From Lama glama (lineage: Eukaryota), in the NCBI GenBank assembly GCA_028534125.1, contig CM052816.1, positions 74,278,001-74,342,000 of the forward strand: a stretch of DNA of 64,000 bases, read 5' to 3'. Shown here one piece after another: positions 1 to 64,000 of this stretch. How positions within the stretch are numbered: position 1 is the stretch's first letter; the number at the start of each line of letters is the position of its first letter. The translations under genes were made by a program, and so were the position numbers. The notes beneath the pieces are model-generated. The model was not told where the DNA came from, did no database searches, and worked only from the letters and a program-made list of their open reading frames with translations.

Positions 1-429
1 CTCTCATTTTAAAAATGAGGGAGGAGAGAAAGGAGTATCTGTAGAGGGTGATGGGTCAAGCCAATTTTAGTTTTGTGTTTTGAAAAAGGAGAGACTTAAA
101 TGCTGATAGGGAAAGATCTAGAAGTGGAAGAAGATAAAAATAAAGAAGGAAAGGGGGCTAATTCTGCAAGAAAGGAAGAGACTAGAGAAGATGAAGTTGA
201 GAGGATATCAACCTTAGATAAGAAGGATCTCTCTTTTATTAGCACTGAAAAAATTAATAGATTGGGTGCTCTTAGGAGTATAGATTTGCTTTCAAGAGGC
301 TGAGAAAATTTCCATCTAGTGGAGAACCTCTATTTTCTCTATAAATAGGTGGCCAGGTCATCTACTAAAAGCCAAGATTAGGAGAAGGGTGTGTGTGTGT
401 GTTGGGGAGGGAAAGTTTGAGACTGGGAG

Positions 430-1256
430 ATGTAGTAGTTATTTAAATGTGTATAACAAATCGCCCCAAACTGTAGTGGCTTAAAATTGTAGTGTTATTT
501 CACAGTTTCTGTGGGCCAGAAATGTGAATGTCACTTAGCTGAATTTTCAGGGTCTCACAAGTTTCCAATCAAGATGCCACCTGGGGCTGCTGTCATCTCA
601 AGGGTAGGGCAGCATCTGCTTCCAAGGTCATTTAAGTGTTTGTTGATAGAATTCAGTTTCCCCTGGGCTACTAAACTGATGGCTTCAGTTTTCTCTACAC
701 CACCTCCCACCATTTGGGGCTCATCATAGGGACTGACAGCTAGATTCCATCCAAGAGAGCAAGAGAGAGCAAGCAAGACAGAAGCCAAAGTCTTTTTTTG
801 ACCTAATCTCAGAAGTGACATTCCATCACTTTTGCCGTAGCCTATCTGTTAAAAGGAAGTCACCAGGAGCAGTCCACAAAGGAAGGTATACCTCAGCAAT
901 ATTGTGAGTTCAGTTCTACTGCAACAGACTACTGTAATAAAGTACATACCACAATAAAATGAGTCGTGAACTTTTTTGGTTTCCCAGTACATATAAAAGT
1001 TATGTTAATGTTATACTGGAATGTATTAAGTGTGCGATAGCATTATGTCGAAGAAAACAACTTACATACCTTAATTTAAAAATAACTTTATTACTTTAAA
1101 AATACTAACCATCATCTGACAACACAGGGTTTCCACAAACCTTCTATTTGTGAAAAGCACAACATCTTCGAAGTGTAATAAAGCAAAGTGCAATAAAATG
1201 AGGTGTTTCTGTACTAGAGGCATGATCATTGGGAGCAATATTAGAAGCTGCCTACC
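430..1256. mobile_element. MLT1-type MaLR LTR fragment interrupted by a Tigger element
   Basis: 'ataacaaatcgccccaaactgtagtggcttaaaa...cacagtttctgtgggccag' and 'agaagtgacattccatcacttttgccg' resemble the MLT1 consensus as I recall it; boundaries approximate. Confidence 0.65.
885..1212. mobile_element. Tigger2/MER28-like DNA transposon (TcMar)
   Basis: Starts 'aggtatacctcagcaatattgtgagttcag', ends 'aataaaatgaggtgtttctgta' (degenerate TIRs). Confidence 0.7.
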
Positions 1257-1919
1257 ACAGAACAGAATGGAAAGATCTGTAACGGACTTTGGACATAGTA
1301 ATATCATAGTAGCATCAGTAAGATCTAGTAGAAGTTGGTGACCACAAATTTATATGACAGCAGTCTGTCAGAGGTGATTTCTTCCGGAAGCATTTAGTAA
1401 TCAGGTACCTACAAGGATCAGTGACTTAAGAATGAAGTTAGTTTTAAAACACAGTTCTCCATGGTGCAGATTTTGTGTCAGTTAATAACAACCAGGTTTA
1501 TAGATGTTCTCTCAAGGTGAAAATGGAGTTCAAACTTAAGGAGAGTTGACAAACTAAGGGCAGTTCTGGCTATCTTAGTGGTATCCCTGTATGTGATTCA
1601 AGGCAACATTGGGAAGGAGACTGCATTGTGGGTAAGAGTTTGGTTTGAAACATGGCATGGGTTGAAGTCTTGGTTCAACTTAATAACTGGGTGACTTTGG
1701 GCCACTTGTTTAACTTCATTAAACTTCCCTTTCCTCACCTTTAAAATAGCGTTGTTGTGAGAAGCAGATGAGATAAAACATGAGAAGCACTTACATTAGT
1801 ACCTGGTACTCAGTGAGCTTTCACTAAATGGTCATCATGGTTATGCCCCAGTATAAGGTTTATATTCTACTTGCTACCTGCTGTGATTTTTAAAAAGGTA
1901 CTTATGGATCAATGAGGTC

Positions 1920-3042
1920 TTCTAAATAGACATTTCTCTGAAGAAGACATACAGATGGCCAACAGACACATGAAAAGATGTGCCACATCGCTAATTATTA
2001 GAGAAATGCAAATCAAAACTACGATGGGATATCACATTACACCCGTCAGAATGGCCATCATCAGAAAGTCTACATGTGTGACTGAAACATTATGCTGTAC
2101 AACAGAAACTGACCCAACATTGTAAACTGCCTATACTTCAATTAAAAAAAAAAAGATTTTTAATGGGAGAGAGTATAGCTCAAGTGGTAGAGTGCATGCT
2201 TAGCATACATGAAGCCCTGGGTTCAATCCCTGGTACCTCCTCAATAAATAAATAAATAAAACAAACTTAACCCTCCCACCCCAAAAAAAGATTTTTTTAA
2301 AAAGTCTACAAATAATAAATATCGCAGATGGTTTGGAAAAAAGGGAACCCTCCTACACTGTTGGTGAGAATGTAAATTGGTGCAGCCACTGTAGAAAACA
2401 GTCTAGAAGTTCCTTAAAAAACTAAAAATAGAGTTACCATGTGATCCTTCAATCCCACTCCTGGGAATATATCTGGAAAAGATGAAAACTCTAATTCAAA
2501 AAAATACATGCACCCCAGTGTTCACAGCAGCACTATTCACAATAGCCAAGACATGGAAGCAATCTAAATGTCCATCAACAGATGAATGGATAAAGAAGAT
2601 TTGGTATATATACAATAGAGTATTATTCAGCCATAAAAAAAGAATGAAATAATGCTATTTATAGCAACATGGGTGGACCTAAATATTATCATATTAAATG
2701 AAGTCAGACAGAGAAAGACAAATATCATATAATATCACTTATATGTGGAATCTAAAAAATACAAATCAACTTATTTGCAAAACAGAAGCAGACTCACAGA
2801 CATAGAAAACAAACTTATGGTTACCAAAGGGGAAAGGAGAGGGAGAGGAGAAGGGATAAATTAGGGGTATGGGATTAATAGATAGACACTATTGTATATA
2901 AAATAGATGGACAACAAGGATTTATTGTATAACACATGGAACTATATTCAGTACCTTGTAATAACCTATAATGGGAAAGAATCTGAAGCTGTACACCTGA
3001 AACTAACACAATACTGTAAATCAACTATAGTTAAATAAATAA
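1920..3042 (+). mobile_element. LINE-1 3' end (ORF2 C-terminus and 3'UTR) with nested short L1 tail and SINE
   Basis: Classic L1 3' sequence 'gaagacatacagatggccaacagacacatgaaaagatg...'; 'aaagtctaca' is duplicated at ~2065 and ~2301 around the nested insertion. Confidence 0.9.
2165..2280 (+). mobile_element. tRNA-derived SINE (camelid Vic-1-like)
   Basis: A-box 'tagctcaagtgg', B-box 'ggttcaatcc', (aaat)n tail; flanked by repeated 'aaaaaagattttt'. Confidence 0.8.
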
Positions 3043-4049
3043 GTTTTCAGAATGACACTTTTGTGGTACTAAAAATCCAGGATGTCCCCAGTAAGCCTAC
3101 AGATACAGCAAGCTGAAAAAGGGATTATGACAATTCCAGATTTTTTGGATCGGCACATAATATTTTACCTATGCCACAAATAAAAAACTAACAAGATTAT
3201 TAGGACTATTTCCTCCTGTTCTTCTTTCAGGCAACACACTGGACTCTGAATGGTAGTATGTACTTGAGGACAATTACTTAGTTACTTCCCAGCTTGTGGA
3301 TGGTGGCCTTTATTCATACAGTAGTCAAACTCTAATTTTGGCTTGGAAATGTCAAATTAGGAGAATACTCATCATTTCTGTGGAGCTGAGGAAGAAGGCA
3401 GAACAGTGGCCAGGTAGCAAAAATGACAGAAGACAGCAGACTAAGCGGGGGATGACACACCAGACCTAGAAATTTCTTTTCAGCATTGTTTTCCCAGTGT
3501 TCAAGTTCAGCTCTGGTCCCATCTTTGCATAACAACAATATGAAATCTAATAACATCCAGGTGTGGAAGTGGTTACTTTTCTCCTGAAAGTCAGAGAAAC
3601 TCCTGAATGTTGAAATTGTCAAAGGGTCCTTTAGGACCCAAGCACTGCAGCCTTTATTTCTAAATTTTTATTGCAAAGTGGAACTCACTGGGACCCTCCT
3701 TGGTCTCTCTGTGGATCTTCTTCTTTTCCTTAACTTCTAAATATTGGCATACCCCCGTCTATTACTTTGAATGTCAATATAGTATATATGGGATTAAATC
3801 TACTATATTAACATTTGTTTTCTATCTTACTGTTCTGTGTTATTCCCCTCTCCTTTCTTGCCTTATTGATTTTTTTTTCTATTATTCCAGCCTCTAAGAT
3901 GATTTCCAAACAGGGCTGGAACTAGGGTGAGGTGAAGGAGGCAATTTCCTGGGTTGCCAAATTTAAGAAGAGGTCAAAACTCAGAAATCAAGATAAGTAA
4001 TAGTCTTGTACAGTGTTTTTAGAAAGCAAAATGTATGCAAGACTTCCAC

Positions 4050-6120
4050 TGCCAGGAAGATAGAGTAGAAATACTTCCCACGATTTCTCTCACAAAGCAC
4101 AACTAAAAATCAACGATGTTATATAAAAAGCAAACATAAAAATAGTCTGAAAGATAGAAGAAAGGAGACTGACTAGAGACTTCAGAACCTGAGGGACAAC
4201 ACAGTGGTAAGTTCATTGGGTTTTCCTTTGGTTTATATATCCCAGATTTGTAGACAAAGAAGCCAGCAAGTCAGAAGTGCCAGCGAGCGCAGGCGATGGG
4301 GGTGGGGGTGGGGGGCAACAAAAGCCTGCTGTCTCTGGTCAAAGGACCGGGAAAGGGGCAGCCTAGCAAGATATAAAACTTTCAGACAAAAACTACTCTA
4401 CTAAAGCCAAACACCACAGAAAAGAATGTGGTGTCAGCCTTATCCTTGGCAGCAAAGCTGAGTGAGGAGCCTAACCGTCTTCCCTCCCCCGGCTGTAATG
4501 AGGCACCCCAATTCCCCTTCTCATCTGGGGTGGTGTCAGAGAAGGCCAAGTAGGAGCCCAGATTTTCATTAACGACCAGCAGTAACGTGGTTCCCGCCCC
4601 GCCCCCCCGCCCATCCCGCACCGCCGGGGTGATGTTGCAGGAGGGCTCGTGGAGCATCAGGCCCCTCACCATCATTCAGCAGTAAAAGGCCATTTCCACC
4701 GCAGTGTCAATGAAGGACATGTGCGGAGCCAGAGCATCTACTCCTGCCCTGTAGTGACAAGGATTAACCTCTTCCTTGGGTATCAAAGGAGGCCAAGTGG
4801 GGAACTTGGAATTCTTCCAGTGAGCAGTGATAAGATGGTGCTCCCTCTTGCCTCTGCAGGAGCAGTATCATTAAAAAAAAAAAGTTAAAACAGTGTTTAA
4901 ATAAAATCCAGAGTCTCATACCATGTGAAATATCCAGGTTTCAATTTAAAAAAATCATTCATCCTAAGGAAAAAAAAAATCCCTTATCCTACCAAGCAAG
5001 AACCAGAAAGATCTCAAACTGTTTTCAAACAATAGATGCCAATTAAAAGATGACAGAGATAAATGGACAAAGATTATTAGCCTGCTTCATGGAGCAATGA
5101 TGAACATGCTTGAAACAAATGAAAAAAATACAAAGCTTCAGCAAAGTGATAGAAGATATAAAGAAGAAAGAAACAAATGGAAATTTGAGAACTAAAAATT
5201 CAATAACTGAAATAAAAAGCTCTGTGGATGGGTTCAGCAGAATGGAGGGCATGGAATGAGAAAGATGGAAGGATCAGAATAACCCAATTTGAAGAACAGA
5301 GAGAAAATAGAGTAGGAAAACAAAAAGAAAGAACAGAGCCTTAGGAATCTGTGGGACTATAACAAAAGATTTAACATTCATGTCATCATGTAATAGAAAA
5401 GAACAAATCTGACTCCAGATTAGATCTGTTCCTTTAGCTTGTACGCTGTGTTCTAGGCTTAGTCTTGTTAGCTCTGCCCTCATGTAAAGATAACAAGTTG
5501 CAGAATAGAGAATGACCTTTGTTTTGTTGGAGGTTTTGCAGGAGCATCATTACCTGGCCCACTGGACAGCTGCAGCAACAAAGAATTCCTACACCAAGAA
5601 ATTTGTAACAACCAACTACAACCCCTCTCTTGTTTTTTTGTATAAAAGAAGCCTGTATTCTGACTGGAGCAGGATGATTCTCCAAGGCATTAGTCTGCCA
5701 TCCTCTCGGTCTGCCGGCTTTCCAAATAAAATCGCGATTCCTTGCCCCAACACCTCGTCTCCCAATTTATTGGCCTGTCGTGTGGCGAGCAGAATGAGTT
5801 TGGACTCAGTAACAATTAGAGACCCAGAAGGAAAGGAGAATGAGGTCGAAAAAGCACTTGAAGAAATAATGGCTGAAAACTTCCCAAATTTGGTAAGAGA
5901 CATAAACCTGTGGATTCAAGATGCTGAGCTAACTCCAAACAGGATAGGTCAAAAGAAATCAAAATCGATACACATCATAATTAAACTTAAGAAAACTAAA
6001 GACAAATTCTTGAAAACAGCCCCCCCAAAACCTTACCTGTGAGAGAAAAACAATTCAAATGACTGCAGATCTCTCGTCAGAAACCACAGCAGTCAGAAGG
6101 AAGTGGAGTAGCATTTTTCA
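4050..6120 (+). mobile_element. Old LINE-1 5' region and degenerate ORF1
   Basis: ORF1p-like peptide 'LEEIMAENFPNLVRDINLWIQDAELTPNRI' at the end of ORF 5512-6042; A-rich coiled-coil-type sequence at 5050-5380. Confidence 0.8.
5389..5814 (+). mobile_element. Solo ERV LTR inserted in L1 ORF1
   Basis: TG...CA ends, TATAAAA at 5641, AATAAA ~5725, near-TSD atca/atta; homologous to the inverted LTR at 27255-28273. Confidence 0.85.
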
Positions 6121-9100
6121 TATTCTTTCTGCTCCATTTGCTATCTTCTTTTGAGATTCCAAATACCTGTATATTAGACTTTCTAGTTGGATTCCATGTG
6201 TCTTTTTTTTTTAATCTCTTCTGTATTTTCCATCTTTTGCCTTTTCTTGTTGCTTTCATATGGACCTTTTCTTCTGATCTTGTAGTTCACTGATTCTCTC
6301 TTCAGGTGTGCCTTATGGTCTGTTAAATTAATTTATTGAGTTCTTAATTTGGCTGCTATATATTTAAGTCCTTTTTATCTTTTTGCTATAATTTCTAATT
6401 CTCCAATGAGTTTCTCAGGTACATATTAAGAGTGGTTGTTTTACAGTCTGTGTCTCATTATCTGTAGACTCTGTTTCTCTGTTGTGTCTCTTGGTTTTTC
6501 ATCATGTTGTTTTGTCTCCTTATTTGCTTAATTATTTTTTTACTGACTGCTGGAGATTACCTGTGATAATTTTTAAATATAATTTCAGGCCTAGAATGAC
6601 TTTATATTCCTCCTTAAAGGATTTATTTTTGCTTTTGGTAGACAGCTGGGGACATTGGTAATTGGGATAACCTTATCCAATGTCAGAAACAGAGATGATT
6701 CAAAGATTTTTTCCCTTTGAGGACCCATCTGCTTCCTGTAGATTCCTTCAATCCTAAGGTATAGGTTCTTAACCCACATCAAGGCCTCCTTCTTTGTTAA
6801 TATTGTTTAGATTTATTCTTAGTGGTCATTTCTGGCCTGTTATCACCAAAGACTTCTGCCTCTCTCTCACCAGGAGGTACTACCTTTTATGTAAATGTTA
6901 GTGCTCAGAAACTTATTTTTATTGATGAAGATAGCACTTTCTTATATGTGCATTGGGTTCCTCTGAATCTTTTAAACACCTTTTTTTTTTCTCTGAAGAC
7001 CAGGAAAACAGAGTCCTATAGTTGATGTCAGTCAAGAAAGAAAAGTAACATTATGGGTGGGTGTACAGAGAGAAGTTGGGACTGTGTTGTGTGAACAGTG
7101 TGTTTATAACCTGTAATAGGGAGGAGACCGGGGATGGTCCTAGTGCAGACCCTTAATTTGGATAGACTACCAACCAAATCCTTTATCTTTCCCTCAAATA
7201 GAGATAACCCATAATCTCACTTCATGAAATGACATTAATTAGAACAAAAGAGGCAAAGTAGCTTTCCCAATACATTTTGAAACTTTATTGAAATAAAAGG
7301 ATAGGAACAGTAGAATGGGAGATGGAATTAATTGAAAAAAAAAAAGAAGTAAATGGAGTGATACATTTTGCATTCCGCACCTCAGCACTAAGCCCTGCAA
7401 TTTAGTATCTATTTCTGGCCAAATCATTGCTGTTGTTGCCATTGGTTTGTCTTGAAAGATTTCATGCATGGAGCAAAAGCTTCAGGCTCCCCAATATTGA
7501 AATGCCCTGTGAATGTTTCTCTCTCTCTTCTTAGGCTGGGAATTTTCCTGAGGCTTGATGTTGTCTTGTGTGTGTCTCAGCAGTTAACAGGGCACAGCCA
7601 CTTTTATTTTTGGAAGTTCCTGGTATATTAAAACATCAAGAAATCCTGAAACAAGTTTCCAAAAATTGTGGCCTATTTAAAATTTTTGATTTAACAAATT
7701 TCTGCTTTTTCTCAAATTAAAGTATAATACAACATAGTTATGCTTCTCAAAAGATACATGACAGAATTTTTTACAAATAAGATAATTAATAGTGCCAAAC
7801 AAAGACAGTAAGTTTAAGTTGTAGAATTACCATGTTTCATTCCTGTCCTGATAGCTCTGTATTTGAGGCTATTCAGGTATATGAAATTTTGACCAGTGGG
7901 CCGCCTGTCTCCTCTGGCTGCAACTCTTGCTTTGGTCCTGTCTTATTAATCTTTGTACTATGAGCCTAGCACAGTGTTTGGTTCATAGCAGACATTTAGT
8001 GAATGTTTGTTGAAATTTATTTTTAAACTAAACTCTTTTTAAAGAATAACTTATTTAACTTCTGAAAGTCAGGATATCAGAATACTAGTTTTCCATTCCA
8101 TTGCTTGGACTCCTAAAGTTCTGTTTCACACGTAATTTTGAGACTTTGCAGTGATTTTATTAAACTGCCAGTGCATGATTTTCCCCTCATGTTTTCTTAG
8201 CATGATTCAAAATTCTTATATGGAAAAATCTAAGCTAAATTTTAAAAAAATGTATGAATGTCTAGGATGGGGGAAAGGTGGGGAGGAAGAAAACAGAAAA
8301 TCTATACCTCAATTTGTGCCCCCATAAGCCAATTTGATTAGGGACAAACCCAAGAGATAACTCAATCAGGGATCTCTAGAGTTATTTTAAGTGAATGCCA
8401 GAGTAGAGGAAACCTCTAGACTGTCCCAGAAACATCCCAGCCATCCCAGGCTCCCCCTGACTGGGAAGTCCAAGGCCAAGCCTTTGGGACCTGGCAAGTT
8501 CCCTGGAACTCAGCTTATATCTTCTTATTCCACACACTCTCGCTAGGTGATCTCACCCTTGGTCTTGCTTAATACACAATCCAGACCCAGATCTCCAGCT
8601 CACACTTTGATTTCAGCTCCAGGCTGGTGGCTCTTTTGGATGCTCCTGGGGTATTTCAAAACCACATCTTTGGTACATCAAGTTTACTTCTTTTACTGAA
8701 ATTTTGTACTTAGTTATTGATACCTGCATCTGCCCATTAGTAGAACAAGTCATAAATTTTAGAAGCATTCCTTTTCTTTTTCTCTCTCTCACACACATAC
8801 ATCTAATCCATGTATTTCCAAGTCCTGTTGCCTTTAAGCTCCTAATAACTCTCAGAACATTGACTAACAAAATTTCTGAAAAGTTATTTGGCAACTTTCA
8901 TGAAGAGGGCTTGATAGTTTCAAATCCTTTGACAAATTGTATAGCATTATGTAAATCAAGGGTACAATAAAATCCCAAATTATAAAACCATATAGATGTG
9001 TGAGTAGAGGCATAGCAAAAAGTGAACAAAAGAATGCATCAAATGTTAACACTGGCGGTCTTTTGATGGTGGAGGAATAGACTGTTTTCTTTGCTTCCTT

Positions 9101-10876
9101 ACAAGGTTCAGTATTTTCTAAATGTTTTACATGAACCATATACTATCATTAAATGTAAACTCCATGAAGACAGATACATTTTTTTCATGCATATATTTGA
9201 AGTGCCCGAAACAGCGTCTTTCATATGGTAGATGCTTAATAAGTATTTGTTGAATGAATGAATCTTTATAATGTGAAAAATAATATAACAAGGAATAAAT
9301 ACATTAAAATTCAACTTCTTTCTCTTCCTGGATGATATCTTATTTTAATATAATCTTCATCCCTTCCTTTAAGCCACCTGTGGCTAAAATGGTCAGCAGT
9401 GGCCAACCTGCAGAAGTCATCCCTGGCTCTTGATTTTTCTTTGTCTGCCCAACTTTACAAAGATTTGCCTTCTATTCTTTCCTTTCACCTTCCCCTGCAA
9501 GAGGTTGTTAAGCAGATTGGTACAAAATGAGTTTTCAGAAAAGTGACATCAGCATCATGGTGGAATGACACCCCTTGTTTTTGTCTGTCCCCTCAACGTT
9601 AATTTGGCATCTGTTCACAGACAAAAGTGCCTTTGTGGGAGCTGTGGGATCCAGCGCTACACGCCAAGGGACCCAGGAGAAGCCTTGCTCACCTGTGCAT
9701 CAGGTAATAGGCATACAGACCTTGATCCAGGCTGTGGACCTGGCAGTGGCCCGTGGTCCAGCTGCAGCTCCTCTTGGCTGTGGTCCGGGAGCCCCTGGAA
9801 AACACTGTCTTAGACGATCACCAGTGGATGACAAGAGTCTTTGTGAAGTCAACGTTTCCAGAGAAATTCTAGCACATCATTGGAGGAAAAAAATGTTTAG
9901 ATGCATCAAAGGGGGTAAGAAAACGTCTTGACTTTACCTGCATTACCCCTTCCCCAAGGCAGCACAATAGGGTCAAGAGAGATCTTGGTCTGAGATAGTT
10001 CTTGGGGTGAAGGGGAATGAGAGTGCACGAGTGAACACCCAGCTGTGTGAGATTCTCAAAAGAGGCACTCTCCCGCTGTGGCATCAGGAGCCCGCTTTAG
10101 CAGATGACTAGTGAGCATGCGCAGAAAGCCTGCCAAGCCCTGTAAACCAGAGAGCTCCCTAAGTTGAGCTTGAGCGCCACCTTTGGGAAAACAAAGAGGC
10201 AGTCAGCCCTAGGCCAGGTTCACTGCAGAATCCAGACAAGAAATGCAAGCTTAAGAATTCTGCCACAAAAGGGAGCAAGAAGAGCTGGGTAGGTGTATCC
10301 AGGTTTATTCAGATGGAGGTGACTGCTGTTAAAAATGAGAAGACGATGCAAAACTTCAAGGAACATGATAAATCAAGGAGTAACATGAAAATATACAAAA
10401 ATATACAACACAGTGGTAAAGGTGAGTATGTTGTCAAATTTAGAATAATATAGTGCCATGTTAACCACTTAATTCTCATATAAAGAACTCTAGTATAAAG
10501 GTTAAAGGATAAGAATGTTATAAAACTACAGCTACAGACAAAGGCCTATAGACCACCAGAAGTCCAGGACCAAGCTTCACCCAGCAGTGGGCAGTCGCCG
10601 GCTCCTCCTGCCAGGAAACCTGCATAAGCCTCTAGTCCAGCCTCATCCACCAGGGGCAGATACTAGAAATAAGAAAACAACAATCCCAAAGCCTGTGAAA
10701 GGAATCCACAAACAGAGGCTAGACTCTACATTGGGACCGGCTGGACCCTGGCCCTTGGGTAACAAGAGGGGAGTGTACTGCTGGGACACATAGGACACCT
10801 CCCACAGAGACCCACTTCTCCAAGGTCGAGGTAAGTAACTAACCTACCTAAAAATACAAATAGAAAGATAGAAAAT

Positions 10877-11769
10877 ATGAGGTGGCAGAGGAATGTATCT
10901 CCCAGGCCAAGACACAAGATAAAATCCCAGAAGAAGAAGTAAGTGATGAGGAGATAGGCAATTTATCTGAGAAGGAGTTTAAAGTAATGATGATGAAGAT
11001 GTTCAGAGAACTCAGGAGGAGTATAGATGCACAGAGCGAAGTTTTTAGCGAACAGTTGGAAAAGATAAAGAATACCCAAACAGAGTTAAAGAATAAAATC
11101 ACTGAAATGAATAACACACTAAAAGGAACCAAGAATAGACTAAATGAAGCAAAAGAATGGATCAGTGAGCTAGAAGACAGATTGGTGGAAATCACTACTA
11201 CAGAACAGAAAAAAGAAAAAAGAATGAAAAGAAATGAGGATAGTTTACGAGAACTCTGGGACAACATGAAGTACACTAATATTTGCTTTATAGGGGTCCC
11301 AGAAAGAGAAGAGAGAGAGAAAGGATCTGAGAAAAATTTTGGAGAGATAATAACCAATAACTTACCCAACTTGGGAAAGGAAACAGTCACCCAAGTAAGT
11401 CCAGGAAGTGCAGAGATTTCCACACAGGATCAACCCAAAAAGGAATACACAAGGCACACAGTAATCAAATTGACAAAAATTAAGGATAAGGAGAAAATAC
11501 TAAAATTAGCAAGAGAAAAGCAACAAATAACATATAAGGGAACTCCCATATCAGCTGATTTTTCAGCAGAAACTCTACAGGCCAGAAGGGAGCCGCACGA
11601 TACATTTAAAGTGATGAAAGGGACAAACTTACAACCAAGAATACTCTATCCAGCAAGGCTCTCGTTCAGATTTGATGGAGAAATCAAAAGCTTCACAAAT
11701 AAACAAAAGCTAAAAGAATTCAGTACCACCAAACCAGCTTTACGACAAATGTTAATGGAACTTCTCTAG
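10877..11769 (+). pseudogene. Nearly intact LINE-1 ORF1p with a frameshift near the start
   Basis: 295-codon open frame with coiled coil, RRM and CTD ('ISADFSAETLQARRE','QPRILYPARLSF'); the ATG at 10877 is out of frame with it. Confidence 0.9.
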
Positions 11770-12576
11770 TCATCAAACCATAAGAAAAGAGAACAAAAAC
11801 AAGAAAGAGGAAAAAAAAAAAAAGACCTACAGAAAATTGCTTTGGCAATTCAGTGGTCTTTTATGCTTCCATATAAATTTTGGAATTGTTTGTTCTAGTT
11901 ATGTGAAAAATGTGAGTATTTTGACAGGGGTTGCGTTGGATCTATAGGTTGCTTTGGGTCTTTGGGTAGTACGATCATTTTGATAATGTTGATTCTTCCA
12001 ATCCAAGAGCACAAGATATCTTTCCATTTCTTGGTATCATGTTCAATTTCCTTCATCAATGATTTACAGTTTTCAGAGTATAGGTGCCCTCCTTGGTTAA
12101 GTTTATTTCTAGGTATTTTGTTGTTTTTGATGCAATAGAAATGTTTATGACAGTTATAAAATTCTGGTTTTTGAAGTTAAAAAAAAGTGATTGAAGGGCC
12201 ACAAGTGGCAAAATATCCTCCTTTCTTATGAGTGAATTGTATTCCATTACATATATATGCTGTATCTCCTTTATCTATTCGTCTATTGATGTGTACTTAG
12301 GATGCTTCCATATCTTGGCAATTATAAATAATGTTGCTGTTAATAGCAGAGTGTATGTATCTTTTTGAATTAATTTTTATTTTGTGGTTGGCTTTATTCC
12401 TTTGATAACTATGTAAGTTTAAAAAGTTAAAGCTCTAAACATTCTTAGAAACAATTAAGAGGACATATATATAAATTTAAAAATATGTGCAGTATTGTAT
12501 ATATATATATATATACAATATACTGTATATGTGCAGTCAAATTATAACAATTCTACCTAATAAAACTGAAAAATGG

Positions 12577-12720
12577 AGGGAGGGTATAGCTCAATTGGTA
12601 GAGTGATTGCTTCTCATGCATGAGGTCCTGGGTTCAATCTCCAGTACCTCCATTAAAATAATAAATAAATAAATAAGAATCTAATTACCTCCCCCAAAAT
12701 AAAAAAATAAAGTAAAAATT
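12577..12720 (+). mobile_element. tRNA-derived SINE (Vic-1-like)
   Basis: 'gggtatagctcaattggtagagtg...ggttcaatctccagtacctcc' plus (aaat)n; same family as 2165. Confidence 0.8.
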
Positions 12721-15279
12721 TAGAAAAATCCTGAAAGGATCAGGGAAACTAGGAGCTGGTCTTTGAAAAGATGAACATAATTGACAAACTTTTAACCAAA
12801 CTAAGAAAAAGAGAAGAATAAGAAAAAAAATCAGAAATGAAAGAGGAGACATTACAACTGGTACCACAGAACTACAAAGGATCAAAAGAGACTACTAGGA
12901 ACACCAACAAATTGGATAACCTAGAAGAAATGGAAAATTCTTAAAAACATACAACCTACCAAGACTGAATCATGAAGAAATAGAAAATCTGAACAGACCA
13001 GTAACAAGTAAGGGGATTAAATCAGTAATCAAAAATCCCAAACGAGAAAAGCCGAGAACCAGATGGTTTCACTGGTGAATTCTACCAAACATTTAAAGAA
13101 GAATAAACACGAATCTTTCACAACCCTTCCAAAAATCGAAGAGAAGGGAGTACCCCCATACTCATTTTACAAAGTCAATATTACCCCAATACTAAAGCCA
13201 GATAAGGACACTATAGGAAAAGAAAACTGCAGGCCAATATCCCTGACTAATACAAATGCAAAAATTCTCAACAAAATTCTAGCAGACTGAATTCAACAGC
13301 ACATTAAGAGTATCCTATACCATCATCAAATAGGTTTTATCCTAAGGATACAAGGATGATTCAATATACACACATTTAAAAATGTGACACACCACATTCA
13401 TAGAACAAAAGATAAAAACTATCAAATAATCTTAATAGATTCAGAAAAGAGCATTTGACAAAACATCCTTTTATGATAAAAACTCGCAATAAATTTGTAT
13501 AGAAGAAACATACATCTACGTAATAAAAACCATGTTTGACAAGCCATGCTAACATCATACTTGATGGTGAAAGACTGAAAGCTTTTCTTGTAAGACTAGG
13601 AACAAGACAAGGTGCCAACTCTCACCACTCCTGTAAACATAATACTGGGAGTCGTAGCCATAGCAATCAGACCAACGAACCAACCAATCAACAAACCAAC
13701 AAACAAATTAATAAATAAATGGTATCCAAACAGGAAAGTTAGAAGTAAAATTGTCTTTGTCTGCAGATGGTCTGATCTTACATATACAATGCAAAAGATT
13801 CCACCAAAAAATTATTTGAACTAAGCTACAAATTCAGTAAAGTTGCAGGATAAAATATCAACATACAGATATCAACTGTGCTTCTACACACTAACAGCAA
13901 ACTATCTGAAAAAGAAATTTTAAAAACCCCATTAACAATTGCATAAAAAACAATAAAATATTGAGGAATAAATTTAACTAAACACGTGGAAGATTTGTAC
14001 ACCGAAAGCTATACAATACTGATGAAAGAAATTGGAGAAGACATGAATGAATGGAAAGGTAGCCTGTGTTCGTGGATCAGACAAATTAACACAGTTAGGA
14101 TGTCCACACTATACAAAACCTTCTACACATTCAGTGCAACCCCTATGAAAATTCCAATGACATTTTTCACAGAAATAGAAAAGAAATCCTAAAATTTGTG
14201 TGGAATTATAAGAGATACAAATAGCCAAAGCAATCCTGAGAAAGAACAAAACTGGAGCCATCACACTTTCTGATTTCAAACTGTGCTACAAAGATATAGT
14301 AATCAGAACAATATGGTACTGGCAGTAACCAATGGAACAGAACTGAGAGCCCAGAAATAAACACAAGAATATACAATCAACTAATATTTGACAAAGGAGC
14401 CAAAAATACTCAATGGGGAAAGGATAGTCCCTTCAATAAATGATGTTGGGAAAACTAGTAACCACACTGAGAAAAGTGAAATTGGATCCTTCTCTTACAC
14501 CACTCTCAAAAATTAACTCAAAATGGATTAAAGACTTAAACATGAAACCTGAAACCTTAAACTTCTAGAGGAACATAGGGGAAATCTTAATATTGGTCTT
14601 GACAATGATTTTTGCATATGACACAAAAAGCCCAAGCAACAAAAGTAAAAATTAATAAGTAGTGTTATAGCAAATAAAATTCTTCTGCATAGCAAAGGAA
14701 ACAATCACAAAATGAAAAGGTAACCTACAGAATGTGAGAAAATGGTTGCAAACCATATACCATGTAAGGGGCTAACATCCAAATACATAAAGAACTCTCA
14801 TAACACAATAGCAAAAAAATCTAATTAAGAAATAGTCAGAGAAACTGAATAGACACTTTTTTTCCCCAAAGACGACATATAAATCGCTAGCAAGTACATG
14901 AAAAGATACCAACATCACTAATCATGAGGGAAATGCAAACCCAAAGCACAATGAGGTATAACTTCACACCTTTTAGAATGGTTATCATCAAAAGACAAGA
15001 GATAACAAGTGTTGGTAAGGATGTGGATGTGCACTGTTGATAGCAATGTAAAATGGTGCAGCCACCATGGAAAATAGTATGGAGGTTCCTAAAAAAATTA
15101 TAAATGGAATGATCATATGATCCACCAATCCCATTTCTGGGTATCGATCCGAAGGAAATGAAATCAGGATCTTAAAGAGGTACCTGCACTCCCATGTTCA
15201 TTGCAGTATTATTCACAATAGCCAAGACATGGAAACAATGTAAGTGTCAGTCAGCAGATGAATGAATAAAGAAGATGTG

Positions 15280-15316
<37 letters not shown>

Positions 15317-16003
15317 AATACTACTCAGCCATGAGAAAGAAGGAAAACTTGCCATTTGCAACAACATGGATGGATCTTGAGGACATTATGCTTAGGGCAA
15401 CAAGTCTGACGGAGAAAGATAAACACTGTATGGTCTCACTTACATGTGGGATCTAAAAAAAGCTGAACTCATAGAAACAAAAAGTAGAATGACGATTGCC
15501 AGGACTGGGATATGGGGGAAATGGGAGATGTCAAAGGGCACAAACTTCCAGGGCACATCTTCAGTTGGAAGATGAATAGTTCTGAGGAGTCCAACAGTCA
15601 ACAGGGTGATTATCGTTACTAATACTGCCTTGTATACTCGAAAGTTGCGAAGAGAGTAGGTCTTAACTGCTCTCATCATAAAAAGAAATGGTAACTATGT
15701 GAGGTGATGAAGTTGATAGCTAGTGCTACAGTAGTAATCATTTCACAATGTATGTGTATTAAATCAACACATTGTACACCTTAAAACTTACACAATGTTA
15801 TATGTCAATTATTTCGCAATAAAGCTGGAGGGGAAAAAATAAAAATCAAAATGTCACTTTTACTTTTGGAGGAAAAGCAGCACCGCCTCCTGATGGCTGA
15901 ATTTAAAGTCGTAACGTTGAATCCTCTCAGGACCCAGGTTCTAAGCCATTGCAGGTTCCAGGTTTGCCCTGAACCACAAGGTCACGCTAGAGCCTGGTGT
16001 GCT

Positions 16004-16018
16004 GCTGCCCCCTAGTGG
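16004..16018 (-). promoter_or_regulatory. Candidate CTCF site
   Basis: Reverse complement CCACTAGGGGGCAGC matches the canonical CTCF core. Confidence 0.65.
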
Positions 16019-16195
16019 TGAGTAGGGTGGCGCGGGACCCACTGCTCTGCTTACAGCCTAAGGGGACCCAAAGCTTCCAATCTGGAAGTTAACAAAGGCT
16101 GAAATTGGCTGAACTGTTGAAACCGTCTCCTCCCTTCAAGCCTCCCCAAATAATTGAGTCAGCAGGAGGACCCATCAGGCCCAGCACTTGGGGGG

Positions 16196-16695
16196 NNNNN
16201 NNNNNNNNNNNNNNNNNNNNNNNNNNNNNNNNNNNNNNNNNNNNNNNNNNNNNNNNNNNNNNNNNNNNNNNNNNNNNNNNNNNNNNNNNNNNNNNNNNNN
16301 NNNNNNNNNNNNNNNNNNNNNNNNNNNNNNNNNNNNNNNNNNNNNNNNNNNNNNNNNNNNNNNNNNNNNNNNNNNNNNNNNNNNNNNNNNNNNNNNNNNN
16401 NNNNNNNNNNNNNNNNNNNNNNNNNNNNNNNNNNNNNNNNNNNNNNNNNNNNNNNNNNNNNNNNNNNNNNNNNNNNNNNNNNNNNNNNNNNNNNNNNNNN
16501 NNNNNNNNNNNNNNNNNNNNNNNNNNNNNNNNNNNNNNNNNNNNNNNNNNNNNNNNNNNNNNNNNNNNNNNNNNNNNNNNNNNNNNNNNNNNNNNNNNNN
16601 NNNNNNNNNNNNNNNNNNNNNNNNNNNNNNNNNNNNNNNNNNNNNNNNNNNNNNNNNNNNNNNNNNNNNNNNNNNNNNNNNNNNNNNNNNNNNNN
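16196..16695. other. Assembly gap (500 N)
   Basis: Run of N. Confidence 1.
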
Positions 16696-17875
16696 GGACA
16701 TAAATCTTAGCAATGTTCTCCTAGGGCAGTCTACCCAGGCAATAGAAATAAAAGTAAAAATAAAGAAATGGGACCTAATTAAACTTATAAGCTTTTGCAC
16801 AGCAAAGGAAACTATAAACAAGATAAAAAGACAATCTACAGAATGGGAGAAAATATTTGCAAATGATGTGACTGACAAGGGCTTCATTTGCAGAATATAC
16901 AAACAGCTCATACAACTTAATAAGAAAAAAAACCAAACAACCCAATCCAAAAATGGGCAGAAGACCTAAACAAGCATTTCTCCAGTGAAGACATACAGAT
17001 GGCCAATAAGCACATGAAAAAATACTCAATATGGCTAATTTTCAGAGAAATGCAAATCAAAACTACAATGAAGTATCACTTCACACCAGTCAGAATGGCC
17101 ATCATTCAAAAGTCCACAAACAATAAATGCTGGACAGGGTGTGGAGAAAAGGGAACCCTCCTCCACTGTTGGTGAGAATGTTGTTTGGTGCAGCCATTAT
17201 GGAAAACAGTATGGAGATTCCTCAAAAAACTAAAAATAGACTTACCATATGATCCAGCAATCCCACTCCTGAGTATATATCCAGAGGGAACTCTAATTCA
17301 AGAAGGTGCAACACCCCAGTGTTCATAACAGCACTATTTACAATAGCCAAGACATGGAAACAACCTAAATGTCCATCGACAGATGACTGTATAAAGAAGC
17401 TGTGGTATATTTATACAATGGAATACTACTCAGCCATAAAAAAGAATCAAAGAATGCCATTTGCAGCAACATAGATGGGCCTGAAGATCATCATTCTAAG
17501 TGAAATAAGCCAGAAAGAGAAAGAAAGACACCATATGATATCACTTATATGTGGAATCTTAAGAAATGAGACAAATGAACTTATTTAGAAAACAGAAACA
17601 GACTTACACACATAGAAAACAAACTTATGGTTACCAGGAGGGAAAGGGAGTGGGAAGGGATAAATTGGCAGTTTGAGATTTGCAGATACTAACTACTATA
17701 TTTAAAAAAGATAAAGAGCAACGTCCTACTGTAACTATATTCAGTATTTTATAGAAACCTATGATGAAAAAGAATATGAAAATGAATATATGTGTGTATA
17801 TGTATAACAGAACCATTATGCTGTACACCAGAAATTGACACAACATTGTAAACTGACTATACTTCAATAAAAAAT
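16696..17875 (+). mobile_element. LINE-1 3' portion
   Basis: ORF2 C-terminal 'KIKKWDLIKLISFCTAKETI...EWEKIFAN' and L1 3'UTR ending 'ctatacttcaataaaaaa'. Confidence 0.93.
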
Positions 17876-19109
17876 AATTAATACCCTAAGATGCCATGAA
17901 ATTGTAAAAAAGCAATTAAGATGGAAATCAGTTTCTATGCTATGAATGTAATCATTTGGTCTAGAAAAAACAAATAAAAAATATAGATGGTCAAAACAAA
18001 AAAATAGTGTGCAATTTGTGACATTGTCACCACAGTGCAGTTTTCTCATGCCCTTTTGTGCTCCCTCCACCATGTCCTCCTCGTCCCACCTTCCCCTAGG
18101 CTACCACTGACCTGCTTCCTGTCCATATAGATTAGTTTGAGCTTTCTAGATTTTTATTAAAATGGTGTTTTTAAAAATTTGCATGTTGGAAAATGAAGAT
18201 GTCTCTCTACTTTTTGCACAATTCCTCATCTACTTTTTCCTGCCAGGGTCAATTTGGAGGAAAATATGGAGTAGCCTTCTGGAAACTGTTGTATGGAAAT
18301 ATGTTCATTATTAAAGTATTTTTCTCTGGACCCCAAACCCACTTTTCTGTGCTCTTGTATTGTGATACAGGAGCTAGGACTCTGCAAGCCACATTTCTAC
18401 TTTGTCAACTAGCTCCAAAGTAGTTCTCCGTTAGCAGAAGCTGGAGGGAGACGGCCAGGATGGAGGGCAGAGCAAACACTTGCTTCCTCCTGGCTACTTC
18501 CTGAGGATTTCCTGTTGCTTCCCCCTGAAGCAGCATCTTTACCTCTAGAAGGGTAGTTCACCTTTTCATAGCAGCAGCTGAATCCAGTTTGCTGTTTTTC
18601 CTAACATGTATAGAACCAGCTTCATGTCGTCCTCCCAGAAACACCAGCATCAGCCCATTCTCTCATCAAAGATCTGGTTTCAGCCCCACAGCCCCTCCAA
18701 GCTCAGAGAAAGTAGTGCCAGTTCAGTACTGCCGCTGCCTCTCCAATCTGGGTTTCACCTCAGCAATGCCTTCCCTTTACACTTCAAAGTTTAATAATCC
18801 AGTCTCTTCCCTGTTTCCCCAACTGCTCCTGTAGTTGCTCTCTGTGATATCTTGGATTTCTCTTTTTACCCTTTAAGTTATGTATCTGATAACTTTCTAC
18901 CTAGTTTCTAATTCTGTATTTTAAATTCTGTCTGTTCAAATGACTAGTGTGTTTTCTGTCACCTGCCTGGATTCTGAAGATTATGGGAACAGACAAATGT
19001 ATTTGTCATAACTCTTGTCAAAAATTTTCTTGCCTGGGATTGATATTTTCTTCTCCTTTTAAAGAAAATACACAAAAGGAATTGTCTACACAAAGAAATG
19101 CCATTGTGT

Positions 19110-19492
19110 TGGCAGTGGGTTGAATGGTGGCCTCCCCAAAGACATGTCCATGTCCTAATCCTCAGAACCTTTGAATGTGACCTTATTTGGAACAAGTCTT
19201 TGCAAATGTAACTAAATTAAGGATCTTGAGATGAGGAGATTGTCCTGGACTATCTGGGTGGGTCTCAAATCCAATGACTAGTGTGCCCTTATAGGAGTGA
19301 GGTGGAGGTTTTGACACAGAGGAGGAGGCAAAGGACCATGGTGGCAGAAATTGGAGTCGTGTAACCATGGGTCAAGGAATCCTGACAGCTACCAGAAGCT
19401 GTGAGAGACAAAGAACGATTTCTCCCCCAGGGCATTCAGAGCGGGTACAACACTGCTGACACCTGAATTTCAGGCTTCTGGCCTCCAGAAGT
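19110..19492 (+). mobile_element. MLT1-type MaLR LTR
   Basis: 'gggttgaatggtggcctccccaaagacatgtccatgtcctaatcc...gaatgtgaccttatttgg...ctggcctccagaa'. Confidence 0.8.
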
Positions 19493-19925
19493 GACTTCTG
19501 TCACTGACCAGCGGTGTGATTTTATGCGAAGACGGCCAACTTTTCCTTCTGATGATCTGCCTAAAATCTGATGGAGCATCCCAAGCAGAAGGACCCTGAG
19601 TATCAATGGACATACAGTTCCCCCAAAGGATCAGGCACAAAGGATACTTTGCATCAAAGAGTAACCTTCAAAATAGCAAACGCTATGCTTCAGCCGCTCT
19701 ACCTGGAGTTCTTTAAAAAAGAGACAGACAAACGCAGGAACAAACGATGATAACTTTAATGCTATCCAGTCAACAAAACCACATCAACTTCGGAGATCCA
19801 GCAAGATGATTGGATTTTGGCCTGGATCTCATCACGTCTCAGCTTCTGAAGTAATTTGCAAGCTGAGAAAAAGGCACCGCCCACCCTTGATAGCGTTTTG
19901 TTGTAAACCTAAGCTCCCAGGAGAG

Positions 19926-19932
19926 TATAAAT
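19926..19932 (+). promoter_or_regulatory. TATA box of ANXA2R-like paralogue 1
   Basis: TATAAAT 57 nt upstream of the ATG at 19983; equivalent TATAAAT in paralogue 4. Confidence 0.7.
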
Positions 19933-19982
19933 TCGCCAGGAAAGGGTCCTTGAGAACTATCCTCCTCTCTGCGACCGAAGCG

Positions 19983-20510
19983 ATGGCGCAGAACTTTCCT
20001 CCCTGCGTGCGCGAGGCCTGGGATTCTGCAGCGGAGTCCCAGAAACCGGAGATGCTGCAAGTCTTGAGCTTAGCGGACCTTGCGGACTGGCAACTGCCCT
20101 TCTATCCTAAGCTGGGCCAGCTCTCTTGCTACCAGGAAGACTTGGATTGGGAATGCCTTTCCAGTCCCTGCGGGTTTCTGTGCACTTATTGCCCGAAACA
20201 TGGAGCCCGAGCGCCGAGCATCGGCAGGCGGAGCGCCGGGAGGCCCGCCAGGGGCCCGACGCCCGCGACCCGCTATGGTCCGGAGCCACAGGCGCCCCAA
20301 GAAAAGGCGGTCGCCGCTCCCGCAGCCTCGGTTGGCAGGTGGCGCCGCTTCCTGGGCCGCCTGTTGAAGCCCGAGAACGCTGCCGGCGGGGACCCTTCCA
20401 AGCGTCGCCCTGCTCCTGCCCCCGGGAGGCAGCGGATCCCAAGCAGATTTCGAGGCTGGGGGCGGCGGATCCGACTTGCAGTGGCCCGGAGGACCCGGAG
20501 CTGCGAATGA
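19983..20510 (+). CDS. ANXA2R-like paralogue 1, 175 aa, apparently intact
   Basis: MAQNFPPCVREAWDSA...WQLPFYPKLG...LSSPCGFLCTYCPKH aligns with ANXA2R at 26439; strong Kozak gcgATGG, TATA upstream, AATAAA at 20648-20653. Confidence 0.85.
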   Translation: MAQNFPPCVREAWDSAAESQKPEMLQVLSLADLADWQLPFYPKLGQLSCYQEDLDWECLSSPCGFLCTYCPKHGARAPSIGRRSAGRPARGPTPATRYGPEPQAPQEKAVAAPAASVGRWRRFLGRLLKPENAAGGDPSKRRPAPAPGRQRIPSRFRGWGRRIRLAVARRTRSCE

Positions 20511-20647
20511 GCCCCGAGATTTGAACTGAGCCCCTCACCGCCCCGGACAAGTGATGTTCCAGCCACATCTCTGCGTTTGCTCCATAGAGATGGAAGTCAT
20601 TTGTCTTTAGAATTCTTAGTGAAATTCCTTTTCGGTACTTAATACTT

Positions 20648-20653
20648 AATAAA
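20648..20653 (+). terminator. Polyadenylation signal of paralogue 1
   Basis: AATAAA followed by T/GT-rich sequence; conserved in copies at 39390 and 44309. Confidence 0.7.
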
Positions 20654-23083
20654 GGTGACGAAAAACGATGTAACAGTCCATTTTTCTTTCCCCAGAGGCC
20701 CTGGTTTGTCTTTTGGGGAAGACTAGGCGCACGGGCGGCGGTGGCCAGTACCAGTTCCCGCGCCGCATCCTCGGTCGCCGGGTTTTGCTCGGCACGGGCT
20801 AGACCCTGGGGTTTCCGATGGAAACAGGCATCCTGGGTGACGTGGGGAGGGGACTGGGGTGGAGCGTGGGCTTCCGTCTGACTCCGCGACACCCGCTGGG
20901 CCTCCCAGAACAGCAGATAGGCCGTCCGCAGCCCCAGCTCCGTGGCCCTGGCCCTTCTTGGCCTGGAGTCCTCAGGACCCTCCAGGCATCTGCACGCGGC
21001 TCTGCTGCCGCCTCCACCGCATTTCCCCCACTCCTCCCTGAACTCACCCAGAAGTTCACCCTCCCCTCAGGGACTAGACCCCAGCTAGTCTCCCTAATCC
21101 CTCTGAATCTCCGCAACACTTTAACCAGCAGCACCGGTCAGGAACTGGCTGAGCTGACCTGCTGCCAGATAGCCAGCGTGGAAGTCAAGGGTATAATGAT
21201 CCCGGACTAGTGGCCGGGAAACCAGCGCCCCCTTCCCAGACCCAAGAGGATGGGCCGAGCGCTCCAGGATCCGGCAGTGGGCATGCTCAGAGCAATTCCT
21301 CCTCCAACTGGCTGTCTTTTCCAAGGTGCCAGATTTCTCCATCCAAAAGGGACTTGAGTTAGGGCGTTCACCCCTTCCTGGGGGTGAAAGCCAGCTCTTT
21401 CTGGAGTAAAACGCCTTTCCAATGTGAATCACTGTATCAGGCTCAGCACAGGCCACGACTTAGAATCCTCCCAACTAGACGAAGAGGATATTAATCTGCT
21501 GCTTCTCCTGGGCCTGGCATCCTGAAGCAATTTACACTGAAGGTTAACATCAACATCTAGATTTCAGCACCTTGTTTCTGATGACTTATAGGTCCAGCAT
21601 TTGCCTTCCCTCTCTCCTCCACCTCTCTCTTGGCCCAGACATGCTATTACACTGTGTAGGAGAGTGAAAGTTTGGAACGTCATCTGTCTTGCTGCAAGGG
21701 GTTGGGGTCTGGAAGCAAGAAGTGGGAGCCAAGTTACTCCCCTCCCTACACTGGGTAGAAGCCCGAGTCTGACAACCTCCAGGGACTGATCTGAGGCTCA
21801 GGGGAATGCTCTATTTCTGTGCAGATGGGAACCACTCACTGTGTGGGAGAGAAATACTGAGGACTCAGAGACTGTCTCTGCACAGTAAGTAGTTTGGGAG
21901 TCCCCAAAAAGACTGCCTGGAGTTGACACTTGTGCTCCTCTCTGGCCCAAATTTAGCCCCAGGGAAGAAGAATACTGCAGATCAGGTGTCTGCGTGGAAA
22001 AGTCACAAAAACCCCAGTGTAGGTGGTGATGGGTGCCCACAGGGCAAGGATCTGGAGTTCTGCCCTCTCTGAGACTACCTGGGTGGCTACCTCAGTGCTT
22101 TCTCCTCCAACTTCGTTAGAAACACCCCCTTGAATTCAAGCCCTGTTGCTACAGTCACTGGCTTCCTTGTGTTCCAGTCCCCAGGGCATAGTTTGGGATT
22201 GTGCAGATATGACCATCATTTTTTAAAAAATCATACATTGGAAAACATGTCTGTTCTTTATAATTTCTTGCTTATAGAAGTGGGATTCTGGGTTAAGAGC
22301 ATTCATATTGAAATTTTTAATGCATATTGCCACATTGTCTTTCCAAAGATCCTTTTAAATTCATACACAAAAGTTCTGTTGGGAAGTTACTACTTTACCA
22401 ACAGTAGAACAAATGAAAAATTTTAATGTAGGCCACTATGGTAGTCAAAGTTATGTCATTTTAAAAAATGACACTTTGCATTTCATTGACCTTAATGAAC
22501 CCTGAACTGGGTCCCTGCTCCCCTGTCAGACACAAGCCCACCTCCCATCCCTTTTAATCCTGGCTCCATCCACCCAAATCAATTGCACAGGCAGAGAATA
22601 AGGAAACAGACTTTAATCATTGTGCACAATTGGAATTAACATGAAAAGCACGAATATTCTGAGTACATCTGCAAGAAACATCCTTAAGATAGTATTGATT
22701 CCCTGAAAAGAGATTTCTTATTGAAAAACCTGTCAGTAATTCAGGAATGAAAGGACAATAAAGAATATTCTGCACTACAGAGACCCTGAGGCTCATCCCC
22801 GAGCAAGGCTGGGGCCAGGGGAGAAGTCCAGACAGGCAGAATGAGGGCCTCCACTGGGGTGACTCCGTGACTCCAGTCCAGGGCATGGGTTGAAGGGTTG
22901 CCGTGTGGCAGGGCATAAGGCTGCCATCCTTCCTTACTTTGTGGAGTTCCTGGGTTTCAAGCCTCATTTTTCAGCAGTCTCAGGGGGTGGGGATGGGAGT
23001 GGGTGGGGCTGTCTTGGGATCCTGGGAGGCAATCTGGCTGCTTGTCTGTCCACCTCCGCTGCTGCTGGCATCTCCTGACTGGT

Positions 23084-23437
23084 TCAGGCCCTGTTGAGCT
23101 GCGTGGTCTGTAGCTCTGGCCTCTTCTTGGTGGGACAGTTGTTCCATCCCGGATGAGCCATTGGCTCCTGGGCTTGTGGGTCTCGACAGCGTTTTGGGCT
23201 GCTCTCAACTTGGGGACCGTCTGCATGCTCGGTGCAAGCACGAAGCAGCCTCTCACATGCACCATAGTGCCCGTCCCCGTAGGACTGGGGCATTGGCAGG
23301 AGGGGCGGCTCAGCGCGGGGAAGTTATCCAGAACCCAGGCCCAGGCCTGGTTCTGGGTTCAGGCCCCATGGCATGTGGGGCTCTGGATGTGCCCACCTCC
23401 AAGACAGCTCTTGCAGGGTGGATGCATGGGATTCCAT
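23084..23437 (-). pseudogene. Disrupted copy of the 117-aa divergent ANXA2R-family gene
   Basis: Same 354-nt span as 43026-43379; +1 insertion ~23350 gives TAA at 23324-23326 after 37 aa, then a -1 deletion ~23288; TATA lost; ATTAAA at 22612-22617. Confidence 0.8.
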
Positions 23438-24409
23438 CTCTTCAGCCTTCTTACTGGACTGGGACTAGTTGCCTGTCTAAGCAAAGGGGCAAGTGATTCA
23501 GTCATTTACTGAGTGTGTCTGTCTTGTATAGGACATCAGGAAACCTAAGTTCCAGATAGGTGGGGATAGGCACTCATTTACCTTTCAAATTGCCTTGGAG
23601 CCTCATGGGATAGAGGAGAAAACTGCGTCTTTCTGGGAGGCACTATGGAAATTAAGAGCGGTTTCATTGATGGAGTTAGAGGAGGGGGATGGGAGGAGAG
23701 GAAGTTCCCTGGGGAAAGTTCAGTCCTGGTCGGTTCCACTCCTGCAGGAAAAAACTCTCTACTCAGCAGGCAAAGCTGCCAAATTACACTTCACATGTAG
23801 GTCTAATAATTTAACAGCTCAGAGAGGATTGCCTGATTTTAGAGATGAGGTTCCATGATGGCAGATCCTCGCCAGAATACAAAGCTAGTTTCAGCAGGAG
23901 CTGGATTAAGATACCAGATTTTCATGTAGGCATATCAGGAAGGGAAACAAGTAAAGGAGTGATTAGGTAAGGGTAGGAAAAGGAGAGTGCTTACTTAGAG
24001 TTGTAATATTTCTATTTTTGTCTACAGTAGCTTAGTGGAATCAAAGAGAGATCTCAAGTTTGCCCTGATTTTCATACCTACACGACAAATTGAATTGAGT
24101 GAATGCCATGTTTTTTTTTATCTTGTTGGTAGGACCCCTACCCTATTTTATATGACTATGAATATTCTATCATTAGTGATTCTCATTTCTCTGCTTCCTT
24201 TCTTCCATATAATTTTTCTTGTTAATAACTACTGTACTTTTAATGAGTATTTTGGTAATTTTCAGTGTGGTACTATATAGTATTGTTTTGCATGCCTATA
24301 TATTCAACTTATGTAAAAGCAAATGTGTTCTCTTTAGGCAGTTTAGATAGAAATGAGCACTGGGCAGGGGGAGAGGAAGGGGAAAGGAACAACCCAGAAG
24401 ATAAAAGTG

Positions 24410-24902
24410 TGTCTGCATTCAGGAAAAAGGACTCCAGAAATTTTTACTTTCTCTAAATGAGGGCCAGCAAAAGAAGCCAGTTAAAATCAACACGCTGCAG
24501 CTGTGCGTAAGAGGACCAGACGCAACTTGAACCAATGAACCTGCCCAAAAGGGGATGGGCGTGCCAGAGCGTAGGAATCTGAGTTGTCAATCAACCAGAG
24601 CACAAAGAACCTGAGCTGTCAATCAGCTCCATCACTCAAAGAACCTGAGCCCTTAATCAATCACCAAAAAAAATGCCCCCAAGCCAAGATATAAAAACAG
24701 GAAAAACAAAGGAGCCACGCCATTTTTCCTCTCTTGGATTGGCCCGCTCCCAATTCTCAGGAGTGTACTATCTTTTACTACCTTTTTACTTCACTAATAA
24801 AACATCTTGCTTATGTCACGCTTTCTGTCTCTCATTAAAAATTCTTTTTTTTTCAGGTGACTAAGAACCGAGGTAATTGTTATTTCCCTTTTCCCGGTAA
24901 CA
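24410..24902 (+). mobile_element. Solo ERV LTR
   Basis: TG...CA ends, 5-bp TSD AAGTG (24405-24409 and 24903-24907), TATAAAA at 24690, AATAAA at 24796, short U3 repeats. Confidence 0.88.
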
Positions 24903-25861
24903 AAGTGATTCTTTAGGGTAGCAAATCTAGATATATTAGGGCCTGCAATTTTTAAATCGTAGCAAATTGCGGTTTCCGAACAGTGAGTCCCAGCAGCTCC
25001 TGGTTTGCCACGCCAGTGGAAGCGCCAAGGCCAAAGTATGCCCTTGGCAGAACCCTACCCCTCCCATGTGCCATCGCATTTTGGGCCGAGGACAGCTAGT
25101 GTCCGCCTGATGCCCTCTGATGGTGGTGGGACGGTGAGATTAGCCCTGAGCCACTGTGCCCCTTGGCTATTCCCTTAGTGTCAAGAGATGGGACTTCTTC
25201 TGTCACATTTACCCAAGTCTAGGAGGAAACTCAAAGTCATGACGTTACACGGTGGATTTAAAGTGAAAACAAGGATTTTTTTTTTTTTAGCCATAGAGAC
25301 GATAACTACCGCAGCGGTGTCCAGACTGAAGGGTTTGATTAAAGGGATTTTCATTATTTTAATAAAGTTAAAAATTTCAACCCATAAAATAACATAAACT
25401 AAGTTGAATATCAAGTACGTTAAATAGCAAGACAAGTAAAATTTTTAAATAAATAAAATGGAAAGGTTGTAAAATGTAACGATACTTTTAAATTAAAAAT
25501 GAAAGAATGAAGAGAAATCGAAAATAAATTATCCTCACACTGAGACGGTGTTTTGCTCTAAGGCAGCACCGGTCATTCCTCCACGCAGGGTGGTTTTCGG
25601 GGTCTCAGGCTGCTCCTTTCTGAAAGCCGGCGGTTTCTCTTTGTCTGCACAGCAGATCGCTCTCAAACGGGTAATTTGTCTTGGGCCACAGCACCACTGT
25701 TGACTGCTGCCAGTGCCGCTGGTGTCTGCGGTTTCTCGTCCGCGAGGCGGCCAGCGGCGGCACCGCTCCTTTTGCCCAGAGCGGTGGCTTCTGGTCTCCG
25801 CCGGGGCGCCGACAGCTCCCTGCGTGTTGCAGGGCTCCTTCTCTGTCGGGTTTGCTTATTG

Positions 25862-26285
25862 TTGTTCCCTTTCGGTTGTTTTCATGCTATGTTTTTTCAT
25901 CAGAATGACTTATTCTGGTTCGCTGTGCTGTCTAGGATTTGTCTGAATTCCATTGCGTCCGGTTTCCTTTCGGCACCTCCGTTTCCTTTCGGTTGTTTTC
26001 CTCTGGCTACGGTTTTTCATCGGGACGATCTATTACCGTCCGTTGGCCGTGCCCTTGTAGGGCTTGTCACTATTCTATTTGGTCCGGTTTGCTTTCGGTT
26101 TCTCTGTTTCTTTTTTTATTTAAGTATAGTGAGTTTATGTCGTATTTTATTCCGTCTGATTTGCTTTTGGCTTTTCCATTTGTTTTCGGCTTGTGTAGCT
26201 CTGGTTACGATTTTTTTTCATCAGAACGATTTATTTCAGCTCCCCGTGCTCAGTACGATTTAGTCGTATTCCATTTAGTCTACTG
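25862..26285. repeat. Three degenerate T-rich units (~110-120 bp) upstream of ANXA2R
   Basis: Recurring core 'tttttcatcagaatgacttatt' / 'tttttcatcgggacgatctatt' / 'tttttcatcagaacgatttatt'. Confidence 0.7.
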
Positions 26286-26438
26286 ATTTTTCTCATATTT
26301 CCTACCAGGATTCTTTTGATGTCTGACTTGCCTCCGCCCACGGTGCATAAATACCAAGGCTCATGGCCCTTCTGAAGGCTCTGCCTCCTCCATCAGAGCA
26401 AAGGCTCGTGTCCTGCTGCTGGTCCGAGGTCTATTGCG

Positions 26439-26933
26439 ATGGAGCAGCATTTTCTCCAGCCCGAGAAGGAGGCTTGGAATTGCGCAGAGGTGGAGCCAGA
26501 GCTGCAGCTTCCTGGCGGGAGCCCGGCAGATTCTGGGCCGTGGCCGCTTCCTTTCTACCCGGTACTGGGAGAGTCCTCAGGCCATCGCGGCGATTTCAAT
26601 TACGAACTGCTTTCCAGTCCTTGTCGGTGCCTGCCCTTTGACTTCTTGCCAAACAGACCCAGTCCCAGAGCCTGGAGCACTTTGGAAGCAAGCGCAGCCC
26701 AGCTCACAGCCACAGGAGAGAGGGACCCGGCAGAGGAACCCGACCAACCCCCAACGGGACCTGGTGACAGAGAGCAGGACAGCGGGCCACCTTCGGAGCT
26801 TCACCTTCCTCCCGTCGCCGCTTGGTGGAGCCAGAACCCGCTGGTCTCCGGCTGCTTAGAGTGGATTGGTCGCTCCCTGCATGCCTTGACCTGTGGCTGC
26901 TGCAGGTTCATTTTTGGCGCTAAGGAGCCCTGA
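26439..26933 (+). CDS. ANXA2R: Annexin-2 receptor (ANXA2R/C5orf39) orthologue, 164 aa
   Basis: MEQHFL...AW...GPWPLPFYPVLGE...LLSSPC...AEEPD...CLEWI...CC..I.GAKEP matches human ANXA2R as I recall it at both ends; gcgATGG Kozak; GC box and CATAAATA at 26346; AATAAA at 27006-27011. Confidence 0.9.
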   Translation: MEQHFLQPEKEAWNCAEVEPELQLPGGSPADSGPWPLPFYPVLGESSGHRGDFNYELLSSPCRCLPFDFLPNRPSPRAWSTLEASAAQLTATGERDPAEEPDQPPTGPGDREQDSGPPSELHLPPVAAWWSQNPLVSGCLEWIGRSLHALTCGCCRFIFGAKEP

Positions 26934-27254
26934 GATGGCAGCAGGAGTCTTTTGGGCACTTGCCCCAGGAAAGGATTCTAGGTTACAAAACCTGCCTCCT
27001 TAGGAAATAAAAATGCATTGCGACACAATATCAGAGTTCGTTGTCCATGTTTAGTTCTTGTTCCCTTTGAGTTTCTTGTTGCAGTTCTGGTCACTTAGCA
27101 CTTGGCAGCTTCCTTGCTGGACAGCCAGCCCAGGGAACAAAAATATATTCATATTTTCGCCCAGCCGGTTGTTTGTCTATGGCAGTAGCTTTGGTTCTGC
27201 TGAGTGGGATGTTTCTGGCTGGCTAGCAGCAGCGGCAGTCACTTCCTGTGGGGG

Positions 27255-28273
27255 TGGTACCGAGTCCAAATTCGTTCTGCTCCACACTGGACAGGCCAAT
27301 AAGTCGGGAGACGAGGTGTTGGGGCAAGGAATAACAGCTTTATTTGGAAAGCCAGCAGATTGAGAAGATGAGGGACTAATATTCTAGAGAACCATCTTAC
27401 CCAAGTCAGAATTCAGTTTCCTTTTATACCAAAAAGGGGAGAGTGTGGTTGATTGCAAACTTCTTGGTATTGGAATCCTTTGTTCTTGGAGCTGTCCACG
27501 TAGGTCAGGTCATGGTGTTCCTGTAAACCTCCAACAAGACAAATGTTATTCTCTGCCCCGAAACCTTTCATCTCTATATGAATGGAAAAGTGTTTTACCA
27601 TTAAAGGTCAGTGTTGCCGACGAAATGAATCACAAAAATGTGGCTGACGAAATGAATCCCTGAGCGGTTGTGGTGCAAAAAAGTCTCCCGAGGCTCGGGT
27701 TTCTTTATTCTTATACCCCTCACACAAAGGAGCAACCCGAAGCCGTACCAAGCATCGCGAGACAGTATTTTTTGAATTGACGCAAGCGCACTACATCTAA
27801 GACGTTCCTCCTAGTCATTTCCTTATCCTAAGTATCTTTATTGCTCTCAGACCCTCCTGTTCCCAGGCCTGTTCCTTTTGAGGAACAGATAAACATCCTT
27901 GTCTGCAAACAATGTTTCTCCTGGGAAGAGGAAGGGTCTCTTGGCAGGAATTTCTGTTTGCAGATAAGTCCGGCCACTTCTGTGAGATGTCCCGCGTGCA
28001 GGCACACCCACAGTTTCCCTACTAAATCTCCTTCATCCTTGGCAGGAATTTCTGTTTGCAGATAAGTCCGGCCACTTCTGTGAGATGTCCCGCGTGCAGG
28101 CACATCCACAGTTTCCCTACTAAATCTCCTTCAGGTCAGAGCCTTGAGAATGTATATTTCAGGCTATAGGAAACATTCTTTTAGGAAAGGTGCAGAACCA
28201 ACATGATTAAGCATAGGAAACAGCACAGGGTTAGAGCTAAAACAGCTCTAACGTTGTAGTTCTTCCCTAGTAC
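27255..28273 (-). mobile_element. Solo ERV LTR (same family as 5389-5814), interrupted by a younger LTR
   Basis: 'ggagacgaggtgttggggcaagga' is the reverse complement of sequence at ~5740-5762. Confidence 0.85.
27612..28133 (-). mobile_element. Young nested solo LTR, possibly class II (betaretrovirus-like)
   Basis: TG...CA ends, perfect 6-bp TSD GGTCAG (27606-27611 and 28134-28139), near-perfect ~99-bp internal tandem duplication, CpGs retained. Confidence 0.85.
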
Positions 28274-28279
28274 AGGCGC

Positions 28280-29000
28280 TAGCTCCTAAGCGCCAGGGTC
28301 GCCGTTTTCTGGGTCTCTGATTGGTGGAACGGGAAGGCGGGTTTTTCATCCATCAGGAAGTGTTTCCCAAGAGAGCGCCAAATCTTGCCTGAAAGGGCCA
28401 CACAGGGTTGGCGCTTTTTTATTGGCAACACAGGTACTCGAGCTGCCTCAGTTAAGCTTCCCTTGGCACAGCGGTAGTTGCACCGAAATCGCCCTAGGGT
28501 TTCTCGTCCTCCAGTGCGACGCGAGTGCGGGGCGTGGCTGGGCTCTCAGCAGTAAGGCCCCTCAATTCTCTCCAGAGGTAACTGGGTCCTAGCACCGCTG
28601 GATCGCTCCACGCCCCGCCGGTCTCACAGTCGCAGTCCCTGGGCTAGCACGGAGCCCCTGTTGAGGTCTGCACCTGCCCTGGTTGTGAGAAGTCCGCGGC
28701 TCTTCCCTCACAGAACACGTTTGCATCGACTTGTTTTCTCGGTGGCCGCACGCAGCGTACATTCCTCCAAACCGGCTTTTTCTCGGTCGGTGCACTGTTA
28801 ATTGCTCCTTGCCGGCGTTGCTTGGAGGCAGCACTACGCCAGGTGCTCCGGGTCAGCGTTTTGTGAGTGGCGGCTTGGATAAAGCACTGGTCAACGAGAT
28901 TTCTCAAGCAAAGCAAGTCTGGATTCGGGACTAGTAGCGCTTCAGCCCCGCCTGCGATTTCTCAGCCTTAGGAATCTGGCGTTTTACCGTGAGCTCGAGA
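28280..29000. promoter_or_regulatory. CpG-rich promoter-like segment
   Basis: High CpG density, two ATTGG (CCAAT) boxes, CAGGAAGT ETS site, GGGGCGTGG GC-box. Confidence 0.5.
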
Positions 29001-29479
29001 TTTCTTAGTCTGAAGAAGTCCCGCTGGAGAGATTCCTTAGGGTAACAAGTGGTGATTTATTCGGGCCTGTGATTCTTTGTCCTAGCAAATTTCGGTTTTG
29101 GAACAGCAAATCTCAGCAGCTCCTGAGTTGCCACGCCTGTCGAAGGGCCAAAGCCAAAGCGTGCTCTTGTCAGGGCGGGACCACTCCCCTGTGCCATCGC
29201 TTTCTGGGCTGTAGCACAGTTAGTGTCCGCCTGATGCCCTCTGACGGTGGCGGGACGGTGAGGGTACCCCCGAGCCACTCTACCCCTTTTCCATCCCCTT
29301 AGTGTCATGAGTTCCGGCTTTTTCTGTCACAACACACTTGCTCTACTTCTAGTAGAAAGCTCAAAGGCGTGATGTTTCATGGTGGATTTAAAATGAAAAA
29401 TAAGGACTTTTTAAAAAAAACCTTAGGTCTAGTTTGGCAATTACAATGGGCTTGTCCAGACGCAGGGTTTGGTTTAAAC

Positions 29480-32400
29480 GAATTATCTTGTACCCTTTCC
29501 AAAGGATTACATTTCTTTTATTACATATCAGATACATTTACAAAAAAAAAACCCTAAATTTACCTTTTGCTTGTGTTTTTGAAATAAGGTGAATTTAATT
29601 TTGCTTAGGCAGCTTAAATGCTTTAGTGGGCTTAGATGATTTTCAAGCGCGGTGTGTTGTATTTTCACTTATCATACTTCATTTTTACATATTTTAAATG
29701 AAAAATTTTGTATTGTTTTATGTGCATCTTTTAATAGTTAAGCTTAGCAATTAATGTTTCAGCTTATTAGCTTACTTGGAAATGATTTAGATATTCCAGG
29801 AACATTCATTATTTAACTTTGTGCAAACTTTAATCTCACTTGTAGCTCCTTACATTACTTGTGTGTTACACATACGTTTGGATTTGATATTAGATGGTTA
29901 TCAGTGATCTCAGGTTATCCTTCTTGCTGACAAATTTCATTAGAGATAGCATGAGCTTATGTGACCAGTAAGTCCACATAGATAAAGTTTTATGTTTGCT
30001 TTATAGTAACCTTCACAACTCTGAAAACATCTCTATTTTAACGAAACTCAAAAACTTAAAGTAGCTTAATTTTACCAAAGATTATTACAAGTCATGTGAA
30101 CTTGAAAAACTTTTGGGTTAGTTTCTATATTTCTGAGAGTTTATGACATACTTAATTCATATAATTACTAATTTTTCTTTAGACAAATAGATATCTTTAA
30201 AAATCACACATATAATATAGATATACATAAACCTTCAGATATACAGAAACACATACACAAACAGATATACACAGAGATATTGTAGCTTTCATTTAAAATT
30301 TTTAGCCATGTGTCAGGTGCAAGATACAAAACTCAAAAGATTAGCTCATTGAAAATTGTGCTGTTGGGAGATGGAATAAGTAAAGGTTACCCACTCAGAT
30401 GGCTAAAACTTTCTACTAATGGTTTTTTATTTGCTCCATTATAAAGATTCTTTTTGGTGAAGCTATTTCTGGAGTCATTTTGTCTTTTAGAACCTTCTGC
30501 ATACAAATTAAAGAATGAATTCTATTGCCTTTCAGGGTGTCTGAGATTCTCTCTTTTTAAGGACACCCTTAGACTGGTCTATCTTGTGTAAGGTAAAGGT
30601 TCCCCAAAGTGGCCACAGTAAGTACAAATATTGATGAAAATTCAATTAACAATCAAGTTAAGAAGAGAAAAATGAATTTTATTTGAGCCAAATTATATTT
30701 ATTTGAGGATTATAACTTGGGAGACAGACTCTTGGAAGTGCTGAGAACTGTTTCTCCTGTTAGTAGTCATATGCATTTTCTTGACAAGGATCCTATACAT
30801 ATACAAAGGCAGAGTCATATACATTTTCTTGACAAGGATCCTACATCAAAATGATATACTGACATTTTACACAAAGTTTACCAGAGATACATTGTCTAGG
30901 TAAACACATACGAAGCAAGCAGTAAGTCACTATGACCACCTACAGAATTGGAAAGAATGCCTAATCTGTAAGAAGTTACATTGCTAGCATTGGAAGAAAG
31001 GGAAAAAGAACTTTGCTATGGAGCAGGCATGCCCATCTTTGGGGAGGTCTGGTTAGTATGTGATGCAGATGCATTAGGGAGGGAGGGAGGAGGCCCAAAC
31101 GGAGAGAGAAGAGAAAATTTTATGCTTAAATTGTCTTTACCTGTCTTAAAATATAAATTTTATTTCATTTTCCCCTTTTAATCATTAATATTTAGATAGA
31201 AAGCCTTAGGTGAGCAAATATTTGGTCCCCCAGTGATAAGGTGGTTACTTACCTACCCTGGATCCATTATTTCCTTCAGTCTTAATAACTCAGTTCTTTC
31301 CTTCCTTTTACAGAGTTTCAGCAGTAGAATGCTTGTTAAGGACTGATAGACAGTTGTGGGCCAACAGACACTTAGATTATTATTTTTTTTAATCAGGTCC
31401 AAACCATACTTGTGTGGTGGGGTCAAAATTCCCCCTTTTTGTTGCCATATCTGTTTCTCTTCTTTAGTAGCAATTTCTTGCACCTGTAGATTGACATCCT
31501 TTACTGGATGAGCAGGGTGAACAGTGAGCAGTGGACATTCTCTAGGCTGAATGTGGTGAGTCTTTAAAGCTGCTCATTTGGCTACAGTGTCAGCAAGCTG
31601 GTCTCTGTTAGCTTCCATAGTGTTAGATTTGGGGTGCCCTGGTGTTTTAATAATTGCTAACTGTTTTTTGGCAGTTCTGCAACAATAACTCTGCAACCTG
31701 TTTATCTTTTTTTTTTTTTAGGTTGTCCTAAAGAGGTTAAAAACTTGTTGTTTTCACAGCATTCCAAAGTTGTATGCCACTCCAAAGGCATTGTGACAGT
31801 CAGTATAAATATTTGCAAACTGATCTTTAACCATTTGAAAAGCTCAGGTTAAGGCAATTAATTCTGCTCATTCTGCTGACTCTTTTTCTGGTAAATAAGA
31901 GCTTTCACTTACGTTCACTGTGGATGTTATTTCATGCCCAGGTTGATAATGCCCTTGCTCATCCTTTAAGTAGGACCCATGTGTAAATCAAATTAGATCA
32001 GCCTTATCAACAGGAGCTTCTTGTCAGTCATTCCTGGGAACAAAAAGATAATCTGTTACTAAGAGGCAATCATGGTTGTTTTCTTCTTGTAGTTCTTGCA
32101 GGGTTAAGGTTATTACAGCATACCAAGGTAACATTATTCAGTCTTCAGTAGATATGAGAGCTGTTGCTGAAATGGCCCCCATACAAAGTGCAAGTTCTTT
32201 TGCTACTGAATCTAATTTAGTTTTAGAGCATAAAAGCAAGTCATCTACAAGCATTTTTTGCAAAAGCATCAGAGTAAGACAATAACTGTCAATAAATAAC
32301 AAAAGACTTAAAAACATGGTTAAAGACCTGATTACAATGCAACTGTTAGGGAACTTCGGCCATGTCTGTGACAAAATTTTAAAATAATAACTAGAATTAT

Positions 32401-35400
32401 GACTGACAACATACGAGGACATTTCAAATTTGAAGAAGTTGATATCATTTCTAGAACATTTATAACCTAAGAAGGTGTGTCATTACGCACTTGACAATGC
32501 TTCCCATGTAATTTAACATACCAAATAAGTCAATATCTCTTTGAGATGTTCAGAGGCCCTCTGAAGCATTCTTAAGTTAGCAAGAGGCAACAGAACTTCA
32601 TTTAGAATTTGATTTGAGGAAGGTTGTCAAAGATATCAAAACGTTTTAGACATTTGGCTAAGTAGGATCATAAGTCACTGTGAAACAATACTTAGTCATT
32701 TAACCAAAGTGACAATAAAAGATTTCAAAGGTAAACAGAGAAAACTACAACAGATAAGAGTTAGTAAAGAGACTTTATAATCTTTTTATCAAAAGCAGAT
32801 CAATATTTCAAGAAAACTTCGTCCAATTAAAAGAGGAAAAAAAAAAGAAATTCCAGTTTTGCGCCACTCTACTTTTAATAGTAAAACTCGTTTATTTGAC
32901 TAAATTCAGTCTATTCTTAGTCCTGATCATGCACAGAACTTTTGTTCAGACTTCCTTTTTTAGATTTAAATTAATTTCTAGAAAATATGCTCCTTCATAA
33001 CACAATCTCCCAATAAAGCACAAAATGTATTTATTAATAGTCTCAAATATATTTTGTCTCTCATCAATAACAGGTCAAAAGTAGGTAAAAATAGATTCCT
33101 TTAGCAATTAATGTTTGAATATTTTATGTTATCATAAATGATCTAGACAGTCAATGAATTTTCATCATTTAATTTAATTTAGCCGAACTCTAAAGTTTCA
33201 AGTTACCAAAAACCTGGAGAAACTGTTTACAGGCAGATAGAACATAAAACATACTTATTTCTAAAGAGTTCACCCAAAAACTTTTATCTCATTTATCTCT
33301 ATTTCACTACTTTTGAAAAAATCCTCATACCAAGTCAATTTTCTTGTTGACAAATTTTATAACAGATAACAAGACCTTACTGACTTTTAGTAAATCTAGG
33401 TACAATAAAACTATTATACTTAATGTTGATGATTCTAAGGACATATCTATATTAATTAAATCATCAATTTAATCTTATTTTAATAATTAAAAATTAACCC
33501 TAGGTCACATGATACTTTAAACATTTTGGGCTAGTTTATGCTATGCTTAGAAATATTTTGTTTATAAATGCTTATTTTTAAGTCAATTAATAAGGCTGTT
33601 CCATAAATTAATTTTGATAACACCATATGAAGGTAGAGACAGATCATATTTACACAAACATCTGTATATCTGTAAAGGCACAGAGACCTCACAGTTCTCC
33701 TGCTTGAGTTTGAAAAAGCTTCTTTTCCCTTTTTCCTCTCTCAAGTTCTGCTAACTGAGCCAAAGCTGTATTCTCAGGCTATGTGGGCTGTGTTTAAACT
33801 TCAAGAACATAGTAAGAGTTTTAACTTCAAGCTTTCTCCTAGGAATAATTTGTTCTCTCTGAGTCAGAATTTTGAAAACATGTTGTATCAAGCTGGCTTT
33901 CCTCTAACTGCGTATGGGAAAAAAAAAAAAAAAGCTTTGGAGTGTCAAAAGAGCCCCATCCTGGCCATTTAAGAGTTAAGTACTTGGGAATGTTGGCTTC
34001 ATCCCAAGTGTACAGGAAGCCAGCTGGAGTTCCAGTGGGTGGCTGTACATCGGGGAGTTGTACAGACTTTGAGGCATGGTTTCCCATTATTAATTTGTTA
34101 GCCTAACTCTGATATGATCTGGACAAATTTCTGAGGGCAGTGTGGCAGACCGAATGTGTGCCGCTCTCAGTCTAGCTCCCTAAGGAGCCACCCTTGGGTA
34201 GGTTTGACTCTCTAACATGTCGGTTTCTCCCTCCAGCAGTCTAAAACTGCTGTGGGTGCTTGGAGCACTAGGTGATCAGCCTTTGTATTGTGCATTCCCA
34301 GCAAGCAGAATTTACTTAATGGTTCTAGTGGGATCCCCTGTGGGACTGCTGCCTGTTGTGAGGATTGATCCTCACACACTCCACAAGGTTCTTAGCAGCC
34401 TGAGAATGCCTTGTGGCCAGAAGGAGCAAGTGTCCCTTTTCTTCAGAGCTGAGCAGGCTCAGTCTCTCATTTCACGAGCAGTTTATTCAGACCATGTATA
34501 CACGATATTTCGAATTTAAGCCCAGTTAAAAAAAGCCAGGTAACTCTAAAATTCCCCCTAGGTCCCTGCCTAGGAAATATCAGTACTCCCCTAGGATTCC
34601 AAGTCCCAAGAAACACAGTTTGAATAAAATTTATGACATCATTTAAAGTGACGATGTCTGGATATCAGGAGAACACACCAAAGCGCCTGAGGAATACCGA
34701 GAAGCTAGTGGTGCTCAAAGGCCCCGGCTAGCAGCAAGCAGTGGTTTAGGGTCGTTCCAGGTCTCTTCTTGTGGGCGTCTCTGATATCCTGCTAACTGTG
34801 CCAACCAAGCAAATGTTTACAGGAAATTCAACTGACAATTAAGTTAATGAGCAAAAAGGAATTTTACTCAAGTCAAACTGAGGATTATAACCCAGGAGGC
34901 AGACTCTCAGAAGCTCTGAGGGCTGTTCTACCTGTCAGGAACCAGATATGCAGTTTTATAGATAAAAATGACATGCTGACAATTTACAAAAAGTTCACCA
35001 AAGATAGTGTCCAGGGAAACACATACAAAGCAAGCTGTAAGTCACTTTGACCCCTATAGAGTTGGGAAAGAATGCTAATATTTAAGAAGTTATATTGCTA
35101 GCTTCAGGAAAAAAAAGGAGAAAAAACATTTTTCCTGTGATGCAGGCACTCCCATCTTTGAGGAGGTCTGGTTAATGTGTGATGCAGATGCACACTGCAC
35201 ATTAGGGAGGAAGGGAGGAGACTGAATTAGGGGGAGGGAAGAAAGGGATTTTTGTTTAAATTTTCTTGTCCTACCTTAAAATATATACTTTATTTCATTA
35301 CAAATTATCTAATCATTCACCGATTTTCTCCAAAAGGCACAAGATTCTGGTTCCAGTTTTGGACCAAGTCGAGCCTATCTTTCTTTGCCTTTGGATTCTC

Positions 35401-36085
35401 TAAGGCATCTTAACTCTGTCAGCCCATTTTTCAACAGCTGTTGCAGAACACAAGGGATCACCCCTTTGAACAGAGTAGGGTGACTTACCAAGAAGCTTCC
35501 ACAAAGGTCCCTCAGCAAGATCAGTGAGCTCCACATGAAGCGGGGAGAACTGGGATCTCAGATTGGCCAGAAATCAGGGAGCCCAATGGGGCCCTGAGTG
35601 CACACTGGTCTCCAGGTTCTTCAGGTTTTCTTTGTTTTTCCCCATCCTACTTCTGATGACAAACATTTTTAAAAGAAAATTCAGAGAACTTTTCTGAATA
35701 GAAATATTTTATTGAGGGAGAAACAAATTGTTCTCAAAGAAGGAGATTTCAAACGGAAAACTAGTATGAAGCTCAGAGGCTTGACTTTTCAGGACAGCTT
35801 GTAAAGTGAACAGGAGGAAGTTGTTTAACCTTTACAATAATTGGTTATTACAGTAGGCATTTCCAGAGGGCAGGGGATTGGCTAAAGGGATTATCTTATT
35901 CCATTTTAGGAAGATGACTTAAGGTTTTATTTATTTTTAATGATTTTCAAAGGCATTTACAAGAAATAGCTTGAGTTGAATTTCCCCTATGTTTTGCAAC
36001 GAACTGGATTTAGTTTTGCTTACATGGCTCACACGGTTTTGTTTGCTAGGGGAGTTTTCAGGCCTGGTCTATATTTTATTTCATT
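29480..36085 (-). mobile_element. Outer degenerate ERV (LTR ~35665-36085, internal region split by a second provirus)
   Basis: LTR-like end 'tattttatttca'; minus-strand 'tgtcatcagaagtaggat' resembles a tRNA-Leu PBS; AT-rich MER4-group-like internal sequence. Confidence 0.55.
30629..35298 (-). mobile_element. Deleted class I ERV provirus with two LTRs
   Basis: Homologous LTRs ~30629-31168 and ~34815-35298; tRNA-Ser-like PBS TGGCACAGTTAGCAGGAT; polypurine tract at 31169-31180; gag start MGNHASKS...KWPGWGSF (34087); RNase H remnants FTHGSY, AELIAL, NIYTD (~31790-32000). Confidence 0.85.
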
Positions 36086-36564
36086 TCACCTCACTTCATT
36101 CATTTCAGCTCTGATCCTTCTGGGCGCTAGCCCCGCTGAGTTCTCACTGTCCGCAGTTCTTAGGTGGCAGCACCCTCGAAAGGACCAAAACGGATATTTG
36201 CTTTTGACCACAACAGGACTCTGCGCCAGGCGTGCCTTGCTGGTCCGGGCGCCGTTAAGGTGCTCTGTCTGTGTCAGCACTTTCTGTCGCGGTCACCGCC
36301 CCTCCAAGTGCACCAGACCAGCATTTTCTTAGAAGTTTTCACTAGAGTCACAGTGGTGCTTTCCCGGGTCGCAGCCTCGCCGCCTTCCCCAAACCCCCGC
36401 AGTGGGTGGCTGGCAGCAACGCACTCGCTTAGAGACGGTTCGATTTAGCGAATTCCGCCTTAGCGATGCTTCCCATTTCACTCGCCTACGAATCGGGGTA
36501 TGCCTGGGAATGCGATTTCCAGCGTGAAATCTGTAAAATATTCTTTTTGCCTTTCCTTCTTTTT

Positions 36565-37575
36565 TTTTATTGGGGGTAAAATTGGCATGTAAGTTTCAGG
36601 TGTACAACACTATGTTTCAACATCTGTTTTCATTACAGTGATCATCCCTGAAAGTCTAGTTACCATCTGTTATCACACACTTGACCCCTTTCATTCATTT
36701 CAACCGCCCTCCAAGCCCTTTCCCCTCTGATAACCACCAGTGTGTTCTCTGTGTCTGAGTTTGTTTTTGTTTGTTCAAGATTTTTTGTTTGTTTGTTTGA
36801 TATTCTACATGGGAATAAAAGCATATGTTTTTTTGTCCCTTACCTTCTGACTTATTTCTCAGCATAATACCTTCAAGTTCCAAACATATTACAAAGGGCA
36901 AGATTTCATTATTTTTATGGGTAAATACCAGGTCTTTTTTTTTTTAATCAACTCATCCATGAGCGGACACTTACGTTATTTTCACATCTTGATTGTTGTC
37001 AATAACGCTGCTATGAACACCGGGGTGCATCTAACTTTTCAAGTTAGTGCACTTATATTCTTCAGATAAACATCCCGAAGTGGAATAACTGAATTGTATG
37101 ATAGTTCTATCTTAACTTCTTGAGGAATCTTCATACTATTTTCCAAAGTGGCTGCTCCAATTTACATTCCCACCAACAGTGTATGAAGGTACCTGTTTTT
37201 TGGTCACATCCTCACCAAAACCTATATATATATTTTTGTCTTTTTAAGGATAACCATTCTAACAGGTATGCAGTGATGTTCATTGTGGTTTTGATTTGCA
37301 TTTCCCTAATAGTTAGAGATGTTGAACATCTTTCATGTGTCTATTGAGGTCCTCTGCCCATTTTTTAAATCCTTTGGCGTTTTTGTTATTTTCAAGTTGT
37401 ACAAGTTCTTCACATATTTTGAATATTAACCCTTGATGGATATGTGATTTGCAAATATTTTCTCTCATTCAGTACTTTGCTTTCTCATTTTGATGGTAGT
37501 TTCTTTCATAGTGTAGAAGCTTTTTAGTCTGATGTAGTCCCATTAATTTATTTTTGCTTTTGTTTCCCCTGCTAT
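36565..37575 (-). mobile_element. LINE-1 3' end
   Basis: Poly-T head then antisense L1 3'UTR and ORF2 C-terminus. Confidence 0.88.
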
Positions 37576-39508
37576 TTCTAGACTTGAGAAAATAGCTGCC
37601 TGCTAGATACCTTGCTGTTTCACAGTCTCAATACTGAATTACATAAATTAGCAATTGTGTAAGAAATTTTGCCATCATAGACATTTATGAAAATTCCTTT
37701 TGCTTGCTTGATAGATTCTACAAAAATTCCAACATCCTTTTCTTTTTATATATACCCTGGGTTCCTGCTTTGGCTGTTGGGGAAGGACAAGGAGCTGAGG
37801 CAGGGGTGGCTGGTGTCATTCAGGTTCAAGACAGAAAAAAAAAAAGGAAAGAAAGAAAAAGAAAAGAAAACTGAAAAATGGAGCACACACCCCCATTACT
37901 AGAAATAGTTATAGGTAATGGCAGCAGCAATCTATGCCAGAAAAGCTTTTTCTCTAACAATGAAATGGATAGTGAAATACTGCAAAGACCCCAGCTTTCT
38001 ACCAGCAAAGAGCACTTCTATGGTATTCAGCATTGCTAGTCAGTTTCACAGCCAAAAACAACCTAAGACCATAATTTTACATATTGCTAGTACACTGTTT
38101 AGTACCAAACTTATTCTACAATATTTAATAAAAGACTGGTGTCTAGATGTATATTATAATTTAAAACGTAGGGAATTATAAAGTGACAATAAGAGCTTGC
38201 CTGATAGAGTGTAACACTGTCTGCTTGGTCTATAACAGTCCCAGTAATCAATCATTCCTACTACTGCTACTTTGGATAGAATACACTGTAGCATATTTTG
38301 GTGTCAAATAAGTTTTGCAAAGAAATTTACACACAAAAGGGTAGAGGGCATAAAACTCTGAATTTTAGAATTGCTAAAGGAACTGTAAAACTGGGTTACA
38401 TACTGATTGAGCCACAATATCCAGTCTGCAGAGGTGGCATATGGAAGGAATCCTGGCAGGGAAAAGGGTGGGGATGACAGAAACTAGAGAGGTGAGGCGG
38501 AAGGATTGTGGGAAATAATTCCGGAGGGAGGAAGCCCCTGCTTTCAGGGATATGTGAGCTTAATCCCAGTGCAGGATTTTGCCCCCAGAGAAAACACAGC
38601 AGCTGAGAGAGTCTCAGAATAATTGTAGTTAACATTATTCACCCTTTACACTTTGCCTGACATTCTGTCAGCGCCGCTTTTCAACCCCGAATTTGGTGGT
38701 TGCGATAGTTCAACACTATCCGGAAAAGAGAAGGCAAGGGCCTTGGAGAGTCGCCAGTTTGAAAGTGGGATATGAAGCGAGCCTGATCGCTCCAGAATCT
38801 GGCCACAGAAACCCCACACTACAAAGGACAATTGCTGGCTTTCCGGTGTCCAGGTACCAAGGCCTTCCCACTCTGCCCCAGCTCATTGCCTCCAGGTCAG
38901 CTCGGAGGTGCCAGCTGGAAATCAGGTTTCTGTAGAGTCAGAGGAAGGAAGGACGCGCCCAGGAAAGTGCCTAAGGGAAACAGAAGCCCTGCACTGCTGG
39001 AGGCCAATGCTTCTAGATGTCTTTGGGCAGCAACAGTCTCTGGAAGACTAGGAGCAACTGGTTGGTGCCGCAGGTGGACTGGGAGGGGAAAGGTCCAGGG
39101 CAAGGGAGCAGGAGTATTTCTCAGGCTAAGCGGAGTTCTCAGGGATGCTGGCTGCTCTTTGCTGGATCTCTTGGAGCGCAGCAAGTGTAACTCTGACAAC
39201 GGCTATGCTGGACCCCTGACAGCCGGGTATGCCCAGGAGACCCCACCGACTTTTCCCCGTGCAGCAAATCAGGAGACAGTGGGTCCCGCGCTAGGACGGC
39301 ACCAGACACTCCCTCCGCTGCTCCTCCTTGCTTCCCCCAAAGCTAAAGTGGAAACACATGAGAGAGGGAAACGTTGGAATTTCGTGTAATTTATTAAGTA
39401 AGCGAAAGAAAAACTCACAAATGTCTATGAAGACAAATTCTTATATGATTGCCAAACTGAGAGGTGTTATTGTAACATCTGTCGCAGGGGATCGTCTAAT
39501 GAAGGATC

Positions 39509-40050
39509 TCAGCGGAGATGAGGGCTCTTGCGCCGAAAGGCTGCAGGGGAGGCAGCCCAAGTTCTTGGCGACTGCGCATTGGTCCGCTGCCACTTGTCTT
39601 GAGACTTCGAGTGGTGTCTCCCCAGGCCAGGAGGAGGGCGATGCTCCAGATGGCTCTTTGAGGTCAGAGGTCTCGGGATCCAGATTTTGGGTCCTCGATG
39701 TTGGAAGACCAGCCCAGAGAAGCTTTGGGGGCGGGCGGCGGCCGCCTCTTCCTCGGGCGCCTGTGGCTCCTGGCGTGTCGTGGGCTTTGGGTCCGGGGTG
39801 GGCAGCGAGGTTCTCTGCGCTCTGGGTCCGTGTTTGGGGCAGTAAGCGCGCAGAAACCCGCAGGGGGTAGAAAGTAGTTCCCTATTGAAGTTCTGGTTGT
39901 CCCAAGAGAGGTGGCCCAGCTTAGGATAGAAAGGGAGCTGCCATAACTCAGGGTCCACTAAGCTCAAGATTTGCAGCATCTCTGGTTTTCCTGGGGCTTC
40001 TCTGCAGAATCCCAGGCTTCCTGCACGCATTGAGGAAAGTTCTGCTCCAT
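39509..40050 (-). pseudogene. ANXA2R-like paralogue 3, frameshifted (possibly rescued by an alternative ATG)
   Basis: ATG 40050 reads MEQNFPQCVQEAWDSAEKPQ, then a +2 frameshift ~39988 gives TGA at 39964; the other frame continues KPEMLQILSL...WQLPFYPKLG...STPCGFLRAYCPKH; TATA degraded; AATAAA at 39390-39395. Confidence 0.8.
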
Positions 40051-43025
40051 CCCTTCCGCCACCGAGAGGGGGAAAAGTTTTCAGGGATTCCCTTCCTTTT
40101 GAATTATTATTCTGGGCTCTTATGCTTCCAACTAGAGAGTATTAGGGTGGATGGTGCGGTTTTCCTCAGCTTGGTAATTGCTTCAAAAGGCGGGACCTGT
40201 GGAGATTAAGGGAAAATCCAATCATCTTGGATGGGGCTGTTCCAAGCTGAATTGATTTTGTTGATTCAGAGAATTAAAGTTTTTGTGCTGTTGTTGTTTG
40301 TTTTTAAAAGAATGACAGGTAGAGGGGCTCTGTCAAGACAAGTTATTTGGAAGGTTAGTCTTTTATGAAAAGTATCCTAAATGTCTGACCCTTTTAGGGG
40401 AACTGTATATCCACTGATTCTCAGGGCCCTTCTGTTTGGAAAGTACTGTCAGATTTTACCTAGATGATCAGAATGAGACGTTGGCCATCTTTGCATGAAA
40501 TCACACTACTGTCAGTGAGACAAGTCAGACTCACACCCTGGGCTTCTGTTGTGGATTTCTAAGTCAAAACATTTTCAGAATTTTAGTCAACATGTAGGAG
40601 GGGAGGGATCAAGGTCTCGAGAGAGCCAGACACAGACCGTTTGGGTACAAGTTCTATCATTTCTGTAAGACTCAGCTAGTCATCTGGCCTTTCTTGCCTT
40701 CACACTTTTACCTGGACGACAGCTAAAATTTAATGTTTTACAAGGTAGCTTTCATGATTAAATTGGATAACAAAGGCCAAATAATTAGATATCCCAGGCA
40801 GAAAAGAAGTTGTTCAATTACAAATATTATTTTCATTATCATTCTTAGTGAGATGAGCATGGACATAAACATAACATCAATGAATAACAAACCCTAAATG
40901 CTGTCTTTTTGTGTGTGTTTAATCTTAGTGGACCGCTTTTGCCTTCTTGTGTCAAATCGATAGTGAAATTGCATTCCTTTACATCCTTCCTCAGATGTTC
41001 AAACACTCTGTTGGCAAACATGTCAGTGCATCCAAGCCTAGATTTCCTTCATCAGTCATTTATCTATCTAAACAAAGTCAGTTTAATTCAAAGAATTTTA
41101 AATGAGCACGTTTTGACAGCCTGCCGCGAGCAGGGTGCTGTGATGGGTGCTACATACACAGAGCTGTAGAACTGGCTCCTGCTTTGGAAGGTCTCACTTC
41201 TAAGGGGAGAGCAGAGTCCCAGTTAAGAGACCATGAAGACACAGCCAAATATTGTTTCCTATGGTGGTCGGCTTGATGCCAGGAATGAAAACTCTAAAGT
41301 TTAAGATGTTTGAGAGGACTCCACAAAAGCCAGTCTTTTTGCACAAGGTGAGGAGAAAAGACAATGGTAGGGATAAAAGTGAGAAAAAAGGAAACAGAAA
41401 TAAAGAAGACAATCAACATCAAAAAATGAGAAATAAGTAAATAAAGAAAGTGGATTCAAGTATGGACCACACAAGAGGCAGAGGGTTGGAAACTCTGGTC
41501 AAGACAGCCAATAGAGGGAGGTTGAAGGGGTTCGTTGGAGCAACTTGAATCTTTGCAGCTGACTTGGGGGTATGAAGTAATTCAAGCCAGAAAGCTCTGC
41601 TGGGCCAGGTTTAAGGGAAAGACAACAACTCTGTTCCCTTTGAAGTCTCAGCAGTGAGCTTATTGGCTCTGGTGCTGCAGAACCTTCTCAGAGAGTTGTT
41701 TGAACACCACTAATTTCCCCCAGAGGGTCAGGGGCAGCTAGCCTGTGTTACAGCTGCACCAGAAGGAAGCCACTACAGTGAGAACCAGCAATGTGGTCAG
41801 ACTGCAGATGATACCAGTCACCAACAAAGTGGAGATCACCTGATTTCAGACAAGGTCTACCCATTATTACATGCAGTTGTGATGTCTTAATATCTCTTTT
41901 AATCTGCAAAAGTTCCCCATCTCTTTTATTTTTCCCTTTCATTTTTTTTCACAGAAAATTGTATAATAAGCACAATGTCCTACCTATTTTTTTTTAAAAT
42001 ACTTTTCTGAGTATCAAGAATAGAAACATTCCACTGACCCTGTGAGCCAGCAGGGAGCAAACTCATTCTTCACTTTTGGGCATGTGAAACAGCAAGGTGT
42101 CTACCAGGTAGCTACTTTCTCAGGACAAGAATGAGGGGATTTCAAGATGGGAAGGAAGAAAGAGTATTTCAAGGATTCTACAAATGATCATTGAAATTGA
42201 TGTGCAATAATGTAGATGGATTTGAATAAAATCAGTCCATTTCTATACCAACAATAAGTTTTCATCAGTTTTTAGGGAAAAGGGTGGCATAGGAGAATAT
42301 ATATTTATGAGAAGAGGTCACAAGAATACATGTAGGCAGGGATGGGCTTCCCCTGCTGAGAGACAGCAGTGAACTGTTAGGGTCATCGTGTCCTGGCCAC
42401 TCTAGTAGTCAAAGTTATATGTCATTGCTTCACTTTGCATTTGTTTAATCTTATTGAGCCCTGACCTGGGTCCTAGCTCCCCTTTGAGGCACGGGCCCAC
42501 CTCCCCACCCCACCCACTTCGAATCCTGGCTCCACCCACTCAATCAATTGCACAGGCAGAGGATAAGGAAACAGGATTTAATCATTGTTCACAACTGGAA
42601 TACACAAGAAGCATGACAATTCCGAGTAAATCTACTAGAAAGGTTCTTAAGATAGTATAGATTCCACGAAGAGATATTTCTAATTGAAAAACCTGTCAAT
42701 AATCCAGGAAGAAAAGGACAAGTAAGGAATGTTCTGCACCAGAAACTTCAAGGCTCAACCCCTAGCAAGGCTGGGGCCAGGGGTTAAGTCCAGCCAGGTA
42801 GAATGAGGGCCTCCATTGGGGTGACTCAGTGACTCCAGTCCAGGGCATGGGTTGAAGGGTCGCCTTGGGGTAAGCACAAGGCTGTGATCCTTTCCTTGTC
42901 GAGTTCCAGCCTCAGTTTTCAGAAACTTCGGGGTTGGGGTGGGAGGTGGCCTGTCTTGGACTCCTGGGAGGTGATCTGGCCACAAGTCTGTCCACCTCCG
43001 GTGCTGCTGGCATTTCCTGGCTGTT

Positions 43026-43379
43026 TCAAGCCCTGTTGAGCTGCGCGGCCTGTAGCTTTGGCTTCTTCTTGGTGGGACTGTCGCTCCATCCTGGATGAGC
43101 CACTGGCTCCTGGACTTCTGGGTCTCGACAGCGTTTCTGGCTGCTCTCAACTTGGGGACCGTCTGCATGCTCGGTGCAAGCATGAAGCGGCCTCTCACAT
43201 GCACTATAGTGCCCGTCGCCGTAGAACTGGGGGCATTGGCAGGAGGGGCGGCTCAGCGCAGGGAAGTTATCCAGAGCCCAGGCCCAGGCCTGTTCTGGGT
43301 TCAGGCCCCGTGGCATTTGGGGCTCTGGATGTGCCCACCTCCAAGACAGCTCTTCCAAGGTGGATGCGTGAGGTTCCAT
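43026..43379 (-). CDS. Divergent ANXA2R-family protein, 117 aa, apparently intact
   Basis: gcgATGG Kozak; TATAAAA at 43462-43468; ATTAAA at 42577-42582; W13, WALDNFPAL and SACERPLHACTEH have the same spacing as the other family members. Confidence 0.72.
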   Translation of the reverse strand: MEPHASTLEELSWRWAHPEPQMPRGLNPEQAWAWALDNFPALSRPSCQCPQFYGDGHYSACERPLHACTEHADGPQVESSQKRCRDPEVQEPVAHPGWSDSPTKKKPKLQAAQLNRA

Positions 43380-43527
43380 CGCTTCAGTCTTCTCACCAGG
43401 CCAGGACGAGTTGCCTGTCCAAGCAAAGGGAGGAATGATTCAGTTCGGTACTTACTGCAACTTTTATAGTGTCTGTCTTGAACAGGGCGTTGGAAACCCA
43501 AATCCAAATAGGTGGGGATAGACACTC

Positions 43528-43542
43528 ATTTGCATTGCAAAT
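43528..43542 (-). promoter_or_regulatory. Octamer / PORE-like palindrome
   Basis: ATTTGCATTGCAAAT contains a perfect octamer ATGCAAAT on the minus strand, ~60 bp upstream of the TATA box. Confidence 0.6.
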
Positions 43543-45017
43543 TGCCTCGGAGCCTCATGGGGTTGAGCAGGAAAATGCATCTTTCTGGGAGGTGCTAGGA
43601 GAAATTACGAAAGGTTCCGGTGATTAAGTTGATGGAGGGGGTTGGGAAGAGAGCACGATCCCTTGGGAGAGAGGTAGATTCCTGGTCGTTTCAATTTATT
43701 GGAAAAGGCCTCGCTACTTGGGAGGCACCCCTAGGCAAAGTCACCCAGTTATGGAGTAGGAATTTCAAGGAGCACCACCATTCCAAACCCAGAAGCGCTC
43801 GAAGCATCCTGTCACGGCAGGGGAGGCTGGTTTTCGGGCCAGTCCAGGGTCATTATCCCCTTAGCTTCTACGCCAGCTATCTGGCAGCAGGTCAGTTCAG
43901 CCAGTCCCTGGCAGGCGTTGGACAAGAAGGTTGCGGAGAGTCGGAGGAGTAAGGGGCACTTGTTGGGATTAATTATCGCCTGAGGGTAAACTGGAGGAGT
44001 TCAGGGAGGGGTGGGAGGAATGCGGCGGATGCAGCCGCAGAGCCGCGTGCAGATGCTCAGAAGGCGTGCCTGCTGTTCTGGGAGGCCCAGCGCGGGTCGG
44101 AAAGTCAGATGTAAAGGCCACGCTCCACCCCATTCCCTTCCCCAACCCATCCTCCTCAGCCGGTGTGCACGGGAGACCCCGCGCCCAGCAAAGCCCAGAG
44201 ACCAAAGAGCCGGCACCAGCCACCGCCGCCCGGGAGCCTCGTCTTCCCAACAGGCAAACCAGGGACTCTCGGGAAGAATCACGGACTGTGACACCGTTTG
44301 TCGTCAACTTTATTGAGAAGCGAAAGCGCAGTTACTATTTTTGGAGTTCACATTGTGTTAAATGTATGCCTAAGGGAGCGGGCCATTAAAGACTTTGATA
44401 TGGTGGGTACTGTAATTAAATTACATTTTCTTAATGAGGAAAATGAAGCAGAAGGGATCAGCTCACTTCTGGAAGGCACTATTGAAACTCCATGGGTTTT
44501 GATGATTGCATCAAGCAGAGGTAGGGTTGTGGGGCGAGAAGGGTCTAGTTACTGACAATTTCCATAGGATATAGAAAGCCTCTCTGTGTTTCAGACAAGC
44601 CTGGACAAATTACACTCAGTAATTCTCGTATCAGAGCGGCATTGCCTGATTGTAGAGAGTAGATTCCACGAGATTAGATCATAACCCAAGATCACACAGA
44701 TAGTTCCTGCTGGACTGAGAACATAGGTCCTCAAGCATATGCCAGGTAGGGGAATTAGCAAAGGAATAATTAGGCTGGATTGGGAATAGCAAAGACTTGT
44801 GCCTACCTAGAATCGTAATTTTTCTACATTTGTTGACGCTAGATTACCTGAATCAAAGGAACATTCAAAATTGCTATGTCTTTCATACCTAAAGACAACT
44901 GGGTTGAGTTAATGTCACATTTTCTATAGTGGTTTTTGCTGACCCCTATCCTCTTTTAGGTAATTATGTGTATTCTATTCTTAGTTATTCCCCTTATTTG
45001 CTTTCCCTCTTCCACTG

Positions 45018-45517
45018 NNNNNNNNNNNNNNNNNNNNNNNNNNNNNNNNNNNNNNNNNNNNNNNNNNNNNNNNNNNNNNNNNNNNNNNNNNNNNNNNNNN
45101 NNNNNNNNNNNNNNNNNNNNNNNNNNNNNNNNNNNNNNNNNNNNNNNNNNNNNNNNNNNNNNNNNNNNNNNNNNNNNNNNNNNNNNNNNNNNNNNNNNNN
45201 NNNNNNNNNNNNNNNNNNNNNNNNNNNNNNNNNNNNNNNNNNNNNNNNNNNNNNNNNNNNNNNNNNNNNNNNNNNNNNNNNNNNNNNNNNNNNNNNNNNN
45301 NNNNNNNNNNNNNNNNNNNNNNNNNNNNNNNNNNNNNNNNNNNNNNNNNNNNNNNNNNNNNNNNNNNNNNNNNNNNNNNNNNNNNNNNNNNNNNNNNNNN
45401 NNNNNNNNNNNNNNNNNNNNNNNNNNNNNNNNNNNNNNNNNNNNNNNNNNNNNNNNNNNNNNNNNNNNNNNNNNNNNNNNNNNNNNNNNNNNNNNNNNNN
45501 NNNNNNNNNNNNNNNNN
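45018..45517. other. Assembly gap (500 N)
   Basis: Run of N. Confidence 1.
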
Positions 45518-45686
45518 ATTCCTGAAGTCCTTGCTGCTGAAGATCTCAGTCCCCAGCTGTGTGTGGCCAGAGCTGGGTGGATCTGGCCAAGAGAGGCTGC
45601 CAGGGCAGGCATCTGTCCATGTGCTCTGCAGCGCTCTGCTCTCCTGGGGCGGACTCTGACTCCTGCTGGCTCTTGGGTGTTGACTC

Positions 45687-45962
45687 CTAGGCAGACAGGT
45701 TTAGATCTGGTTCTAAAGTGGTCTGGGCTCTATACAAGTGTCTGTGCCCAGGGCAGGCCCAGCTCAATAGCCCACATGGCGTGGAAAGCAGTTCCCAGTT
45801 GAAATGTGGATTGCCCCACCAGGGCTCCCCCAGTCTGGGGTAGAAAAGGAGTGGCCATGGCCCCAAATCTTCTGAACTCAGAGACAAAGACACCTGGGGT
45901 TCCAGTGCTATCTCCACAGAATTCCAAGCCTGCTTCACACAGAGGCAAAAAAGCTGGGGCAT
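45687..45962 (-). pseudogene. ANXA2R-like paralogue 4, 91 aa, probably nonsense-truncated
   Basis: MPQLFCLCVKQAWNS...GPWPLLFYPRLGE...LLSTPCGLLSWACPGH; TATAAAT at 46044-46050; ANXA2R-like frame continues past the TAG; 3' end falls in the gap. Confidence 0.75.
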
Positions 45963-48489
45963 GACTTCAGCCTCTAGATCTGGAGACTGGAGAATCTGGG
46001 CTGAGAGAGGAGGCAAAGGACTGAGCACTCATTCAGTATGGGAATTTATACTGTTCGGGCTCTTGGGCAATCCCAAATTAGAGTGCATTAGGTAGGGTGG
46101 TGGCATTGCTTTTTGAGACAAATTGCTTCAGACGGCTGAGAGTGATGTTGTTAAGTCCAAAGTGTAATCCTATCGGGTGCAATTTCATAAAATTGAATTG
46201 GAATCAGTTCAGTTATTAATTGGATTAAAGTTAAAAATAAGAAAGGCTACATATGGGGTTACTGATTAAGAAAAGCCAGATGCTTTGTTTCCTTTATGTA
46301 ATGTCTGATGTTCACAGCACCTCCGCCAGGCAAGTGTCCTCTGCTTGTCCGAAGGCTTAAATCATTACCAAAATCAAAGCACAAGTTATGCTGGAGCTGA
46401 GATGGAAATGTGAAAGAAGAAGGTTTCAGTGGGGCGGACTGTTTGGAGAGGAGATGGGGACCGAAGTAATTGACCAATTCTCTACTCTTCACATGGGCTC
46501 CCAACTTCCTGTCTGGGTCCTCTACTTTGAACTCCTAAATTCCAAGGATTGAGAGAAGAGAAGGCAGGGAGGGAAAGGAAAGAGGAGCTTTAGATATCAA
46601 ATGATTAAATGGTTTGGGTTCCAATCTTGTTTCCTCCTTTACTAAACATATGTGATTATCATTTAAACTTTCTAAGCTGCAGTTAAAAAAAATCTATGAA
46701 GTGAGGACAAAACCCTCACTAATTTCAAAAAGTAGCTTTGAGTACTTAAAAAAATAATATAGGTAAGGTGACAGCTTCTCACACAATATAATGAATAACT
46801 TTGTAAGGGTATAATCATTATTATTTGATCAACACTGTACAATAGAAAGATAATCCCAGTGGAGAACAAATAGAAAATGTGGCTTTTAAAAACATCCCTG
46901 CTGTAAGTATATTGGATCCACAGTAAAGCTGTAACAAGTATTGCTACCCTCCATTTAGCATCTTCCATGACTAATTCTCCAATGTCATAAACTTTGCACA
47001 ATCAATTTAACAAACATATATTGAGAGCCTGCTTTTTGTCAGGTGTTATGAAAAGAGCTACACATATAAGGACAACGGAGGCTCATTCTTCCTCTCCTGC
47101 CTGAAGCAGGGGCAGAATTCTGCAGTCCCAGAGCTCCAGCTTGAAAGGGCTCAGGGGCTGCGGGATTTCTCCACATGGGAAACCGCTTTCAGAAAGAGCT
47201 CAGAACAGAGAGGAAGGTGGATGCAGCACAGACCGAGGTCATGAACATAAGATACACGCTTCAGCGTGGGGCCATTTCTTTTCGGTACCCTTCATTTCTA
47301 TGCATTTAAAACGTTTTCTGAATCACACCACTGCATTTGTTCAATAATAATGTAAGGAGATTTGTCCTCACTGGTTTTATAGATTGTGAGGGAATGTTTT
47401 TCAATGAAATTTTATTCCCCACCTCCAAAGTAAGTCATTTCATTGATTTATTTGTTTAGATGTCAAGCAGGAGAGCAAAAACACTTAGTTAATGGGAAAA
47501 TGCAAGTCCTTTGCACTCACCTTTTGCCTTCCAGGTTAAGCCTTAACATGTATTTGAAAGTACTAGCTTGCATTTCAAATCTAAGTTTGCTTTAAATAAG
47601 ACTAGTGGCCCAATTGTACAGTATTATTAGCTAATGGTAAGAAACAAAAGACATTCACATTGAAAATTAGCATGCAGAACCATTAAAGGAACAAAGTTTA
47701 AGCCTGACACAAGAATGGGGAAGATAGACAGAGTAGATCTTAACTGTTTTCAACACACACACACACACACACACCCCAATACACAACTATGTGAAATGGT
47801 GGGCGTGTCAATTTGATTGTTGTCATTTCACAATGTATACAGCCTGTTAAATAATTACGTTGTACATCTCCAAGTTAAAAAAAGAGTGGGAGCATAGAAA
47901 GAAGTTTGAACCAGAGAGAGAGTTTTCCTCCAGATGAGAGAATCAGGTTTCCACTCTGTTCTCTCCCCTCCAGTCACTCAATCATTTCTGACAACACAAA
48001 CACACTTAACTAATTCTTTTATCTCACATGGCACACACAGCCATGTCAGGATAAAAATTCTAACACCAGTAAAACGATAACCATTATAATTGGGGGCAAT
48101 TTAAAAAATCTTAGGTCTATCTCACTAGAGAGAAATTGTAAAATTACTGTCTTTTAAAGTCACTTGAGCTAGTTCCTCTTTGTGTGGTTATGATACCAAC
48201 TTGTTACACATTTAGGATCTTTTTTGTTTGTTTTAGTTTTAAAGAATTATTTTACATAATTAAAAAACAATTTTTGAAAGTATTAAAAATTTTCCCAAAC
48301 CAGTTCTACAATTATATTTAGAGGAGTTTAGCTTCTATCCAAGTGTCCTCCACTCTGTTATATATATTTATATGTAAATATATATAAAAGTATATATTTA
48401 AAGAGAGAGAGACTGCCTTCTCCCTTGGCTACAATCCTTCCCCCATTCTACGAGATCCCATAAAGGAGTTCTCACTAATCTTCTCTCTT

Positions 48490-48632
48490 TTTTAAAATTT
48501 ATTTATTTTTATTGTTTTGGGGGGAGGAAATTAGGTTATTTATATATGCTTAGAGGCAGTACTGGGAATTGAACCCAGGACCTCTTACATGTTAAGCGTG
48601 GACTCTACCACTTGAGCTATACCCTGCCCCCC
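48490..48632 (-). mobile_element. tRNA-derived SINE (Vic-1-like)
   Basis: Reverse complement of 'gggtatagctcaagtggtagag...gggttcaattccc'; TSD 'ctcactaatcttct'. Confidence 0.82.
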
Positions 48633-49429
48633 TCACTAATCTTCTTATTGGTAAAGAACATAATTTATGATGAAAGAGTGAGATTTCACCCTCCTCCTCC
48701 CCACCTGTCTTACTGATTTAGTGTGAGAAAACTAAAGTTAGAGGGTGAAACAGGAGAAAAAGGATTCCCTCTCAATGAAGTAACTTAATCTTGATTCATA
48801 ATTGACAGCAATCGAATCCATGGATTCTACACTTCTGGTTTCCTGTTAATAGATGTGAAAAGATAAAGATTCTCTTGATCTCCCACTGTTCATGGTTATT
48901 TTGAGATTTGTGAAACGATGTTTTAGAAAATAGAGGAAAATATTCAAAACATGGCTAGGGTAGGAAATAGTGATAATTCATAAAAAATAAATTCTATTTA
49001 TTATTAATCACTCTAGAGATCATTGAACTGGGAACGTCTTTACTGAGATTTAAAAATGGCTTTCACTGTCTAAAATGAAACTCTTTATTCTCTGACATCA
49101 TTAAAACCTCAGAGTCACTCAGAAATTTGAAACCGCAGTCTGACTGCTATCTCTGGACCATGAGTGTTTCTGCCCGATTCATAGCAGAAACAGTGCAGAG
49201 CTTAGATATTAGCCACCTCCCCAGGCCCAACTGCCACACTCAAAACACGGCCATCTCATACCTCCCCAGGCAAAGACCTGTCCTTTCTTGCTGTGCACAG
49301 GCTAGTCGGTGCTGCTACGACAGCCAACAGGAGGGCCTGATTGGTTAATGGAAAACAGAAAAGCCTTCTTCCCTCTTTCCACCTTTCCCCCTCAGTGGGG
49401 CTGGATGTAAGCTGGGATTTGTAGTCTAC

Positions 49430-50392
49430 TTTTCTGCTCAAGGTGTGGTCCGCAGAAGGAGCGCGGGCGTCACCTGGGAGCTCGTTAGAATCGCAGCGTC
49501 CCAGGCTCCACCCCAGATGTACTGAATCCGAACCTCGTTTTAAAGTCACCGGCAGGTGATTCGTGTTCCAACTGGAGTTGGAAAGCGCTCATCAAGATTG
49601 AGTTCTGAGAGTTTGGGAACCAGCTCCTGGTAGAGGACCTGGGAATGCAGAGACAGATGCGGTGGTCCCATCCTCGGTCACCCGCTGGAACGCGGCTGAT
49701 GCGCTTGCGGCTCAGCCCAGAGCTACTGTTCCTGCGAGCAGCGGTGCCGCCTCCTGCTGGACAGCTGCCAAACTGCCCGTGTAACTCGGGGCCCCATGAA
49801 GCCAAAGTCGCCTCCTGAATAACGGGACACCTCAGGTGACTGTGGGGGGCTTAATTAAAACCATGGAAGTTGGGTGGGCCTTGGATGGAGGAGGCAATAA
49901 GGAACTGGGGCTGTTTGGGCTCCCAGCCTGTCTCCAACCTTGATGGCTTGAGAAAAGAGGGAGAGAGGTTAATCTTGCAGGGGAGGTGGAGGGGCGTCTA
50001 GGAGAACTAGCATAGAAGGCAATCGTGAAGAAACAGAAAGGAGGTTGTGGCGATTTATACTGGAAGTAATGGGACTCGGGAATCACTATATTTCCCTGAA
50101 GTGGTGGTTCTCAGCCCTAGCTGGGGCCAGAATCATCTGGGGAGATTTAAAAACACCCAGGCACCATGCTCCAAGATTCAATCATTGGTTGCTATGAGGT
50201 CTGAGCGCTAGTAGTGGCCTTTAAAACTTCACAGGTGGTTCTAATGAGCAGCCACAGTTGAGGACAAACAGCATTGCCACCATCTGGAGCTCATTAGAAA
50301 TGCAGAATCTTTAATGCCAGACCTACTGGGTCACAGTCTGCATTTTAACATCCTTAAGTGATATGTGCCCACTAAGTTTGAAAAACACTGCC
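49430..50392. mobile_element. Cluster of MER5-like hAT MITE remnants (~49430-49590, ~50100-50390)
   Basis: 'ctgctcaaggtgtggtccg...tcacctgggagctcgttagaa...' and 'catctggagctcattagaaatgcagaatct'. Confidence 0.6.
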
Positions 50393-51349
50393 CCAAAGAA
50401 AATGATCTTTAGGCAAATGGAGACTAGCTGGAGATGGGGCTAGGCGTGCCTCCCCTTAGAGGCCTCGCCTGTCTTCCCTTTTTCATTAATGATTCCTTTT
50501 AACTTCATCACCTTCCCCTCCTCTTAATACTCCTCTTCCACTGTCTTTGAACCATTTGATAGATATGCCACCTTGGTCTGTTTGTAGCCATCCCTTTCTG
50601 GTCCCCTGGCTTCTTCCTGGCATTGAATTCCGATGAGTGATATAGCAACAATTGGAGAAACCCTGTCCTTTGGTATCCACACCTACCCAGGGGAGAGGAC
50701 CTCTATGGCCGTGACACCAAGACTACATTTCTCTGTCCATGGGTCTCTGTGATTCCCTCCCACCCCAGCATAGCTGTTCTGCTCAAGTATCTCATCCTCA
50801 GCCTCAACTCAGCCGTGAGACTAGCCTGTGGCTCCCATTTCCTTCGGCTCCACCATCTGCTGCTGTTGTCTGAGCTTCTTTCTCTCTCTCCCCTCTTTCT
50901 ACATGTACATGTACACATATATATCTATATTTATTTATTTAATCCAGGATCCAATCCAGGCTTAAACATGGGATTTGATTGGCTCAAATATTTTTAATGG
51001 CTGCATAATACACCATTTTATGGATTATAAACTTAAGTTGTTTCTTAATCACAGCAAACTTTGAGGAATGTTTGTACAAGGATCTTTTCACATTTCAAAT
51101 CATTTCCTACAGTTGAAATCATTGAAATTACTGGATATGAACATTTTTTAGAGTTCCTGATACATTTTTCCAAATTGTTCTCCAGAAAGGATCTATTAGG
51201 TTATAATCTCAAAGAAAGTATGTGATAATACTTACCTCACCTCAGGCTTGGGCAGCACACAATAGTAGTAAGGTACTGACAGATTAGTTTTTCCTAATTT
51301 AATTGGCAACAAATGGTTTCTCTTATTTCTTACATGTGTACAGATGTTT

Positions 51350-51810
51350 GTATTTTTTCTTTATTGGAATACAGTTGATGTACAATACTATGTTAGTTTC
51401 AGGTAGACTGCATAGTGATTTGACACTTGCATATATTATGAAATGATCACCACAATAAGTCTAGTAACCATCTGTCCCCATACAAATTTATAACAATATT
51501 ATTTGCCATATTCCTCATGCTTGGTCCCATGGTTTGTTTATTTTATAACTGGAGGTTTATACCTCTTAATTCTTTTCACCTATTTTACTCCCCCTTTTGT
51601 CCCTTCTGGCAACCAGCTGTTTGTTCTCTGTATCTAAGAGCCTGAGTCAGTTTTTGTTTTGTGTTTTAAATTCCATATATAAGTGATCATGCAATATTTG
51701 TCTTTTGTCTTTCTCTGTCTGACTTATTTTACTTAGTGTGACACCCTGTAGATCTATCCATGTTGTTGAAAATGGCAAGATTTCATTTTTCATGGCTGAG
51801 TAAAATTCCA

Positions 51811-51883
<73 letters not shown>

Positions 51884-53200
51884 CACATCTTCTTTATCCA
51901 TTCACCTGTCAATGGACACTTAGGTTGCTTCCATACCATGGCTACTGTAAATAACACTGCAATGAACATTGGTGTGCTTTTATCTTTTGTTTTCTTCAGG
52001 TAAATATTCAGAAGTAAAATTGCTAGATCATATGGTAGTTCTATTTTTAATTTTTTGAGGAGCCTCCATACTGTTCTCCACAGTGGTTGCACTAATTTAC
52101 AAACCCACCAGCAGTGCACAAGGGTTCCCTTTTCTCCACATCCTTGCCAACACTCGTTATTTCTTGTCTCTTTGGTGATAGCCATTCTGACAGGTGTGAG
52201 GTGGTATCTCATTGTGGTTTTGATTTGCATTTCCCTGATGATGAGTGATGCTGAGCATTTATTCACGTGCTTGTTGGCCATCTATATATCTTTGGAAAAA
52301 TGTCTATTCAGGGCCTCTGCCCATTTTTAAACCAGGTTGTTTTTCTAATGTTGAATAGTATGAGTTCTTTGTATATTTTGGATATTAACTCCTTATCAGC
52401 TATATCACTTGCAAATATCTTCTCCCATTCATAGGTAGTCTTTTCATTTTGTTGACAGTTTCCTTCACTTAACAAAAGCTATTTAGTTTGATATAATTCT
52501 GTTTGTTTAATTTTGCTTTTATTTCCCTTGCCTGAGGAGACAGATCCTAAAACATACTGCCAAGGCTGATGTCAAGGAGTGTATTGCCAATAAGCTAGAG
52601 GGTGGATTCCAAACGGTGCTTGACAGCTCTGGTGTTATCACCACAGAACAAGCTCCCCCACAACGGCCGCCGCCAGCATCTCCATCCGTAGAGGGAGTCC
52701 TAGCTGTCTCCTGCCTCTCCAGGAGGCTCTTCAGGATCAGCTAAGTGGGTCTGACCTAGGCACCTTTCAAACTGCTGCCTTTGCTCTGGGACTTGAAGCA
52801 TGTGAGATTTTGTGAAAGCCCTTTAATAGGTAGTATCAGTTTCTTTAACTCTCTGGTTCTCCTGAGCGTAAGCCCTGCTGGTTTTCAAAGCCAGAATTTC
52901 TGGGGATTTGTCTTGCTGGTGCAGAGCCCCTGGGCTGGGGAGCCCAATGTGGGGCTCAGACCCCTCACTCCTTGGGGAGGACTCCTATGATTATGATTAT
53001 CCTCCCACTTGTGGGTTGCTGGCCCTTGTCTCTGCCCCTCCGACCCTTCCTACTGTGGTTCCTTCTATATGTCTTTAGTTGTGGAAAGTTTTTTCCTTAG
53101 TCTTTAGGTTGCTCTCTAAGTAGATACAATTTTGGTGTGTCCATGGGATTAGGTGAGTTCAGGGAGTCCCCACTCCACTGTCGTGGCCACCTCCCCCTTC
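51350..53200 (-). mobile_element. LINE-1 fragments with an internal (TG)n(TA)n microsatellite
   Basis: ORF2 C-terminus '[19 protein letters not shown]...[16 protein letters not shown]' in ORF 51790-52281. Confidence 0.88.
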
Positions 53201-53874
53201 TATTGCCTAAGCTTGTAATCACTGCCAGTTTGTGGGGTCTAAACTACTTTCTCCAGTTTCCTCTGTTTTCTAAATTTTTAGGTTAAAAAATCTTTTATTA
53301 TTTCATTCTTAGTACACCATTCTAAAAAATGAGCCACGATAGACGATGTCATGAGCATTCAGCATGTTCTTTCTGGTCTTCAAGACAACACCATGGAGTC
53401 CTGGTGTTTCTTGTCTGGCTCTTCAACTAAACTGAGAGTATAAGGAGGATGGGAAGCAGCCCTCGTTCATGTTTTGGGTGCCCAGCACAAAGCAGACTCT
53501 CTATGTCTGTTAATTGAATTTGACTATGTTTACTGTGCAAAATTAGTCCATCAAACATAGAAAAATGATGTGATCAAACTATATGCTAGATGGAGGAAAA
53601 CTACATTTATTTCCATCAATGTTTCTGAAAACAGAGGATCAGAAATTAACTATGGGTATAAAAATTAAAATAATTTCATGGTACATTTAATTTAAAAAGT
53701 CAAAATTATCCTTTCTCAGCAAGGACACACTAAACTCTTTAACAGCCACTTTTTTTTATTTTGGCATTTATTCTTCACTGTTGAAGTTTCTACCTTAAGA
53801 AATAACACTAGAAACTTACTGAGGACTTTCTTTGTAGTAGGCATTTTGGGGAGAACTTTACCAATTGCAGGCAC

Positions 53875-55237
53875 AGATGGTCTCTGACTTACGATTGTCT
53901 GACACAAATTTGCAACTTTATGGTGATGCCATACACGTTCATTAGAAACCACACTTTGTTTTATTTAGTTATTTCTTAATTGAAGTATAGTCAGTTTACA
54001 ATATTGTGTCCATTTCTGGTGTGGAGCATAATAGTTCAGTTATACATATAAAAACATATATTCATTTTCATAGTCTTTTTCATTATAGGTTACTACAAGA
54101 TATTGAACATAGTTTCCTGTGCTACACAGTATAAACTTGTTATCTATCTGTTTTATATACTGCAAATACTGAACTCCCAAACCACAAGCTTGTTTTCTAT
54201 GTCTGTGAGTCTGTTTCTGTTTTGTAAATAAGCTCATTTGTGTCTCTTTTTAAAATTTCAGGAAGGATATCATATTGTATTTTTCTTTCTCTTTCTGGCT
54301 TTCTTCACTTAGAATAACAACCTCCAGGTCCATTTATGTTGCAGCAAATGGCATTATTTTATTCTTTTTTTATGGCCGAATAGTATTCATTGTATAAATA
54401 TACCACAACTTCTTTATCCAGTCATCTGTTGATAGACATTTCTGTTGCTTCCAAATCTTCGCTATTGCAAATGGTGCTTCTGTGAACATTTGGGTGCATG
54501 TATCTTTTCGAATTAGAGTTCCCTCCAGAATATATGCCCAGGAGTGGGATTGCTGGATCATATAGTAAGTCTATTTTTAGTTTTTTGAGGAATCTCCGTA
54601 CTGTTTTCCCTAATGGTTGCATCAAAATACATTCCCACCAACAGTGTAGGAGGGTTTCCTTTTCCCCACATCTTCTCCAGCATTTATCATTTATGGACTT
54701 TTGAATGATGGCCATTCTGACTGGCGTGAGGAGATACCTCATTGTAGTTTTGATTTGCATTTCTCTAATAATTAGTGATGTTGAGAATTATTTCATGTGC
54801 CCATTGGCCATTTGTATGTCTTCACTGGAGAATTGCTTGAGAAATCACACTCTGAATTTTGGTATTTTCCTGGACTAGTGATATGCCACTGCTGGGCAGT
54901 GGCAGCTCCAGCTCCAGCGCATGTGATCATGGGGATAAACAACTGATACACTTACAACCATCCTGAACCCCTACAACCATTCTGTTTTTCACTTTCAGTG
55001 AAGCAGGCAATACATTGCACAAGTTGTTGAACATTTTATTCTAAAATAGGCTTTGTGTTAGATGATTTTGCCCAACTGTAGGTCAGTGTAAGTGTTCTGA
55101 GCACATTTAAGGTAGGCTAGGCTAGGCTATGATGTTTGGTAGATGAGATGCATTAAATGCATTTTTGACTTACAGTATTTTCAACTTACAATGGGTTATT
55201 AGGATATAACCCCATTATAAGTTGAGGAAGATCTGTG
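53875..55237. mobile_element. Tigger3-like DNA transposon interrupted by an L1
   Basis: Ends 'cagatggtctctgacttacga' and 'taagttgaggaagatctg' form degenerate TIRs. Confidence 0.7.
53958..54838 (-). mobile_element. LINE-1 3' end
   Basis: ORF 54422-54760 '[19 protein letters not shown]...[11 protein letters not shown]'. Confidence 0.9.
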
Positions 55238-57119
55238 CTCATACTGTTCTCGCTTTGCAGGTGAAAAATCTATTGACACAAAGTAAGTGTTGGGACTCAT
55301 ATCTGCACCCAGATAGTTCAAATCCCAGAACTCGGGATCTTGTAATTTTGCTCATTTGCACTTAAAAAAAATCTATGTCCTTTTATTGGGATGTTCAAAA
55401 GTAGAATATGAAAATAGGTAGATGTAAGTTGATCATAGACAGAGAGGGATTAGTGTTTTTTCACCAGCCTGTCCTCTCCACTGCCCAGCCCAGACACCAG
55501 GTTGCAGCCTCTTCCTAGCATAAGGCTGCTTGGAGATCTGAATTCTACTCCTGCCCCACTCACTAGTACTGTGAACTAAACTTCCCGCAAAAATCAGACA
55601 ATTCCTACCTGGAAGAGATGACGATGAGTAGATACCATGAACATTCTAGAGCAGACTTTCCCTGATGGTTAGAAGCTGTGAATAACTGCTCCCAAATGAT
55701 CTTTCTATATCAGGTCCTCTCCTGAAGTTTTTCCAACTCTGCTTCTCCTCCAGCCCATACTACATTCAATTCAACTTTGAAAAGTATCATCTAAGATAGT
55801 CTAATTTCCCACTATTCTGCCCCCCCCTTTTTTTTTGGATTTCTGATACCCTAAGAGGCCTGGAACAAACTTCACTTATCACTTAGCTCAGACACACTGC
55901 TTCTTCAGGTCTAGAGATGAAGCTATGACACAGCCATGCTTTTCCTGTAGGAATCAGGCTTGGAATTCTGCAGTTGAGGAGGCAGAGCTTCAGGTGTCAT
56001 GAGCCCTATTCCAGGAATCTTTCAGGCCAGTTGGCACTACCTTATTACCCCCTTTCAACCACAGCTCTGAATGCTACTTGGACTTACTCCACTGTCTTTG
56101 AGGGTTGTCAGAATGGGTGTTGGCATTGATCTTCAGTGACATTGATTTAAAATGCCAGAATTGATGGAATCTAGGGGAAAATTGGAACATTCCATTATGG
56201 AAACATTGTTACTAGTTGCAATTCCTGGAGTTGCTTTCATAGGGAAAACCAAAAGCAGAAAATTAAAAATAAAAATGTGGATTACACTGTCCAAGTCTTG
56301 TCTCCATTACACTTTATATACCTGAAGAACACTCATTTAAAACTCTCCATTTTTACTTGTTCTTTTCCTCTAGATCAGTTTGCCTAGTGATAGACAAATC
56401 ACTAAACAGTGAATCTTCTAAATAGGTTGCTGGAAGCCAATGTACCATTTTTACTTCTTCCAATCCTTTCGTTTACTGAGCAGTTTTCACTGACAGTTCT
56501 TATCAACATTTTAAAGAATGCTGTATTTGTGTCTGTCTCAACTGTTTTTCTGCTGCTGCCAGTAAATTTGAAATAAAAAATTCCTAGGAAAAGAAAAGAT
56601 CAAGCCTGACCCTTTACATAATGTTAAATGCTGATGGTACAAAATGCAGAGAATGAGCTTAATTTTGTAAATATATGTATTACATGCATTTCCACAAATA
56701 CACATATATATGAGAAAAATAAGTGAAAATGTTAACAGTGGTACCTGTTGAAATTATAGGTGGTTTATTTTTATTCTGTTTTCATTTTCCATGTTCTTCA
56801 TGAGTGCATACTATTTCTGTAATATTAAAAAGGGTTACCACAGGGATTAATTCATATGCATTAAATATATAACAAATAACTTTAGGAAATAGACCTGCAA
56901 ATTCCAACTGTGCCTCTCACCAGCTGTTGATTTTGGGTAAATTAAAACGATCCAACGTCTCCTAGCAGGCTTTCTCACTTGATACACGTGTATGATGCAT
57001 TTCTTCCTAGTGAGGCTAAAATGATACCACATGGAGGGACTTGCGTACATTCAGTAGTGATTCTTTGCTACCGAGAGAAACCAGCTGAGTCCAACCCTTA
57101 ATCCAAGGTGGTGTTGATA

Positions 57120-57144
57120 TACAGGCGCCTCCCGCGGGGCTCCC

Positions 57145-57198
<54 letters not shown>

Positions 57199-58120
57199 GG
57201 CGCAGGCGCGGGCCTGGCCAGGGCTCCGGCGTCTTCTCCCCGGGACCGAGCCGCCGCTTCCTTTCGCCTCCGCACCTCGGTTGTTGGGTGACATCCTCTC
57301 CCCTCTGGCCTCGGAAGGATGAAGTTCCATCTCTTCCCCAGGCTCCGCGAGTTCTCTGTGGGTACAGTGGGGAGACGGGGGTCGTAGCGGGTGACTAGGA
57401 ACCAGATGGCGACCTCCATTCTTCCAGGTAGGCTTGGGGGTTGGCTCGCAAGGCGGGGGTGGAGGGCACAGGGTGGGCGGCCCGAAACCACAGCAGGAAG
57501 CCTCGGGGTTGGGGTGAGGGGCGACGCTAATAGGTCTAAGAAGGGCCCAGGAAGTTCCTTCATTCTCAAAGGGCTCCAGCCAAGAGCACCTGGAACCGGC
57601 GGGTGGCAGAGCCACGTCCAGGATCGGGGGGTGGGGGGGCTGGGGCAAGGCGAGCGGGCAGTGGAGCCGGCTAGGTCCCCGCCGCCTGGTCCCAGCGCGC
57701 TCAGGACCCCAGCGCAGCCCCTTCCTCTGGTTTTTCCCGCTCCTCGTCCGCCCCCACTTCCTCCCATTCCTTTCATCACCACCCAGATGCCTGCAGCCGC
57801 CAGCCTCTCCTCCCCAGGGGCCCACAGAAGCGACAGCAGCGCCGCAGGAGTGAGGGAGGGGGCCCGCTTTTTTGCGGCAGCCCGGGGTCTGCGCTGGCCC
57901 TGGATGCAAGGGTGGGCTCCGCGCTAGCCGTTTCCCCCAAATCGCCGCGGATTTGCGGCCACACGGGGCCACCTAGTGGACAGCGAGTGTCAGAGCACGA
58001 GGAGGCCTGAGGGAGGGTGACCCGGGTGAATCCGAGGCACACCAGGCTTTCCGAGAAAGGGGCAGCTTCTCGCGCGCGCAGCTTCCGGCCCGAAGTAAAT
58101 CTCTGCGGGAGCTTGGGATA
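57120..58120. promoter_or_regulatory. CpG island / probable promoter
   Basis: ~1 kb GC- and CpG-rich; candidate splice donor CAG|GTAGGC ~57427; CTCF-like GGCCACCTAGTGGA at 57967. Confidence 0.8.
57144..57213. repeat. (GGCGCG)n hexamer repeat, ~11 units
   Basis: Seen directly; two GGCGCA variants near the 3' end. Confidence 0.95.
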
Positions 58121-59124
58121 TTTACCTTCTTCCTTCCCCACTGTCTCCTTTATTCTCTTCCAATGAGCATGTTCCTTTCTCGGATCGCTCTCCTTGGCAT
58201 TTTCCATCCTCCCTGGAAAAGGATGCTGCGGGAAAGGAACATTCAGGTTGTTTAACATTCATAAGTTGGAGTCTGAGGAAAGTTCACCTTGAAGCTATTG
58301 AGACTTGAGCCTTCAGGCAGTGTAAAATTTGCAAAATTTTCTTTTTTAAAAGATACCCCTCGACCCCCACCAACTTATATAAACCTGCTCCACAAAACCT
58401 TGATGCGCCCTTGGCTGGAGTCGTTGGAGGTAAGAGTGTGTTGGGAGATTTTAAAAGATGCACGTGTAATAGAGATGCTGGAGAGCGAGAAGGAACTGCA
58501 GTGTCCTGATGGGGAAGGGGGTCACTTTAGACTAAACGCAAAGCTCAAGATGACCCAGAGAAGCCCGTGTGCCGCCGGCTTTCCTTTCTCTCTCGACTGT
58601 TTCAGGTCCTCCCTTGTGCTTGTAATTAACAATACTGATTTATACTTAAAAATTTTGCTAAGTGAAATCTTACCTTAAGTGTACTTGTCAAGGGAACTTT
58701 TGGAGGTGATAGATATATTTGTGACATAGATTGTGGTTTTTACTAATGTATACCTGTCTCCAAACTGATCAAGTTGCTTACATTAAATAGGTATGCTTTT
58801 TGTATGTCATTCATACCTCAATAAAATGGATTCTAGAAAAGCTACATCACTGGTCTAATAACTCTTCCTGTATCAACCATTTAAAATGTAGTTATATTGG
58901 CAGAAGTGAAAATTCAGAGACCGTGTTAGTAAAACTTTTTTAGAAACTTTACTAAAGGACTTCAATTTTTCTCGGACAAATTGCATCCAATCTTAATGTA
59001 AGGACCTAGAATTCTAGCCCCAGGCAGCATCTTTTGGGAGGAGGGCAGGAGAGAGAATTATCTCCACAAGTACTAGTTTAGCAGTCTTACCTGTATTCAT
59101 GTGTCATGAGTTGTGACACCCCAT

Positions 59125-59572
59125 GTGGCAAGCAGATTAATGTCTCCACAAAGATGTCCATGTCCTAGAGCCCGTGAATGTTACTTTACATGGCAAAAAG
59201 AGACTTTGTAGGTATGATTACATTAAAGATCCCGAGACTAGAAGATTATCCTGGATTATCTGGGAGGCCCAGTGTAATCACAAGGGTCCTTGTAAGAGGA
59301 AGTCAAGAGGATCAGAGAGATTTGAAGATGCTGTGCTGCTGGCCTTGAAGTTGAAGGAAGTGGTGGTGAGCTAAAGGATGCAGGTGACCTCTAGAAACTG
59401 GAAAAGGCAAGGAGATGGATTCTCCCCTAGAGCATCCAGGAGGGACACAGCCCTGTAGACACCTTGATTTAAGACTTCTGGCCTCTAGAACTGTAAGATA
59501 ATAAATTCATGTTGTTTTTAAATCATGAAATTTATGGTATTTGGTCACAGCAGCAATAGGAAACTAATCTAC
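59125..59572 (+). mobile_element. MLT1-type MaLR LTR
   Basis: 'tgtggcaagcagattaatg...gtgaatgttactttacatggcaaaaagagactttg...cagcagcaataggaaactaat'. Confidence 0.82.
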
Positions 59573-62500
59573 CCTGGTCTGTTCCTTAACTTCCTCTTCT
59601 CCCATAACTGTGTATCAGTCACACCCTTGGCTGTTTCTTTCGCTCTCAACAGCTTCAACTCGTCCATACTCTTACTTTCCAAACTTCCACCCTCTGGCCA
59701 TCTCCTTCTGTTTTTTCAGCTAATTTTCTCAAGTACCTGAACTCCTACAGTTGTGAAACCCCCCCCCCCCAAAGCCTTTAATTCCTTTTTACTTTTTCCC
59801 TCATGTCTTTACCCAGCTTAAAATTTATGTTTAATTTTTTTTTTTTTTGCCAGGGAGGGGTAATTGTACAAGCTCTGGTGATTATGAGGGAAGAAAGGGA
59901 AGACAGTAAACAACAGTGAAATGTTCTCATGCTGCCTCTGCCTTCATCACGAGCCAGGAAGACACAGCAGATGACTGAGCAGCCTGGGGGACTTGGCTTA
60001 GGACTTCTCCAGCTGGAGATGGTCTGCTGAAGAATGAATGAACAGGTAGTTTATTTGCCTGATGTCTCCATTCACTGGTCAGATTTTCCCTTACAGGGAG
60101 CTAACTCTCTTGCACTTTGGGTGGTTTCATACGAGTCCAGGCTTTGTGGGATATGAGATCCCATACTTGGTGGGCCGGTGTTTCATCCAAGACACAAAGC
60201 AGCAGGCTAACCAAGAAAGATAAAAGAAAGTAGTTGACAGTATCTAAGAAGATGCATAATTCTGTGTCTAAAACTGTTTATCCCTTTCCCCTCTCAGATC
60301 CACTCACATCTTCCCAATATATCCAACTCCCAAACCACAATTTGGGGCTTCCCTTTTATTCCATTAGGACAAAACTGTCCTCACTCTTTACCTGTCAGGA
60401 GAGGCTCAGGTCCAACCATCCACAGATTCTTCTTCAAGGCAGTCAGCTAATCATGATCTCCTAGACTAAGAAGACAAGAGTTAAAACAAGTGACACCTCT
60501 GTGGCTGGTTTTGAGGCATACAATTCCTTGATGTGGCCATCAGGTGGAGCCATTGGACCAGACTGGATTCCTCATGTCCTGAGTAAGAATGGTGGCTACA
60601 TAGCAGGAGTTAAGTTACGAGATCATCCGTACATGAAAACGTTGGAAAATGTTTCCAGTCAAAAGTGTACTAGTTAGTAAAGTGCTATTAAGTATCTACT
60701 TTCAAAATCTTTAGGTTTTATGGTGGGGTGGGACAGGGACAAAATAGATTTTTATTGAGTACACATGATTTCATATCATTTCACCAACGCTTACAAGATT
60801 ACGTGTCCTTCCCTGTGCTGGTCCTTGAGCCACAAGGACAAGTAAGACACCAAGGCACTCAGAAGCCCACAGGGAAGAGAACCCACGCAAAGGTATTACA
60901 GTGTAGCGTGCTAAGTGTAAGGTGAAGATTTTAAATAGATCTTGGGGAAGATGGAGAAGGACCCAGCTTTAGGGTGAACACTCAGGGAAGATTCTCAGAG
61001 CAGATGACATTTGAATTGTCATTTACTTAAGGAGAACAGCATAGGAATGGCACAAAGGGCCAGAACAACATGGATGGGTAGGTGACCTCCTGTGGAAAGG
61101 GCATCATTTGAGGGAGCATAAGGACCCAGGCCAGGAATGGCAGAGGACAAGATGAGGATGGAGGCCAGAGTCCAGTCCCGAAGCACCTGTGTGCTGTGTT
61201 AAGGGGCCACGCCCACAGTGTTAGCAGGGAGGAAAGCTGGCTGCCAGCTTGCACACTGTCCTTGTAGAAAGGGTCTTTGAAGGCACAGGCTCTCTCCCAT
61301 TTGTTGTCAAAACACACTGCCCTCTCTGTCTTTTGATCACTTTTATTAGAAATGGAAACCCAGAGCAATATTTCTTCCCTCATTCATAGGCTCTAAAAAA
61401 CTGTATGAGAGTGATGCCAGAAAGCAACTGATACCTGGCTCTGGAGCCAGGCGGGGAACAGGCACTAACGGGGAAGGGCCGACTGGAAGCCCCTGCTCTG
61501 CCTGAAAACACAGTTCTTTGGGAAATTGTTGTCATGAGATCACTCAACATGAGTATTCTTAGACCCTTTCATTTCTTTGCAGAAAGACAGAATATTCAGG
61601 GAGTCTTCAATTTGTGATGCCTTTCTTAAGTTAATAGGAACCACTGAAATATTTTAAGCAGAGGGGGAATGTGGTCAGATTCACATCAAAAAAAATTACG
61701 GTGGCGTTTCTAAGGAGGGTGGATTGGAAGAGGCCAAAGGAGAAGCATGGAAAATTGTTAGGGGCTTATTGAATTAGTCTCGGTGACGAATCTACACAGA
61801 CTTGAATTTGGACAACAGTGACGGGAGTCGAGAAGCAGCCACAGGCATATATAGCACATAACGGTCAGGCCGTGGTGATGATGTACTTGGTTTTATATCT
61901 ACTGTCTTACTGTTTGCTTTCTGTTTGGCCCATAGGTTTTATGTTCCATTTCTCTTCATTTCTTACCTTCTTTTGGAATATCCAAATATTTTTATTCTTC
62001 CACTATTTTCTTCTATTGACTCATTGGTTATACACTATTTTACAGTATATTATATATTGGTTATTACATGCATTATTTATATATGTATTTTTAGTGATTA
62101 CACGAGGGATAAAAACATTCAAAATGGACTTATTTAGTTGGATAGGTATTATTGATTTTACTGTTTTCCATTTTTCTATTAACATCAGTATCTGGATCAT
62201 CTGTGGGTTTAGTTCCTATCTGGTTTTTTCCACTTTATTACGGATATTTTCTTGACTTACTACATATCAACTGATTGTGTGCCAAGTAGCGTGAAAAAAA
62301 GGTAGGGAGAGGTTGTCCTGTCTTAGGCAGAGGGAATGAGGGCCTGTCAGGGTCTGAGGAAAGTTGAATCTGGGTTGCAGTCTGTCTCTGCCCCGTTCTG
62401 TCCCTTTCACTTAGAGCCAGGCTGGTCTCCATCTGCAGTCCTGAAGACTGAAGGAGATCCAGTTCTGTTCTTTGGAAGTTCGCACCCCAGCTCCAGAGCC

Positions 62501-63391
62501 TCCTGCTCAGATGTCCGAGGGAGAGAGTGGCCGTGGGCTTGAGACGATCTTCCCTGCTTGTGGGTCTTGATCGCTGATTGGTATGAATCACTCCTGTCTC
62601 ACTCCCAGCCTCTCCTGCAGCCCCGGGACTGAGTAAGAAAAGGCTCTGTATTTGAGGCACATCAAGTTTTCCATTTGTCATTTTAGTCCTCTTGTTTCTC
62701 CAACAAGGACCTACTGTTTAGCATAGGGAACTATATTTAGCATCTTGTAATAATCTATAATGGAAAAGAATCTGAAAAAGAATATACATATATAACTGAA
62801 TCACTTTGCTGTACACTTGAAACATACAACAGTGTAAATCAACCGTACTTTAATACGAAATGTGAAATATTTCACATGGGTTAAAAAAATTTCCCTGGAC
62901 TTCACATCACCCCCTTAAGTTTTCCATTTCTCCTGTAATTCATAACCGGCTTTTTGAAAGAATTGCCTACATTTGCCGTCTTTTCCTGGTCAAATTTCTA
63001 GCCATTGCAGCCTGGCTTTTACCCCTTCCCACGCCTCAGAAAGTTCTCTGTCCAGAATCACCAGCATCTTCTCCTAGTCCCTCTATCAGTGCATCCTTTT
63101 CAGTCGTCTCGCTTGACTTCCCAGCAGCATTGGGATGACTGAGCACTCCTTCCCCTGAAGTGTCGTCTTTCCCTACCGTCTGTGACGTCACATTCTTGTG
63201 CTTCCTGCCCCACTAGCTAGTCCTTGTCATTTACTGGCTTCGGGTTTCTGGGTCTGCTTCTTGACATTCTGGCGTTCTTCAGGAAAATGTCTTCCATTCT
63301 TTTTATCCCTCACGGTAGCAGAGTAACACTTTAATTTACTAATTTTTGTCCTTTTTACTCTGTACATTTACTGCTGTCTAATCTGGACCAA

Positions 63392-63590
63392 TGCTGTCTA
63401 GTAGAACTTTCTGAGATGGTGGAGACACTCTGTTTGTCCCGTGCAGTATGGTAGCCACCAGCCACATGTGGATAGTGAGCACTTGAAGTGTAGGTAGTGT
63501 GAGAGAAAAACTAAGTTGTAAATTCTATTTAACTTTAAGTCAGATTTAAATAGCCACGTGTGGCTAGTGTTTGCTGTATTGGGAAGCCCA
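63392..63590. mobile_element. MER3-like hAT MITE
   Basis: 'tgctgtctagtagaactttctgagatg...gtagccaccagccacatgtgg...tagccacgtgtggctagtg'. Confidence 0.7.
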
Positions 63591-64000
63591 GATCTAGACC
63601 AGGAGGGATTCATTACTTTATGGATTACTTTATGATTCGTTACTTTAGAAGAAGCAGCAAAAAAAATCTTGTGCCTTTGTGTGGGGAATCAGGGCATTGG
63701 ATTGGAAGATACGGGCTAGGTATTTCCTAAGGGGCCGGAGAGGCAGGGGACGTGGTGAGGAGAGGTCACTGGGGCTGGAGGTGAAACATCTGATGCAGCA
63801 TTGGGAGTCAGGTCAGCACCTCATCATGGTCCAGCCTCCATTTGGGTTAGTCACCTTGTCTGCAGAGACACTGATGACAGTCGTGTGTCTTGTGGTCCTA
63901 TTGACAGCAGCCAGCAGATCACCTGTGACTGTCCAGCTGCAGAGACACCATTCTGTGCCCTCATATTTTGCTCAGTAACAATCTGACCTCCACGTGGACA

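Follow-up and report, generated by a model that had tools for sequence, protein, structure and literature searches.

Gene copies at the locus

The window, i.e., the entire 64,000-nt stretch of camelid DNA that was analyzed, contains seven copies of ANXA2R-family genes, with none further at E<0.01 in tblastn and DNA profile searches. The preliminary description had placed a multi-copy gene family at 19740..46240, and tblastn, the DNA profile and Pfam bore this out: six ANXA2R-family genes, four intact and two frameshifted, lie in this interval, and a seventh, broken copy is found at 55925. The coding regions of the copies are single-exon, and frameshifts interrupt C, F and G as assembled here.

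19983..20510, + strand: copy A, intact ORF of 175 aa; belongs to the A/C subfamily, which trees place nearest Tcstv; PF15721 E=3.7e-14
23437-23084, - strand: copy F, a member of the E subfamily; as assembled here, it has an in-frame stop and two frameshifts that offset each other
26439..26933, + strand: copy B, intact 164-aa ORF; assigned as the ANXA2R/RESIST orthologue; C-terminal CLEWIGR helix; PF15721 E=3.1e-27
40050-39509, - strand: copy C, a member of the A/C subfamily; as assembled here, its frame is shifted by one base near 39985
43379-43026, - strand: copy E, intact 117-aa ORF; divergent WAWALDNFP subfamily; without the C-terminal helix
45962-45687, - strand: copy D, intact 91-aa core-only protein; PF15721 E=2.6e-18
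55925..56137, + strand: copy G, broken and CpG-depleted; beyond 19740-46240

Genes of similar size, about 170 aa, had been expected, and this held for A (175), B (164) and C (179 in the intact Camelus ferus protein P0041, to which C is 89% identical) but not for D (91) or E (117). The Pfam cut-off for PF15721 (ANXA2R; 27 bits) was passed by 4 of 13 scanned translations, i.e., A (54 bits), B (97 bits), the C remnant (36 bits) and part of D (68 bits for copy D), and no Pfam match was found for E in the scan of window translations. Copy E joins the family by profile comparison only (95.6% against the non-E subfamily profiles); its relatives in other mammals are 118 aa long and are neighboring genes in bat, and the E and F regions share 81% identity across 1.3 kb.

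Copy B matches Vicugna pacos XP_072807221.1 at 163 of 164 residues, A is 52% identical to hippo P0058, and G is 45% identical to P0128 across 66 aa. Copy A is flanked by TATAAA at -57 and by AATAAA 138 bases past the stop; a 234-aa version of A, from an in-frame upstream ATG at 19806, was dropped, as homology begins at 19983. D is 73% identical to the 91-aa protein P0043, and raccoon dog P0199 is likewise 91 aa long. Because the stop at codon 92, and with it the 91-aa length, is conserved, D was ruled out as a truncated pseudogene. An N gap of 500 bases (45018-45517) lies immediately downstream of D. Long ORFs that overlap the copies or run antisense to them (e.g., 23153-23512, 39358-39870 and 20107-20568) were set aside as shadows of GC-rich coding DNA, and those that were scanned had no Pfam match at the cut-off. 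Pairwise dN/dS between copies was 0.26-0.50 in four of six pairs and saturated in the other two, values that would fit constraint in the past but carry too much saturation to count as evidence.

The copies fall into old subfamilies found across placental orders. In our trees, the B clade, with primates, rodents, elephant and armadillo, had support of 100/98, and support for the E clade was 100/100. By this placement copy B, alone among the copies, is assigned as the orthologue of human ANXA2R and mouse RESIST. RESIST is interferon-linked and is the only characterized family member; it binds CNOT1/CNOT9 of the CCR4-NOT complex, hinders docking by the TTP family and stabilizes Ifnb1 mRNA, and its activity needs its C-terminal region (PMC12310523, Witt et al. 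2025). Human has a single ANXA2R gene and mouse has two identical copies, Resist1/2, i.e., Gm21188/Gm36079 (PMC12310523). The published role of the ANXA2R orthologue is immune, not embryonic. On our results, RESIST belongs to a larger placental cluster whose annotation is poor.

Homology between the ANXA2R and Tcstv families

In mouse, Tcstv expression falls at the 2- to 4-cell stage, and the family has been described as rodent-specific and without an informative domain (PMC1635278, PMC4728397, PMC11912362), with DUF1438 reported in the Tcstv1-like group only (PMC1635278). The proposal that ANXA2R and Tcstv are one family was borne out by our searches. Profile A3, built from 21 family sequences, none of them Tcstv, was used in an index-free search of 1.84 billion proteins and returned 113 matches at E<=0.001, 94 of them new. 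Among these 94, a PF15721 match was present in 82, and one, P0143, was a DUF1438 protein (DUF1438 E=2.9e-40) that aligned with profile positions 5-170 at E=3.0e-5. DUF1438 proteins were above the DUF1438 cut-off in 7 of 7 cases, and 6 of the 7 also had a weak PF15721 match (E 0.05-0.18). Profile-profile comparison, in which M. musculus TCSTV1/3 were represented by DUF1438 proteins from vole and Mus pahari, gave 95-98% with controls at <=3% in round figures: hhalign of the family against Tcstv yielded 97.2% (E 3e-11) and 94.8% (E 5e-8) over 155-160 columns, reversed profiles yielded 0.2-0.4%, and the best of 40 block shuffles yielded 3.1% and 0.9%. The reciprocal Tcstv profile ranked 15 A/C-type proteins first and the first B-type protein at rank 27, with a best E of 1.7e-7 at Z=1000 and a best reversed control of 2.3. 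Word-indexed searches with B or a B alignment did not reach Tcstv, which the index-free search alone did, and the ESM Atlas gave no usable match for B or P0151. In the literature searched we found no paper linking ANXA2R/RESIST with Tcstv, and Tcstv does not occur in the text of PMC12310523 or its searched supplements.

The likeness could in principle be a low-complexity or chance match between neighboring Pro/Ser/Cys-rich proteins: Pfam holds two separate families, 0 of 58 family members match DUF1438 (PF07270) at E<=10, and pairwise identity between Tcstv and family proteins is just 27-31%. This explanation is largely refuted, and we regard it as extremely improbable, given that the match is colinear from first to last residue, retrieval is reciprocal, reversed and shuffled controls stay at background, and the two families are independently adjacent in the mouse genome. 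DUF1438/Tcstv-family proteins are almost certainly homologous to the ANXA2R family along their whole length. Direct Pfam membership of the window copies in DUF1438 was rejected, as 0 of 13 translations matched at E<=10.

Against subfamily profiles, Tcstv gave 97.8% (score 78) for A/C, 95.5% (57) for B and 0.4% (16) for rodent Resist. Tcstv were placed in the trees with bootstrap values of 84-87, on a branch whose length exceeds one change per column, and the B clade kept its 100/98 support with Tcstv outside it. A grouping of Tcstv with rodent Resist was rejected (AU p=0.0026), whereas Tcstv as sister to all B was not (p=0.25 and 0.24). The rodent Resist gene was not the source of Tcstv. By profile and tree placement they are assigned as paralogues of ANXA2R, nearest the A/C-type copies, and they probably descended from an A/C-type paralogue. 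When the Tcstv profile was run on the window's own frames, D (E 0.0014) and B (0.03) came above C (3.4) and A (4.9).

We take Zfp131 to lie near the mouse Tcstv1/Tcstv3 cluster on distal chr13. Human ANXA2R stands beside ZNF131/NIM1K in a published, roughly position-ordered table, and a cattle embryo expression table lists ZNF131 and then directly SELENOP. A six-frame motif scan of the window found no BTB or C2H2 motif that would indicate ZNF131/NIM1K. According to published coordinates, mouse Gm21188/Resist1 starts at chr13:120,034,604, about 4 kb from Tcstv-cluster genes, with regions annotated as Gm20767/B020031M17Rik ending at 120,030,889; Gm21188 and Gm20767/B020031M17Rik have both been named Tcstv-cluster members in publications. 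At the level of the cluster, the position of Resist1 beside Gm20767/B020031M17Rik supports the earlier suggestion that the camelid locus corresponds to the mouse Tcstv cluster, with the correction that Tcstv are not orthologues of ANXA2R itself. The mouse Tcstv cluster is probably the rodent form of the same old placental RESIST/ANXA2R paralogue cluster.

Upstream sites and transcripts

DUX-like sites were scored against a search pattern, and some also against the published bovine motif; nine patterns were tried in all. Sites of this type were found upstream of five copies (A, F, C, E and D), each imperfect, and none was found upstream of B or G in the window pattern scan.

19807..19817, - strand: DUX-like site upstream of A; AAATCCAATCA, one mismatch; contains a CCAAT box; homologous to the C site
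23472..25537, - strand: GT-AG intron of F; the 5' exon that it joins to F lies in CpG-rich sequence upstream of B
23668..23678, - strand: DUX-like site upstream of F; differs from the search pattern at one base and from the published bovine motif at two
26093..26102, - strand: ISRE-like site, 346 bases upstream of B; GAAACCGAAA
40214..40224, + strand: DUX-like site upstream of C; sequence identical to the A site
43621..43631, - strand: DUX-like site upstream of E; differs from the search pattern at one base and from the published bovine motif at two
46217..46227, - strand: DUX-like site upstream of D; TAATCCAATTA, TAAT-3-ATTA palindromic type

Five of the 17 DUX-like matches in the window lie <=500 bases upstream of the seven starts, against 0.94 expected; they amount to about three independent events, with p of 0.005-0.018 before correction for nine patterns. 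The sole perfect match is at 8358, far from every copy, and the sequence shared by the A and C sites may instead be a CCAAT box. The ISRE-like site, found only at B, is a weak hint, since its one match compares with 1.2 expected by chance. Patterns for ISRE, GAS, NF-Y, NF-kB, TATA and TAATCC showed no enrichment upstream of the copies.

The F splice joint (23471/25538) was present in contigs from two of four RNA runs, belonging to two studies, and F is transcribed divergently from B, since its intron leads to a 5' exon upstream of B. One long RNA-run contig covers copy B. Because these contigs come from runs not recorded as embryos, B and F are not embryo-only. Copy A was covered only by short, shallow contigs (215-292 bases, depth 5-9) from runs chosen for holding A; these neither show nor exclude somatic expression, and the uncovered parts do not mean silence. 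In a published embryo supplement, human ANXA2R was at FPKM 1-11 in 8-cell embryos. The cattle and pig embryo supplementary tables that were searched, which are without these gene models, had no ANXA2R-named row; several cluster genes have no entry in cattle and pig gene tables, and published embryo data would not show them.

These upstream sequences could fit a division of labor, which we hold at slightly less than even confidence, in which B is the somatic/immune member and the A/C-type copies, perhaps with D and E, are induced in the cleavage embryo by DUX-family factors. Alternatively, the family and cluster would be shared but the embryonic role would be a rodent invention, with Tcstv gaining two-cell expression in muroids and the camelid copies being RESIST paralogues, immune or somatic, whose number a host-virus arms race had raised. 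We consider this alternative rather unlikely. It would agree with the interferon link of the sole characterized member (PMC12310523), the non-embryo contigs of B and F, the imperfect DUX-like sites and an FPKM of only 1-11 for human ANXA2R, and rapid divergence, copy turnover and broken copies suit immune gene clusters. However, the five copies with a DUX-like site upstream include neither B nor G, the ISRE-like site lies only at B, and the shallow contigs over A leave its somatic expression neither shown nor excluded.

Protein build and possible action on CCR4-NOT

Tcstv, B and several A/C proteins end in a W-x-W-L/I-x-R helix. Among the camelid copies, the C-terminal helix is clear in B, divergent in A, unrecognizable in C and absent from D and E, and its position suggests that it equates to mouse RESIST residues 168-177. 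Searches for solved relatives gave no PDB match, and no known RNA-binding or catalytic domain was found in family proteins. An AlphaFold model of D (pLDDT 57, pTM 0.17) had short helices only and was too poor for a fold search. We infer that the family proteins are largely disordered and act via short Trp-rich motifs, and such proteins would dock on CCR4-NOT, the main complex by which the cell trims mRNA tails, and thereby change mRNA deadenylation.

By analogy with RESIST, Tcstv may bind CCR4-NOT, a proposal to which we give not quite an even chance. This binding may have been lost, because the best-conserved motifs of the family, AWDS and WPLPFYPxLG, are altered in all DUF1438 proteins seen. 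Tcstv could instead be homologous but with a new, CCR4-NOT-independent job (e.g., nuclear, telomere-recombination or Zscan4-stabilizing), in which case RESIST would say little about mechanism. The altered motifs and the long Tcstv branch favor such a job, as does the published phenotype of telomere elongation and more Zscan4 protein; Tcstv1 overexpression raised Zscan4 protein while leaving the Zscan4 mRNA level unchanged (PMC4728397). We judge this explanation improbable, as Tcstv retain the C-terminal Trp helix and the QxEPQxxPG, ETCDG and PCG-x-WDC-x-H segments, the C-terminal region is the part that RESIST needs for activity, and an effect on poly(A) or translation could also produce the change in Zscan4 at the protein level.

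The explanation that we favor, with modest confidence, is an old placental RESIST paralogue cluster in which Tcstv are the rodent form and which includes embryonic docking on CCR4-NOT. In the cleavage embryo, A/C-type proteins would dock on CCR4-NOT and blunt or redirect deadenylation, so that newly made zygotic mRNAs would be spared as maternal mRNA clearance winds down; D and E, without the C-terminal helix, might be core-only competitors or weak modulators. A bolder extension, which we consider doubtful on balance, is a two-branch CCR4-NOT modulator cluster in placentals: RESIST would serve interferon mRNA, and DUX-induced paralogues (mouse Tcstv; laurasiatherian A/C-, D- and E-types) would burst at genome activation to brake deadenylation, end maternal clearance and protect the first zygotic transcripts.

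For many years Tcstv have been two-cell-stage markers without known biochemistry. Their tie to RESIST yields a precise hypothesis, CNOT1/CNOT9 binding and a change in poly(A) tails, for a stage at which mRNA deadenylation drives development. On the bolder, two-branch reading, the classic two-cell markers Tcstv1/3 would be embryonic CCR4-NOT inhibitors.

Compared with RESIST/ANXA2R (PF15721), the camelid cluster has an orthologous B, further copies above the Pfam cut-off (A, C and D) and the same short, probably disordered, Trp-rich build, with a C-terminal helix that is clear in B and divergent in A; unlike RESIST/ANXA2R as published, it holds four or more additional old subfamilies, of which two are without that helix. 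With the Tcstv family of distal chr13, where the mouse Tcstv1/Tcstv3 cluster abuts Resist1, an ANXA2R-family gene, it shares whole-length homology and clustered multi-copy genes of similar size, whereas the window copies are not DUF1438 by Pfam and identity is ~30%. BTG4 is a CCR4-NOT-docking regulator in oocytes. Finally, without any claim of sequence homology, the proposed docking of a disordered chain on CNOT1/CNOT9 through short motifs is the same as in the CCR4-NOT-docking regulators of the TTP/ZFP36 family, Roquin and RNF219 (PMC12310523).

Homology of Tcstv to the ANXA2R family

A profile built from 21 ANXA2R-family (PF15721) members and free of Tcstv was searched against 1.84 billion proteins and gave 113 matches at E<=0.001, 94 of them new. 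PF15721 was present at E<=10 in 82 of the new matches and absent from 12, which by eye were nine E-type proteins (named after copy E of the window) and three family fragments. One of the 82, the relative designated P0143, matched the family profile at E=3.0e-5 over profile positions 5-170, and matched DUF1438 (PF07270), the family of the mouse two-cell-stage Tcstv proteins, at E=2.9e-40. In the sections of Zhang et al. 2006 (PMC1635278) consulted, DUF1438 is confined to the Tcstv1-like group and genes of that group seem to be rodent-specific. Starting from P0143, we found vole DUF1438 proteins and a Mus pahari protein, P0151; all seven proteins scanned passed the DUF1438 cut-off and six of the seven also gave a weak PF15721 match. 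P0151 scored 265 bits to DUF1438 across the entire model and agreed, by eye, with a published Tcstv3 epitope (PMC4728397) at 8 of 14 positions.

Profile-profile comparisons, in which vole and Mus pahari DUF1438 proteins rather than M. musculus TCSTV1/3 represented Tcstv and both family alignments predated any Tcstv sequence, gave 97.2% over 155 columns (E=3.3e-11) and 94.8% over 160 columns (E=5.1e-8). The controls were reversed alignments, which reached 0.4% and 0.2%, and 40 block shuffles, whose highest values were 0.9% and 3.1%. The reciprocal Tcstv profile reached family members with a best E of 1.7e-7 (Z=1000), against 2.3 for the best reversed control. Retrieval of P0143, the profile-profile scores, their background controls and the reciprocal search together support homology well, bearing out the preliminary description, which had proposed ANXA2R and Tcstv as one family; Tcstv are almost certainly homologous to the ANXA2R/RESIST family.

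We take Zfp131 to lie near the mouse Tcstv cluster on distal chr13, and ZNF131 was not found within the 64-kb window. Human ANXA2R is listed between CCDC152/SELENOP and ZNF131/NIM1K in the table consulted, which is only roughly position-ordered (PMC13012080). On mouse chr13, Gm21188 is placed at 120,034,604-120,052,194 (PMC12310523 supplement), and regions at 120,024,970-120,030,889 are annotated to B020031M17Rik/Gm20767 (PMC5787696 table), which are named as Tcstv-cluster genes (PMC11912362, PMC4728397).

The seven copies, their subfamilies and the placement of Tcstv

The window DNA is mammalian in character. It contains L1 fragments and CpG islands and is interrupted by two N gaps of 500 bases. 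By tblastn and DNA profile, it holds seven related genes and no more at E<0.01:

Related genes in the window
19983-20510, plus strand, copy A, 175 aa
23437-23084, minus strand, copy F, frameshifted
26439-26933, plus strand, copy B, 164 aa
40050-39509, minus strand, copy C, frameshifted
43379-43026, minus strand, copy E, 117 aa
45962-45687, minus strand, copy D, 91 aa
from 55925, plus strand, copy G, broken, outside the coordinates of the finding

The family described earlier as multi-copy and similar-sized is indeed multi-copy, with seven copies, but a common length of about 170 aa did not hold (e.g. 117 aa for E and 91 aa for D). The PF15721 cut-off was passed by 4 of 13 translations scanned (A, B, the C remnant and part of D), and none of the 13 matched DUF1438. 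Copy B differs from Vicugna pacos XP_072807221.1 at 1 of 164 residues, which marks the genome as alpaca-like. Homology among the copies continues for a few hundred bases upstream of their starts, and further duplicated non-coding blocks, 66-77% identical (20645-21326 vs 43730-44317; 23819-24207 vs 44631-45014; 24904-25281 vs 29028-29412), indicate that the A-F and E-D halves derive from an old inverted duplication. Between B and C lie two direct repeats (30640-31170 and 34830-35300), 78% identical and spaced about 4.1 kb, that look like the LTRs of an old retroelement remnant. A CpG island at 56900-58200, containing a (GGCGCG)n run, is probably a promoter; no adjacent coding gene was identified.

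Successive searches returned 21, 54 and 113 relatives. Subfamily labels were set by eye and then tested on two trees (73 rows/89 core columns and 53 rows/186 columns), whose rows were picked from about 195 proteins, omitting fragments and near-duplicates. Copy B falls in a clade with primate ANXA2R and rodent, elephant and armadillo proteins (support 100/98), and copies A and C cluster with camel, pig, hippo, rhino, bat, squirrel, sloth and dugong proteins. Copy E forms a separate clade (100/100), which profile comparison ties to the ANXA2R family at 95.6%. Relatives of copy D, one named from raccoon dog, are also 91 aa long with an identical stop. The A/C- and E-type genes of a horseshoe bat have locus tags close to one another (010055, 010059, 010060), and four A/C-type RefSeq proteins of pig come from a contig of one length, indicating that the cluster is present in other orders. 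Judged from sequence, the window copies are old paralogues rather than recent duplicates.

The D type (45687-45962, minus strand; relatives P0043, P0046, P0199) is a conserved, mostly unannotated 91-aa microprotein subfamily whose stop is identical in camelid and carnivore sequences. E-type proteins (43026-43379, minus strand; relatives P0093, P0113, P0115, P0121, P0131, P0133, P0144) share a near-invariant WAWALDNFP motif and are mostly without any Pfam family. In pig, the several A/C-type copies (P0056, P0219, P0220) have expanded in parallel with the mouse Tcstv cluster, which makes pig a suitable species in which to examine expression at genome activation.

Against subfamily profiles, Tcstv scored 78 with A/C (97.8%), 57 with B (95.5%), 48 with minor group H (92.7%) and 37 with D (80%), and matched neither rodent Resist (0.4%) nor E (0.3%); in eight subsets of 10 members the scores were 53-78 for A/C and 35-58 for B. 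A PCG-x-x-x-WDC-x-x-H segment is common to Tcstv and to A/C proteins of sloth, hippo and squirrel; the corresponding stretch of B reads SPCWRL. Tcstv fall outside B in both trees. However, the Tcstv profile on 1667 window frames counted against the A/C reading (D E=0.0014, B 0.03, C 3.4, A 4.9). The vole protein P0150 matched D, A and C at E<0.01, and not B. In AU tests, a sister position of Tcstv to the whole of B was not rejected (p=0.25 for the core, 0.24 at full length). Grouping with rodent Resist was rejected (p=0.0026), and with it the origin of Tcstv as an offshoot of that line. The safe statement is that Tcstv are a paralogous line that split early from RESIST; an A/C-type gene is their likely ancestor.

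Embryo expression and candidate promoter sites

Four runs compared with 19400-27300 gave contigs that come from related animals and are mostly 90-99% alike. One run is recorded as RNA, the RNA nature of three was guessed, and none is recorded as embryo. Copy B was covered by one long contig, and an LTR-like repeat at 24340-24900 attracted many. Contigs of two of the four runs, from two studies, shared a joint at 23471/25538 that forms a minus-strand GT-AG intron, so F has a divergent transcript that originates in the region upstream of B. The spliced transcript (22600-25700, minus strand) runs from that CpG-rich region into the E-type copy F; its end lies close to an ATTAAA at about 22615. LOC153684, presumably divergent from human ANXA2R, may be the human counterpart of this gene. 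It is listed beside human ANXA2R on the upstream side (PMC13012080).

These genes have no row in the parts consulted of cattle and pig embryo supplements (PMC7498599, PMC13012080, PMC11542365, PMC8277874), and the cattle table lists no gene between ZNF131 and SELENOP (PMC13012080). Human ANXA2R has an FPKM of 1-11 in six control 8-cell samples (PMC13012080). ZNF131, a reported cluster neighbour, goes up at genome activation, in cattle from 12 to 197 CPM between the 4-cell and early 8-cell stages (PMC13012080 supplement file 3) and in pig in 4-cell vs 2-cell embryos (padj 0.0004; PMC8277874 file 6), which indicates that the neighbourhood is active at that time. Embryo expression of the camelid copies is conceivable, if somewhat doubtful.

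We scanned the window with TAAYYYAATCA, which we take as the DUX4-type pattern. With one mismatch allowed there were 17 matches; A, C, D, E and F each have one upstream, at a distance of 164-255 bases (five matches, 0.94 expected), and B and G have none. With the A/C and E/F sites each counted once, p was 0.005-0.018, uncorrected for the nine patterns tried. All the sites upstream of the copies are imperfect, and there is a CCAAT within the A/C site. Relative to the bovine genome-activation motif TAAYCYAATCA (bioRxiv 10.64898/2026.03.05.709741), A, C and D have one mismatch and E and F two; the D site is of the TAAT-3-ATTA type, usable by DUX-family proteins (PMC10514451). These putative sites are a lead, the only positive sign of an embryo role outside mouse, and are not expression evidence.

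Possible docking on CCR4-NOT and relation to known families

Witt et al. 2025 renamed ANXA2R as RESIST and reported that it is no surface receptor, that it binds CNOT1/CNOT9 directly, and that it hinders TTP binding to CNOT1 and makes Ifnb1 mRNA more stable; its activity requires the C-terminal region, although truncated protein still binds CCR4-NOT, and its mouse orthologues are Gm21188 and Gm36079 (PMC12310523). For the RESIST helix, a position covering the TTP site of CNOT1 is predicted (PMC12310523). The word Tcstv is absent from the passages and 12 supplementary files of that paper searched, one scanned PDF being unreadable.

Family proteins have in common an N-terminal core that contains Trp. 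A C-terminal W-x-W-I/L-x-R helix is present in B, in Tcstv and in several A/C proteins and, by its position, would sit about where the RESIST helix does. No solved relative was found, and AlphaFold of copy D yielded nothing beyond short helices of low confidence (pLDDT 57, pTM 0.17), in keeping with disordered chains that carry short motifs. We propose that the family docks on CCR4-NOT. The B type would do this in immune cells. The site for Tcstv-like paralogues would be the cleavage embryo, in which maternal mRNA is cleared by CCR4-NOT and new zygotic transcripts would be spared; D and E, which are without the C-terminal helix, could act as core-only competitors. Tcstv1 raises Zscan4 protein and not its mRNA (PMC4728397), which points to some form of post-transcriptional action. 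The chief doubt about the mechanism is that AWDS and PLPFYPxLG, nearly invariant in other family members, are altered in Tcstv, and we predict binding of Tcstv to CCR4-NOT only tentatively.

Within the literature searched, ANXA2R and Tcstv do not occur together in any paper; subscription journals, curated gene databases and some supplements lay outside the search, so one may be recorded elsewhere. Listings for Gm21188, Resist1 and the cluster gene names gave no Tcstv-RESIST link. Tcstv and CCR4-NOT occur together in three papers, none of which, judged by title or abstract start, deals with such a connection. Both families, ANXA2R/RESIST and Tcstv, were already known; what appears to be new is that the two are kin, that they belong to an old cluster with many subfamilies, and the hypothesis on Tcstv that follows.

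What the first reader, a model, noticed from the sequence alone, without database searches (positions are those of the whole stretch)
20088..20201. C-x6-C-x2-H motif kept in all paralogues but absent from ANXA2R itself
Seen: CGFLCTYCPKH (paralogue 1), CGFLRAYCPKH (3), CGLLSWACPGH (4) and CERPLHACTEH (117-aa gene). ANXA2R has CRCLPFDFLPN here and instead carries a hydrophobic Cys-rich C-terminus (CLEWIGRSLHALTCGCCRFIF). Inference: the ancestral protein has a zinc-binding site, perhaps completed by Cys8 or a partner protein, and ANXA2R is the derived member.
Basis: partly seen in the sequence, partly recalled or inferred. Interest (0 to 1): 0.7.

Follow-up and report, generated by a model that had tools for sequence, protein, structure and literature searches.

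The report
Likely zinc clasp in RESIST paralogues
Unstudied sister genes of the interferon regulator RESIST (ANXA2R) keep three cysteines and a histidine across many mammals, which RESIST never has as a set, and these likely bind a zinc ion in proteins predicted to dock on the same mRNA-decay complex but mostly without RESIST's active tail.

Summary
The motif is there as described. It lies in a tandem cluster of ANXA2R/RESIST-family genes in a camelid-like genome. The family has three subfamilies. In type B (paralogues 1, 3, 4) Cys8, Cys63, Cys70 and His73 are all kept in 34 of 39 tree-defined rows, one with His replaced by Cys; 34 of 47 if eight degenerate rows I dropped are added back. Canonical ANXA2R (type A, with elephant and armadillo) has the motif in 0 of 32. 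"All paralogues" is too strong: the 117-aa family (type C) lacks Cys8 and keeps the motif in only 10 of 22, and two of the five local copies are frameshifted. A Cys3His zinc site is the best reading (about 0.6) but is untested: AlphaFold gave no confident fold (pLDDT 54-60). Loss in ANXA2R is favoured (about 0.6) only if the root lies on type C; nesting of A in B is not supported by an AU test. The hydrophobic C-terminus is the CNOT1-binding helix that RESIST needs; paralogue 1 retains a degenerate copy, so the ancestor probably had both and the subfamilies lost complementary halves.

The parts
19983..20510 (+). Paralogue 1, type B, 175 aa, single exon, intact; TATA-like box 57 nt upstream and AATAAA 138 nt downstream
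   Evidence: (PF15721, 54 bits, cut-off 27)
20004..20006 (+). Cys8 of paralogue 1, candidate fourth metal ligand, on the predicted N-terminal helix
   Evidence: 37 of 39 type B rows; helix 4-14 in the AlphaFold model of paralogue 4
20088..20117 (+). W36-x-L-x-F-Y-P-x-L-G segment shared by all three subfamilies; inferred CCR4-NOT anchor
   Evidence: column counts in A, B and C
20169..20201 (+). C63-x6-C70-x2-H73 motif of paralogue 1
   Evidence: 34 of 39 type B rows
20370..20504 (+). Degenerate homologue of the ANXA2R C-terminal helix region in paralogue 1 (residues 130-174)
   Evidence: type A C-terminal HMM, 8.7 bits, E 0.006 among 71 sequences
23087..23437 (-). Paralogue 2, broken type C copy; motif at 23225-23257
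26439..26933 (+). ANXA2R/RESIST orthologue, type A, 164 aa; lacks C70 and H73 equivalents; hydrophobic Cys-rich C-terminus from about 26847
   Evidence: (PF15721, 97 bits)
39509..40050 (-). Paralogue 3, type B, frameshifted near codon 21 here; intact 179-aa orthologue in Camelus (P0001, P0069); motif at 39830-39862
43026..43379 (-). 117-aa gene, type C, distant homologue without Cys8; motif at 43167-43199
45687..45962 (-). Paralogue 4, type B, 91 aa; 91-aa relatives with the same end exist (one cluster named as raccoon dog); motif at 45744-45776, Cys8 at 45939-45941

Best explanation
Cys8, Cys63, Cys70 and His73 are conserved as a set in the type B sister proteins of ANXA2R/RESIST and likely bind one zinc ion, which would clasp the short N-terminal helix to the helix after Cys63 in an otherwise disordered protein. 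The loop so closed holds the W36/LPFYPxLG segment that all family members share and that is inferred to dock on CCR4-NOT, since RESIST without its C-terminus still binds the complex. The ancestor of types A and B probably carried both the clasp and the C-terminal helix; type A (RESIST) kept the helix and replaced the clasp region with aromatic residues (W64, Y/F70), while most type B genes kept the clasp and let the helix decay. Type B proteins would then act as natural RESIST-delta-C forms: they would occupy CCR4-NOT without displacing tristetraprolin, and so tune or compete with RESIST. Shown: conservation, subfamily split, complementary retention. Inferred: zinc, the clasp geometry, CCR4-NOT binding by type B, direction of loss. 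My odds: metal site 0.6; loss in ANXA2R 0.6; type B binds CCR4-NOT 0.6; the whole model 0.4.
For: Type B, defined on a tree built without the ligand columns: C8 37/39, C63 36/39, C70 36/39, H73 35/39, all four (His or Cys last) 34/39; type A 0/32. The four sites are among the 11 slowest of about 83 columns; at average rate, 0 of 3000 simulated Cys sites were kept in 35 or more of 39 tips and 1 of 3000 His sites. One divergent row (P0230) swaps His73 for Cys, the exchange expected of a metal ligand (own knowledge). Codons differ silently between local copies (TGC/TGT at 63, CAT/CAC at 73), and third positions in the motif are hardly more alike than elsewhere between paralogue 1 or 4 and the 117-aa gene (7/13 and 6/13 against 16/42) and less alike between paralogues 1 and 4 (4/13 against 19/42), so recent DNA conversion does not explain the sharing. 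Type C is homologous (HH-suite probability 95.7, E 1e-8) and carries the three-residue motif in 8 of 13 rows; the most clock-like root is on the type C stem (root-to-tip CV 0.20 against 0.48 on the type A stem). The C-terminal homologue is found in 29 of 32 A and 6 of 39 B rows; 3 of 5 B rows that lost the motif keep it against 3 of 34 that kept the motif (Fisher p 0.019, rows not independent). PMC12310523 section 8: RESIST binds CNOT1/CNOT9 directly, the C-terminal region is needed for function, and the truncation still co-precipitates CCR4-NOT.
Against: No structural support: two AlphaFold runs gave mean pLDDT 53.7 and 59.5, pTM 0.26 and 0.19. A 54-residue gap between the first two ligands matches no Pfam zinc family. 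With rate variation allowed, a single Cys reaches 36 of 39 in 7% of simulations and a His 35 of 39 in 6%, and seven non-ligand sites (P42, L44, L66, W13, L38, G64, A12) are at least as well kept as Cys63 and Cys70. I dropped 35 of 119 rows by eye before the tree; 8 of them look type B and none has the canonical set, giving 34 of 47 (read). The two rows that lose all four ligands also lose other conserved sites (6 and 5 of 10 kept), so co-loss is not specific. Type C lacks Cys8 (1 of 13) and keeps the motif in 10 of 22. The AU test found a better tree with type B monophyletic (lnL +16.9, p 0.805). All named type B rows are laurasiatherians, whereas named type A rows include elephant and armadillo. 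Expression of paralogues 1 and 4 was not shown.
Confidence: 0.4

Rival explanations
1. The three-residue motif binds zinc, but the fourth ligand comes from another chain (a homodimer, a sister paralogue or a CCR4-NOT subunit); Cys8 has a separate role.
For: Type C keeps C-x6-C-x2-H without Cys8 (8 of 13) and has its own invariant Cys47 (23 of 23). Type A keeps Cys8 in 8 of 32 and Cys63 in 21 of 32 without the other two.
Against: In type B Cys8 is as well kept as the other three (37 of 39), which an intramolecular site explains most simply.
Confidence: 0.15
2. No metal: the Cys, Gly, Leu, Pro and His form a short linear binding motif, or the cysteines are S-acylation or redox sites, in a disordered CCR4-NOT-binding protein.
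For: No confident fold; neighbouring G64 and L66 are as conserved as the cysteines; type A ends in a cysteine cluster beside a hydrophobic helix, which resembles acylation sites (own knowledge); the site is labile in type C.
Against: Three Cys plus one His retained together, a C-x2-H knuckle-like ending, and a His-to-Cys exchange (P0230) are not expected of acylation or of a plain linear motif.
Confidence: 0.3
3. A metal site exists but was gained in the type B/C lineage after duplication from an ANXA2R-like ancestor; ANXA2R is the ancestral form and type C is a fast-evolving offshoot of B.
For: Type A alone is named from elephant and armadillo; B monophyly is not rejected; no outgroup was found among the 100 hits of the representative search; Y70/C70, N73/H73 and W64/G64 are each one base apart.
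Against: It needs about 1.3 changes per site on the type C stem against 0.17 on the type A stem; some B rows keep the A-type tail, as expected of an ancestor with both.
Confidence: 0.15

Closest known systems
RESIST / ANXA2R (Pfam PF15721; Witt et al. 2025, PMC12310523)
   Same: Same family, same tandem locus, shared N-terminal A-W-D-S and W-x-L-x-F-Y-P-x-L-G segments.
   Different: Characterised members are type A-like and described as a single human gene or two identical mouse genes; type B keeps C8/C63/C70/H73 and mostly lacks the C-terminal helix. The paper has no occurrence of 'cysteine' or 'phylogen', and the 'zinc' passages shown concern tristetraprolin.
Tristetraprolin-type CCCH zinc finger (C-x8-C-x5-C-x3-H; spacing recalled)
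   Same: Three Cys plus one His as ligand set; same pathway, since RESIST competes with tristetraprolin on CCR4-NOT.
   Different: Spacing here is C-x54-C-x6-C-x2-H; no Pfam zinc-finger match; no tandem fingers; no sign of homology.
MARTRE1-6 (Yang et al. 2025, PMC11696134)
   Same: Small tandem-duplicated mammalian proteins found through CNOT9 that inhibit CCR4-NOT.
   Different: Mouse chromosome 6 cluster, embryo expression, NOT-module binding; the paper does not mention ANXA2R or zinc. Homology untested: the supplement with the protein alignment was too large to read.

Membership tests
Annexin-2 receptor family PF15721 | Score above the curated cut-off of 27 bits | tested here: met
   Paralogue 1 54.1, ANXA2R 96.7, paralogue 3 36.4, paralogue 4 67.6 bits.
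Annexin-2 receptor family PF15721 | Same cut-off for the 117-aa gene and its family | tested here: not met
   0 of 23 type C rows match PF15721; homology rests on profile-profile comparison.
RESIST (functional type A) | C-terminal helix region required for Ifnb1 mRNA stabilisation | tested here: not met
   6 of 39 type B rows match the type A C-terminal HMM at E<0.01; paralogue 1 weakly, paralogue 4 not at all.
RESIST (functional type A) | Direct binding to CNOT1/CNOT9 | not testable with these tools
   No whole CNOT9 sequence was at hand (only exons) and the complex predictor was not available.
Tristetraprolin-type CCCH zinc finger | C-x8-C-x5-C-x3-H spacing and a Pfam zf-CCCH match | tested here: not met
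   Spacing differs; only PF15721 matched at E up to 10.
Structural Cys3His zinc site | Four Cys/His residues conserved together | tested here: met
   34 of 39 tree-defined type B rows; 34 of 47 with dropped rows.
Structural Cys3His zinc site | Ligands converge in tetrahedral geometry | tested here: inconclusive
   AlphaFold models low in confidence and coordinates not returned; no fold match.
Structural Cys3His zinc site | Stoichiometric zinc binding lost in ligand mutants | not testable with these tools
   Needs bench assay.

The most novel reading that the evidence does not exclude
RESIST is one branch of an unrecognised three-subfamily cluster of placental CCR4-NOT modulators. The type B branch, down to a conserved 91-residue microprotein, is a zinc-clasped CNOT9 binder with a new C-x54-C-x6-C-x2-H spacing that lacks RESIST's effector helix and acts as its natural competitor, making interferon mRNA stability in bats, whales, pigs and camels sensitive to paralogue dose and possibly to zinc or redox state.
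Probability: 0.2. Interest if true: 0.8.

Novelty: new variant of a known kind. Interest (0 to 1): 0.52.

Why it matters
RESIST was shown in 2025 to stabilise interferon-beta mRNA by blocking tristetraprolin on CCR4-NOT, and is treated as a single gene. Databases give the same name to type B genes (for example camel and sheep 'annexin-2 receptor' entries) that lack the functional tail and carry a conserved Cys3His set. If these bind zinc and CCR4-NOT they are natural separation-of-function variants, and the 91-aa paralogue is a minimal construct for finding the N-terminal docking site that the RESIST paper left open. Livestock, bats and cetaceans would have an extra layer of interferon control that mouse and human work would miss. 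I found no description of the subfamilies or the motif in searches (open-access library only; listings seen, not all texts).

Tried and rejected
AlphaFold2 on paralogue 4 with 45 and 47 rows: only short helices, low confidence; Foldseek on the second model: one row at E 8.4. ESM Atlas: no usable hit for paralogue 1 or 4. PDB sequence search: 7 rows, all histone H3 tails at E 0.84-2.5, taken as chance. Expression: RNA contigs of two runs from a relative about 95% alike cover ANXA2R and paralogue 2, paralogue 1 only at depth about 1, and nothing in 39300-46300; one raw-read run gave 0 reads; absence in contigs is no evidence. Idea that paralogue 4 is a truncated pseudogene: rejected, 91-aa relatives end at the same place. 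Idea that the paralogue 3 frameshift is an assembly error: rejected, two other runs of the best-holding organism show no indel there. Idea of recent conversion of the motif between types B and C: no DNA sign. Upstream 59-codon extension of paralogue 1 (from 19806): rejected, the TATA-like box lies inside it and homologues start at the second ATG. Nesting of type A within type B (98/85): not upheld by the AU test after removing the motif segment. MARTRE homology: not testable. Hubel et al. 2019 was not held. Earlier findings: none returned.

Full report
Observation. The quoted stretch is W36-H73 of an intact 175-aa ORF at 19983-20510. All four quoted motifs and the ANXA2R sequence are as described, and a fifth copy lies in paralogue 2. 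The pattern occurs 9 times in 127,996 six-frame residues of the window, 5 of them in register in these homologues. Four of the five intact or near-intact ORFs pass the Pfam cut-off for PF15721; the 117-aa gene does not. The own-genome search finds PF15721 only in this window (5 matches of 22 candidates scored). The nearest named protein is from Camelus ferus and is the intact orthologue of paralogue 3, so the genome is camelid-like. Exons that I recognise from recall as ZNF131 lie to the left in L025.

State of the local genes. Paralogue 1, ANXA2R, the 117-aa gene and paralogue 4 have open frames and TATA-like boxes 57-93 nt upstream. Paralogue 3 has a 2-base insertion near codon 21 and paralogue 2 a frameshift, a stop and a compensating frameshift; neither has a TATA-like box within 120 nt. 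Two other runs show no indel in paralogue 3, so the break is real. Paralogue 4 is short but not truncated: 91-aa relatives with the same end exist, one cluster named as raccoon dog. Paralogue 1 looks mosaic: its first 75 residues are closer to the paralogue 3 type (51 of 75 with P0001, 39 with P0172), its last 76 closer to P0172 (42 against 23); its motif is therefore not independent of paralogue 3's.

What the family is. PMC12310523 (seen: abstract, passages, sections 8 and 10 whole) renames ANXA2R as RESIST, a direct binder of CNOT1 and CNOT9 that blocks tristetraprolin and stabilises Ifnb1 mRNA. A C-terminal helix is predicted to bind CNOT1; deleting the region after D161 removes activity but not CCR4-NOT binding (preprint seen as passages). 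The review PMC12746107 (passages) adds nothing on paralogues.

Subfamilies. Searches gave 31 relatives of the four-sequence profile, 22 of the 117-aa protein, 100 representatives and cluster members. 250 of 256 sequences matched the N-terminal HMM and were reduced to 119 at 85% identity. I dropped 35 rows by eye as partial, degenerate or redundant and built a tree of 84 without the ligand columns: type C 13 rows (100/100), type A 32 rows (100/96, with elephant and armadillo), type B the other 39. Type C is homologous to B (probability 95.7, E 1e-8) and A (92.9).

Conservation. Type B: C8 37, C63 36, C70 36, H73 35 of 39; all four, with His or Cys last, 34 of 39. Type A: motif 0 of 32, with W64 in 26 and Y or F at 70 in 22-23. 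Type C: motif 8 of 13, Cys8 1 of 13; 10 of the 22 cluster representatives; its invariant core is a different, Trp-rich segment ending in Cys47. Eight of the dropped rows look type B and none has the canonical set, so the harsher count is 34 of 47 (read). Simulation on the type B tree (length 18.4) shows such retention is impossible at average rate but occurs for 4-7% of single sites once rate variation is allowed, and several non-ligand sites are equally conserved. The sign most specific to a metal is the His-to-Cys exchange in P0230, a single long-branch row. Co-loss of the ligands is not specific.

Structure. AlphaFold2 gave helices at about 4-14 and 64-69 and no confident packing; there is no fold or PDB match and no Atlas lead. 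The complex predictor was not available. Whether Cys8 meets the other three, in one chain or two, is therefore open.

Polarity. With the root on type C, type A sits among motif-bearing rows and loss is the simplest reading; that root is the most clock-like (CV 0.20 against 0.48). But with the whole motif segment removed, a tree with monophyletic B scores higher than the free search and is not rejected, no outgroup was found, type C is labile, and all named B rows are laurasiatherian; the unnamed long-branch B rows cannot be placed by taxon. I put loss in ANXA2R at about 0.6. Because type A includes elephant and armadillo, the difference predates the placental radiation if type A is one clade (92% of bootstrap trees). 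DNA gives no sign of recent conversion of the motif between B and C.

Tail and clasp are complementary. The type A C-terminal HMM matches 29 of 32 A rows and 6 of 39 B rows, among them paralogue 1. P0166 has both features; the two B rows with the best tails (P0186, P0202) have lost the motif. This fits an ancestor with both and reciprocal loss, although A/B recombinants would look the same.

Expression. In two RNA runs of a relative, contigs cover ANXA2R and paralogue 2, with a splice-like join 23471-25538; paralogue 1 is barely covered and paralogue 4 not at all. Protein conservation, not transcript data, is the evidence that type B genes are functional.

Mechanism and verdict. Most likely a Cys3His zinc clasp in disordered CCR4-NOT-binding paralogues that mostly lack RESIST's effector helix and so may compete with it; every functional step is inferred. 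A metal-free motif (0.3), an inter-chain site (0.15) and gain in B/C (0.15) are the rivals. MARTRE (PMC11696134; seen: abstract, sections 6, 16, 34, one supplement search) is an analogue; its alignment supplement could not be read and may bear on homology. Real, apparently undescribed in the searched library, a new variant within a known family; interest 0.52.

Noticed in passing
window 45687-45962 (-): Paralogue 4 is a 91-aa microprotein made only of the N-terminal domain; 91-aa relatives with the same end occur in other mammals.
   Followed up: partly
window 43026-43379 (-) and 23087-23437 (-): Type C family has no Pfam match, an invariant Trp-rich core and 22 relatives, mostly unnamed or 'uncharacterized' (cats, reindeer, ibex named); a third, broken copy lies on G000 contig C114653.
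   Followed up: partly
window 19983-20510: Paralogue 1 appears mosaic: N-terminal half like paralogue 3, C-terminal half like P0172; DNA similarity to paralogue 3 ends at 20317.
   Followed up: partly
window 23471-25538: Splice-like join (CT..AC on the + strand) in two RNA runs of a relative, ending 34 nt before the ATG of paralogue 2 and starting towards the ANXA2R promoter, which suggests a divergent transcript.
   Followed up: no
window 39509-40050 (-): Paralogue 3 is frameshifted here but a second ATG at 40030 opens a 173-aa frame that keeps the motif and lacks the Cys8 helix; both broken copies also lack the TATA-like box.
   Followed up: partly
window 42810-43511: Contig depth roughly doubles over the 117-aa gene in two runs: cross-mapping from paralogue 2 or an uncollapsed extra copy.
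   Followed up: no
window 45018-45517: The 500-N gap is bridged by 1817 letters in two runs.
   Followed up: no
window about 20220-20260 (+): The basic stretch after His73 in the type B profile resembles the histone H3 tail at E 0.84, probably chance.
   Followed up: no
window 5512-6042, 10987-11769, 51790-52281, 54422-54760; GC-rich island about 57000-58300: ORFs that look like LINE-1 ORF1/ORF2 fragments (recalled) and a GC-rich island with simple repeats.
   Followed up: no

Follow-up and report, generated by a model that had tools for sequence, protein, structure and literature searches.

The 64-kb window (the whole stretch of llama DNA analysed in this study) probably represents the camelid ANXA2R (RESIST) locus, at which local duplication and inversion, then decay, gave rise to a mixed cluster whose copies have a disordered, motif-bearing N-terminal region in common. 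The cluster appears to hold c3 as its single intact orthologue, along with four or five other ANXA2R-type copies and a sister family represented by two copies in the window and one on an unplaced contig. Among the further ANXA2R-type copies, c1 seems open but N-terminal only, c4 frameshifted here and open in camel, and c6, x7 and perhaps x8 broken; within the sister family c5 seems open, with c2 and the unplaced copy broken.

The six loci and the ANXA2R-type copies

The initial annotation described six ORFs with Trp at residue 13, and inspection of the codons bore this out, an ATG and a codon-13 Trp being present at 6/6 start coordinates (19983+, 23437-, 26439+, 40050-, 43379- and 45962-, here c1 to c6). 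Six-frame translation of the 64 kb gave six matches to W-x-L-x2-[YF]-P-x-L, all at the six loci and none elsewhere. Block-shuffled sequence (300 shuffles) averaged 0.083 matches per window, with at least one match in 24/300 and at least two in 1/300; as the motif was defined after the copies had been seen, the control involves some circularity where the c2/c5 pair is concerned. The Cys said to follow the motif by 27 residues once frameshifts are corrected was confirmed, in frame in five of the six copies and in c2 after correction of a -1 indel. The C-terminal halves do diverge as described: a C-terminal HMM, built from other mammals with the camel orthologue of c4 left out, matched c3 only (93.8 bits).

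The six-member cluster is thus real as to its six loci, but further copies had been missed, at 55925(+) and possibly at about 47080(+). The idea of one family of six held as regards homology, c2 and c5 being profile-linked to the rest, but these two belong to a distinct, older sister family. Only c1, c3, c4 and c6 exceeded the curated cut-off (27 bits) of PF15721 (ANXA2R), and these four matched each other in pairwise tblastn, with E from 1e-6 to 4e-26 when the better direction of each pair is taken. Window copies are 32-56% identical in protein. Across the 2.35-Gb assembly PF15721 gave five matches among 22 scored candidates, all of them inside the window.

c3 (26439..26933, + strand; first 15 residues MEQHFLQPEKEAWNC) is an intact ANXA2R/RESIST orthologue of 164 aa with the N-terminal motifs and the C-terminal helix, scoring 96.7 bits against PF15721. 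Its best database relative is a 190-aa protein with 93% identity; the tree unites the two (support 100/99) and then joins them to hippopotamus and pig ANXA2R (99/99). AlphaFold2 predicted residues 1-130 of c3 at pLDDT 55-63 and devoid of secondary structure, a helix at 134-151, and disorder in the remainder. The shared region, which had been taken for a core domain of ~70 aa, is in this prediction disordered and not a folded domain. The C-terminal amphipathic helix characteristic of RESIST was found among the window copies in c3 only, by the C-terminal HMM and as the AlphaFold2 helix. Judged from sequence, c3 alone among the window copies is the ANXA2R orthologue, and the detection of this helix in no other copy, c6 being cut short by a gap, argues that c3 is the working RESIST gene. 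The supposition that the family is largely unannotated is outdated for its ANXA2R-type members, 'annexin-2 receptor-like' proteins and a camel 'annexin-2 receptor' being already in databases; the former label is carried by 6/21 c3 homologues (hippopotamus, black rhinoceros (two), Rhinolophus sinicus, Artibeus and Talpa).

c1 (19983..20510, + strand; first 15 residues MAQNFPPCVREAWDS) is an intact 175-aa ORF lying in a GC-rich (58%) stretch, and is an ANXA2R-type paralogue comprising the N-terminal region only. Its PF15721 match (54.1 bits) covers residues 3-109, and the C-terminal HMM did not find the C-terminal module in it (E 9.7), just a Pro-rich stretch being aligned. No close relatives of c1 were found in the protein database, the top match being 47% identical. 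c4 (39509..40050, - strand; first 15 residues MEQNFPQCVQEAWDS; 36.4 bits) is an ANXA2R-type paralogue frameshifted in this assembly, with codons 1-20 starting at 40050 and the remainder forming the ORF 40030-39509; compared with c1, it has gained a +2 in a run of As beyond codon ~20. The Camelus ferus orthologue of c4, a 179-aa 'annexin-2 receptor' (P0001), is intact and ~90% identical by eye, and the tree pairs the two with support 99/97. The C-terminal HMM found no ANXA2R C-terminal match in any frame of c4.

The ORF of c6 (45573..45962, - strand; first 15 residues MPQLFCLCVKQAWNS), an ANXA2R-type copy, has 91 aa and scored 67.6 bits, rising to 80.1 bits and reaching model position 129 when read through one TAG. 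Homology carries on downstream of the TAG, where a second stop is present, and c6 lacks its 3' end, which falls in the N gap 45018-45517. The tree places c6 together with c1 and with the c4 pair (c4 and its camel orthologue) in a clade of their own on long branches (support 97/93), outside artiodactyl ANXA2R; that this clade falls outside all other mammals may reflect long-branch attraction.

The seventh copy, x7 (55925..56126, + strand; beginning MTQPCFSCRNQAWNS), is an ANXA2R-type relic, frameshifted and interrupted by a stop at codon 26; its DNA aligns collinearly to c6 (E 2.6e-11) and to c3 (E 3.8e-6). A very degenerate relic, x8 (47079..47162, + strand; translation including FFLSCLKQGQNSAVPELQL), was recognised by nhmmer with a five-copy DNA profile (E 0.0019). 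It has no ATG, its Trp is replaced, and it lies head-to-head with c6; x8 is a possible, weak candidate for an eighth copy.

Published RESIST activity and decay of the cluster

The portrayal of ANXA2R as an obscure single gene is outdated. It is reported as RESIST, a CCR4-NOT binder that stabilises IFNB1 mRNA (Witt et al. Nature 2025, PMC12310523), and as duplicated in mouse (PMC12310523) and in horseshoe bats (PMC13500052). Human RESIST/ANXA2R is Q3ZCQ2 and the mouse tandem paralogues Resist1/Resist2 are Gm21188/Gm36079 (PMC12310523). The C-terminal amphipathic helix is described there as required for IFNB1 mRNA stabilisation and is predicted to occupy the M-HEAT site of CNOT1 to which TTP binds, with RESIST also predicted to bind the CNOT9 Trp pockets; C-terminally truncated RESIST is reported to lose most activity while still co-precipitating CCR4-NOT (PMC12310523).

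By analogy with this published work, the C-terminal helix would give RESIST its interferon-mRNA-stabilising activity, and the shared N-terminal region would be a disordered carrier of aromatic motifs (the Trp, W-x-L-x2-[YF]-P-x-L and the Cys-containing block) that contributes to multivalent binding of the CCR4-NOT deadenylase. Short-motif CCR4-NOT binders, of which the Nanos NOT1-interacting motif is one, are disordered and dock via short aromatic or amphipathic motifs; the N-terminal region common to the window copies is likewise predicted to be disordered and is rich in Trp, Tyr and Phe. Other such binders include the TTP CNOT1-interacting motif, the Roquin CAF40-binding motif and Trp motifs fitting the CNOT9 pockets (PMC12310523). 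Any likeness between CCR4-NOT-binding motifs and W-x-L-x2-[YF]-P-x-L or AWAWALDNF is no more than a lead. Copies confined to the N-terminal region would be either relics or, should they be expressed, proteins that bind CCR4-NOT yet lack the activating helix; any function of c1 and c4, which lack the C-terminal module, or of the broken copies is putative at most. The sequences show the homology, structure and breaks of the copies, the loss of the C-terminal module and the phylogenetic range of the sister family, whereas binding, expression and function of copies other than c3 are inferred.

The window juxtaposes intact copies with shortened and broken ones, and indels or stops were found in c2, c4, c6 and x7. 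The breakage of several copies supports the birth-and-death evolution put forward in the initial annotation, and linked paralogues of differing ages are present with PF15721 matches nowhere else in the genome. The c1-c4 pair has a dS of ~0.35, and the c1-c3 and c3-c6 pairs have reached synonymous saturation. Because the assembly is fragmentary (1.07 million contigs, N gaps) and the c2 and c4 indels lie in homopolymer runs, some of these breaks may be sequencing errors; the 60-81% identity among copies makes assembly duplicates unlikely.

It is possible, though in our judgement somewhat doubtful, that c3 alone matters and that all the others, c1 and c5 included, are non-functional relics in a pseudogene graveyard. 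Such an outcome would agree with the stops or frameshifts of c2, c4, c6, x7 and x8, with the lack in c1 and c4 of the C-terminal module reported as needed for RESIST activity (PMC12310523), and with a dN/dS of 0.65 over 92 codons between c1 and c4. The same applies to the differences between c5 and its one available DNA relative (L006), which are evenly spread by codon position in the ORF (22/26/25) and fit weak or absent coding constraint outside the conserved block; the Nei-Gojobori dN/dS of this pair was 0.51 (Fisher p 0.017). However, c1 has retained a 175-aa ORF at dS ~0.35 from c4, its core being 81% conserved compared with 72% for the upstream flank, the camel orthologue of c4 is open over its 179 aa, and the sister family keeps its invariant and further blocks in one frame in afrotherian, bat, carnivore and artiodactyl records.

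The mouse locus has likewise undergone tandem duplication, but its paralogues are reported to encode identical proteins (PMC12310523), whereas the camelid copies differ to the extent given above and are mostly broken. An ANXA2R expansion has also been reported in horseshoe bats, attributed to Tian et al., Nat Ecol Evol 2025, in a review (PMC13500052). Lineage-specific multiplication at an immune-related locus is common to the bats and the camelid window; the bat copies are reported there as active with a dose-dependent antiviral effect, whereas the camelid copies are known from sequence and several are disabled.

The c2/c5 sister family

c5 (43026..43379, - strand; first 15 residues MEPHASTLEELSWRW) is an intact 117-aa ORF that carries the EQAWAWALDNFPALSRPSC block. 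c2 (23087..23437, - strand; first 15 residues MESHASTLQELSWRW) is a broken copy of the same type, with a +1 indel (CC to CCC) and a -1 indel (C5 to C4) bracketing the conserved block and a stop in between. The two are 68% identical in protein, and in DNA 91-94% identical in the ORF region compared with 78-83% in the flanks. The third copy, on the unplaced contig C114653, is also broken. Homologues of c5 numbered 22 (E 1.7e-41 to 1.6e-6), none of the 22 with a Pfam domain, phmmer gave 29 cluster representatives at E<=0.001, and c5 itself had no Pfam match at E<=1. The PF15721 cut-off was reached by 0/6 sister-family proteins tested, the lone match (18 bits) being located in an ANXA2R-like N-terminus fused into a seal gene model, and the C-terminal ANXA2R HMM did not match sister-family proteins.

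The hallmark of the family is an invariant EQAWAWA-DNF..SC block (columns E29-A35, D37-F39, S46 and C47). Its members are labelled 'uncharacterized protein LOC...' in Elephas maximus, Panthera species, Neofelis and Prionailurus, 'hypothetical protein' in Rhinolophus ferrumequinum (mRhiFer1_010055, _010060) and Mirounga leonina, and 'unnamed protein product' in Rangifer. Other species have several copies as well: the greater horseshoe bat has two, and elephant seal contigs carry two each. c5 is the short 117-aa form, its end resembling that of the reindeer protein and of several unnamed relatives, unlike the felid and other forms of 200-240 aa, which continue in another frame after about residue 95. 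On present records this older family is spread across placental mammals.

Conservation of the block as DNA or RNA, for instance because an old ANXA2R-like copy was exapted as a regulatory element or non-coding transcript, with the ORFs around it incidental, seems unlikely. It would explain why codons 18-48 differ between c5 and L006 at just five of 93 bases, with synonymous sites depleted too (2/22 compared with pS 0.38 elsewhere, binomial p 0.003), why differences outside the block are uniform over codon positions, and why the c2 block is 91-94% identical to c5 though out of frame there; open frames were moreover pre-selected, since the database consists of called ORFs only. Within the block, however, differences climb from codon position 1 to 3 (0, 2, 3), and substitutions across the family, judged by eye, include like-for-like exchanges (L/M, S/C; D/E in the block of P0050). 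ERGQKRCRDP, NQPGDAS and RKLLKT are conserved as well, in the same frame over ~150 residues, RefSeq models exist in felids and elephant, and AlphaFold2 predicted the block as a confident helical hairpin (pLDDT ~95).

No link between the sister family and ANXA2R was found among the papers that the literature search listed. A significant profile-profile match, whose absence would have counted against the initial annotation, connects them: hhalign aligned the c5 family with the ANXA2R family over 89 columns (E 1.9e-6), and a second hhalign comparison of the sister family with ANXA2R covered 153 columns (E 2.9e-6); each alignment is collinear beginning at Met1, with probabilities of 88-90%. An ANXA2R HMM free of window copies gave sister-family proteins scores as high as 28.1 bits (E 9.7e-9 in a set of 80), the bat proteins receiving 25-28 bits over more than 100 collinear residues. 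The DNA profiles of the two families each found the other's loci as next-best, collinear matches (E 0.008-0.08). In the profile-profile alignment the Trp13 of c5 and that of ANXA2R occupy different columns, a 2-residue gap placing Leu11 of c5 in the ANXA2R Trp13 column, and Trp13 is variable among c5-type members. As the aligned ANXA2R stretch is predicted as coil and the sister block as a hairpin, the two families may not work alike.

That c2 and c5 are unrelated to ANXA2R, the motif and codon-13 Trp being a chance resemblance beside a real four-copy cluster, is very improbable, for although direct tblastn of c5 against c3 gave only E 0.5-0.8, an HMM without window copies gave c5 E 0.059, Pfam had no match to c2/c5, the predicted structures of c3 and the sister block differ and the Trp13 residues are unaligned, chance would hardly yield two profile-profile matches, the HMM scores of the bat proteins and reciprocal DNA-profile matches, all collinear, together with a seal gene model in which an ANXA2R-like N-terminus lies directly upstream of a sister-family ORF. 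Homologous copies of the two types are, moreover, physically interleaved in the window, and a segment downstream of c1 (20645..21326, + strand) recurs inverted just upstream of c5 (43730-44317), with 66% identity over 693 columns in self-blastn (E 1.5e-55) and an agreeing unit comparison.

Shared motif and division of the six copies

The six open reading frames compared here, c1 at 19983 (+), c2 at 23437 (-), c3 at 26439 (+), c4 at 40050 (-), c5 at 43379 (-) and c6 at 45962 (-), all begin with ATG, and all carry the tryptophan at codon 13 that the initial annotation had reported. The motif W-x-L-x2-[YF]-P-x-L, said to be common to them, was matched six times in the six-frame translation, only at those six loci, compared with a mean of 0.083 per window in 300 shuffles that kept local composition, this being a motif defined post hoc from copies already seen. 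The cysteine expected 27 residues past the motif tryptophan is in frame in five of the six copies, and in c2 after a one-base correction. The DNA is mammalian, with two N gaps of 500 bases each (16196-16695 and 45018-45517), and comes from a fragmentary assembly of 2.35 Gb in 1.07 million contigs. Camelus ferus, hippopotamus and pig supply the closest proteins that bear a name, which places the source among camelid-like artiodactyls.

While the observation itself was borne out, its interpretation as one ANXA2R family of six members held only in part. Four copies (c1, c3, c4 and c6) scored 54.1, 96.7, 36.4 and 67.6 bits respectively against the ANXA2R family PF15721, for which the curated cut-off is 27 bits, and were found to be mutual relatives by tblastn (E 1e-6 to 4e-26). 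The other two, c2 and c5, share 68% protein identity, matched nothing in Pfam, reached only E 0.5-0.8 in direct comparison with c3, and fall in a separate, unnamed family, here called the sister family. The tryptophan at residue 13 is present in c2 and c5 as claimed, and is partly coincidental there, since it does not lie in the ANXA2R Trp13 column of the profile alignment and is variable within the sister family in the family alignment. A PF15721 search of the whole assembly gave five matches among 22 scored candidates, all within the window. Duplication as an artefact of assembly or of uncollapsed haplotigs was rejected, given that the copies are just 60-81% identical in DNA. An exact look-up of the six window reading frames in the protein collection found none of the six, which is uninformative on the annotation of this genome.

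The view that ANXA2R is a single gene does not agree with what is already on record. Two tandem paralogues are described for mouse (PMC12310523), an expansion in horseshoe bats with a dose-dependent antiviral effect is reported in a review (PMC13500052), and six of the 21 homologues of c3 are annotated as 'annexin-2 receptor-like'; the camelid cluster is therefore a further case of an already recorded multiplication.

State and history of the ANXA2R-type copies

The c3 frame is intact and encodes 164 aa. Its nearest neighbour in the tree is a 93%-identical relative, joined next by the ANXA2R of hippopotamus and pig (support 100/99 and 99/99), and by this position it is the ANXA2R orthologue. 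An upstream ATG in the stretch 26363-26641 (+) (MALLKALPPPSEQRLVSCCWSE..) is out of c3's frame in this assembly; in P0002, the 93%-identical database protein, the same ATG reads in frame and extends the N-terminus by 26 residues. A 98-base unit stands as two tandem repeats of 98% identity at 27940-28133, some 1 kb downstream of c3.

The c1 reading frame is open over 175 aa. In c4 an A run past about codon 20 carries two added bases. The orthologue of c4 in Camelus ferus is annotated 'annexin-2 receptor' and open over 179 aa; its identity to c4 was estimated by eye at about 90%. The c6 frame ends at a TAG after 91 aa, with homology running beyond this to PF15721 model position 129, followed by a further stop downstream and then by the N gap. 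A seventh ANXA2R-type copy, absent from the initial annotation, was found at 55925-56126 (+). It starts with MTQPCFSCRNQAWNS, shares the tryptophan of codon 13, and is interrupted by a stop at codon 26 and by a frameshift; at the DNA level it aligns collinearly with c6 (E 2.6e-11) and c3 (E 3.8e-6). A very degenerate stretch at 47079-47162 (+) (..FFLSCLKQGQNSAVPELQL..), recognized only by nhmmer at E 0.0019, may be an eighth relic; it lies head-to-head with c6.

The C-terminal ANXA2R region was recognized in c3 only, with 93.8 bits, using a C-terminal HMM built from other mammals with the camel c4 orthologue omitted. Against this HMM c1 gave E 9.7 and c4 had no match in any frame. Two likenesses noticed by eye were rejected on the same HMM, that of RFRGWGRRIRLAV in c1 to the ANXA2R helix, which was not significant, and that of an alternative frame of c4 to the ANXA2R C-terminus, which had no match.

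Between c1 and c4, dS is 0.35 and dN/dS 0.65 over 92 codons, and identity is 81% in the core and 72% in the upstream flank. Synonymous sites are saturated between c1 and c3 and between c3 and c6, where pN is about 0.37. The tree unites c1, c6 and c4, the last together with its camel orthologue, in a long-branched clade external to every other mammalian sequence (97/93), which on these sequences would be either an old paralogue lineage or the product of fast evolution with long-branch attraction.

The sister family and its probable kinship to ANXA2R

The c5 frame is open over 117 aa, with an end similar to that of the reindeer protein and of several unnamed relatives. In c2 a +1 and a -1 indel in short C runs flank the conserved block, with a stop in between. 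A third copy in the assembly (MEPHAWTLEDLSWRWACPEPHMSQGLNREQAWAW..), at about 583-945 of the 2.4-kb unplaced contig C114653, is 71-80% identical to c5 and c2 and has a frameshift past AWAW. Twenty-two database homologues of c5 were found (E 1.7e-41 to 1.6e-6), none with a Pfam domain, and an exhaustive phmmer search gave 29 cluster representatives at E<=0.001; those at the bottom of this list, a few long multi-stretch proteins, are probably spurious. The records are two 'hypothetical protein' genes in Rhinolophus ferrumequinum, 'hypothetical protein' entries at two per contig in Mirounga leonina, 'uncharacterized protein LOC...' in Elephas maximus and six felid species (seven LOC records), an 'unnamed protein product' in Rangifer and one chimeric 'myoferlin-like' model in Apodemus. 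The family alignment has an invariant block, E-Q-A-W-A-W-A-x-D-N-F...S-C, and in the longer forms the same frame holds additional conserved stretches (ERGQKRCRDP, NQPGDAS..GGGQT and RKLLKT). Scans for the family's DNA found one locus among 375 pattern matches in metagenomes and none among 89 in genome contigs, and an ESM Atlas look-up of c5 returned no usable match.

Against L006, the DNA relative used for comparison, c5 has a dN/dS of 0.51 (Fisher p 0.017), with differences spread evenly over codon positions (22/26/25). Within the block (codons 18-48) there are 0/2/3 differences of 31 each, so that all three positions are conserved, and synonymous differences there number two in 22 sites, compared with a pS of 0.38 elsewhere (p 0.003). 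The DNA of c2 and c5 is 91-94% identical in the reading frame and 78-83% in the flanks. Judged from these rate patterns, the sister family in this lineage is under weak coding constraint outside the block, for which a role at the DNA level is possible.

Several sequence comparisons indicate that the sister family is very probably related to ANXA2R. The profile-profile match expected between c2/c5-type and ANXA2R-type copies was obtained, at a probability of 89.6% (E 1.9e-6, 89 columns), and with the long sister-family forms at 88.2% (E 2.9e-6, 153 columns); both alignments are collinear from the first methionine and superpose the two motifs. An ANXA2R HMM built from other mammals only gave sister-family proteins scores as high as 28.1 bits (E 9.7e-9 in a set of 80 proteins), with bat sequences at the top, over more than 100 collinear residues. 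Within the window, c5 ranks first behind the true copies with the same type of HMM (E 0.059), and in reciprocal DNA profiles the loci of the other family are the next-best, collinear matches (E 0.008-0.08). In addition, P0047, a gene model of the elephant seal Mirounga leonina, has an ANXA2R-like N-terminus (MDQPFCHCVKQAWDSAE; PF15721 positions 2-19, E 0.004) fused immediately in front of a sister-family frame, in the order seen from c6 to c5 on the minus strand of the window, which suggests that copies of the two kinds are adjacent and co-oriented in a carnivore too. A link between ANXA2R and the sister family was not found in the literature searched; the primary paper on horseshoe bats (Tian et al. 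2025) may bear on it. The C-termini of the long forms (..CGLLHWNCALH..QEP) were also tried as an ANXA2R C-terminus and rejected as not significant.

The initial annotation had further proposed a folded core domain of about 70 residues. AlphaFold2, run with the family alignment, gave c3 a mean pLDDT of 57 and helix 134-151 as its only secondary structure; the shared N-terminal region is therefore not a folded domain of 70 residues, and is predicted as a disordered stretch with motifs. A sister-family protein of 238 aa had a mean pLDDT of 55, with a confident hairpin (helices 28-37 and 39-52, pLDDT about 95) exactly at the invariant block; the confident part of the models is this hairpin of about 25 residues.

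Possible function and build-up of the locus

Only recent work has shown that ANXA2R, also named RESIST, controls how stable interferon-beta mRNA is, by blocking CCR4-NOT, to which it binds directly. RESIST is predicted to place its C-terminal helix in the TTP site on the CNOT1 M-HEAT and to contact the Trp pockets of CNOT9, and a C-terminal truncation lost most of the Ifnb1 effect and kept CCR4-NOT co-precipitation (PMC12310523). On the basis of these published results, the conserved aromatic N-terminal motifs probably constitute a second, helix-independent contact with CCR4-NOT, and c3 would be the only copy in the window able to act as RESIST. The c1 protein, and that of c4 in camel, would retain the putative N-terminal contact alone; if expressed, they might bind without activation and could compete with c3, and if not expressed they would be relics.

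A wider joint reading, which we consider rather improbable, would take the sister family as a real, ancient and unrecognised coding gene, already a neighbour of ANXA2R before placental mammals diversified. Its product would be a second regulator of the RESIST type, docking by the invariant Trp-rich helical hairpin (EQAWAWALDNF) on CCR4-NOT or a different hub of mRNA decay. The gene would have been duplicated along with ANXA2R in lineages exposed to viral pressure (bats, seals and camelids), with the N-terminal-only ANXA2R copies (c1 and camel c4) as RESIST modulators or decoys.

ANXA2R copy number is reported to be relevant to bat antiviral defence. In the camelid locus one full gene stands among several copies that are dead or reduced to the N-terminal part, which offers a natural dissection of RESIST into the parts kept and lost after duplication. 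The sister family, whose Trp-rich block is invariant in the records from elephant, bats, carnivores and artiodactyls (this camelid among them), is a candidate second player at the locus. Should every extra copy be dead, the finding would be an ordinary gene graveyard at an immune locus.

The locus itself carries three sets of DNA matches. The c1 gene with about 490 bases upstream matches c4 in inverted orientation (73%), the segment downstream of c1 (20645-21326) matches, also inverted, that just upstream of c5 (43730-44317), and the units of c2 (22431-24207) and c5 match each other in direct orientation (68-81%). From these matches, the repeating unit seems to have consisted of an ANXA2R-type gene with a sister-family gene behind it, and to have been copied at least twice and partly in inverted form.

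Elsewhere in the window, the stretch 57000-58300 is GC-rich, with long open frames that matched nothing in Pfam and, at 57145-57213, a (GGCGCG)n array; it may represent a CpG island or else an adjoining gene's 5' end. Fragments of LINE-1 ORF1 lie at 5509-6042 (+) and 10864-11769 (+), with Transposase_22, Tnp_22_dsRBD and Tnp_22_trimer all above their cut-offs.

Follow-up and report, generated by a model that had tools for sequence, protein, structure and literature searches.

The ANXA2R gene cluster of the llama holds an ORF of 117 codons (P0001) that matches no known protein family. From the letters of the window (the whole stretch of 64,000 nt analysed) a sequence-only reading had described it as a cryptic ANXA2R family member with a complete gene layout and an ending that resembles the nuclear localization signal (NLS) of SV40, and had proposed a small nuclear protein, in conflict with the 'receptor' label of the family. 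Is this ORF a functional gene, how is it related to ANXA2R, and what could its product do? ANXA2R is the protein described as RESIST, which, according to the part of PMC12310523 available to us, binds CNOT1 and CNOT9 of the CCR4-NOT complex directly and is predicted to use the tryptophan pockets of CNOT9 together with a C-terminal helix on CNOT1. The same part reports that CCR4-NOT still co-precipitates with RESIST lacking its C-terminus, while activity on Ifnb1 is lost, and names Gm21188/Gm36079 as the mouse RESIST genes (PMC12310523).

Results

Gene layout and transcript ends

The 117-aa ORF was confirmed on the minus strand at 43379–43026 (Table 1), and both peptides quoted in the sequence-only reading were right; the one used for comparison comes from the ORF at 19806–20510. 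The gene layout also held up: the TATAAAA box (43468–43462), a strong Kozak context (GAAGCGATGG, with G at −3 and G at +4) and an ATTAAA signal (42582–42577) are all present, and their use is supported by retrocopies. No further ATG was found between the TATA box and the start codon.

A DNA search of the genome detected two dispersed copies of the gene. The first, L011, consists of 243 nt of 3′ UTR at 85% identity and ends in A14 12–13 nt below ATTAAA; its 17-nt target-site duplication contains 3 mismatches. The second, L012, is collinear over the full length and decayed; its end is A-rich and its 12-nt target-site duplication is perfect. Its start corresponds to window position ~43441, which lies ~27 nt downstream of where the TATA box begins. 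By these hallmarks both are processed retrocopies, and they place the ends of an intronless mRNA at ~43441 and ~42564. Heritable retrocopies originate in the germ line or early embryo. Hence, the P0001 gene or an ancestral copy was transcribed and polyadenylated there. The source of L011 is ambiguous between the P0001 gene and a paralogue in the window (22 versus 16 diagnostic sites).

The deepest contig of run X1, which is guessed to be RNA, has a depth of 55 (2–20 in six further pieces) and stops at 42564, followed by five letters that do not align. This end fits a polyadenylated transcript, with the proviso that contigs cannot prove ends and that X1 is RNA only by guess. Run X2 covers upstream DNA, apparently includes the paralogue, and is therefore uninformative on expression; X13 and X16 gave 0 reads and likewise carry no information. 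We conclude that a real, single-exon, intronless and protein-coding gene at this locus is strongly supported.

Table 1. Positions in the window of the P0001 gene, its parts and its relatives
Feature	Position	Strand	Basis or remark
P0001, 117-aa ORF, single exon	43026..43379	minus	ORF list and homologues
Conserved core, residues 20–47, PxMPxGLNxEQAWAWALDNFxALSxxSC	43239..43322	minus	alignment, hhalign, model
KRCR, residues 82–85, family-wide basic motif	43125..43136	minus	K-R-x-R in 30/39 members
Tail attributed to a frameshift, residues 95–117	43029..43097	minus	tblastn; 6/39 aligned members
Probable remnant of ancestral C-terminal frame, out of frame, partly 3′ UTR	42916..43095	minus	tblastn, HMM
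ATTAAA signal and poly(A) site (42565/42564)	42564..42582	minus	L011 end, X1 contig
TATA box, TATAAAA	43462..43468	minus	transcription start ~43441 from L012
PORE-like palindromic octamer element, putative	43528..43542	minus	sole match in the window with ≤ 1 mismatch
DUX-like site CAACTTAATCA	43621..43631	minus	one mismatch to TAAYYYAATCA; 252 nt above ATG
Broken paralogue, P0001 subfamily	23084..23437	minus	+1 and −1 frameshifts, internal stop
ANXA2R-family neighbour, short 91-aa subfamily	45687..45962	minus	PF15721 E 2.6e-18; tree
ANXA2R-family neighbour, second subfamily, frameshifted near start in assembly	39509..40050	minus	PF15721
ANXA2R-family copy, second subfamily	19983..20510	plus	PF15721; tree
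Canonical ANXA2R/RESIST-type copy with C-terminal helix segment	26439..26933	plus	PF15721 E 3.1e-27

Remote homology to ANXA2R

All five genome-wide matches to PF15721, the ANXA2R family of Pfam, fall in the window, and four window ORFs other than P0001 match it. 'Cryptic' was a fair word for P0001, which has no Pfam family at E ≤ 10 whereas 4/4 of these other copies match PF15721. The cut-off of PF15721 (27 bits) was missed by P0001 and by 23/23 clade members, with no Pfam match at E ≤ 10; 4 of 30 further family proteins matched, solely in fused ANXA2R segments.

The claimed register with ANXA2R amounts to 10 identities in 38 ungapped positions (score 34), which 1% of 300 shuffles equal (p = 0.01). 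Against the other three window copies, the same test gave 0/300 shuffles, p = 0.04 and p = 0.17. By itself the register is thus weak, yet it exceeds chance. Local alignment of P0001 with the four window copies gave p = 0.001, 0/1000, 0.031 and 0.052, and the best such alignment is collinear starting from Met1.

A comparison of profiles had been proposed as a check. One pairwise hhalign comparison was made between 39 clade members (A3, picked from the homologue hits and their cluster members, with fused models and fragments excluded) and 33 ANXA2R rows (A4, 30 search hits plus three window copies). It returned a probability of 95.4 and an E value of 1.8e-8 over 102 columns; with a single sequence, the values were 56% and 1.1e-4. 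Identity between the clade and ANXA2R in this alignment is 15%, and the core residues differ at most positions. On the ANXA2R profile, 24/39 clade members outscored the best of 1170 shuffles (P0001 at 18.4 bits versus 10.0); the 15 that failed to do so are mostly rodent-like. In the reverse test, the clade profile scored 17/33 ANXA2R rows above all shuffles. For the 330 nt upstream of P0001, similarity to three of the four ANXA2R-type promoters exceeds a genomic null (p ≤ 0.005), the fourth giving p = 0.07. From these comparisons of sequence, the view of P0001 as a true but distant ANXA2R paralogue is strongly supported.

No plain ANXA2R was among the 36 proteins returned by a clade-profile search of 1.84 billion representatives, which indicates that the divergence is deep and that the binding partner may have changed. 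The earlier term 'family member' stands for the remote homology found by hhalign, not for a mere divergent copy: P0001 belongs to an ancient clade of its own that fails the Pfam test. Like ANXA2R/RESIST, P0001 lies in the same cluster, has a single coding exon, related promoter DNA and no transmembrane (TM) helix, and is collinear over the N-terminal ~75–100 residues with W34, L36, F39 (Y in ANXA2R), P40, L42 and C61 in register. Unlike them, its clade falls below Pfam detection and stands apart in the tree (100/100), and it is separated from ANXA2R both by an invariant EQAWAWA helix and by a conserved KRxR.

An unnamed clade with an invariant core

The single-protein search gave 22 relatives among 24 candidates, and the profile search gave 68 among 8000 scored. 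Conservation had been put forward for checking in other Laurasiatheria; the homologues reach well past that group, into elephant, primates and rodents. Named members come from reindeer, ibex, sheep, elephant seal, flying fox, two New World monkeys, cotton rat, mole-rat, six felids and Asian elephant, and all carry the database labels 'hypothetical' or 'uncharacterized'. Known entries with the same core motif are XP_049719067/LOC126064259 (elephant), LOC122226845 (lion), CAI9156411 (reindeer) and CapIbe_017697 (ibex), for which the sources draw no connection to ANXA2R. No paper on the clade was found in the part of the literature searched.

Across the 39 aligned rows W32, W34 and A35 are invariant, and P20, P23, E29, Q30, D37, N38, F39, L42, S46, C47, K82 and R85 are at least 90% conserved. 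The core, with its signature EQAWAWALDNF, lines up with the ANXA2R core W-x-L-x-x-Y-P-x-L; of the longer, near-invariant ANXA2R pattern D..W-x-L-x-x-Y-P-x-L-G the clade keeps W, L, P and L, replaces Y by F, and has Q and S for D and G. In a tree of the N-terminal region (98 columns, unrooted, elephant member left out), the 39 clade rows split from the 33 ANXA2R rows on a long branch with support 100/100, and the ANXA2R side forms three subfamilies. Because the elephant has both a clade member and a canonical ANXA2R, the split between the clade and RESIST probably predates the placental radiation.

Gene models of seal and sheep fuse the clade member with ANXA2R neighbours in the same order as in the window, which suggests that the gene order around P0001 is conserved. 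Neighbouring accessions lie on one chromosome in reindeer (P0006/P0060/P0063) and ibex (P0046/P0077). The data suggest that the clade has expanded in tandem in ruminants, and the rodent-like as well as the primate-like rows appear to be multicopy too.

An identity with mouse Tcstv/DUF1438 was considered and rejected: there was no PF07270 match in 23 + 30 family proteins and none over the cut-off genome-wide. The Tcstv genes presumably adjoin the Resist genes on mouse chromosome 13. They are small, multicopy 2-cell genes (DUF1438, PF07270) expressed in the early embryo and located on mouse chromosome 13 (PMC4728397). The likeness consists in small multicopy genes; the P0001 clade lacks DUF1438 and is a different family.

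Constraint on the ORF

Selection at the DNA level was estimated from one pair, P0001 and L005, the single outside locus with DNA (metagenome scan). The dN/dS of 0.54 for this one pair indicates weak constraint. A single indel, of 6 nt and in frame, lies in the ORF, compared with 18 in the 3′ UTR, of which 12 are not multiples of three. The synonymous sites of the core are conserved too (dS 0.09, 5 differences in 102 nt).

That last figure would suit a transcribed element that is non-functional or acts as RNA, whose ORF persists through slow decay and gene conversion, as would the broken paralogue in the window, the variable C-termini and the fact that the sequence is unannotated or 'hypothetical' in most sources. 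Such an element would not be expected to keep W-x-W-A invariant from Afrotheria to rodents, with only conservative swaps (L/M) around it, or to have its indels avoid the ORF and not the UTR, and we consider it very improbable.

The broken paralogue is 92% identical to P0001 in the ORF versus 79–84% in the flanks, which suggests that constraint or conversion acted on it until recent times. The two frameshifts cancel each other out yet have a stop between them, and a 12-nt deletion takes out its TATA box.

A C-terminal tail gained by frameshift

The NLS-like ending noted earlier, PTKKKPKL, is present (residues 102–109, 43076–43053). Aligned by tblastn, non-artiodactyl members follow P0001 in frame −3 to residue 94 and then continue in frame −2 (43095–42916) at 39–56% identity; an HMM detects the remnant of this ancestral C-terminal frame with E 8.5e-10. 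L012 is still in the old frame and is thus older than the shift, whereas the new frame and its stop are common to L005 and the broken paralogue. These alignments strongly support a 1-nt deletion near 43095 that would have put the C-terminus in a new frame throughout the artiodactyls. In that frame the ancestral Q-E-E-A codons are read as K-K-K/R-P.

Every named carrier among the 6/39 rows with the new tail is an artiodactyl. Tail and stop are retained in camelid-like and ruminant sequences with a dN/dS of 0.8 (23 codons, one pair), and the tail was lost again by frame shift in some ruminant copies (P0007, P0008, P0014). The NLS-like ending thus appears to be an artiodactyl-only frameshift product under little constraint, not an ancestral feature. 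The classical monopartite NLS of the SV40 type follows the consensus K-K/R-x-K/R. Both KKPK (105–108) and KRCR (82–85) of P0001 fit this pattern. Unlike an SV40-type signal, the tail motif arises from old codons that are read in a new frame, so that its likeness to SV40 would be a by-product of the frameshift and no proof of an NLS. The internal KRxR seems to be the older basic motif, and many non-artiodactyl members end in RPRKLLKT or KRLKT. Whether such motifs bias the product to the nucleus is, to us, an even call.

These observations bear on the idea nearest to the sequence-only reading, a neofunctionalised nuclear regulator whose WAWA helix would bind some nuclear protein outside CCR4-NOT, such as a cofactor of chromatin or transcription, and whose basic motifs would be genuine import signals. 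A KRxR in 30/39 members, the basic ends of many non-artiodactyl members and the gain of another basic motif in artiodactyls would agree with it, as would the long branch that separates the clade from every ANXA2R subfamily at 15% identity with a mostly different core. Set against this, the Pfam, PDB sequence, Foldseek and Atlas searches suggest no partner, and the tail is weakly constrained and was lost in three ruminant copies. Moreover, a 13-kDa protein is small enough to pass through nuclear pores by itself. We consider a nuclear regulator rather unlikely.

Predicted structure and comparison with RESIST

AlphaFold2 predicted a mostly disordered P0001 (mean pLDDT 58.9), with pLDDT > 90 for residues 21–40 only and a helix at 28–37. 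No structural relative was found by Foldseek (two matches, E ≥ 8) or by sequence in the PDB (one match, E 2.2), and an ESM Atlas search gave no usable match. A reading of the WAWA helix as a ubiquitin-interacting motif was dropped, as there is no Pfam match and the serine of that motif is missing.

A TM segment was not found in P0001 by hydropathy or in the AlphaFold2 model, which lacks a long helix; there is no hydrophobic segment, the highest 19-residue Kyte–Doolittle mean being 0.05. For ANXA2R itself, the part of PMC12310523 available to us reports that no TM helix is predicted and that binding to ANXA2–S100A was not robust. A cell-surface annexin-2 receptor, for which nothing speaks beyond the database label of the relatives, is effectively refuted as a reading of P0001. 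The sequence-only reading was thus right that this is no receptor, although the conflict with the family label that it pointed out had already been resolved in print, as far as that source goes (PMC12310523).

The clade differs from RESIST in having no C-terminal helix of the CNOT1 type. A pattern search for the GCLEWI-type C-terminal segment, which probably corresponds to helix 168–177 of mouse RESIST, found it in 0/39 clade members versus 15/33 ANXA2R rows. Lacking two defining features, P0001 is neither a PF15721 member nor RESIST; it belongs to an unnamed, placental-wide paralogue clade.

The same absence weighs on the idea of an immune, interferon-linked paralogue that acts like RESIST in somatic cells, its germ-line transcription being incidental, since this is the segment that RESIST needs for stabilisation of Ifnb1. 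The position of P0001 inside the ANXA2R cluster is in its favour, together with the interferon induction of human RESIST (part of PMC12310523), the antiviral expansion of ANXA2R in horseshoe bats (as given in part of the review PMC13500052) and the tandem copies and turnover in ruminants. Expression in immune cells, SP140 repression or interferon induction is a trait of RESIST; no sequencing run of known tissue covers the P0001 gene. Retrocopies and DUX-like sites indicate germ line or embryo instead, and we regard an immune role as distinctly unlikely.

Promoter elements

The TATA box is kept in L005. The putative element at 43528–43542 is named PORE-like after its palindromic octamer consensus; it has two mismatches in L005 and two in the paralogue and is a weak lead at most. 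At the aligned position, L005 has an exact DUX-like site, and such sites (≤ 1 mismatch) occur in 5/6 cluster promoters versus 10/179 background bins, the five promoters representing at most three independent groups. As far as the available parts of the sources go, TAAYYYAATCA is the DUX consensus (PMC3616921) and promoters of genome activation are enriched in DUX motifs (PMC8990217). Together, the DUX-like site and the retrocopies make expression in the early embryo a fair lead.

Surroundings of the gene

Within the cluster, window 19492–24207 and 39735–45014 form a segmental duplication that has been rearranged. Inverted matches link 19492–20317 to 40527–39735 and 20645–21326 to 44317–43730; direct matches link 22431–23736 to 42395–43692 and 23819–24207 to 44631–45014. 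Proteins of the 91-aa subfamily from other mammals (P0256, P0259) agree with the window copy in length and in where they end; this subfamily, too, is unnamed and lacks a CNOT1-type helix, and in the window an old C-terminal frame seems to run on beyond the stop. Compared with the intact and otherwise nearly identical P0252 of Camelus ferus, the copy at 40050–39509 is frameshifted near 39990, through either a true lesion or an assembly error, and its listed 173-aa ORF begins at an out-of-frame ATG. A weak ANXA2R N-terminal remnant, possibly a decayed copy, lies at 55823–56050 on the plus strand (tblastn E about 0.05, HMM E 0.04). Gaps of 500 N occur at 45018–45517, between the P0001 gene and the 91-aa neighbour, and at 16196–16695; the short contigs L015 and L016 repeat the flank of the former, so further copies could be hidden. 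The GC-rich stretch at 57000–58300, which contains a low-complexity repeat, is probably the CpG-island promoter of a neighbouring gene. In L012, a tandem repeat of ~55 nt (2290–2445, reverse strand) starts just below the retrocopy.

Discussion

We hold the following to be very probable: a real gene, its homology to ANXA2R, a separate clade, the mRNA ends, past transcription in the germ line or early embryo, and a tail born by frameshift. The P0001 locus would then be a TATA-driven, intronless gene of an unnamed RESIST paralogue clade, with past transcription in the germ line or early embryo. It is conceivable, at somewhat less than even chances, that a DUX-family factor turns the gene on around genome activation. 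The product is probably a disordered protein that acts via one tryptophan-rich helical docking motif, residues 20–47. By descent from RESIST, this motif might bind CCR4-NOT via the tryptophan pockets of CNOT9; we regard this step as doubtful, because the parts of PMC12310523 and of the preprint PMC11838211 available to us do not name the residues with which RESIST binds and because the divergence is deep. CNOT9 of the llama genome is a multi-exon gene with separate exons, and a scan of viral contigs found no intronless relative. With no CNOT1-binding helix, the product would be a partial binder or decoy and not a stabiliser of IFNB1. Overall, we moderately favour a functional small docking-motif protein of the P0001 clade with expression in germ line or embryo, the partner being the weak link.

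A wider proposal, unlikely as a whole, is that placentals carry multicopy, DUX-activated and RESIST-derived microproteins that have escaped annotation, the primate and rodent loci being treated as non-coding. Their tryptophan helix would tune deadenylation on CCR4-NOT in germ cells or at genome activation, and the frameshift tail of artiodactyls would serve for import to the nucleus.

The 2025 description of RESIST presented it as an interferon regulator that inhibits CCR4-NOT and has a single gene in humans. The llama locus holds at least four old subfamilies, one of them invisible to Pfam and unnamed, yet conserved across placentals. It offers in W32, W34 and F39 a short motif for locating the part of RESIST that docks on CCR4-NOT, and in its peptide tail a dated example of a signal-like peptide that appears to have been born by frameshift. 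It is also a candidate connection between CCR4-NOT and mRNA control in the germ line or early embryo. If the primate members include a human gene, the human annotation would miss a coding gene.

Follow-up and report, generated by a model that had tools for sequence, protein, structure and literature searches.

A PORE-like element and a TATA box in the putative promoter of an unnamed sister branch of the ANXA2R/RESIST family

In this work we propose that the minus-strand DNA upstream of a 117-codon ORF, in a 64,000-nucleotide stretch of Lama glama DNA (the window), serves as the proximal promoter of a live gene without introns from an ancient sister family of ANXA2R/RESIST, and that this promoter contains a 15-mer bound by a POU protein; we give this reading as a whole a probability of about 0.55. 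Common ancestry of the sister family and RESIST is very likely on the basis of profile and DNA comparisons, and the intact copy in all likelihood has a live TATA promoter. The data support the 15-mer as a real, conserved promoter element of the intact gene; it is probably bound by an Oct-family factor, and action of a POU protein on it is the reading that we somewhat favour. What is new is the unnamed sister branch of a known family, PORE sites and ANXA2R/RESIST being already known. The features concerned are the following:

43026..43379, minus strand: intact single-exon ORF of 117 aa, from the 'WAWA' sister family of ANXA2R/RESIST
42577..42582, minus strand: candidate ATTAAA poly(A) signal, kept in the intact copy, its twin and L001 (a non-camelid copy)
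43432..43438, minus strand: initiator-like TCATTCC, with a predicted start near 43436; absent in L001
43461..43468, minus strand: TATA box TATAAAAG, 89 nt upstream of the intact-copy ATG; word and distance identical in L001
43528..43542, minus strand: 15-mer of PORE shape, made of two inverted halves that resemble the octamer (7/8 and 8/8) and have a one-base overlap
43525..43558, minus strand: conserved upstream block of 34 bp that includes the 15-mer, 32/34 identical to L001
22431..23736, minus strand: pseudogene twin, 81% identical to 42395-43692; its TATA deletion is near 23515, its 15-mer at 23576-23590 and its ATG at 23437
19983-20510 (plus), 26439-26933 (plus), 40050-39509 (minus), 45962-45687 (minus) and about 55926 (plus): five ANXA2R/RESIST copies within 36 kb
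45690..46130, minus strand: the upstream tandem neighbour, an ANXA2R/RESIST copy with an ORF stop at codon 92 and a homologous promoter (ATTTG at 46123, TATA at 46050)

The window corresponds to a camelid ANXA2R cluster, as four of its frames match PF15721 and the best relatives include the Camelus ferus annexin-2 receptor. Two of the five ANXA2R copies are long and open, one is frameshifted near codon 21 (the Camelus ferus protein P0243 is intact), one is stopped at codon 92 and one is decayed. Inverted homologies between 43730-44317 and 20645-21326 (66%) and between 39735-40527 and 19492-20317 (73%) represent older duplications of ANXA2R units with their 3' flanks. The window also contains two 500-N assembly gaps (16196-16695 and 45018-45517, the second separating the ANXA2R copy at 45962 from the intact gene), a 98-bp tandem duplication at 27940-28133 that is 99% identical, and a CpG-rich island with a GCGGGC run at 57100-58100.

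The intact gene is predicted to give a single-exon mRNA of about 880 nt. Its 117-codon ORF had no match in Pfam, a PDB sequence search with the protein returned 0 matches, the ESM Atlas search gave no usable match and Foldseek found none for a low-confidence AlphaFold model, in which a tryptophan-rich helix at residues 28-42 is the only confident part. The family is characterized by the core EPxxPxxLxxEQAWAWALDNF, and members made up 22 of 24 candidates and 53 of 8000 candidates; they form 36 clusters at 50% and are frequently found two per contig. The named records, all 'hypothetical' or 'uncharacterized', come from ibex, sheep, reindeer, elephant seal, horseshoe bat, fruit bat, Asian elephant, mole-rat and cotton rat, and no primate-named member was present among the named records found. 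One wood-mouse member is a fusion model named myoferlin-like. The public gene models P0083, P0111, P0132 and P0097, in which the family is fused to the ANXA2R N-terminus in seal or to a myoferlin-like sequence in wood mouse, are probably annotation artefacts. As the seal models P0083 and P0132 join the family ORF to the ANXA2R N-terminus, they show that the tandem order in the seal is the same as in the window. Contig X10, over 43216-43379, shows one more diverged copy, with 5 bases inserted and other flanks, so that the family has at least three copies in that organism.

The members also differ in their C-terminal ends. In those of artiodactyl type, a frameshift near codon 92 (43026-43110 of the window, minus strand) has put a short basic SPxKKRPK-type end in place of the long tail seen in other mammals, and at the intact copy this old tail is still readable in another frame. 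Classified by pattern, 52 of the fetched proteins present the short basic end and 113 the longer tail. We take the basic end to resemble a nuclear-localisation signal.

The relationship to ANXA2R was supported by comparison of profiles. Alignment of the family and ANXA2R profiles with hhalign gave 92%; when the fused models were removed it gave 90% with a score of 37.3 (column-shuffled maximum 21.4, 0/100; reversed 8.9), and with the 41 PF15721-bearing cores 92% with a score of 38.5 (column-shuffled maximum 19.7, 0/60; reversed 11.3). The ANXA2R HMM was made from 41 of the 47 PF15721-bearing cores, six without the anchor pattern being omitted, and among 800 window frames it ranked the intact ORF fifth (E 5e-5), directly behind the four canonical copies. 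In the reverse test three ANXA2R frames came top after self-matches. The 32 family cores obtained between -1.1 and 28.6 bits with the ANXA2R HMM (20.4 for the intact ORF; reversed sequences at most 2.0), 17 of them staying below 10 bits. The Pfam PF15721 gathering score (27 bits) was not reached by the intact ORF, and of 23 members none matched at E<=1 and two at E<=10, one of which is a fused seal model. At the DNA level, the promoter plus ORF compared with the five ANXA2R copies gave z scores of 2.5-7.3 for the intact copy and 4.6-11.1 for L001 (200 dinucleotide shuffles), and the promoter by itself gave z under 2 in 4 of 10 comparisons.

An unrooted tree of 56 rows and 87 columns separated 32 sister-family rows from 24 ANXA2R rows by one 100/100 branch, and the sister family is not placed inside the canonical ANXA2R clade. 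Because the sister side includes elephant and rodents, and the ANXA2R side elephant, armadillo and primates, the split would be older than the placental radiation. Both branches share the cluster, the tandem orientation, the single exon, a homologous promoter and 5' context and, along the N-terminal 60-85 residues, an alignment register almost free of gaps (EP-x-M/L ... W-x-L-x-x-[FY]-P-x-L ... C-G-L-L-x-x-A-C). However, the sister family has EQAWAWALDNF in place of the GPWPLPFY core, falls below the Pfam cut-off on its own side of the 100/100 branch, and seems to lack a RESIST-type C-terminal region, its artiodactyl members closing with the short basic tail. As to the region needed for IFNB1 mRNA stabilisation (helix 168-177 in the mouse protein), an ad hoc C-terminal pattern was present in 12 of 47 ANXA2R proteins and in 0 of 218 sister-family proteins, the protein of the intact copy being only 117 aa long. 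No description of the sister branch or of its promoter was found in the ANXA2R literature as represented by titles and abstract openings, PMC13500052 and part of the RESIST preprint; the work on the horseshoe-bat expansion (Tian et al. 2025) may treat these copies.

Regarding the promoter, the sequence-only reading had described a 15-bp palindrome one mismatch away from the Oct dimer element PORE, and both descriptions were correct. The minus strand from 43542 to 43528 reads ATTTGCAATGCAAAT, with 7-bp arms flanking one base, and matches the PORE reference sequence ATTTGAAATGCAAAT (PMC5286379 and PMC4576985) at 14/15 positions. The 15-mer lies at about -106 to -92 relative to the predicted start site. 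That site would fall in TCATTCC, an initiator-like word that lies 32 nt downstream of the first T of the TATA box.

Palindromy was rejected as a signal in itself, as such palindromes are ordinary in the window (15 perfect ones with arms of at least 7 outside TA runs and microsatellites, the 15-mer included). TATAAAA is also ordinary, with 23 sites against 26.9 expected, and so is the bare octamer, with 7 against 3.2; several of the octamers share one flanking context within repeated elements. PORE with at most one mismatch occurs once, when 0.026 sites are expected under an order-2 Markov model for a motif that was picked after the fact. Furthermore, the ATTTG and CAAAT arms 5 bp apart constitute the sole exact site of this kind in the window (0.20 expected), and L001 has both arms too. 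None of the three copies has the exact consensus, the intact copy matching it at 14/15 positions and L001 and the twin at 13/15 each. A second PORE-like word, ATTTGAAATGCAAGC at 47566-47580 (minus strand, 13/15), precedes the ANXA2R copy at 45962 by 1.5 kb; it was discarded as a second PORE because it is within chance (0.48 expected per window).

L001 is the sole non-camelid copy recovered as DNA, one locus from metagenomes out of 375 pattern matches; further orthologous DNA was found in 0 of 15 prokaryote genomes and 0 of 39 viral contigs. It is 73-74% identical to both camelid copies and can therefore be used as outgroup. Conservation of the motif across species was borne out in part: the TATA, the spacing and the two PORE arms are retained in L001, the perfect palindrome and octamer are not. 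Its 15-mer, ATTTGCAAGGCAAAT, has halves of 7/8 and 7/8, with a G where the intact copy has the T that completes the octamer (8/8). The 34-bp block is far more similar between the two than the rest of the promoter and leader (68%; binomial P about 0.0006-0.004), and the TATA block is identical at 17 of 18 positions. The gap between the 15-mer and the TATA is 59 nt in the intact copy and 60 nt in L001. In a contig of a sister organism (X3, covering 43299-43552, one contig with a depth of 2.9) there are six differences, none of them in the 15-mer or TATAAAA, suggesting that the octamer-completing T predates the split from that organism. Contig X1 has 10 differences over the promoter, none of the eight listed being in the 15-mer, and we did not count it as confirming. 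Finally, the TATA position is translated as [TSP]I[KNQ] or YK in 27 of 29 proteins with gene calls at least 58 residues upstream, including ibex and horseshoe bat, although this count contains many near-duplicates and ambiguous codons and was made without a control. None of the read-through translations extended across the 15-mer.

The pseudogene twin had been described as frameshifted, without TATAAAA and with a broken octamer. In fact, a 12-bp deletion runs through its TATA, and a +1 indel followed by a -1 indel leads to a stop after 37 codons, as seen in one assembly; by eye, a weak TATACAA persists 93 nt ahead of its ATG. The twin 15-mer, from 23590 to 23576, reads ATTTGAAAGGTAAAT as claimed, with halves that match the octamer at 6/8 and 6/8 (by hand) and one PORE arm broken. 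The broken octamer is partly an ancestral state and not a loss, however, because the G at octamer position 2 is shared with the outgroup L001, so that the T completing palindrome and octamer arose on the intact-copy branch; the changes specific to the twin affect positions 6 and 11 of the 15-mer. An LTR-like segment (about 24330-24910, with TATA, AATAAA and TG...CA ends by eye) precedes the twin promoter by about 0.7 kb.

PORE has been described as two 5-bp arms, ATTTG and CAAAT, 5 bp apart, in which some spacer changes are neutral and others are not (PMC4576985), and as two inverted octamers overlapping by one base (PMC10812921). A variant, ATTTGAAAGGCAAAT, is described as an Oct4-binding alternative PORE (PMC2637973), served as PORE site for Oct-1 in a construct (PMC5946862) and behaved as a weaker control in PMC8119428. 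This variant is one base away from the 15-mers of L001 and of the twin (14/15 in both, by hand for the twin). The element of the intact copy has the same ATTTG-N5-CAAAT layout, but differs from the known PORE in having C at position 6 in both live copies (intact copy and L001), in being proximal-promoter instead of intronic, in being a putative site known here from its sequence, and in a left arm inherited from ANXA2R-type promoters that do not have the right arm. Octamer-plus-TATA promoters, such as those of immunoglobulin V genes and histone H2B, offer another comparison. The intact copy also presents a perfect octamer, ATGCAAAT, upstream of a canonical TATA, although here 59 nt separate the octamer from the TATA and in L001 it is imperfect.

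Part of the element is shared with ANXA2R promoters. GYAATTTG, the left part of the 34-bp block, recurs in the promoters of ANXA2R copies, and in those at 45962 and 19983 the sequence G-A-A-G-(C/T)-AATTTG is placed 73 and 72 nt ahead of a TATAAATT, which in the copy at 45962 lies 88 nt upstream of the ATG; the distance is 74 nt in the intact copy and 75 nt in L001. The right half in the same two ANXA2R copies matches the octamer at 2-3 of 8 positions. As the left arm and the TATA are common to ANXA2R promoters, both would predate the PORE shape, which the sister family would have reached by adding the right arm. These data also suit a different explanation, namely that function resides in the older left part, G(A/T)(A/G)G(C/T)AATTTG, to which a factor other than a POU protein would bind (for instance a bZIP of C/EBP type), and that the likeness to PORE is accidental and due to one recent substitution. 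The left arm is the deepest-conserved part and would suit such a factor equally, the octamer-completing T is derived, and Resist1 is reported as myeloid in PMC12310523. We nevertheless consider this explanation unlikely, because the intact copy and L001 do not differ in the right arm and its flank (CAAATGAG), the spacer beyond being conserved at 12/32 positions, a conservation that rests on one comparison, a single non-camelid promoter having been read as DNA. Moreover, while TGAAGYAAT in three ANXA2R promoters fits the C/EBP consensus, the sister-family copies lack the first T of that consensus, and we found no precedent in the literature for an overlapping Oct-1/C-EBP site.

A POU protein at the 15-mer remains our preferred reading, and the question is which one. 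The sequence-only reading had pointed to POU5F1-type regulation, which we do not follow: nothing favours Oct4, since Oct1, Oct2 and Oct6 likewise bind the octamer and PORE, and the relatives of the gene are active in immune cells (PMC12310523). We consider it doubtful that the 15-mer is a genuine site for Oct4 dimers of PORE type, driving the gene in early embryos or pluripotent cells, even though the 14/15 match is rare, both arms are whole in the intact copy and L001 and one is broken in the twin, and changes in the spacer can be neutral for dimer formation (PMC4576985). According to the same paper, ChIP gave little evidence of PORE use by Oct4 in ES cells, and little use of PORE in vivo has also been described for OCT1/2-BOB1 (PMC10812921). 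The fact that annotators have left the family unnamed despite a conserved ORF would fit a narrow expression, and L001 carries upstream a word of possible embryonic significance:

L001 28-38, and window 43621-43631 and 23668-23678, minus strand: DUX-type word TAACCCAATCA, mismatched at one position in each camelid copy, the position differing between the two

This word fits the DUX-type consensus. A promoter driven by DUX is a weak candidate, given that the word is altered in both camelid copies and one-mismatch matches are common (17 seen, 8.7 expected). A DUX4 motif is given in PMC10514451, and DUXC and OCT motifs have been reported to mark bovine EGA and blastocyst chromatin (10.1101/2023.04.10.536281). 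Another link to the embryo would be a possible identity with mouse Tcstv genes, which are also short, single-ORF and multi-copy. The Tcstv cluster presumably adjoins Resist1/2 in the syntenic interval, which would favour an embryonic role. It has been described as a 2-cell gene cluster on distal mouse chr13 (PMC4728397, PMC11912362). In Pfam scans and match names, however, no family member matched a Tcstv-type model or name. The fullest version of the Oct4 proposal, in which placentals would have a second, unannotated RESIST-like branch of CCR4-NOT modulators whose expression depends on a PORE-type site for POU dimers (Oct4, early embryos) and not on the immune programme of its sister, seems to us quite improbable. 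If true, it would mean slower deadenylation of selected mRNAs around genome activation or pluripotency and a direct link between Oct4 and mRNA decay, with a natural octamer gain (intact copy) beside a loss (twin) in camelids.

The co-loss of promoter motifs and ORF in the twin had been taken to imply selection on the intact copy. There is some sign of weak purifying selection: since the duplication, the intact copy shows 6 synonymous and 7 non-synonymous changes (P=0.045 against neutrality) and the twin 2 and 10 (P=0.77), and the intact copy compared with L001 has a dN/dS of 0.51 (P=0.017), or 0.34 over codons 1-50 (P=0.053). On the other hand, the contrast between the two branches is not significant (Fisher P=0.20), total changes are similar in intact copy and twin (13 and 12 in the ORF, 17 and 16 in the promoter), and the changes in the 34-bp block, three in the twin and one in the intact copy, are within background (16 and 17 per 210 nt). 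The co-loss argument is accordingly weakly supported, right in direction and feeble alone, and it is the cross-species conservation that bears the weight. That both copies are silent relics, with motif and ORF persisting by inertia, would agree with these near-equal substitutions and the non-significant contrast, but is very improbable in view of that dN/dS value, of a frame that is open, with common start and core, in 218 of the 242 proteins fetched from the family search (194 if the core is taken strictly) and of the conserved TATA, spacing and poly(A) word.

According to our preferred reading, TBP would start transcription near 43436, and the perfect octamer of the intact copy should certainly be able to take an Oct monomer, a PORE-type dimer being possible. 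The likeliest binder would be the ubiquitous Oct1 or the lymphoid Oct2 rather than Oct4. As for its history, the older left arm and the TATA, 72-75 nt apart, would come from the common ancestor with RESIST; the right arm would have been added in the sister family, one G-to-T change on the camelid intact-copy branch would have completed the octamer, and the twin would have decayed following a local duplication.

RESIST (ANXA2R; mouse Gm21188/Gm36079) has been described as a CCR4-NOT-binding stabiliser of IFNB1 mRNA that is expressed in immune cells, binds CNOT1 and CNOT9 and is predicted to use the tryptophan pockets of CNOT9; its C-terminal region is needed for IFNB1 mRNA stabilisation, CCR4-NOT being still bound without it (PMC12310523). 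By homology only, we infer that the sister family may also bind CCR4-NOT, and the 117-aa protein most likely acts as the RESIST N-terminal half does, with a short tryptophan-rich helix that would dock on CCR4-NOT through the CNOT9 tryptophan pockets and tune mRNA decay. As the essential C-terminal region of RESIST seems to be lacking, it may, speculatively, modulate or oppose RESIST instead of copying it, and the simplest reading is that of a short CCR4-NOT-docking modulator without effector tail.

The motif alone is of modest significance, as it is one promoter element, and the gene is the larger result. The set of promoters nevertheless provides a natural experiment on a putative POU site, in its ancestral (7/8+7/8), improved (7/8+8/8) and decayed (6/8+6/8) forms. 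The sister family poses a direct question as to whether the EQAWAWALDNF helix binds CNOT9 and in which cells the gene is expressed. Moreover, with members from elephant to rodents, bats, seals and ruminants that the Pfam model misses, this sister family would widen the RESIST family.
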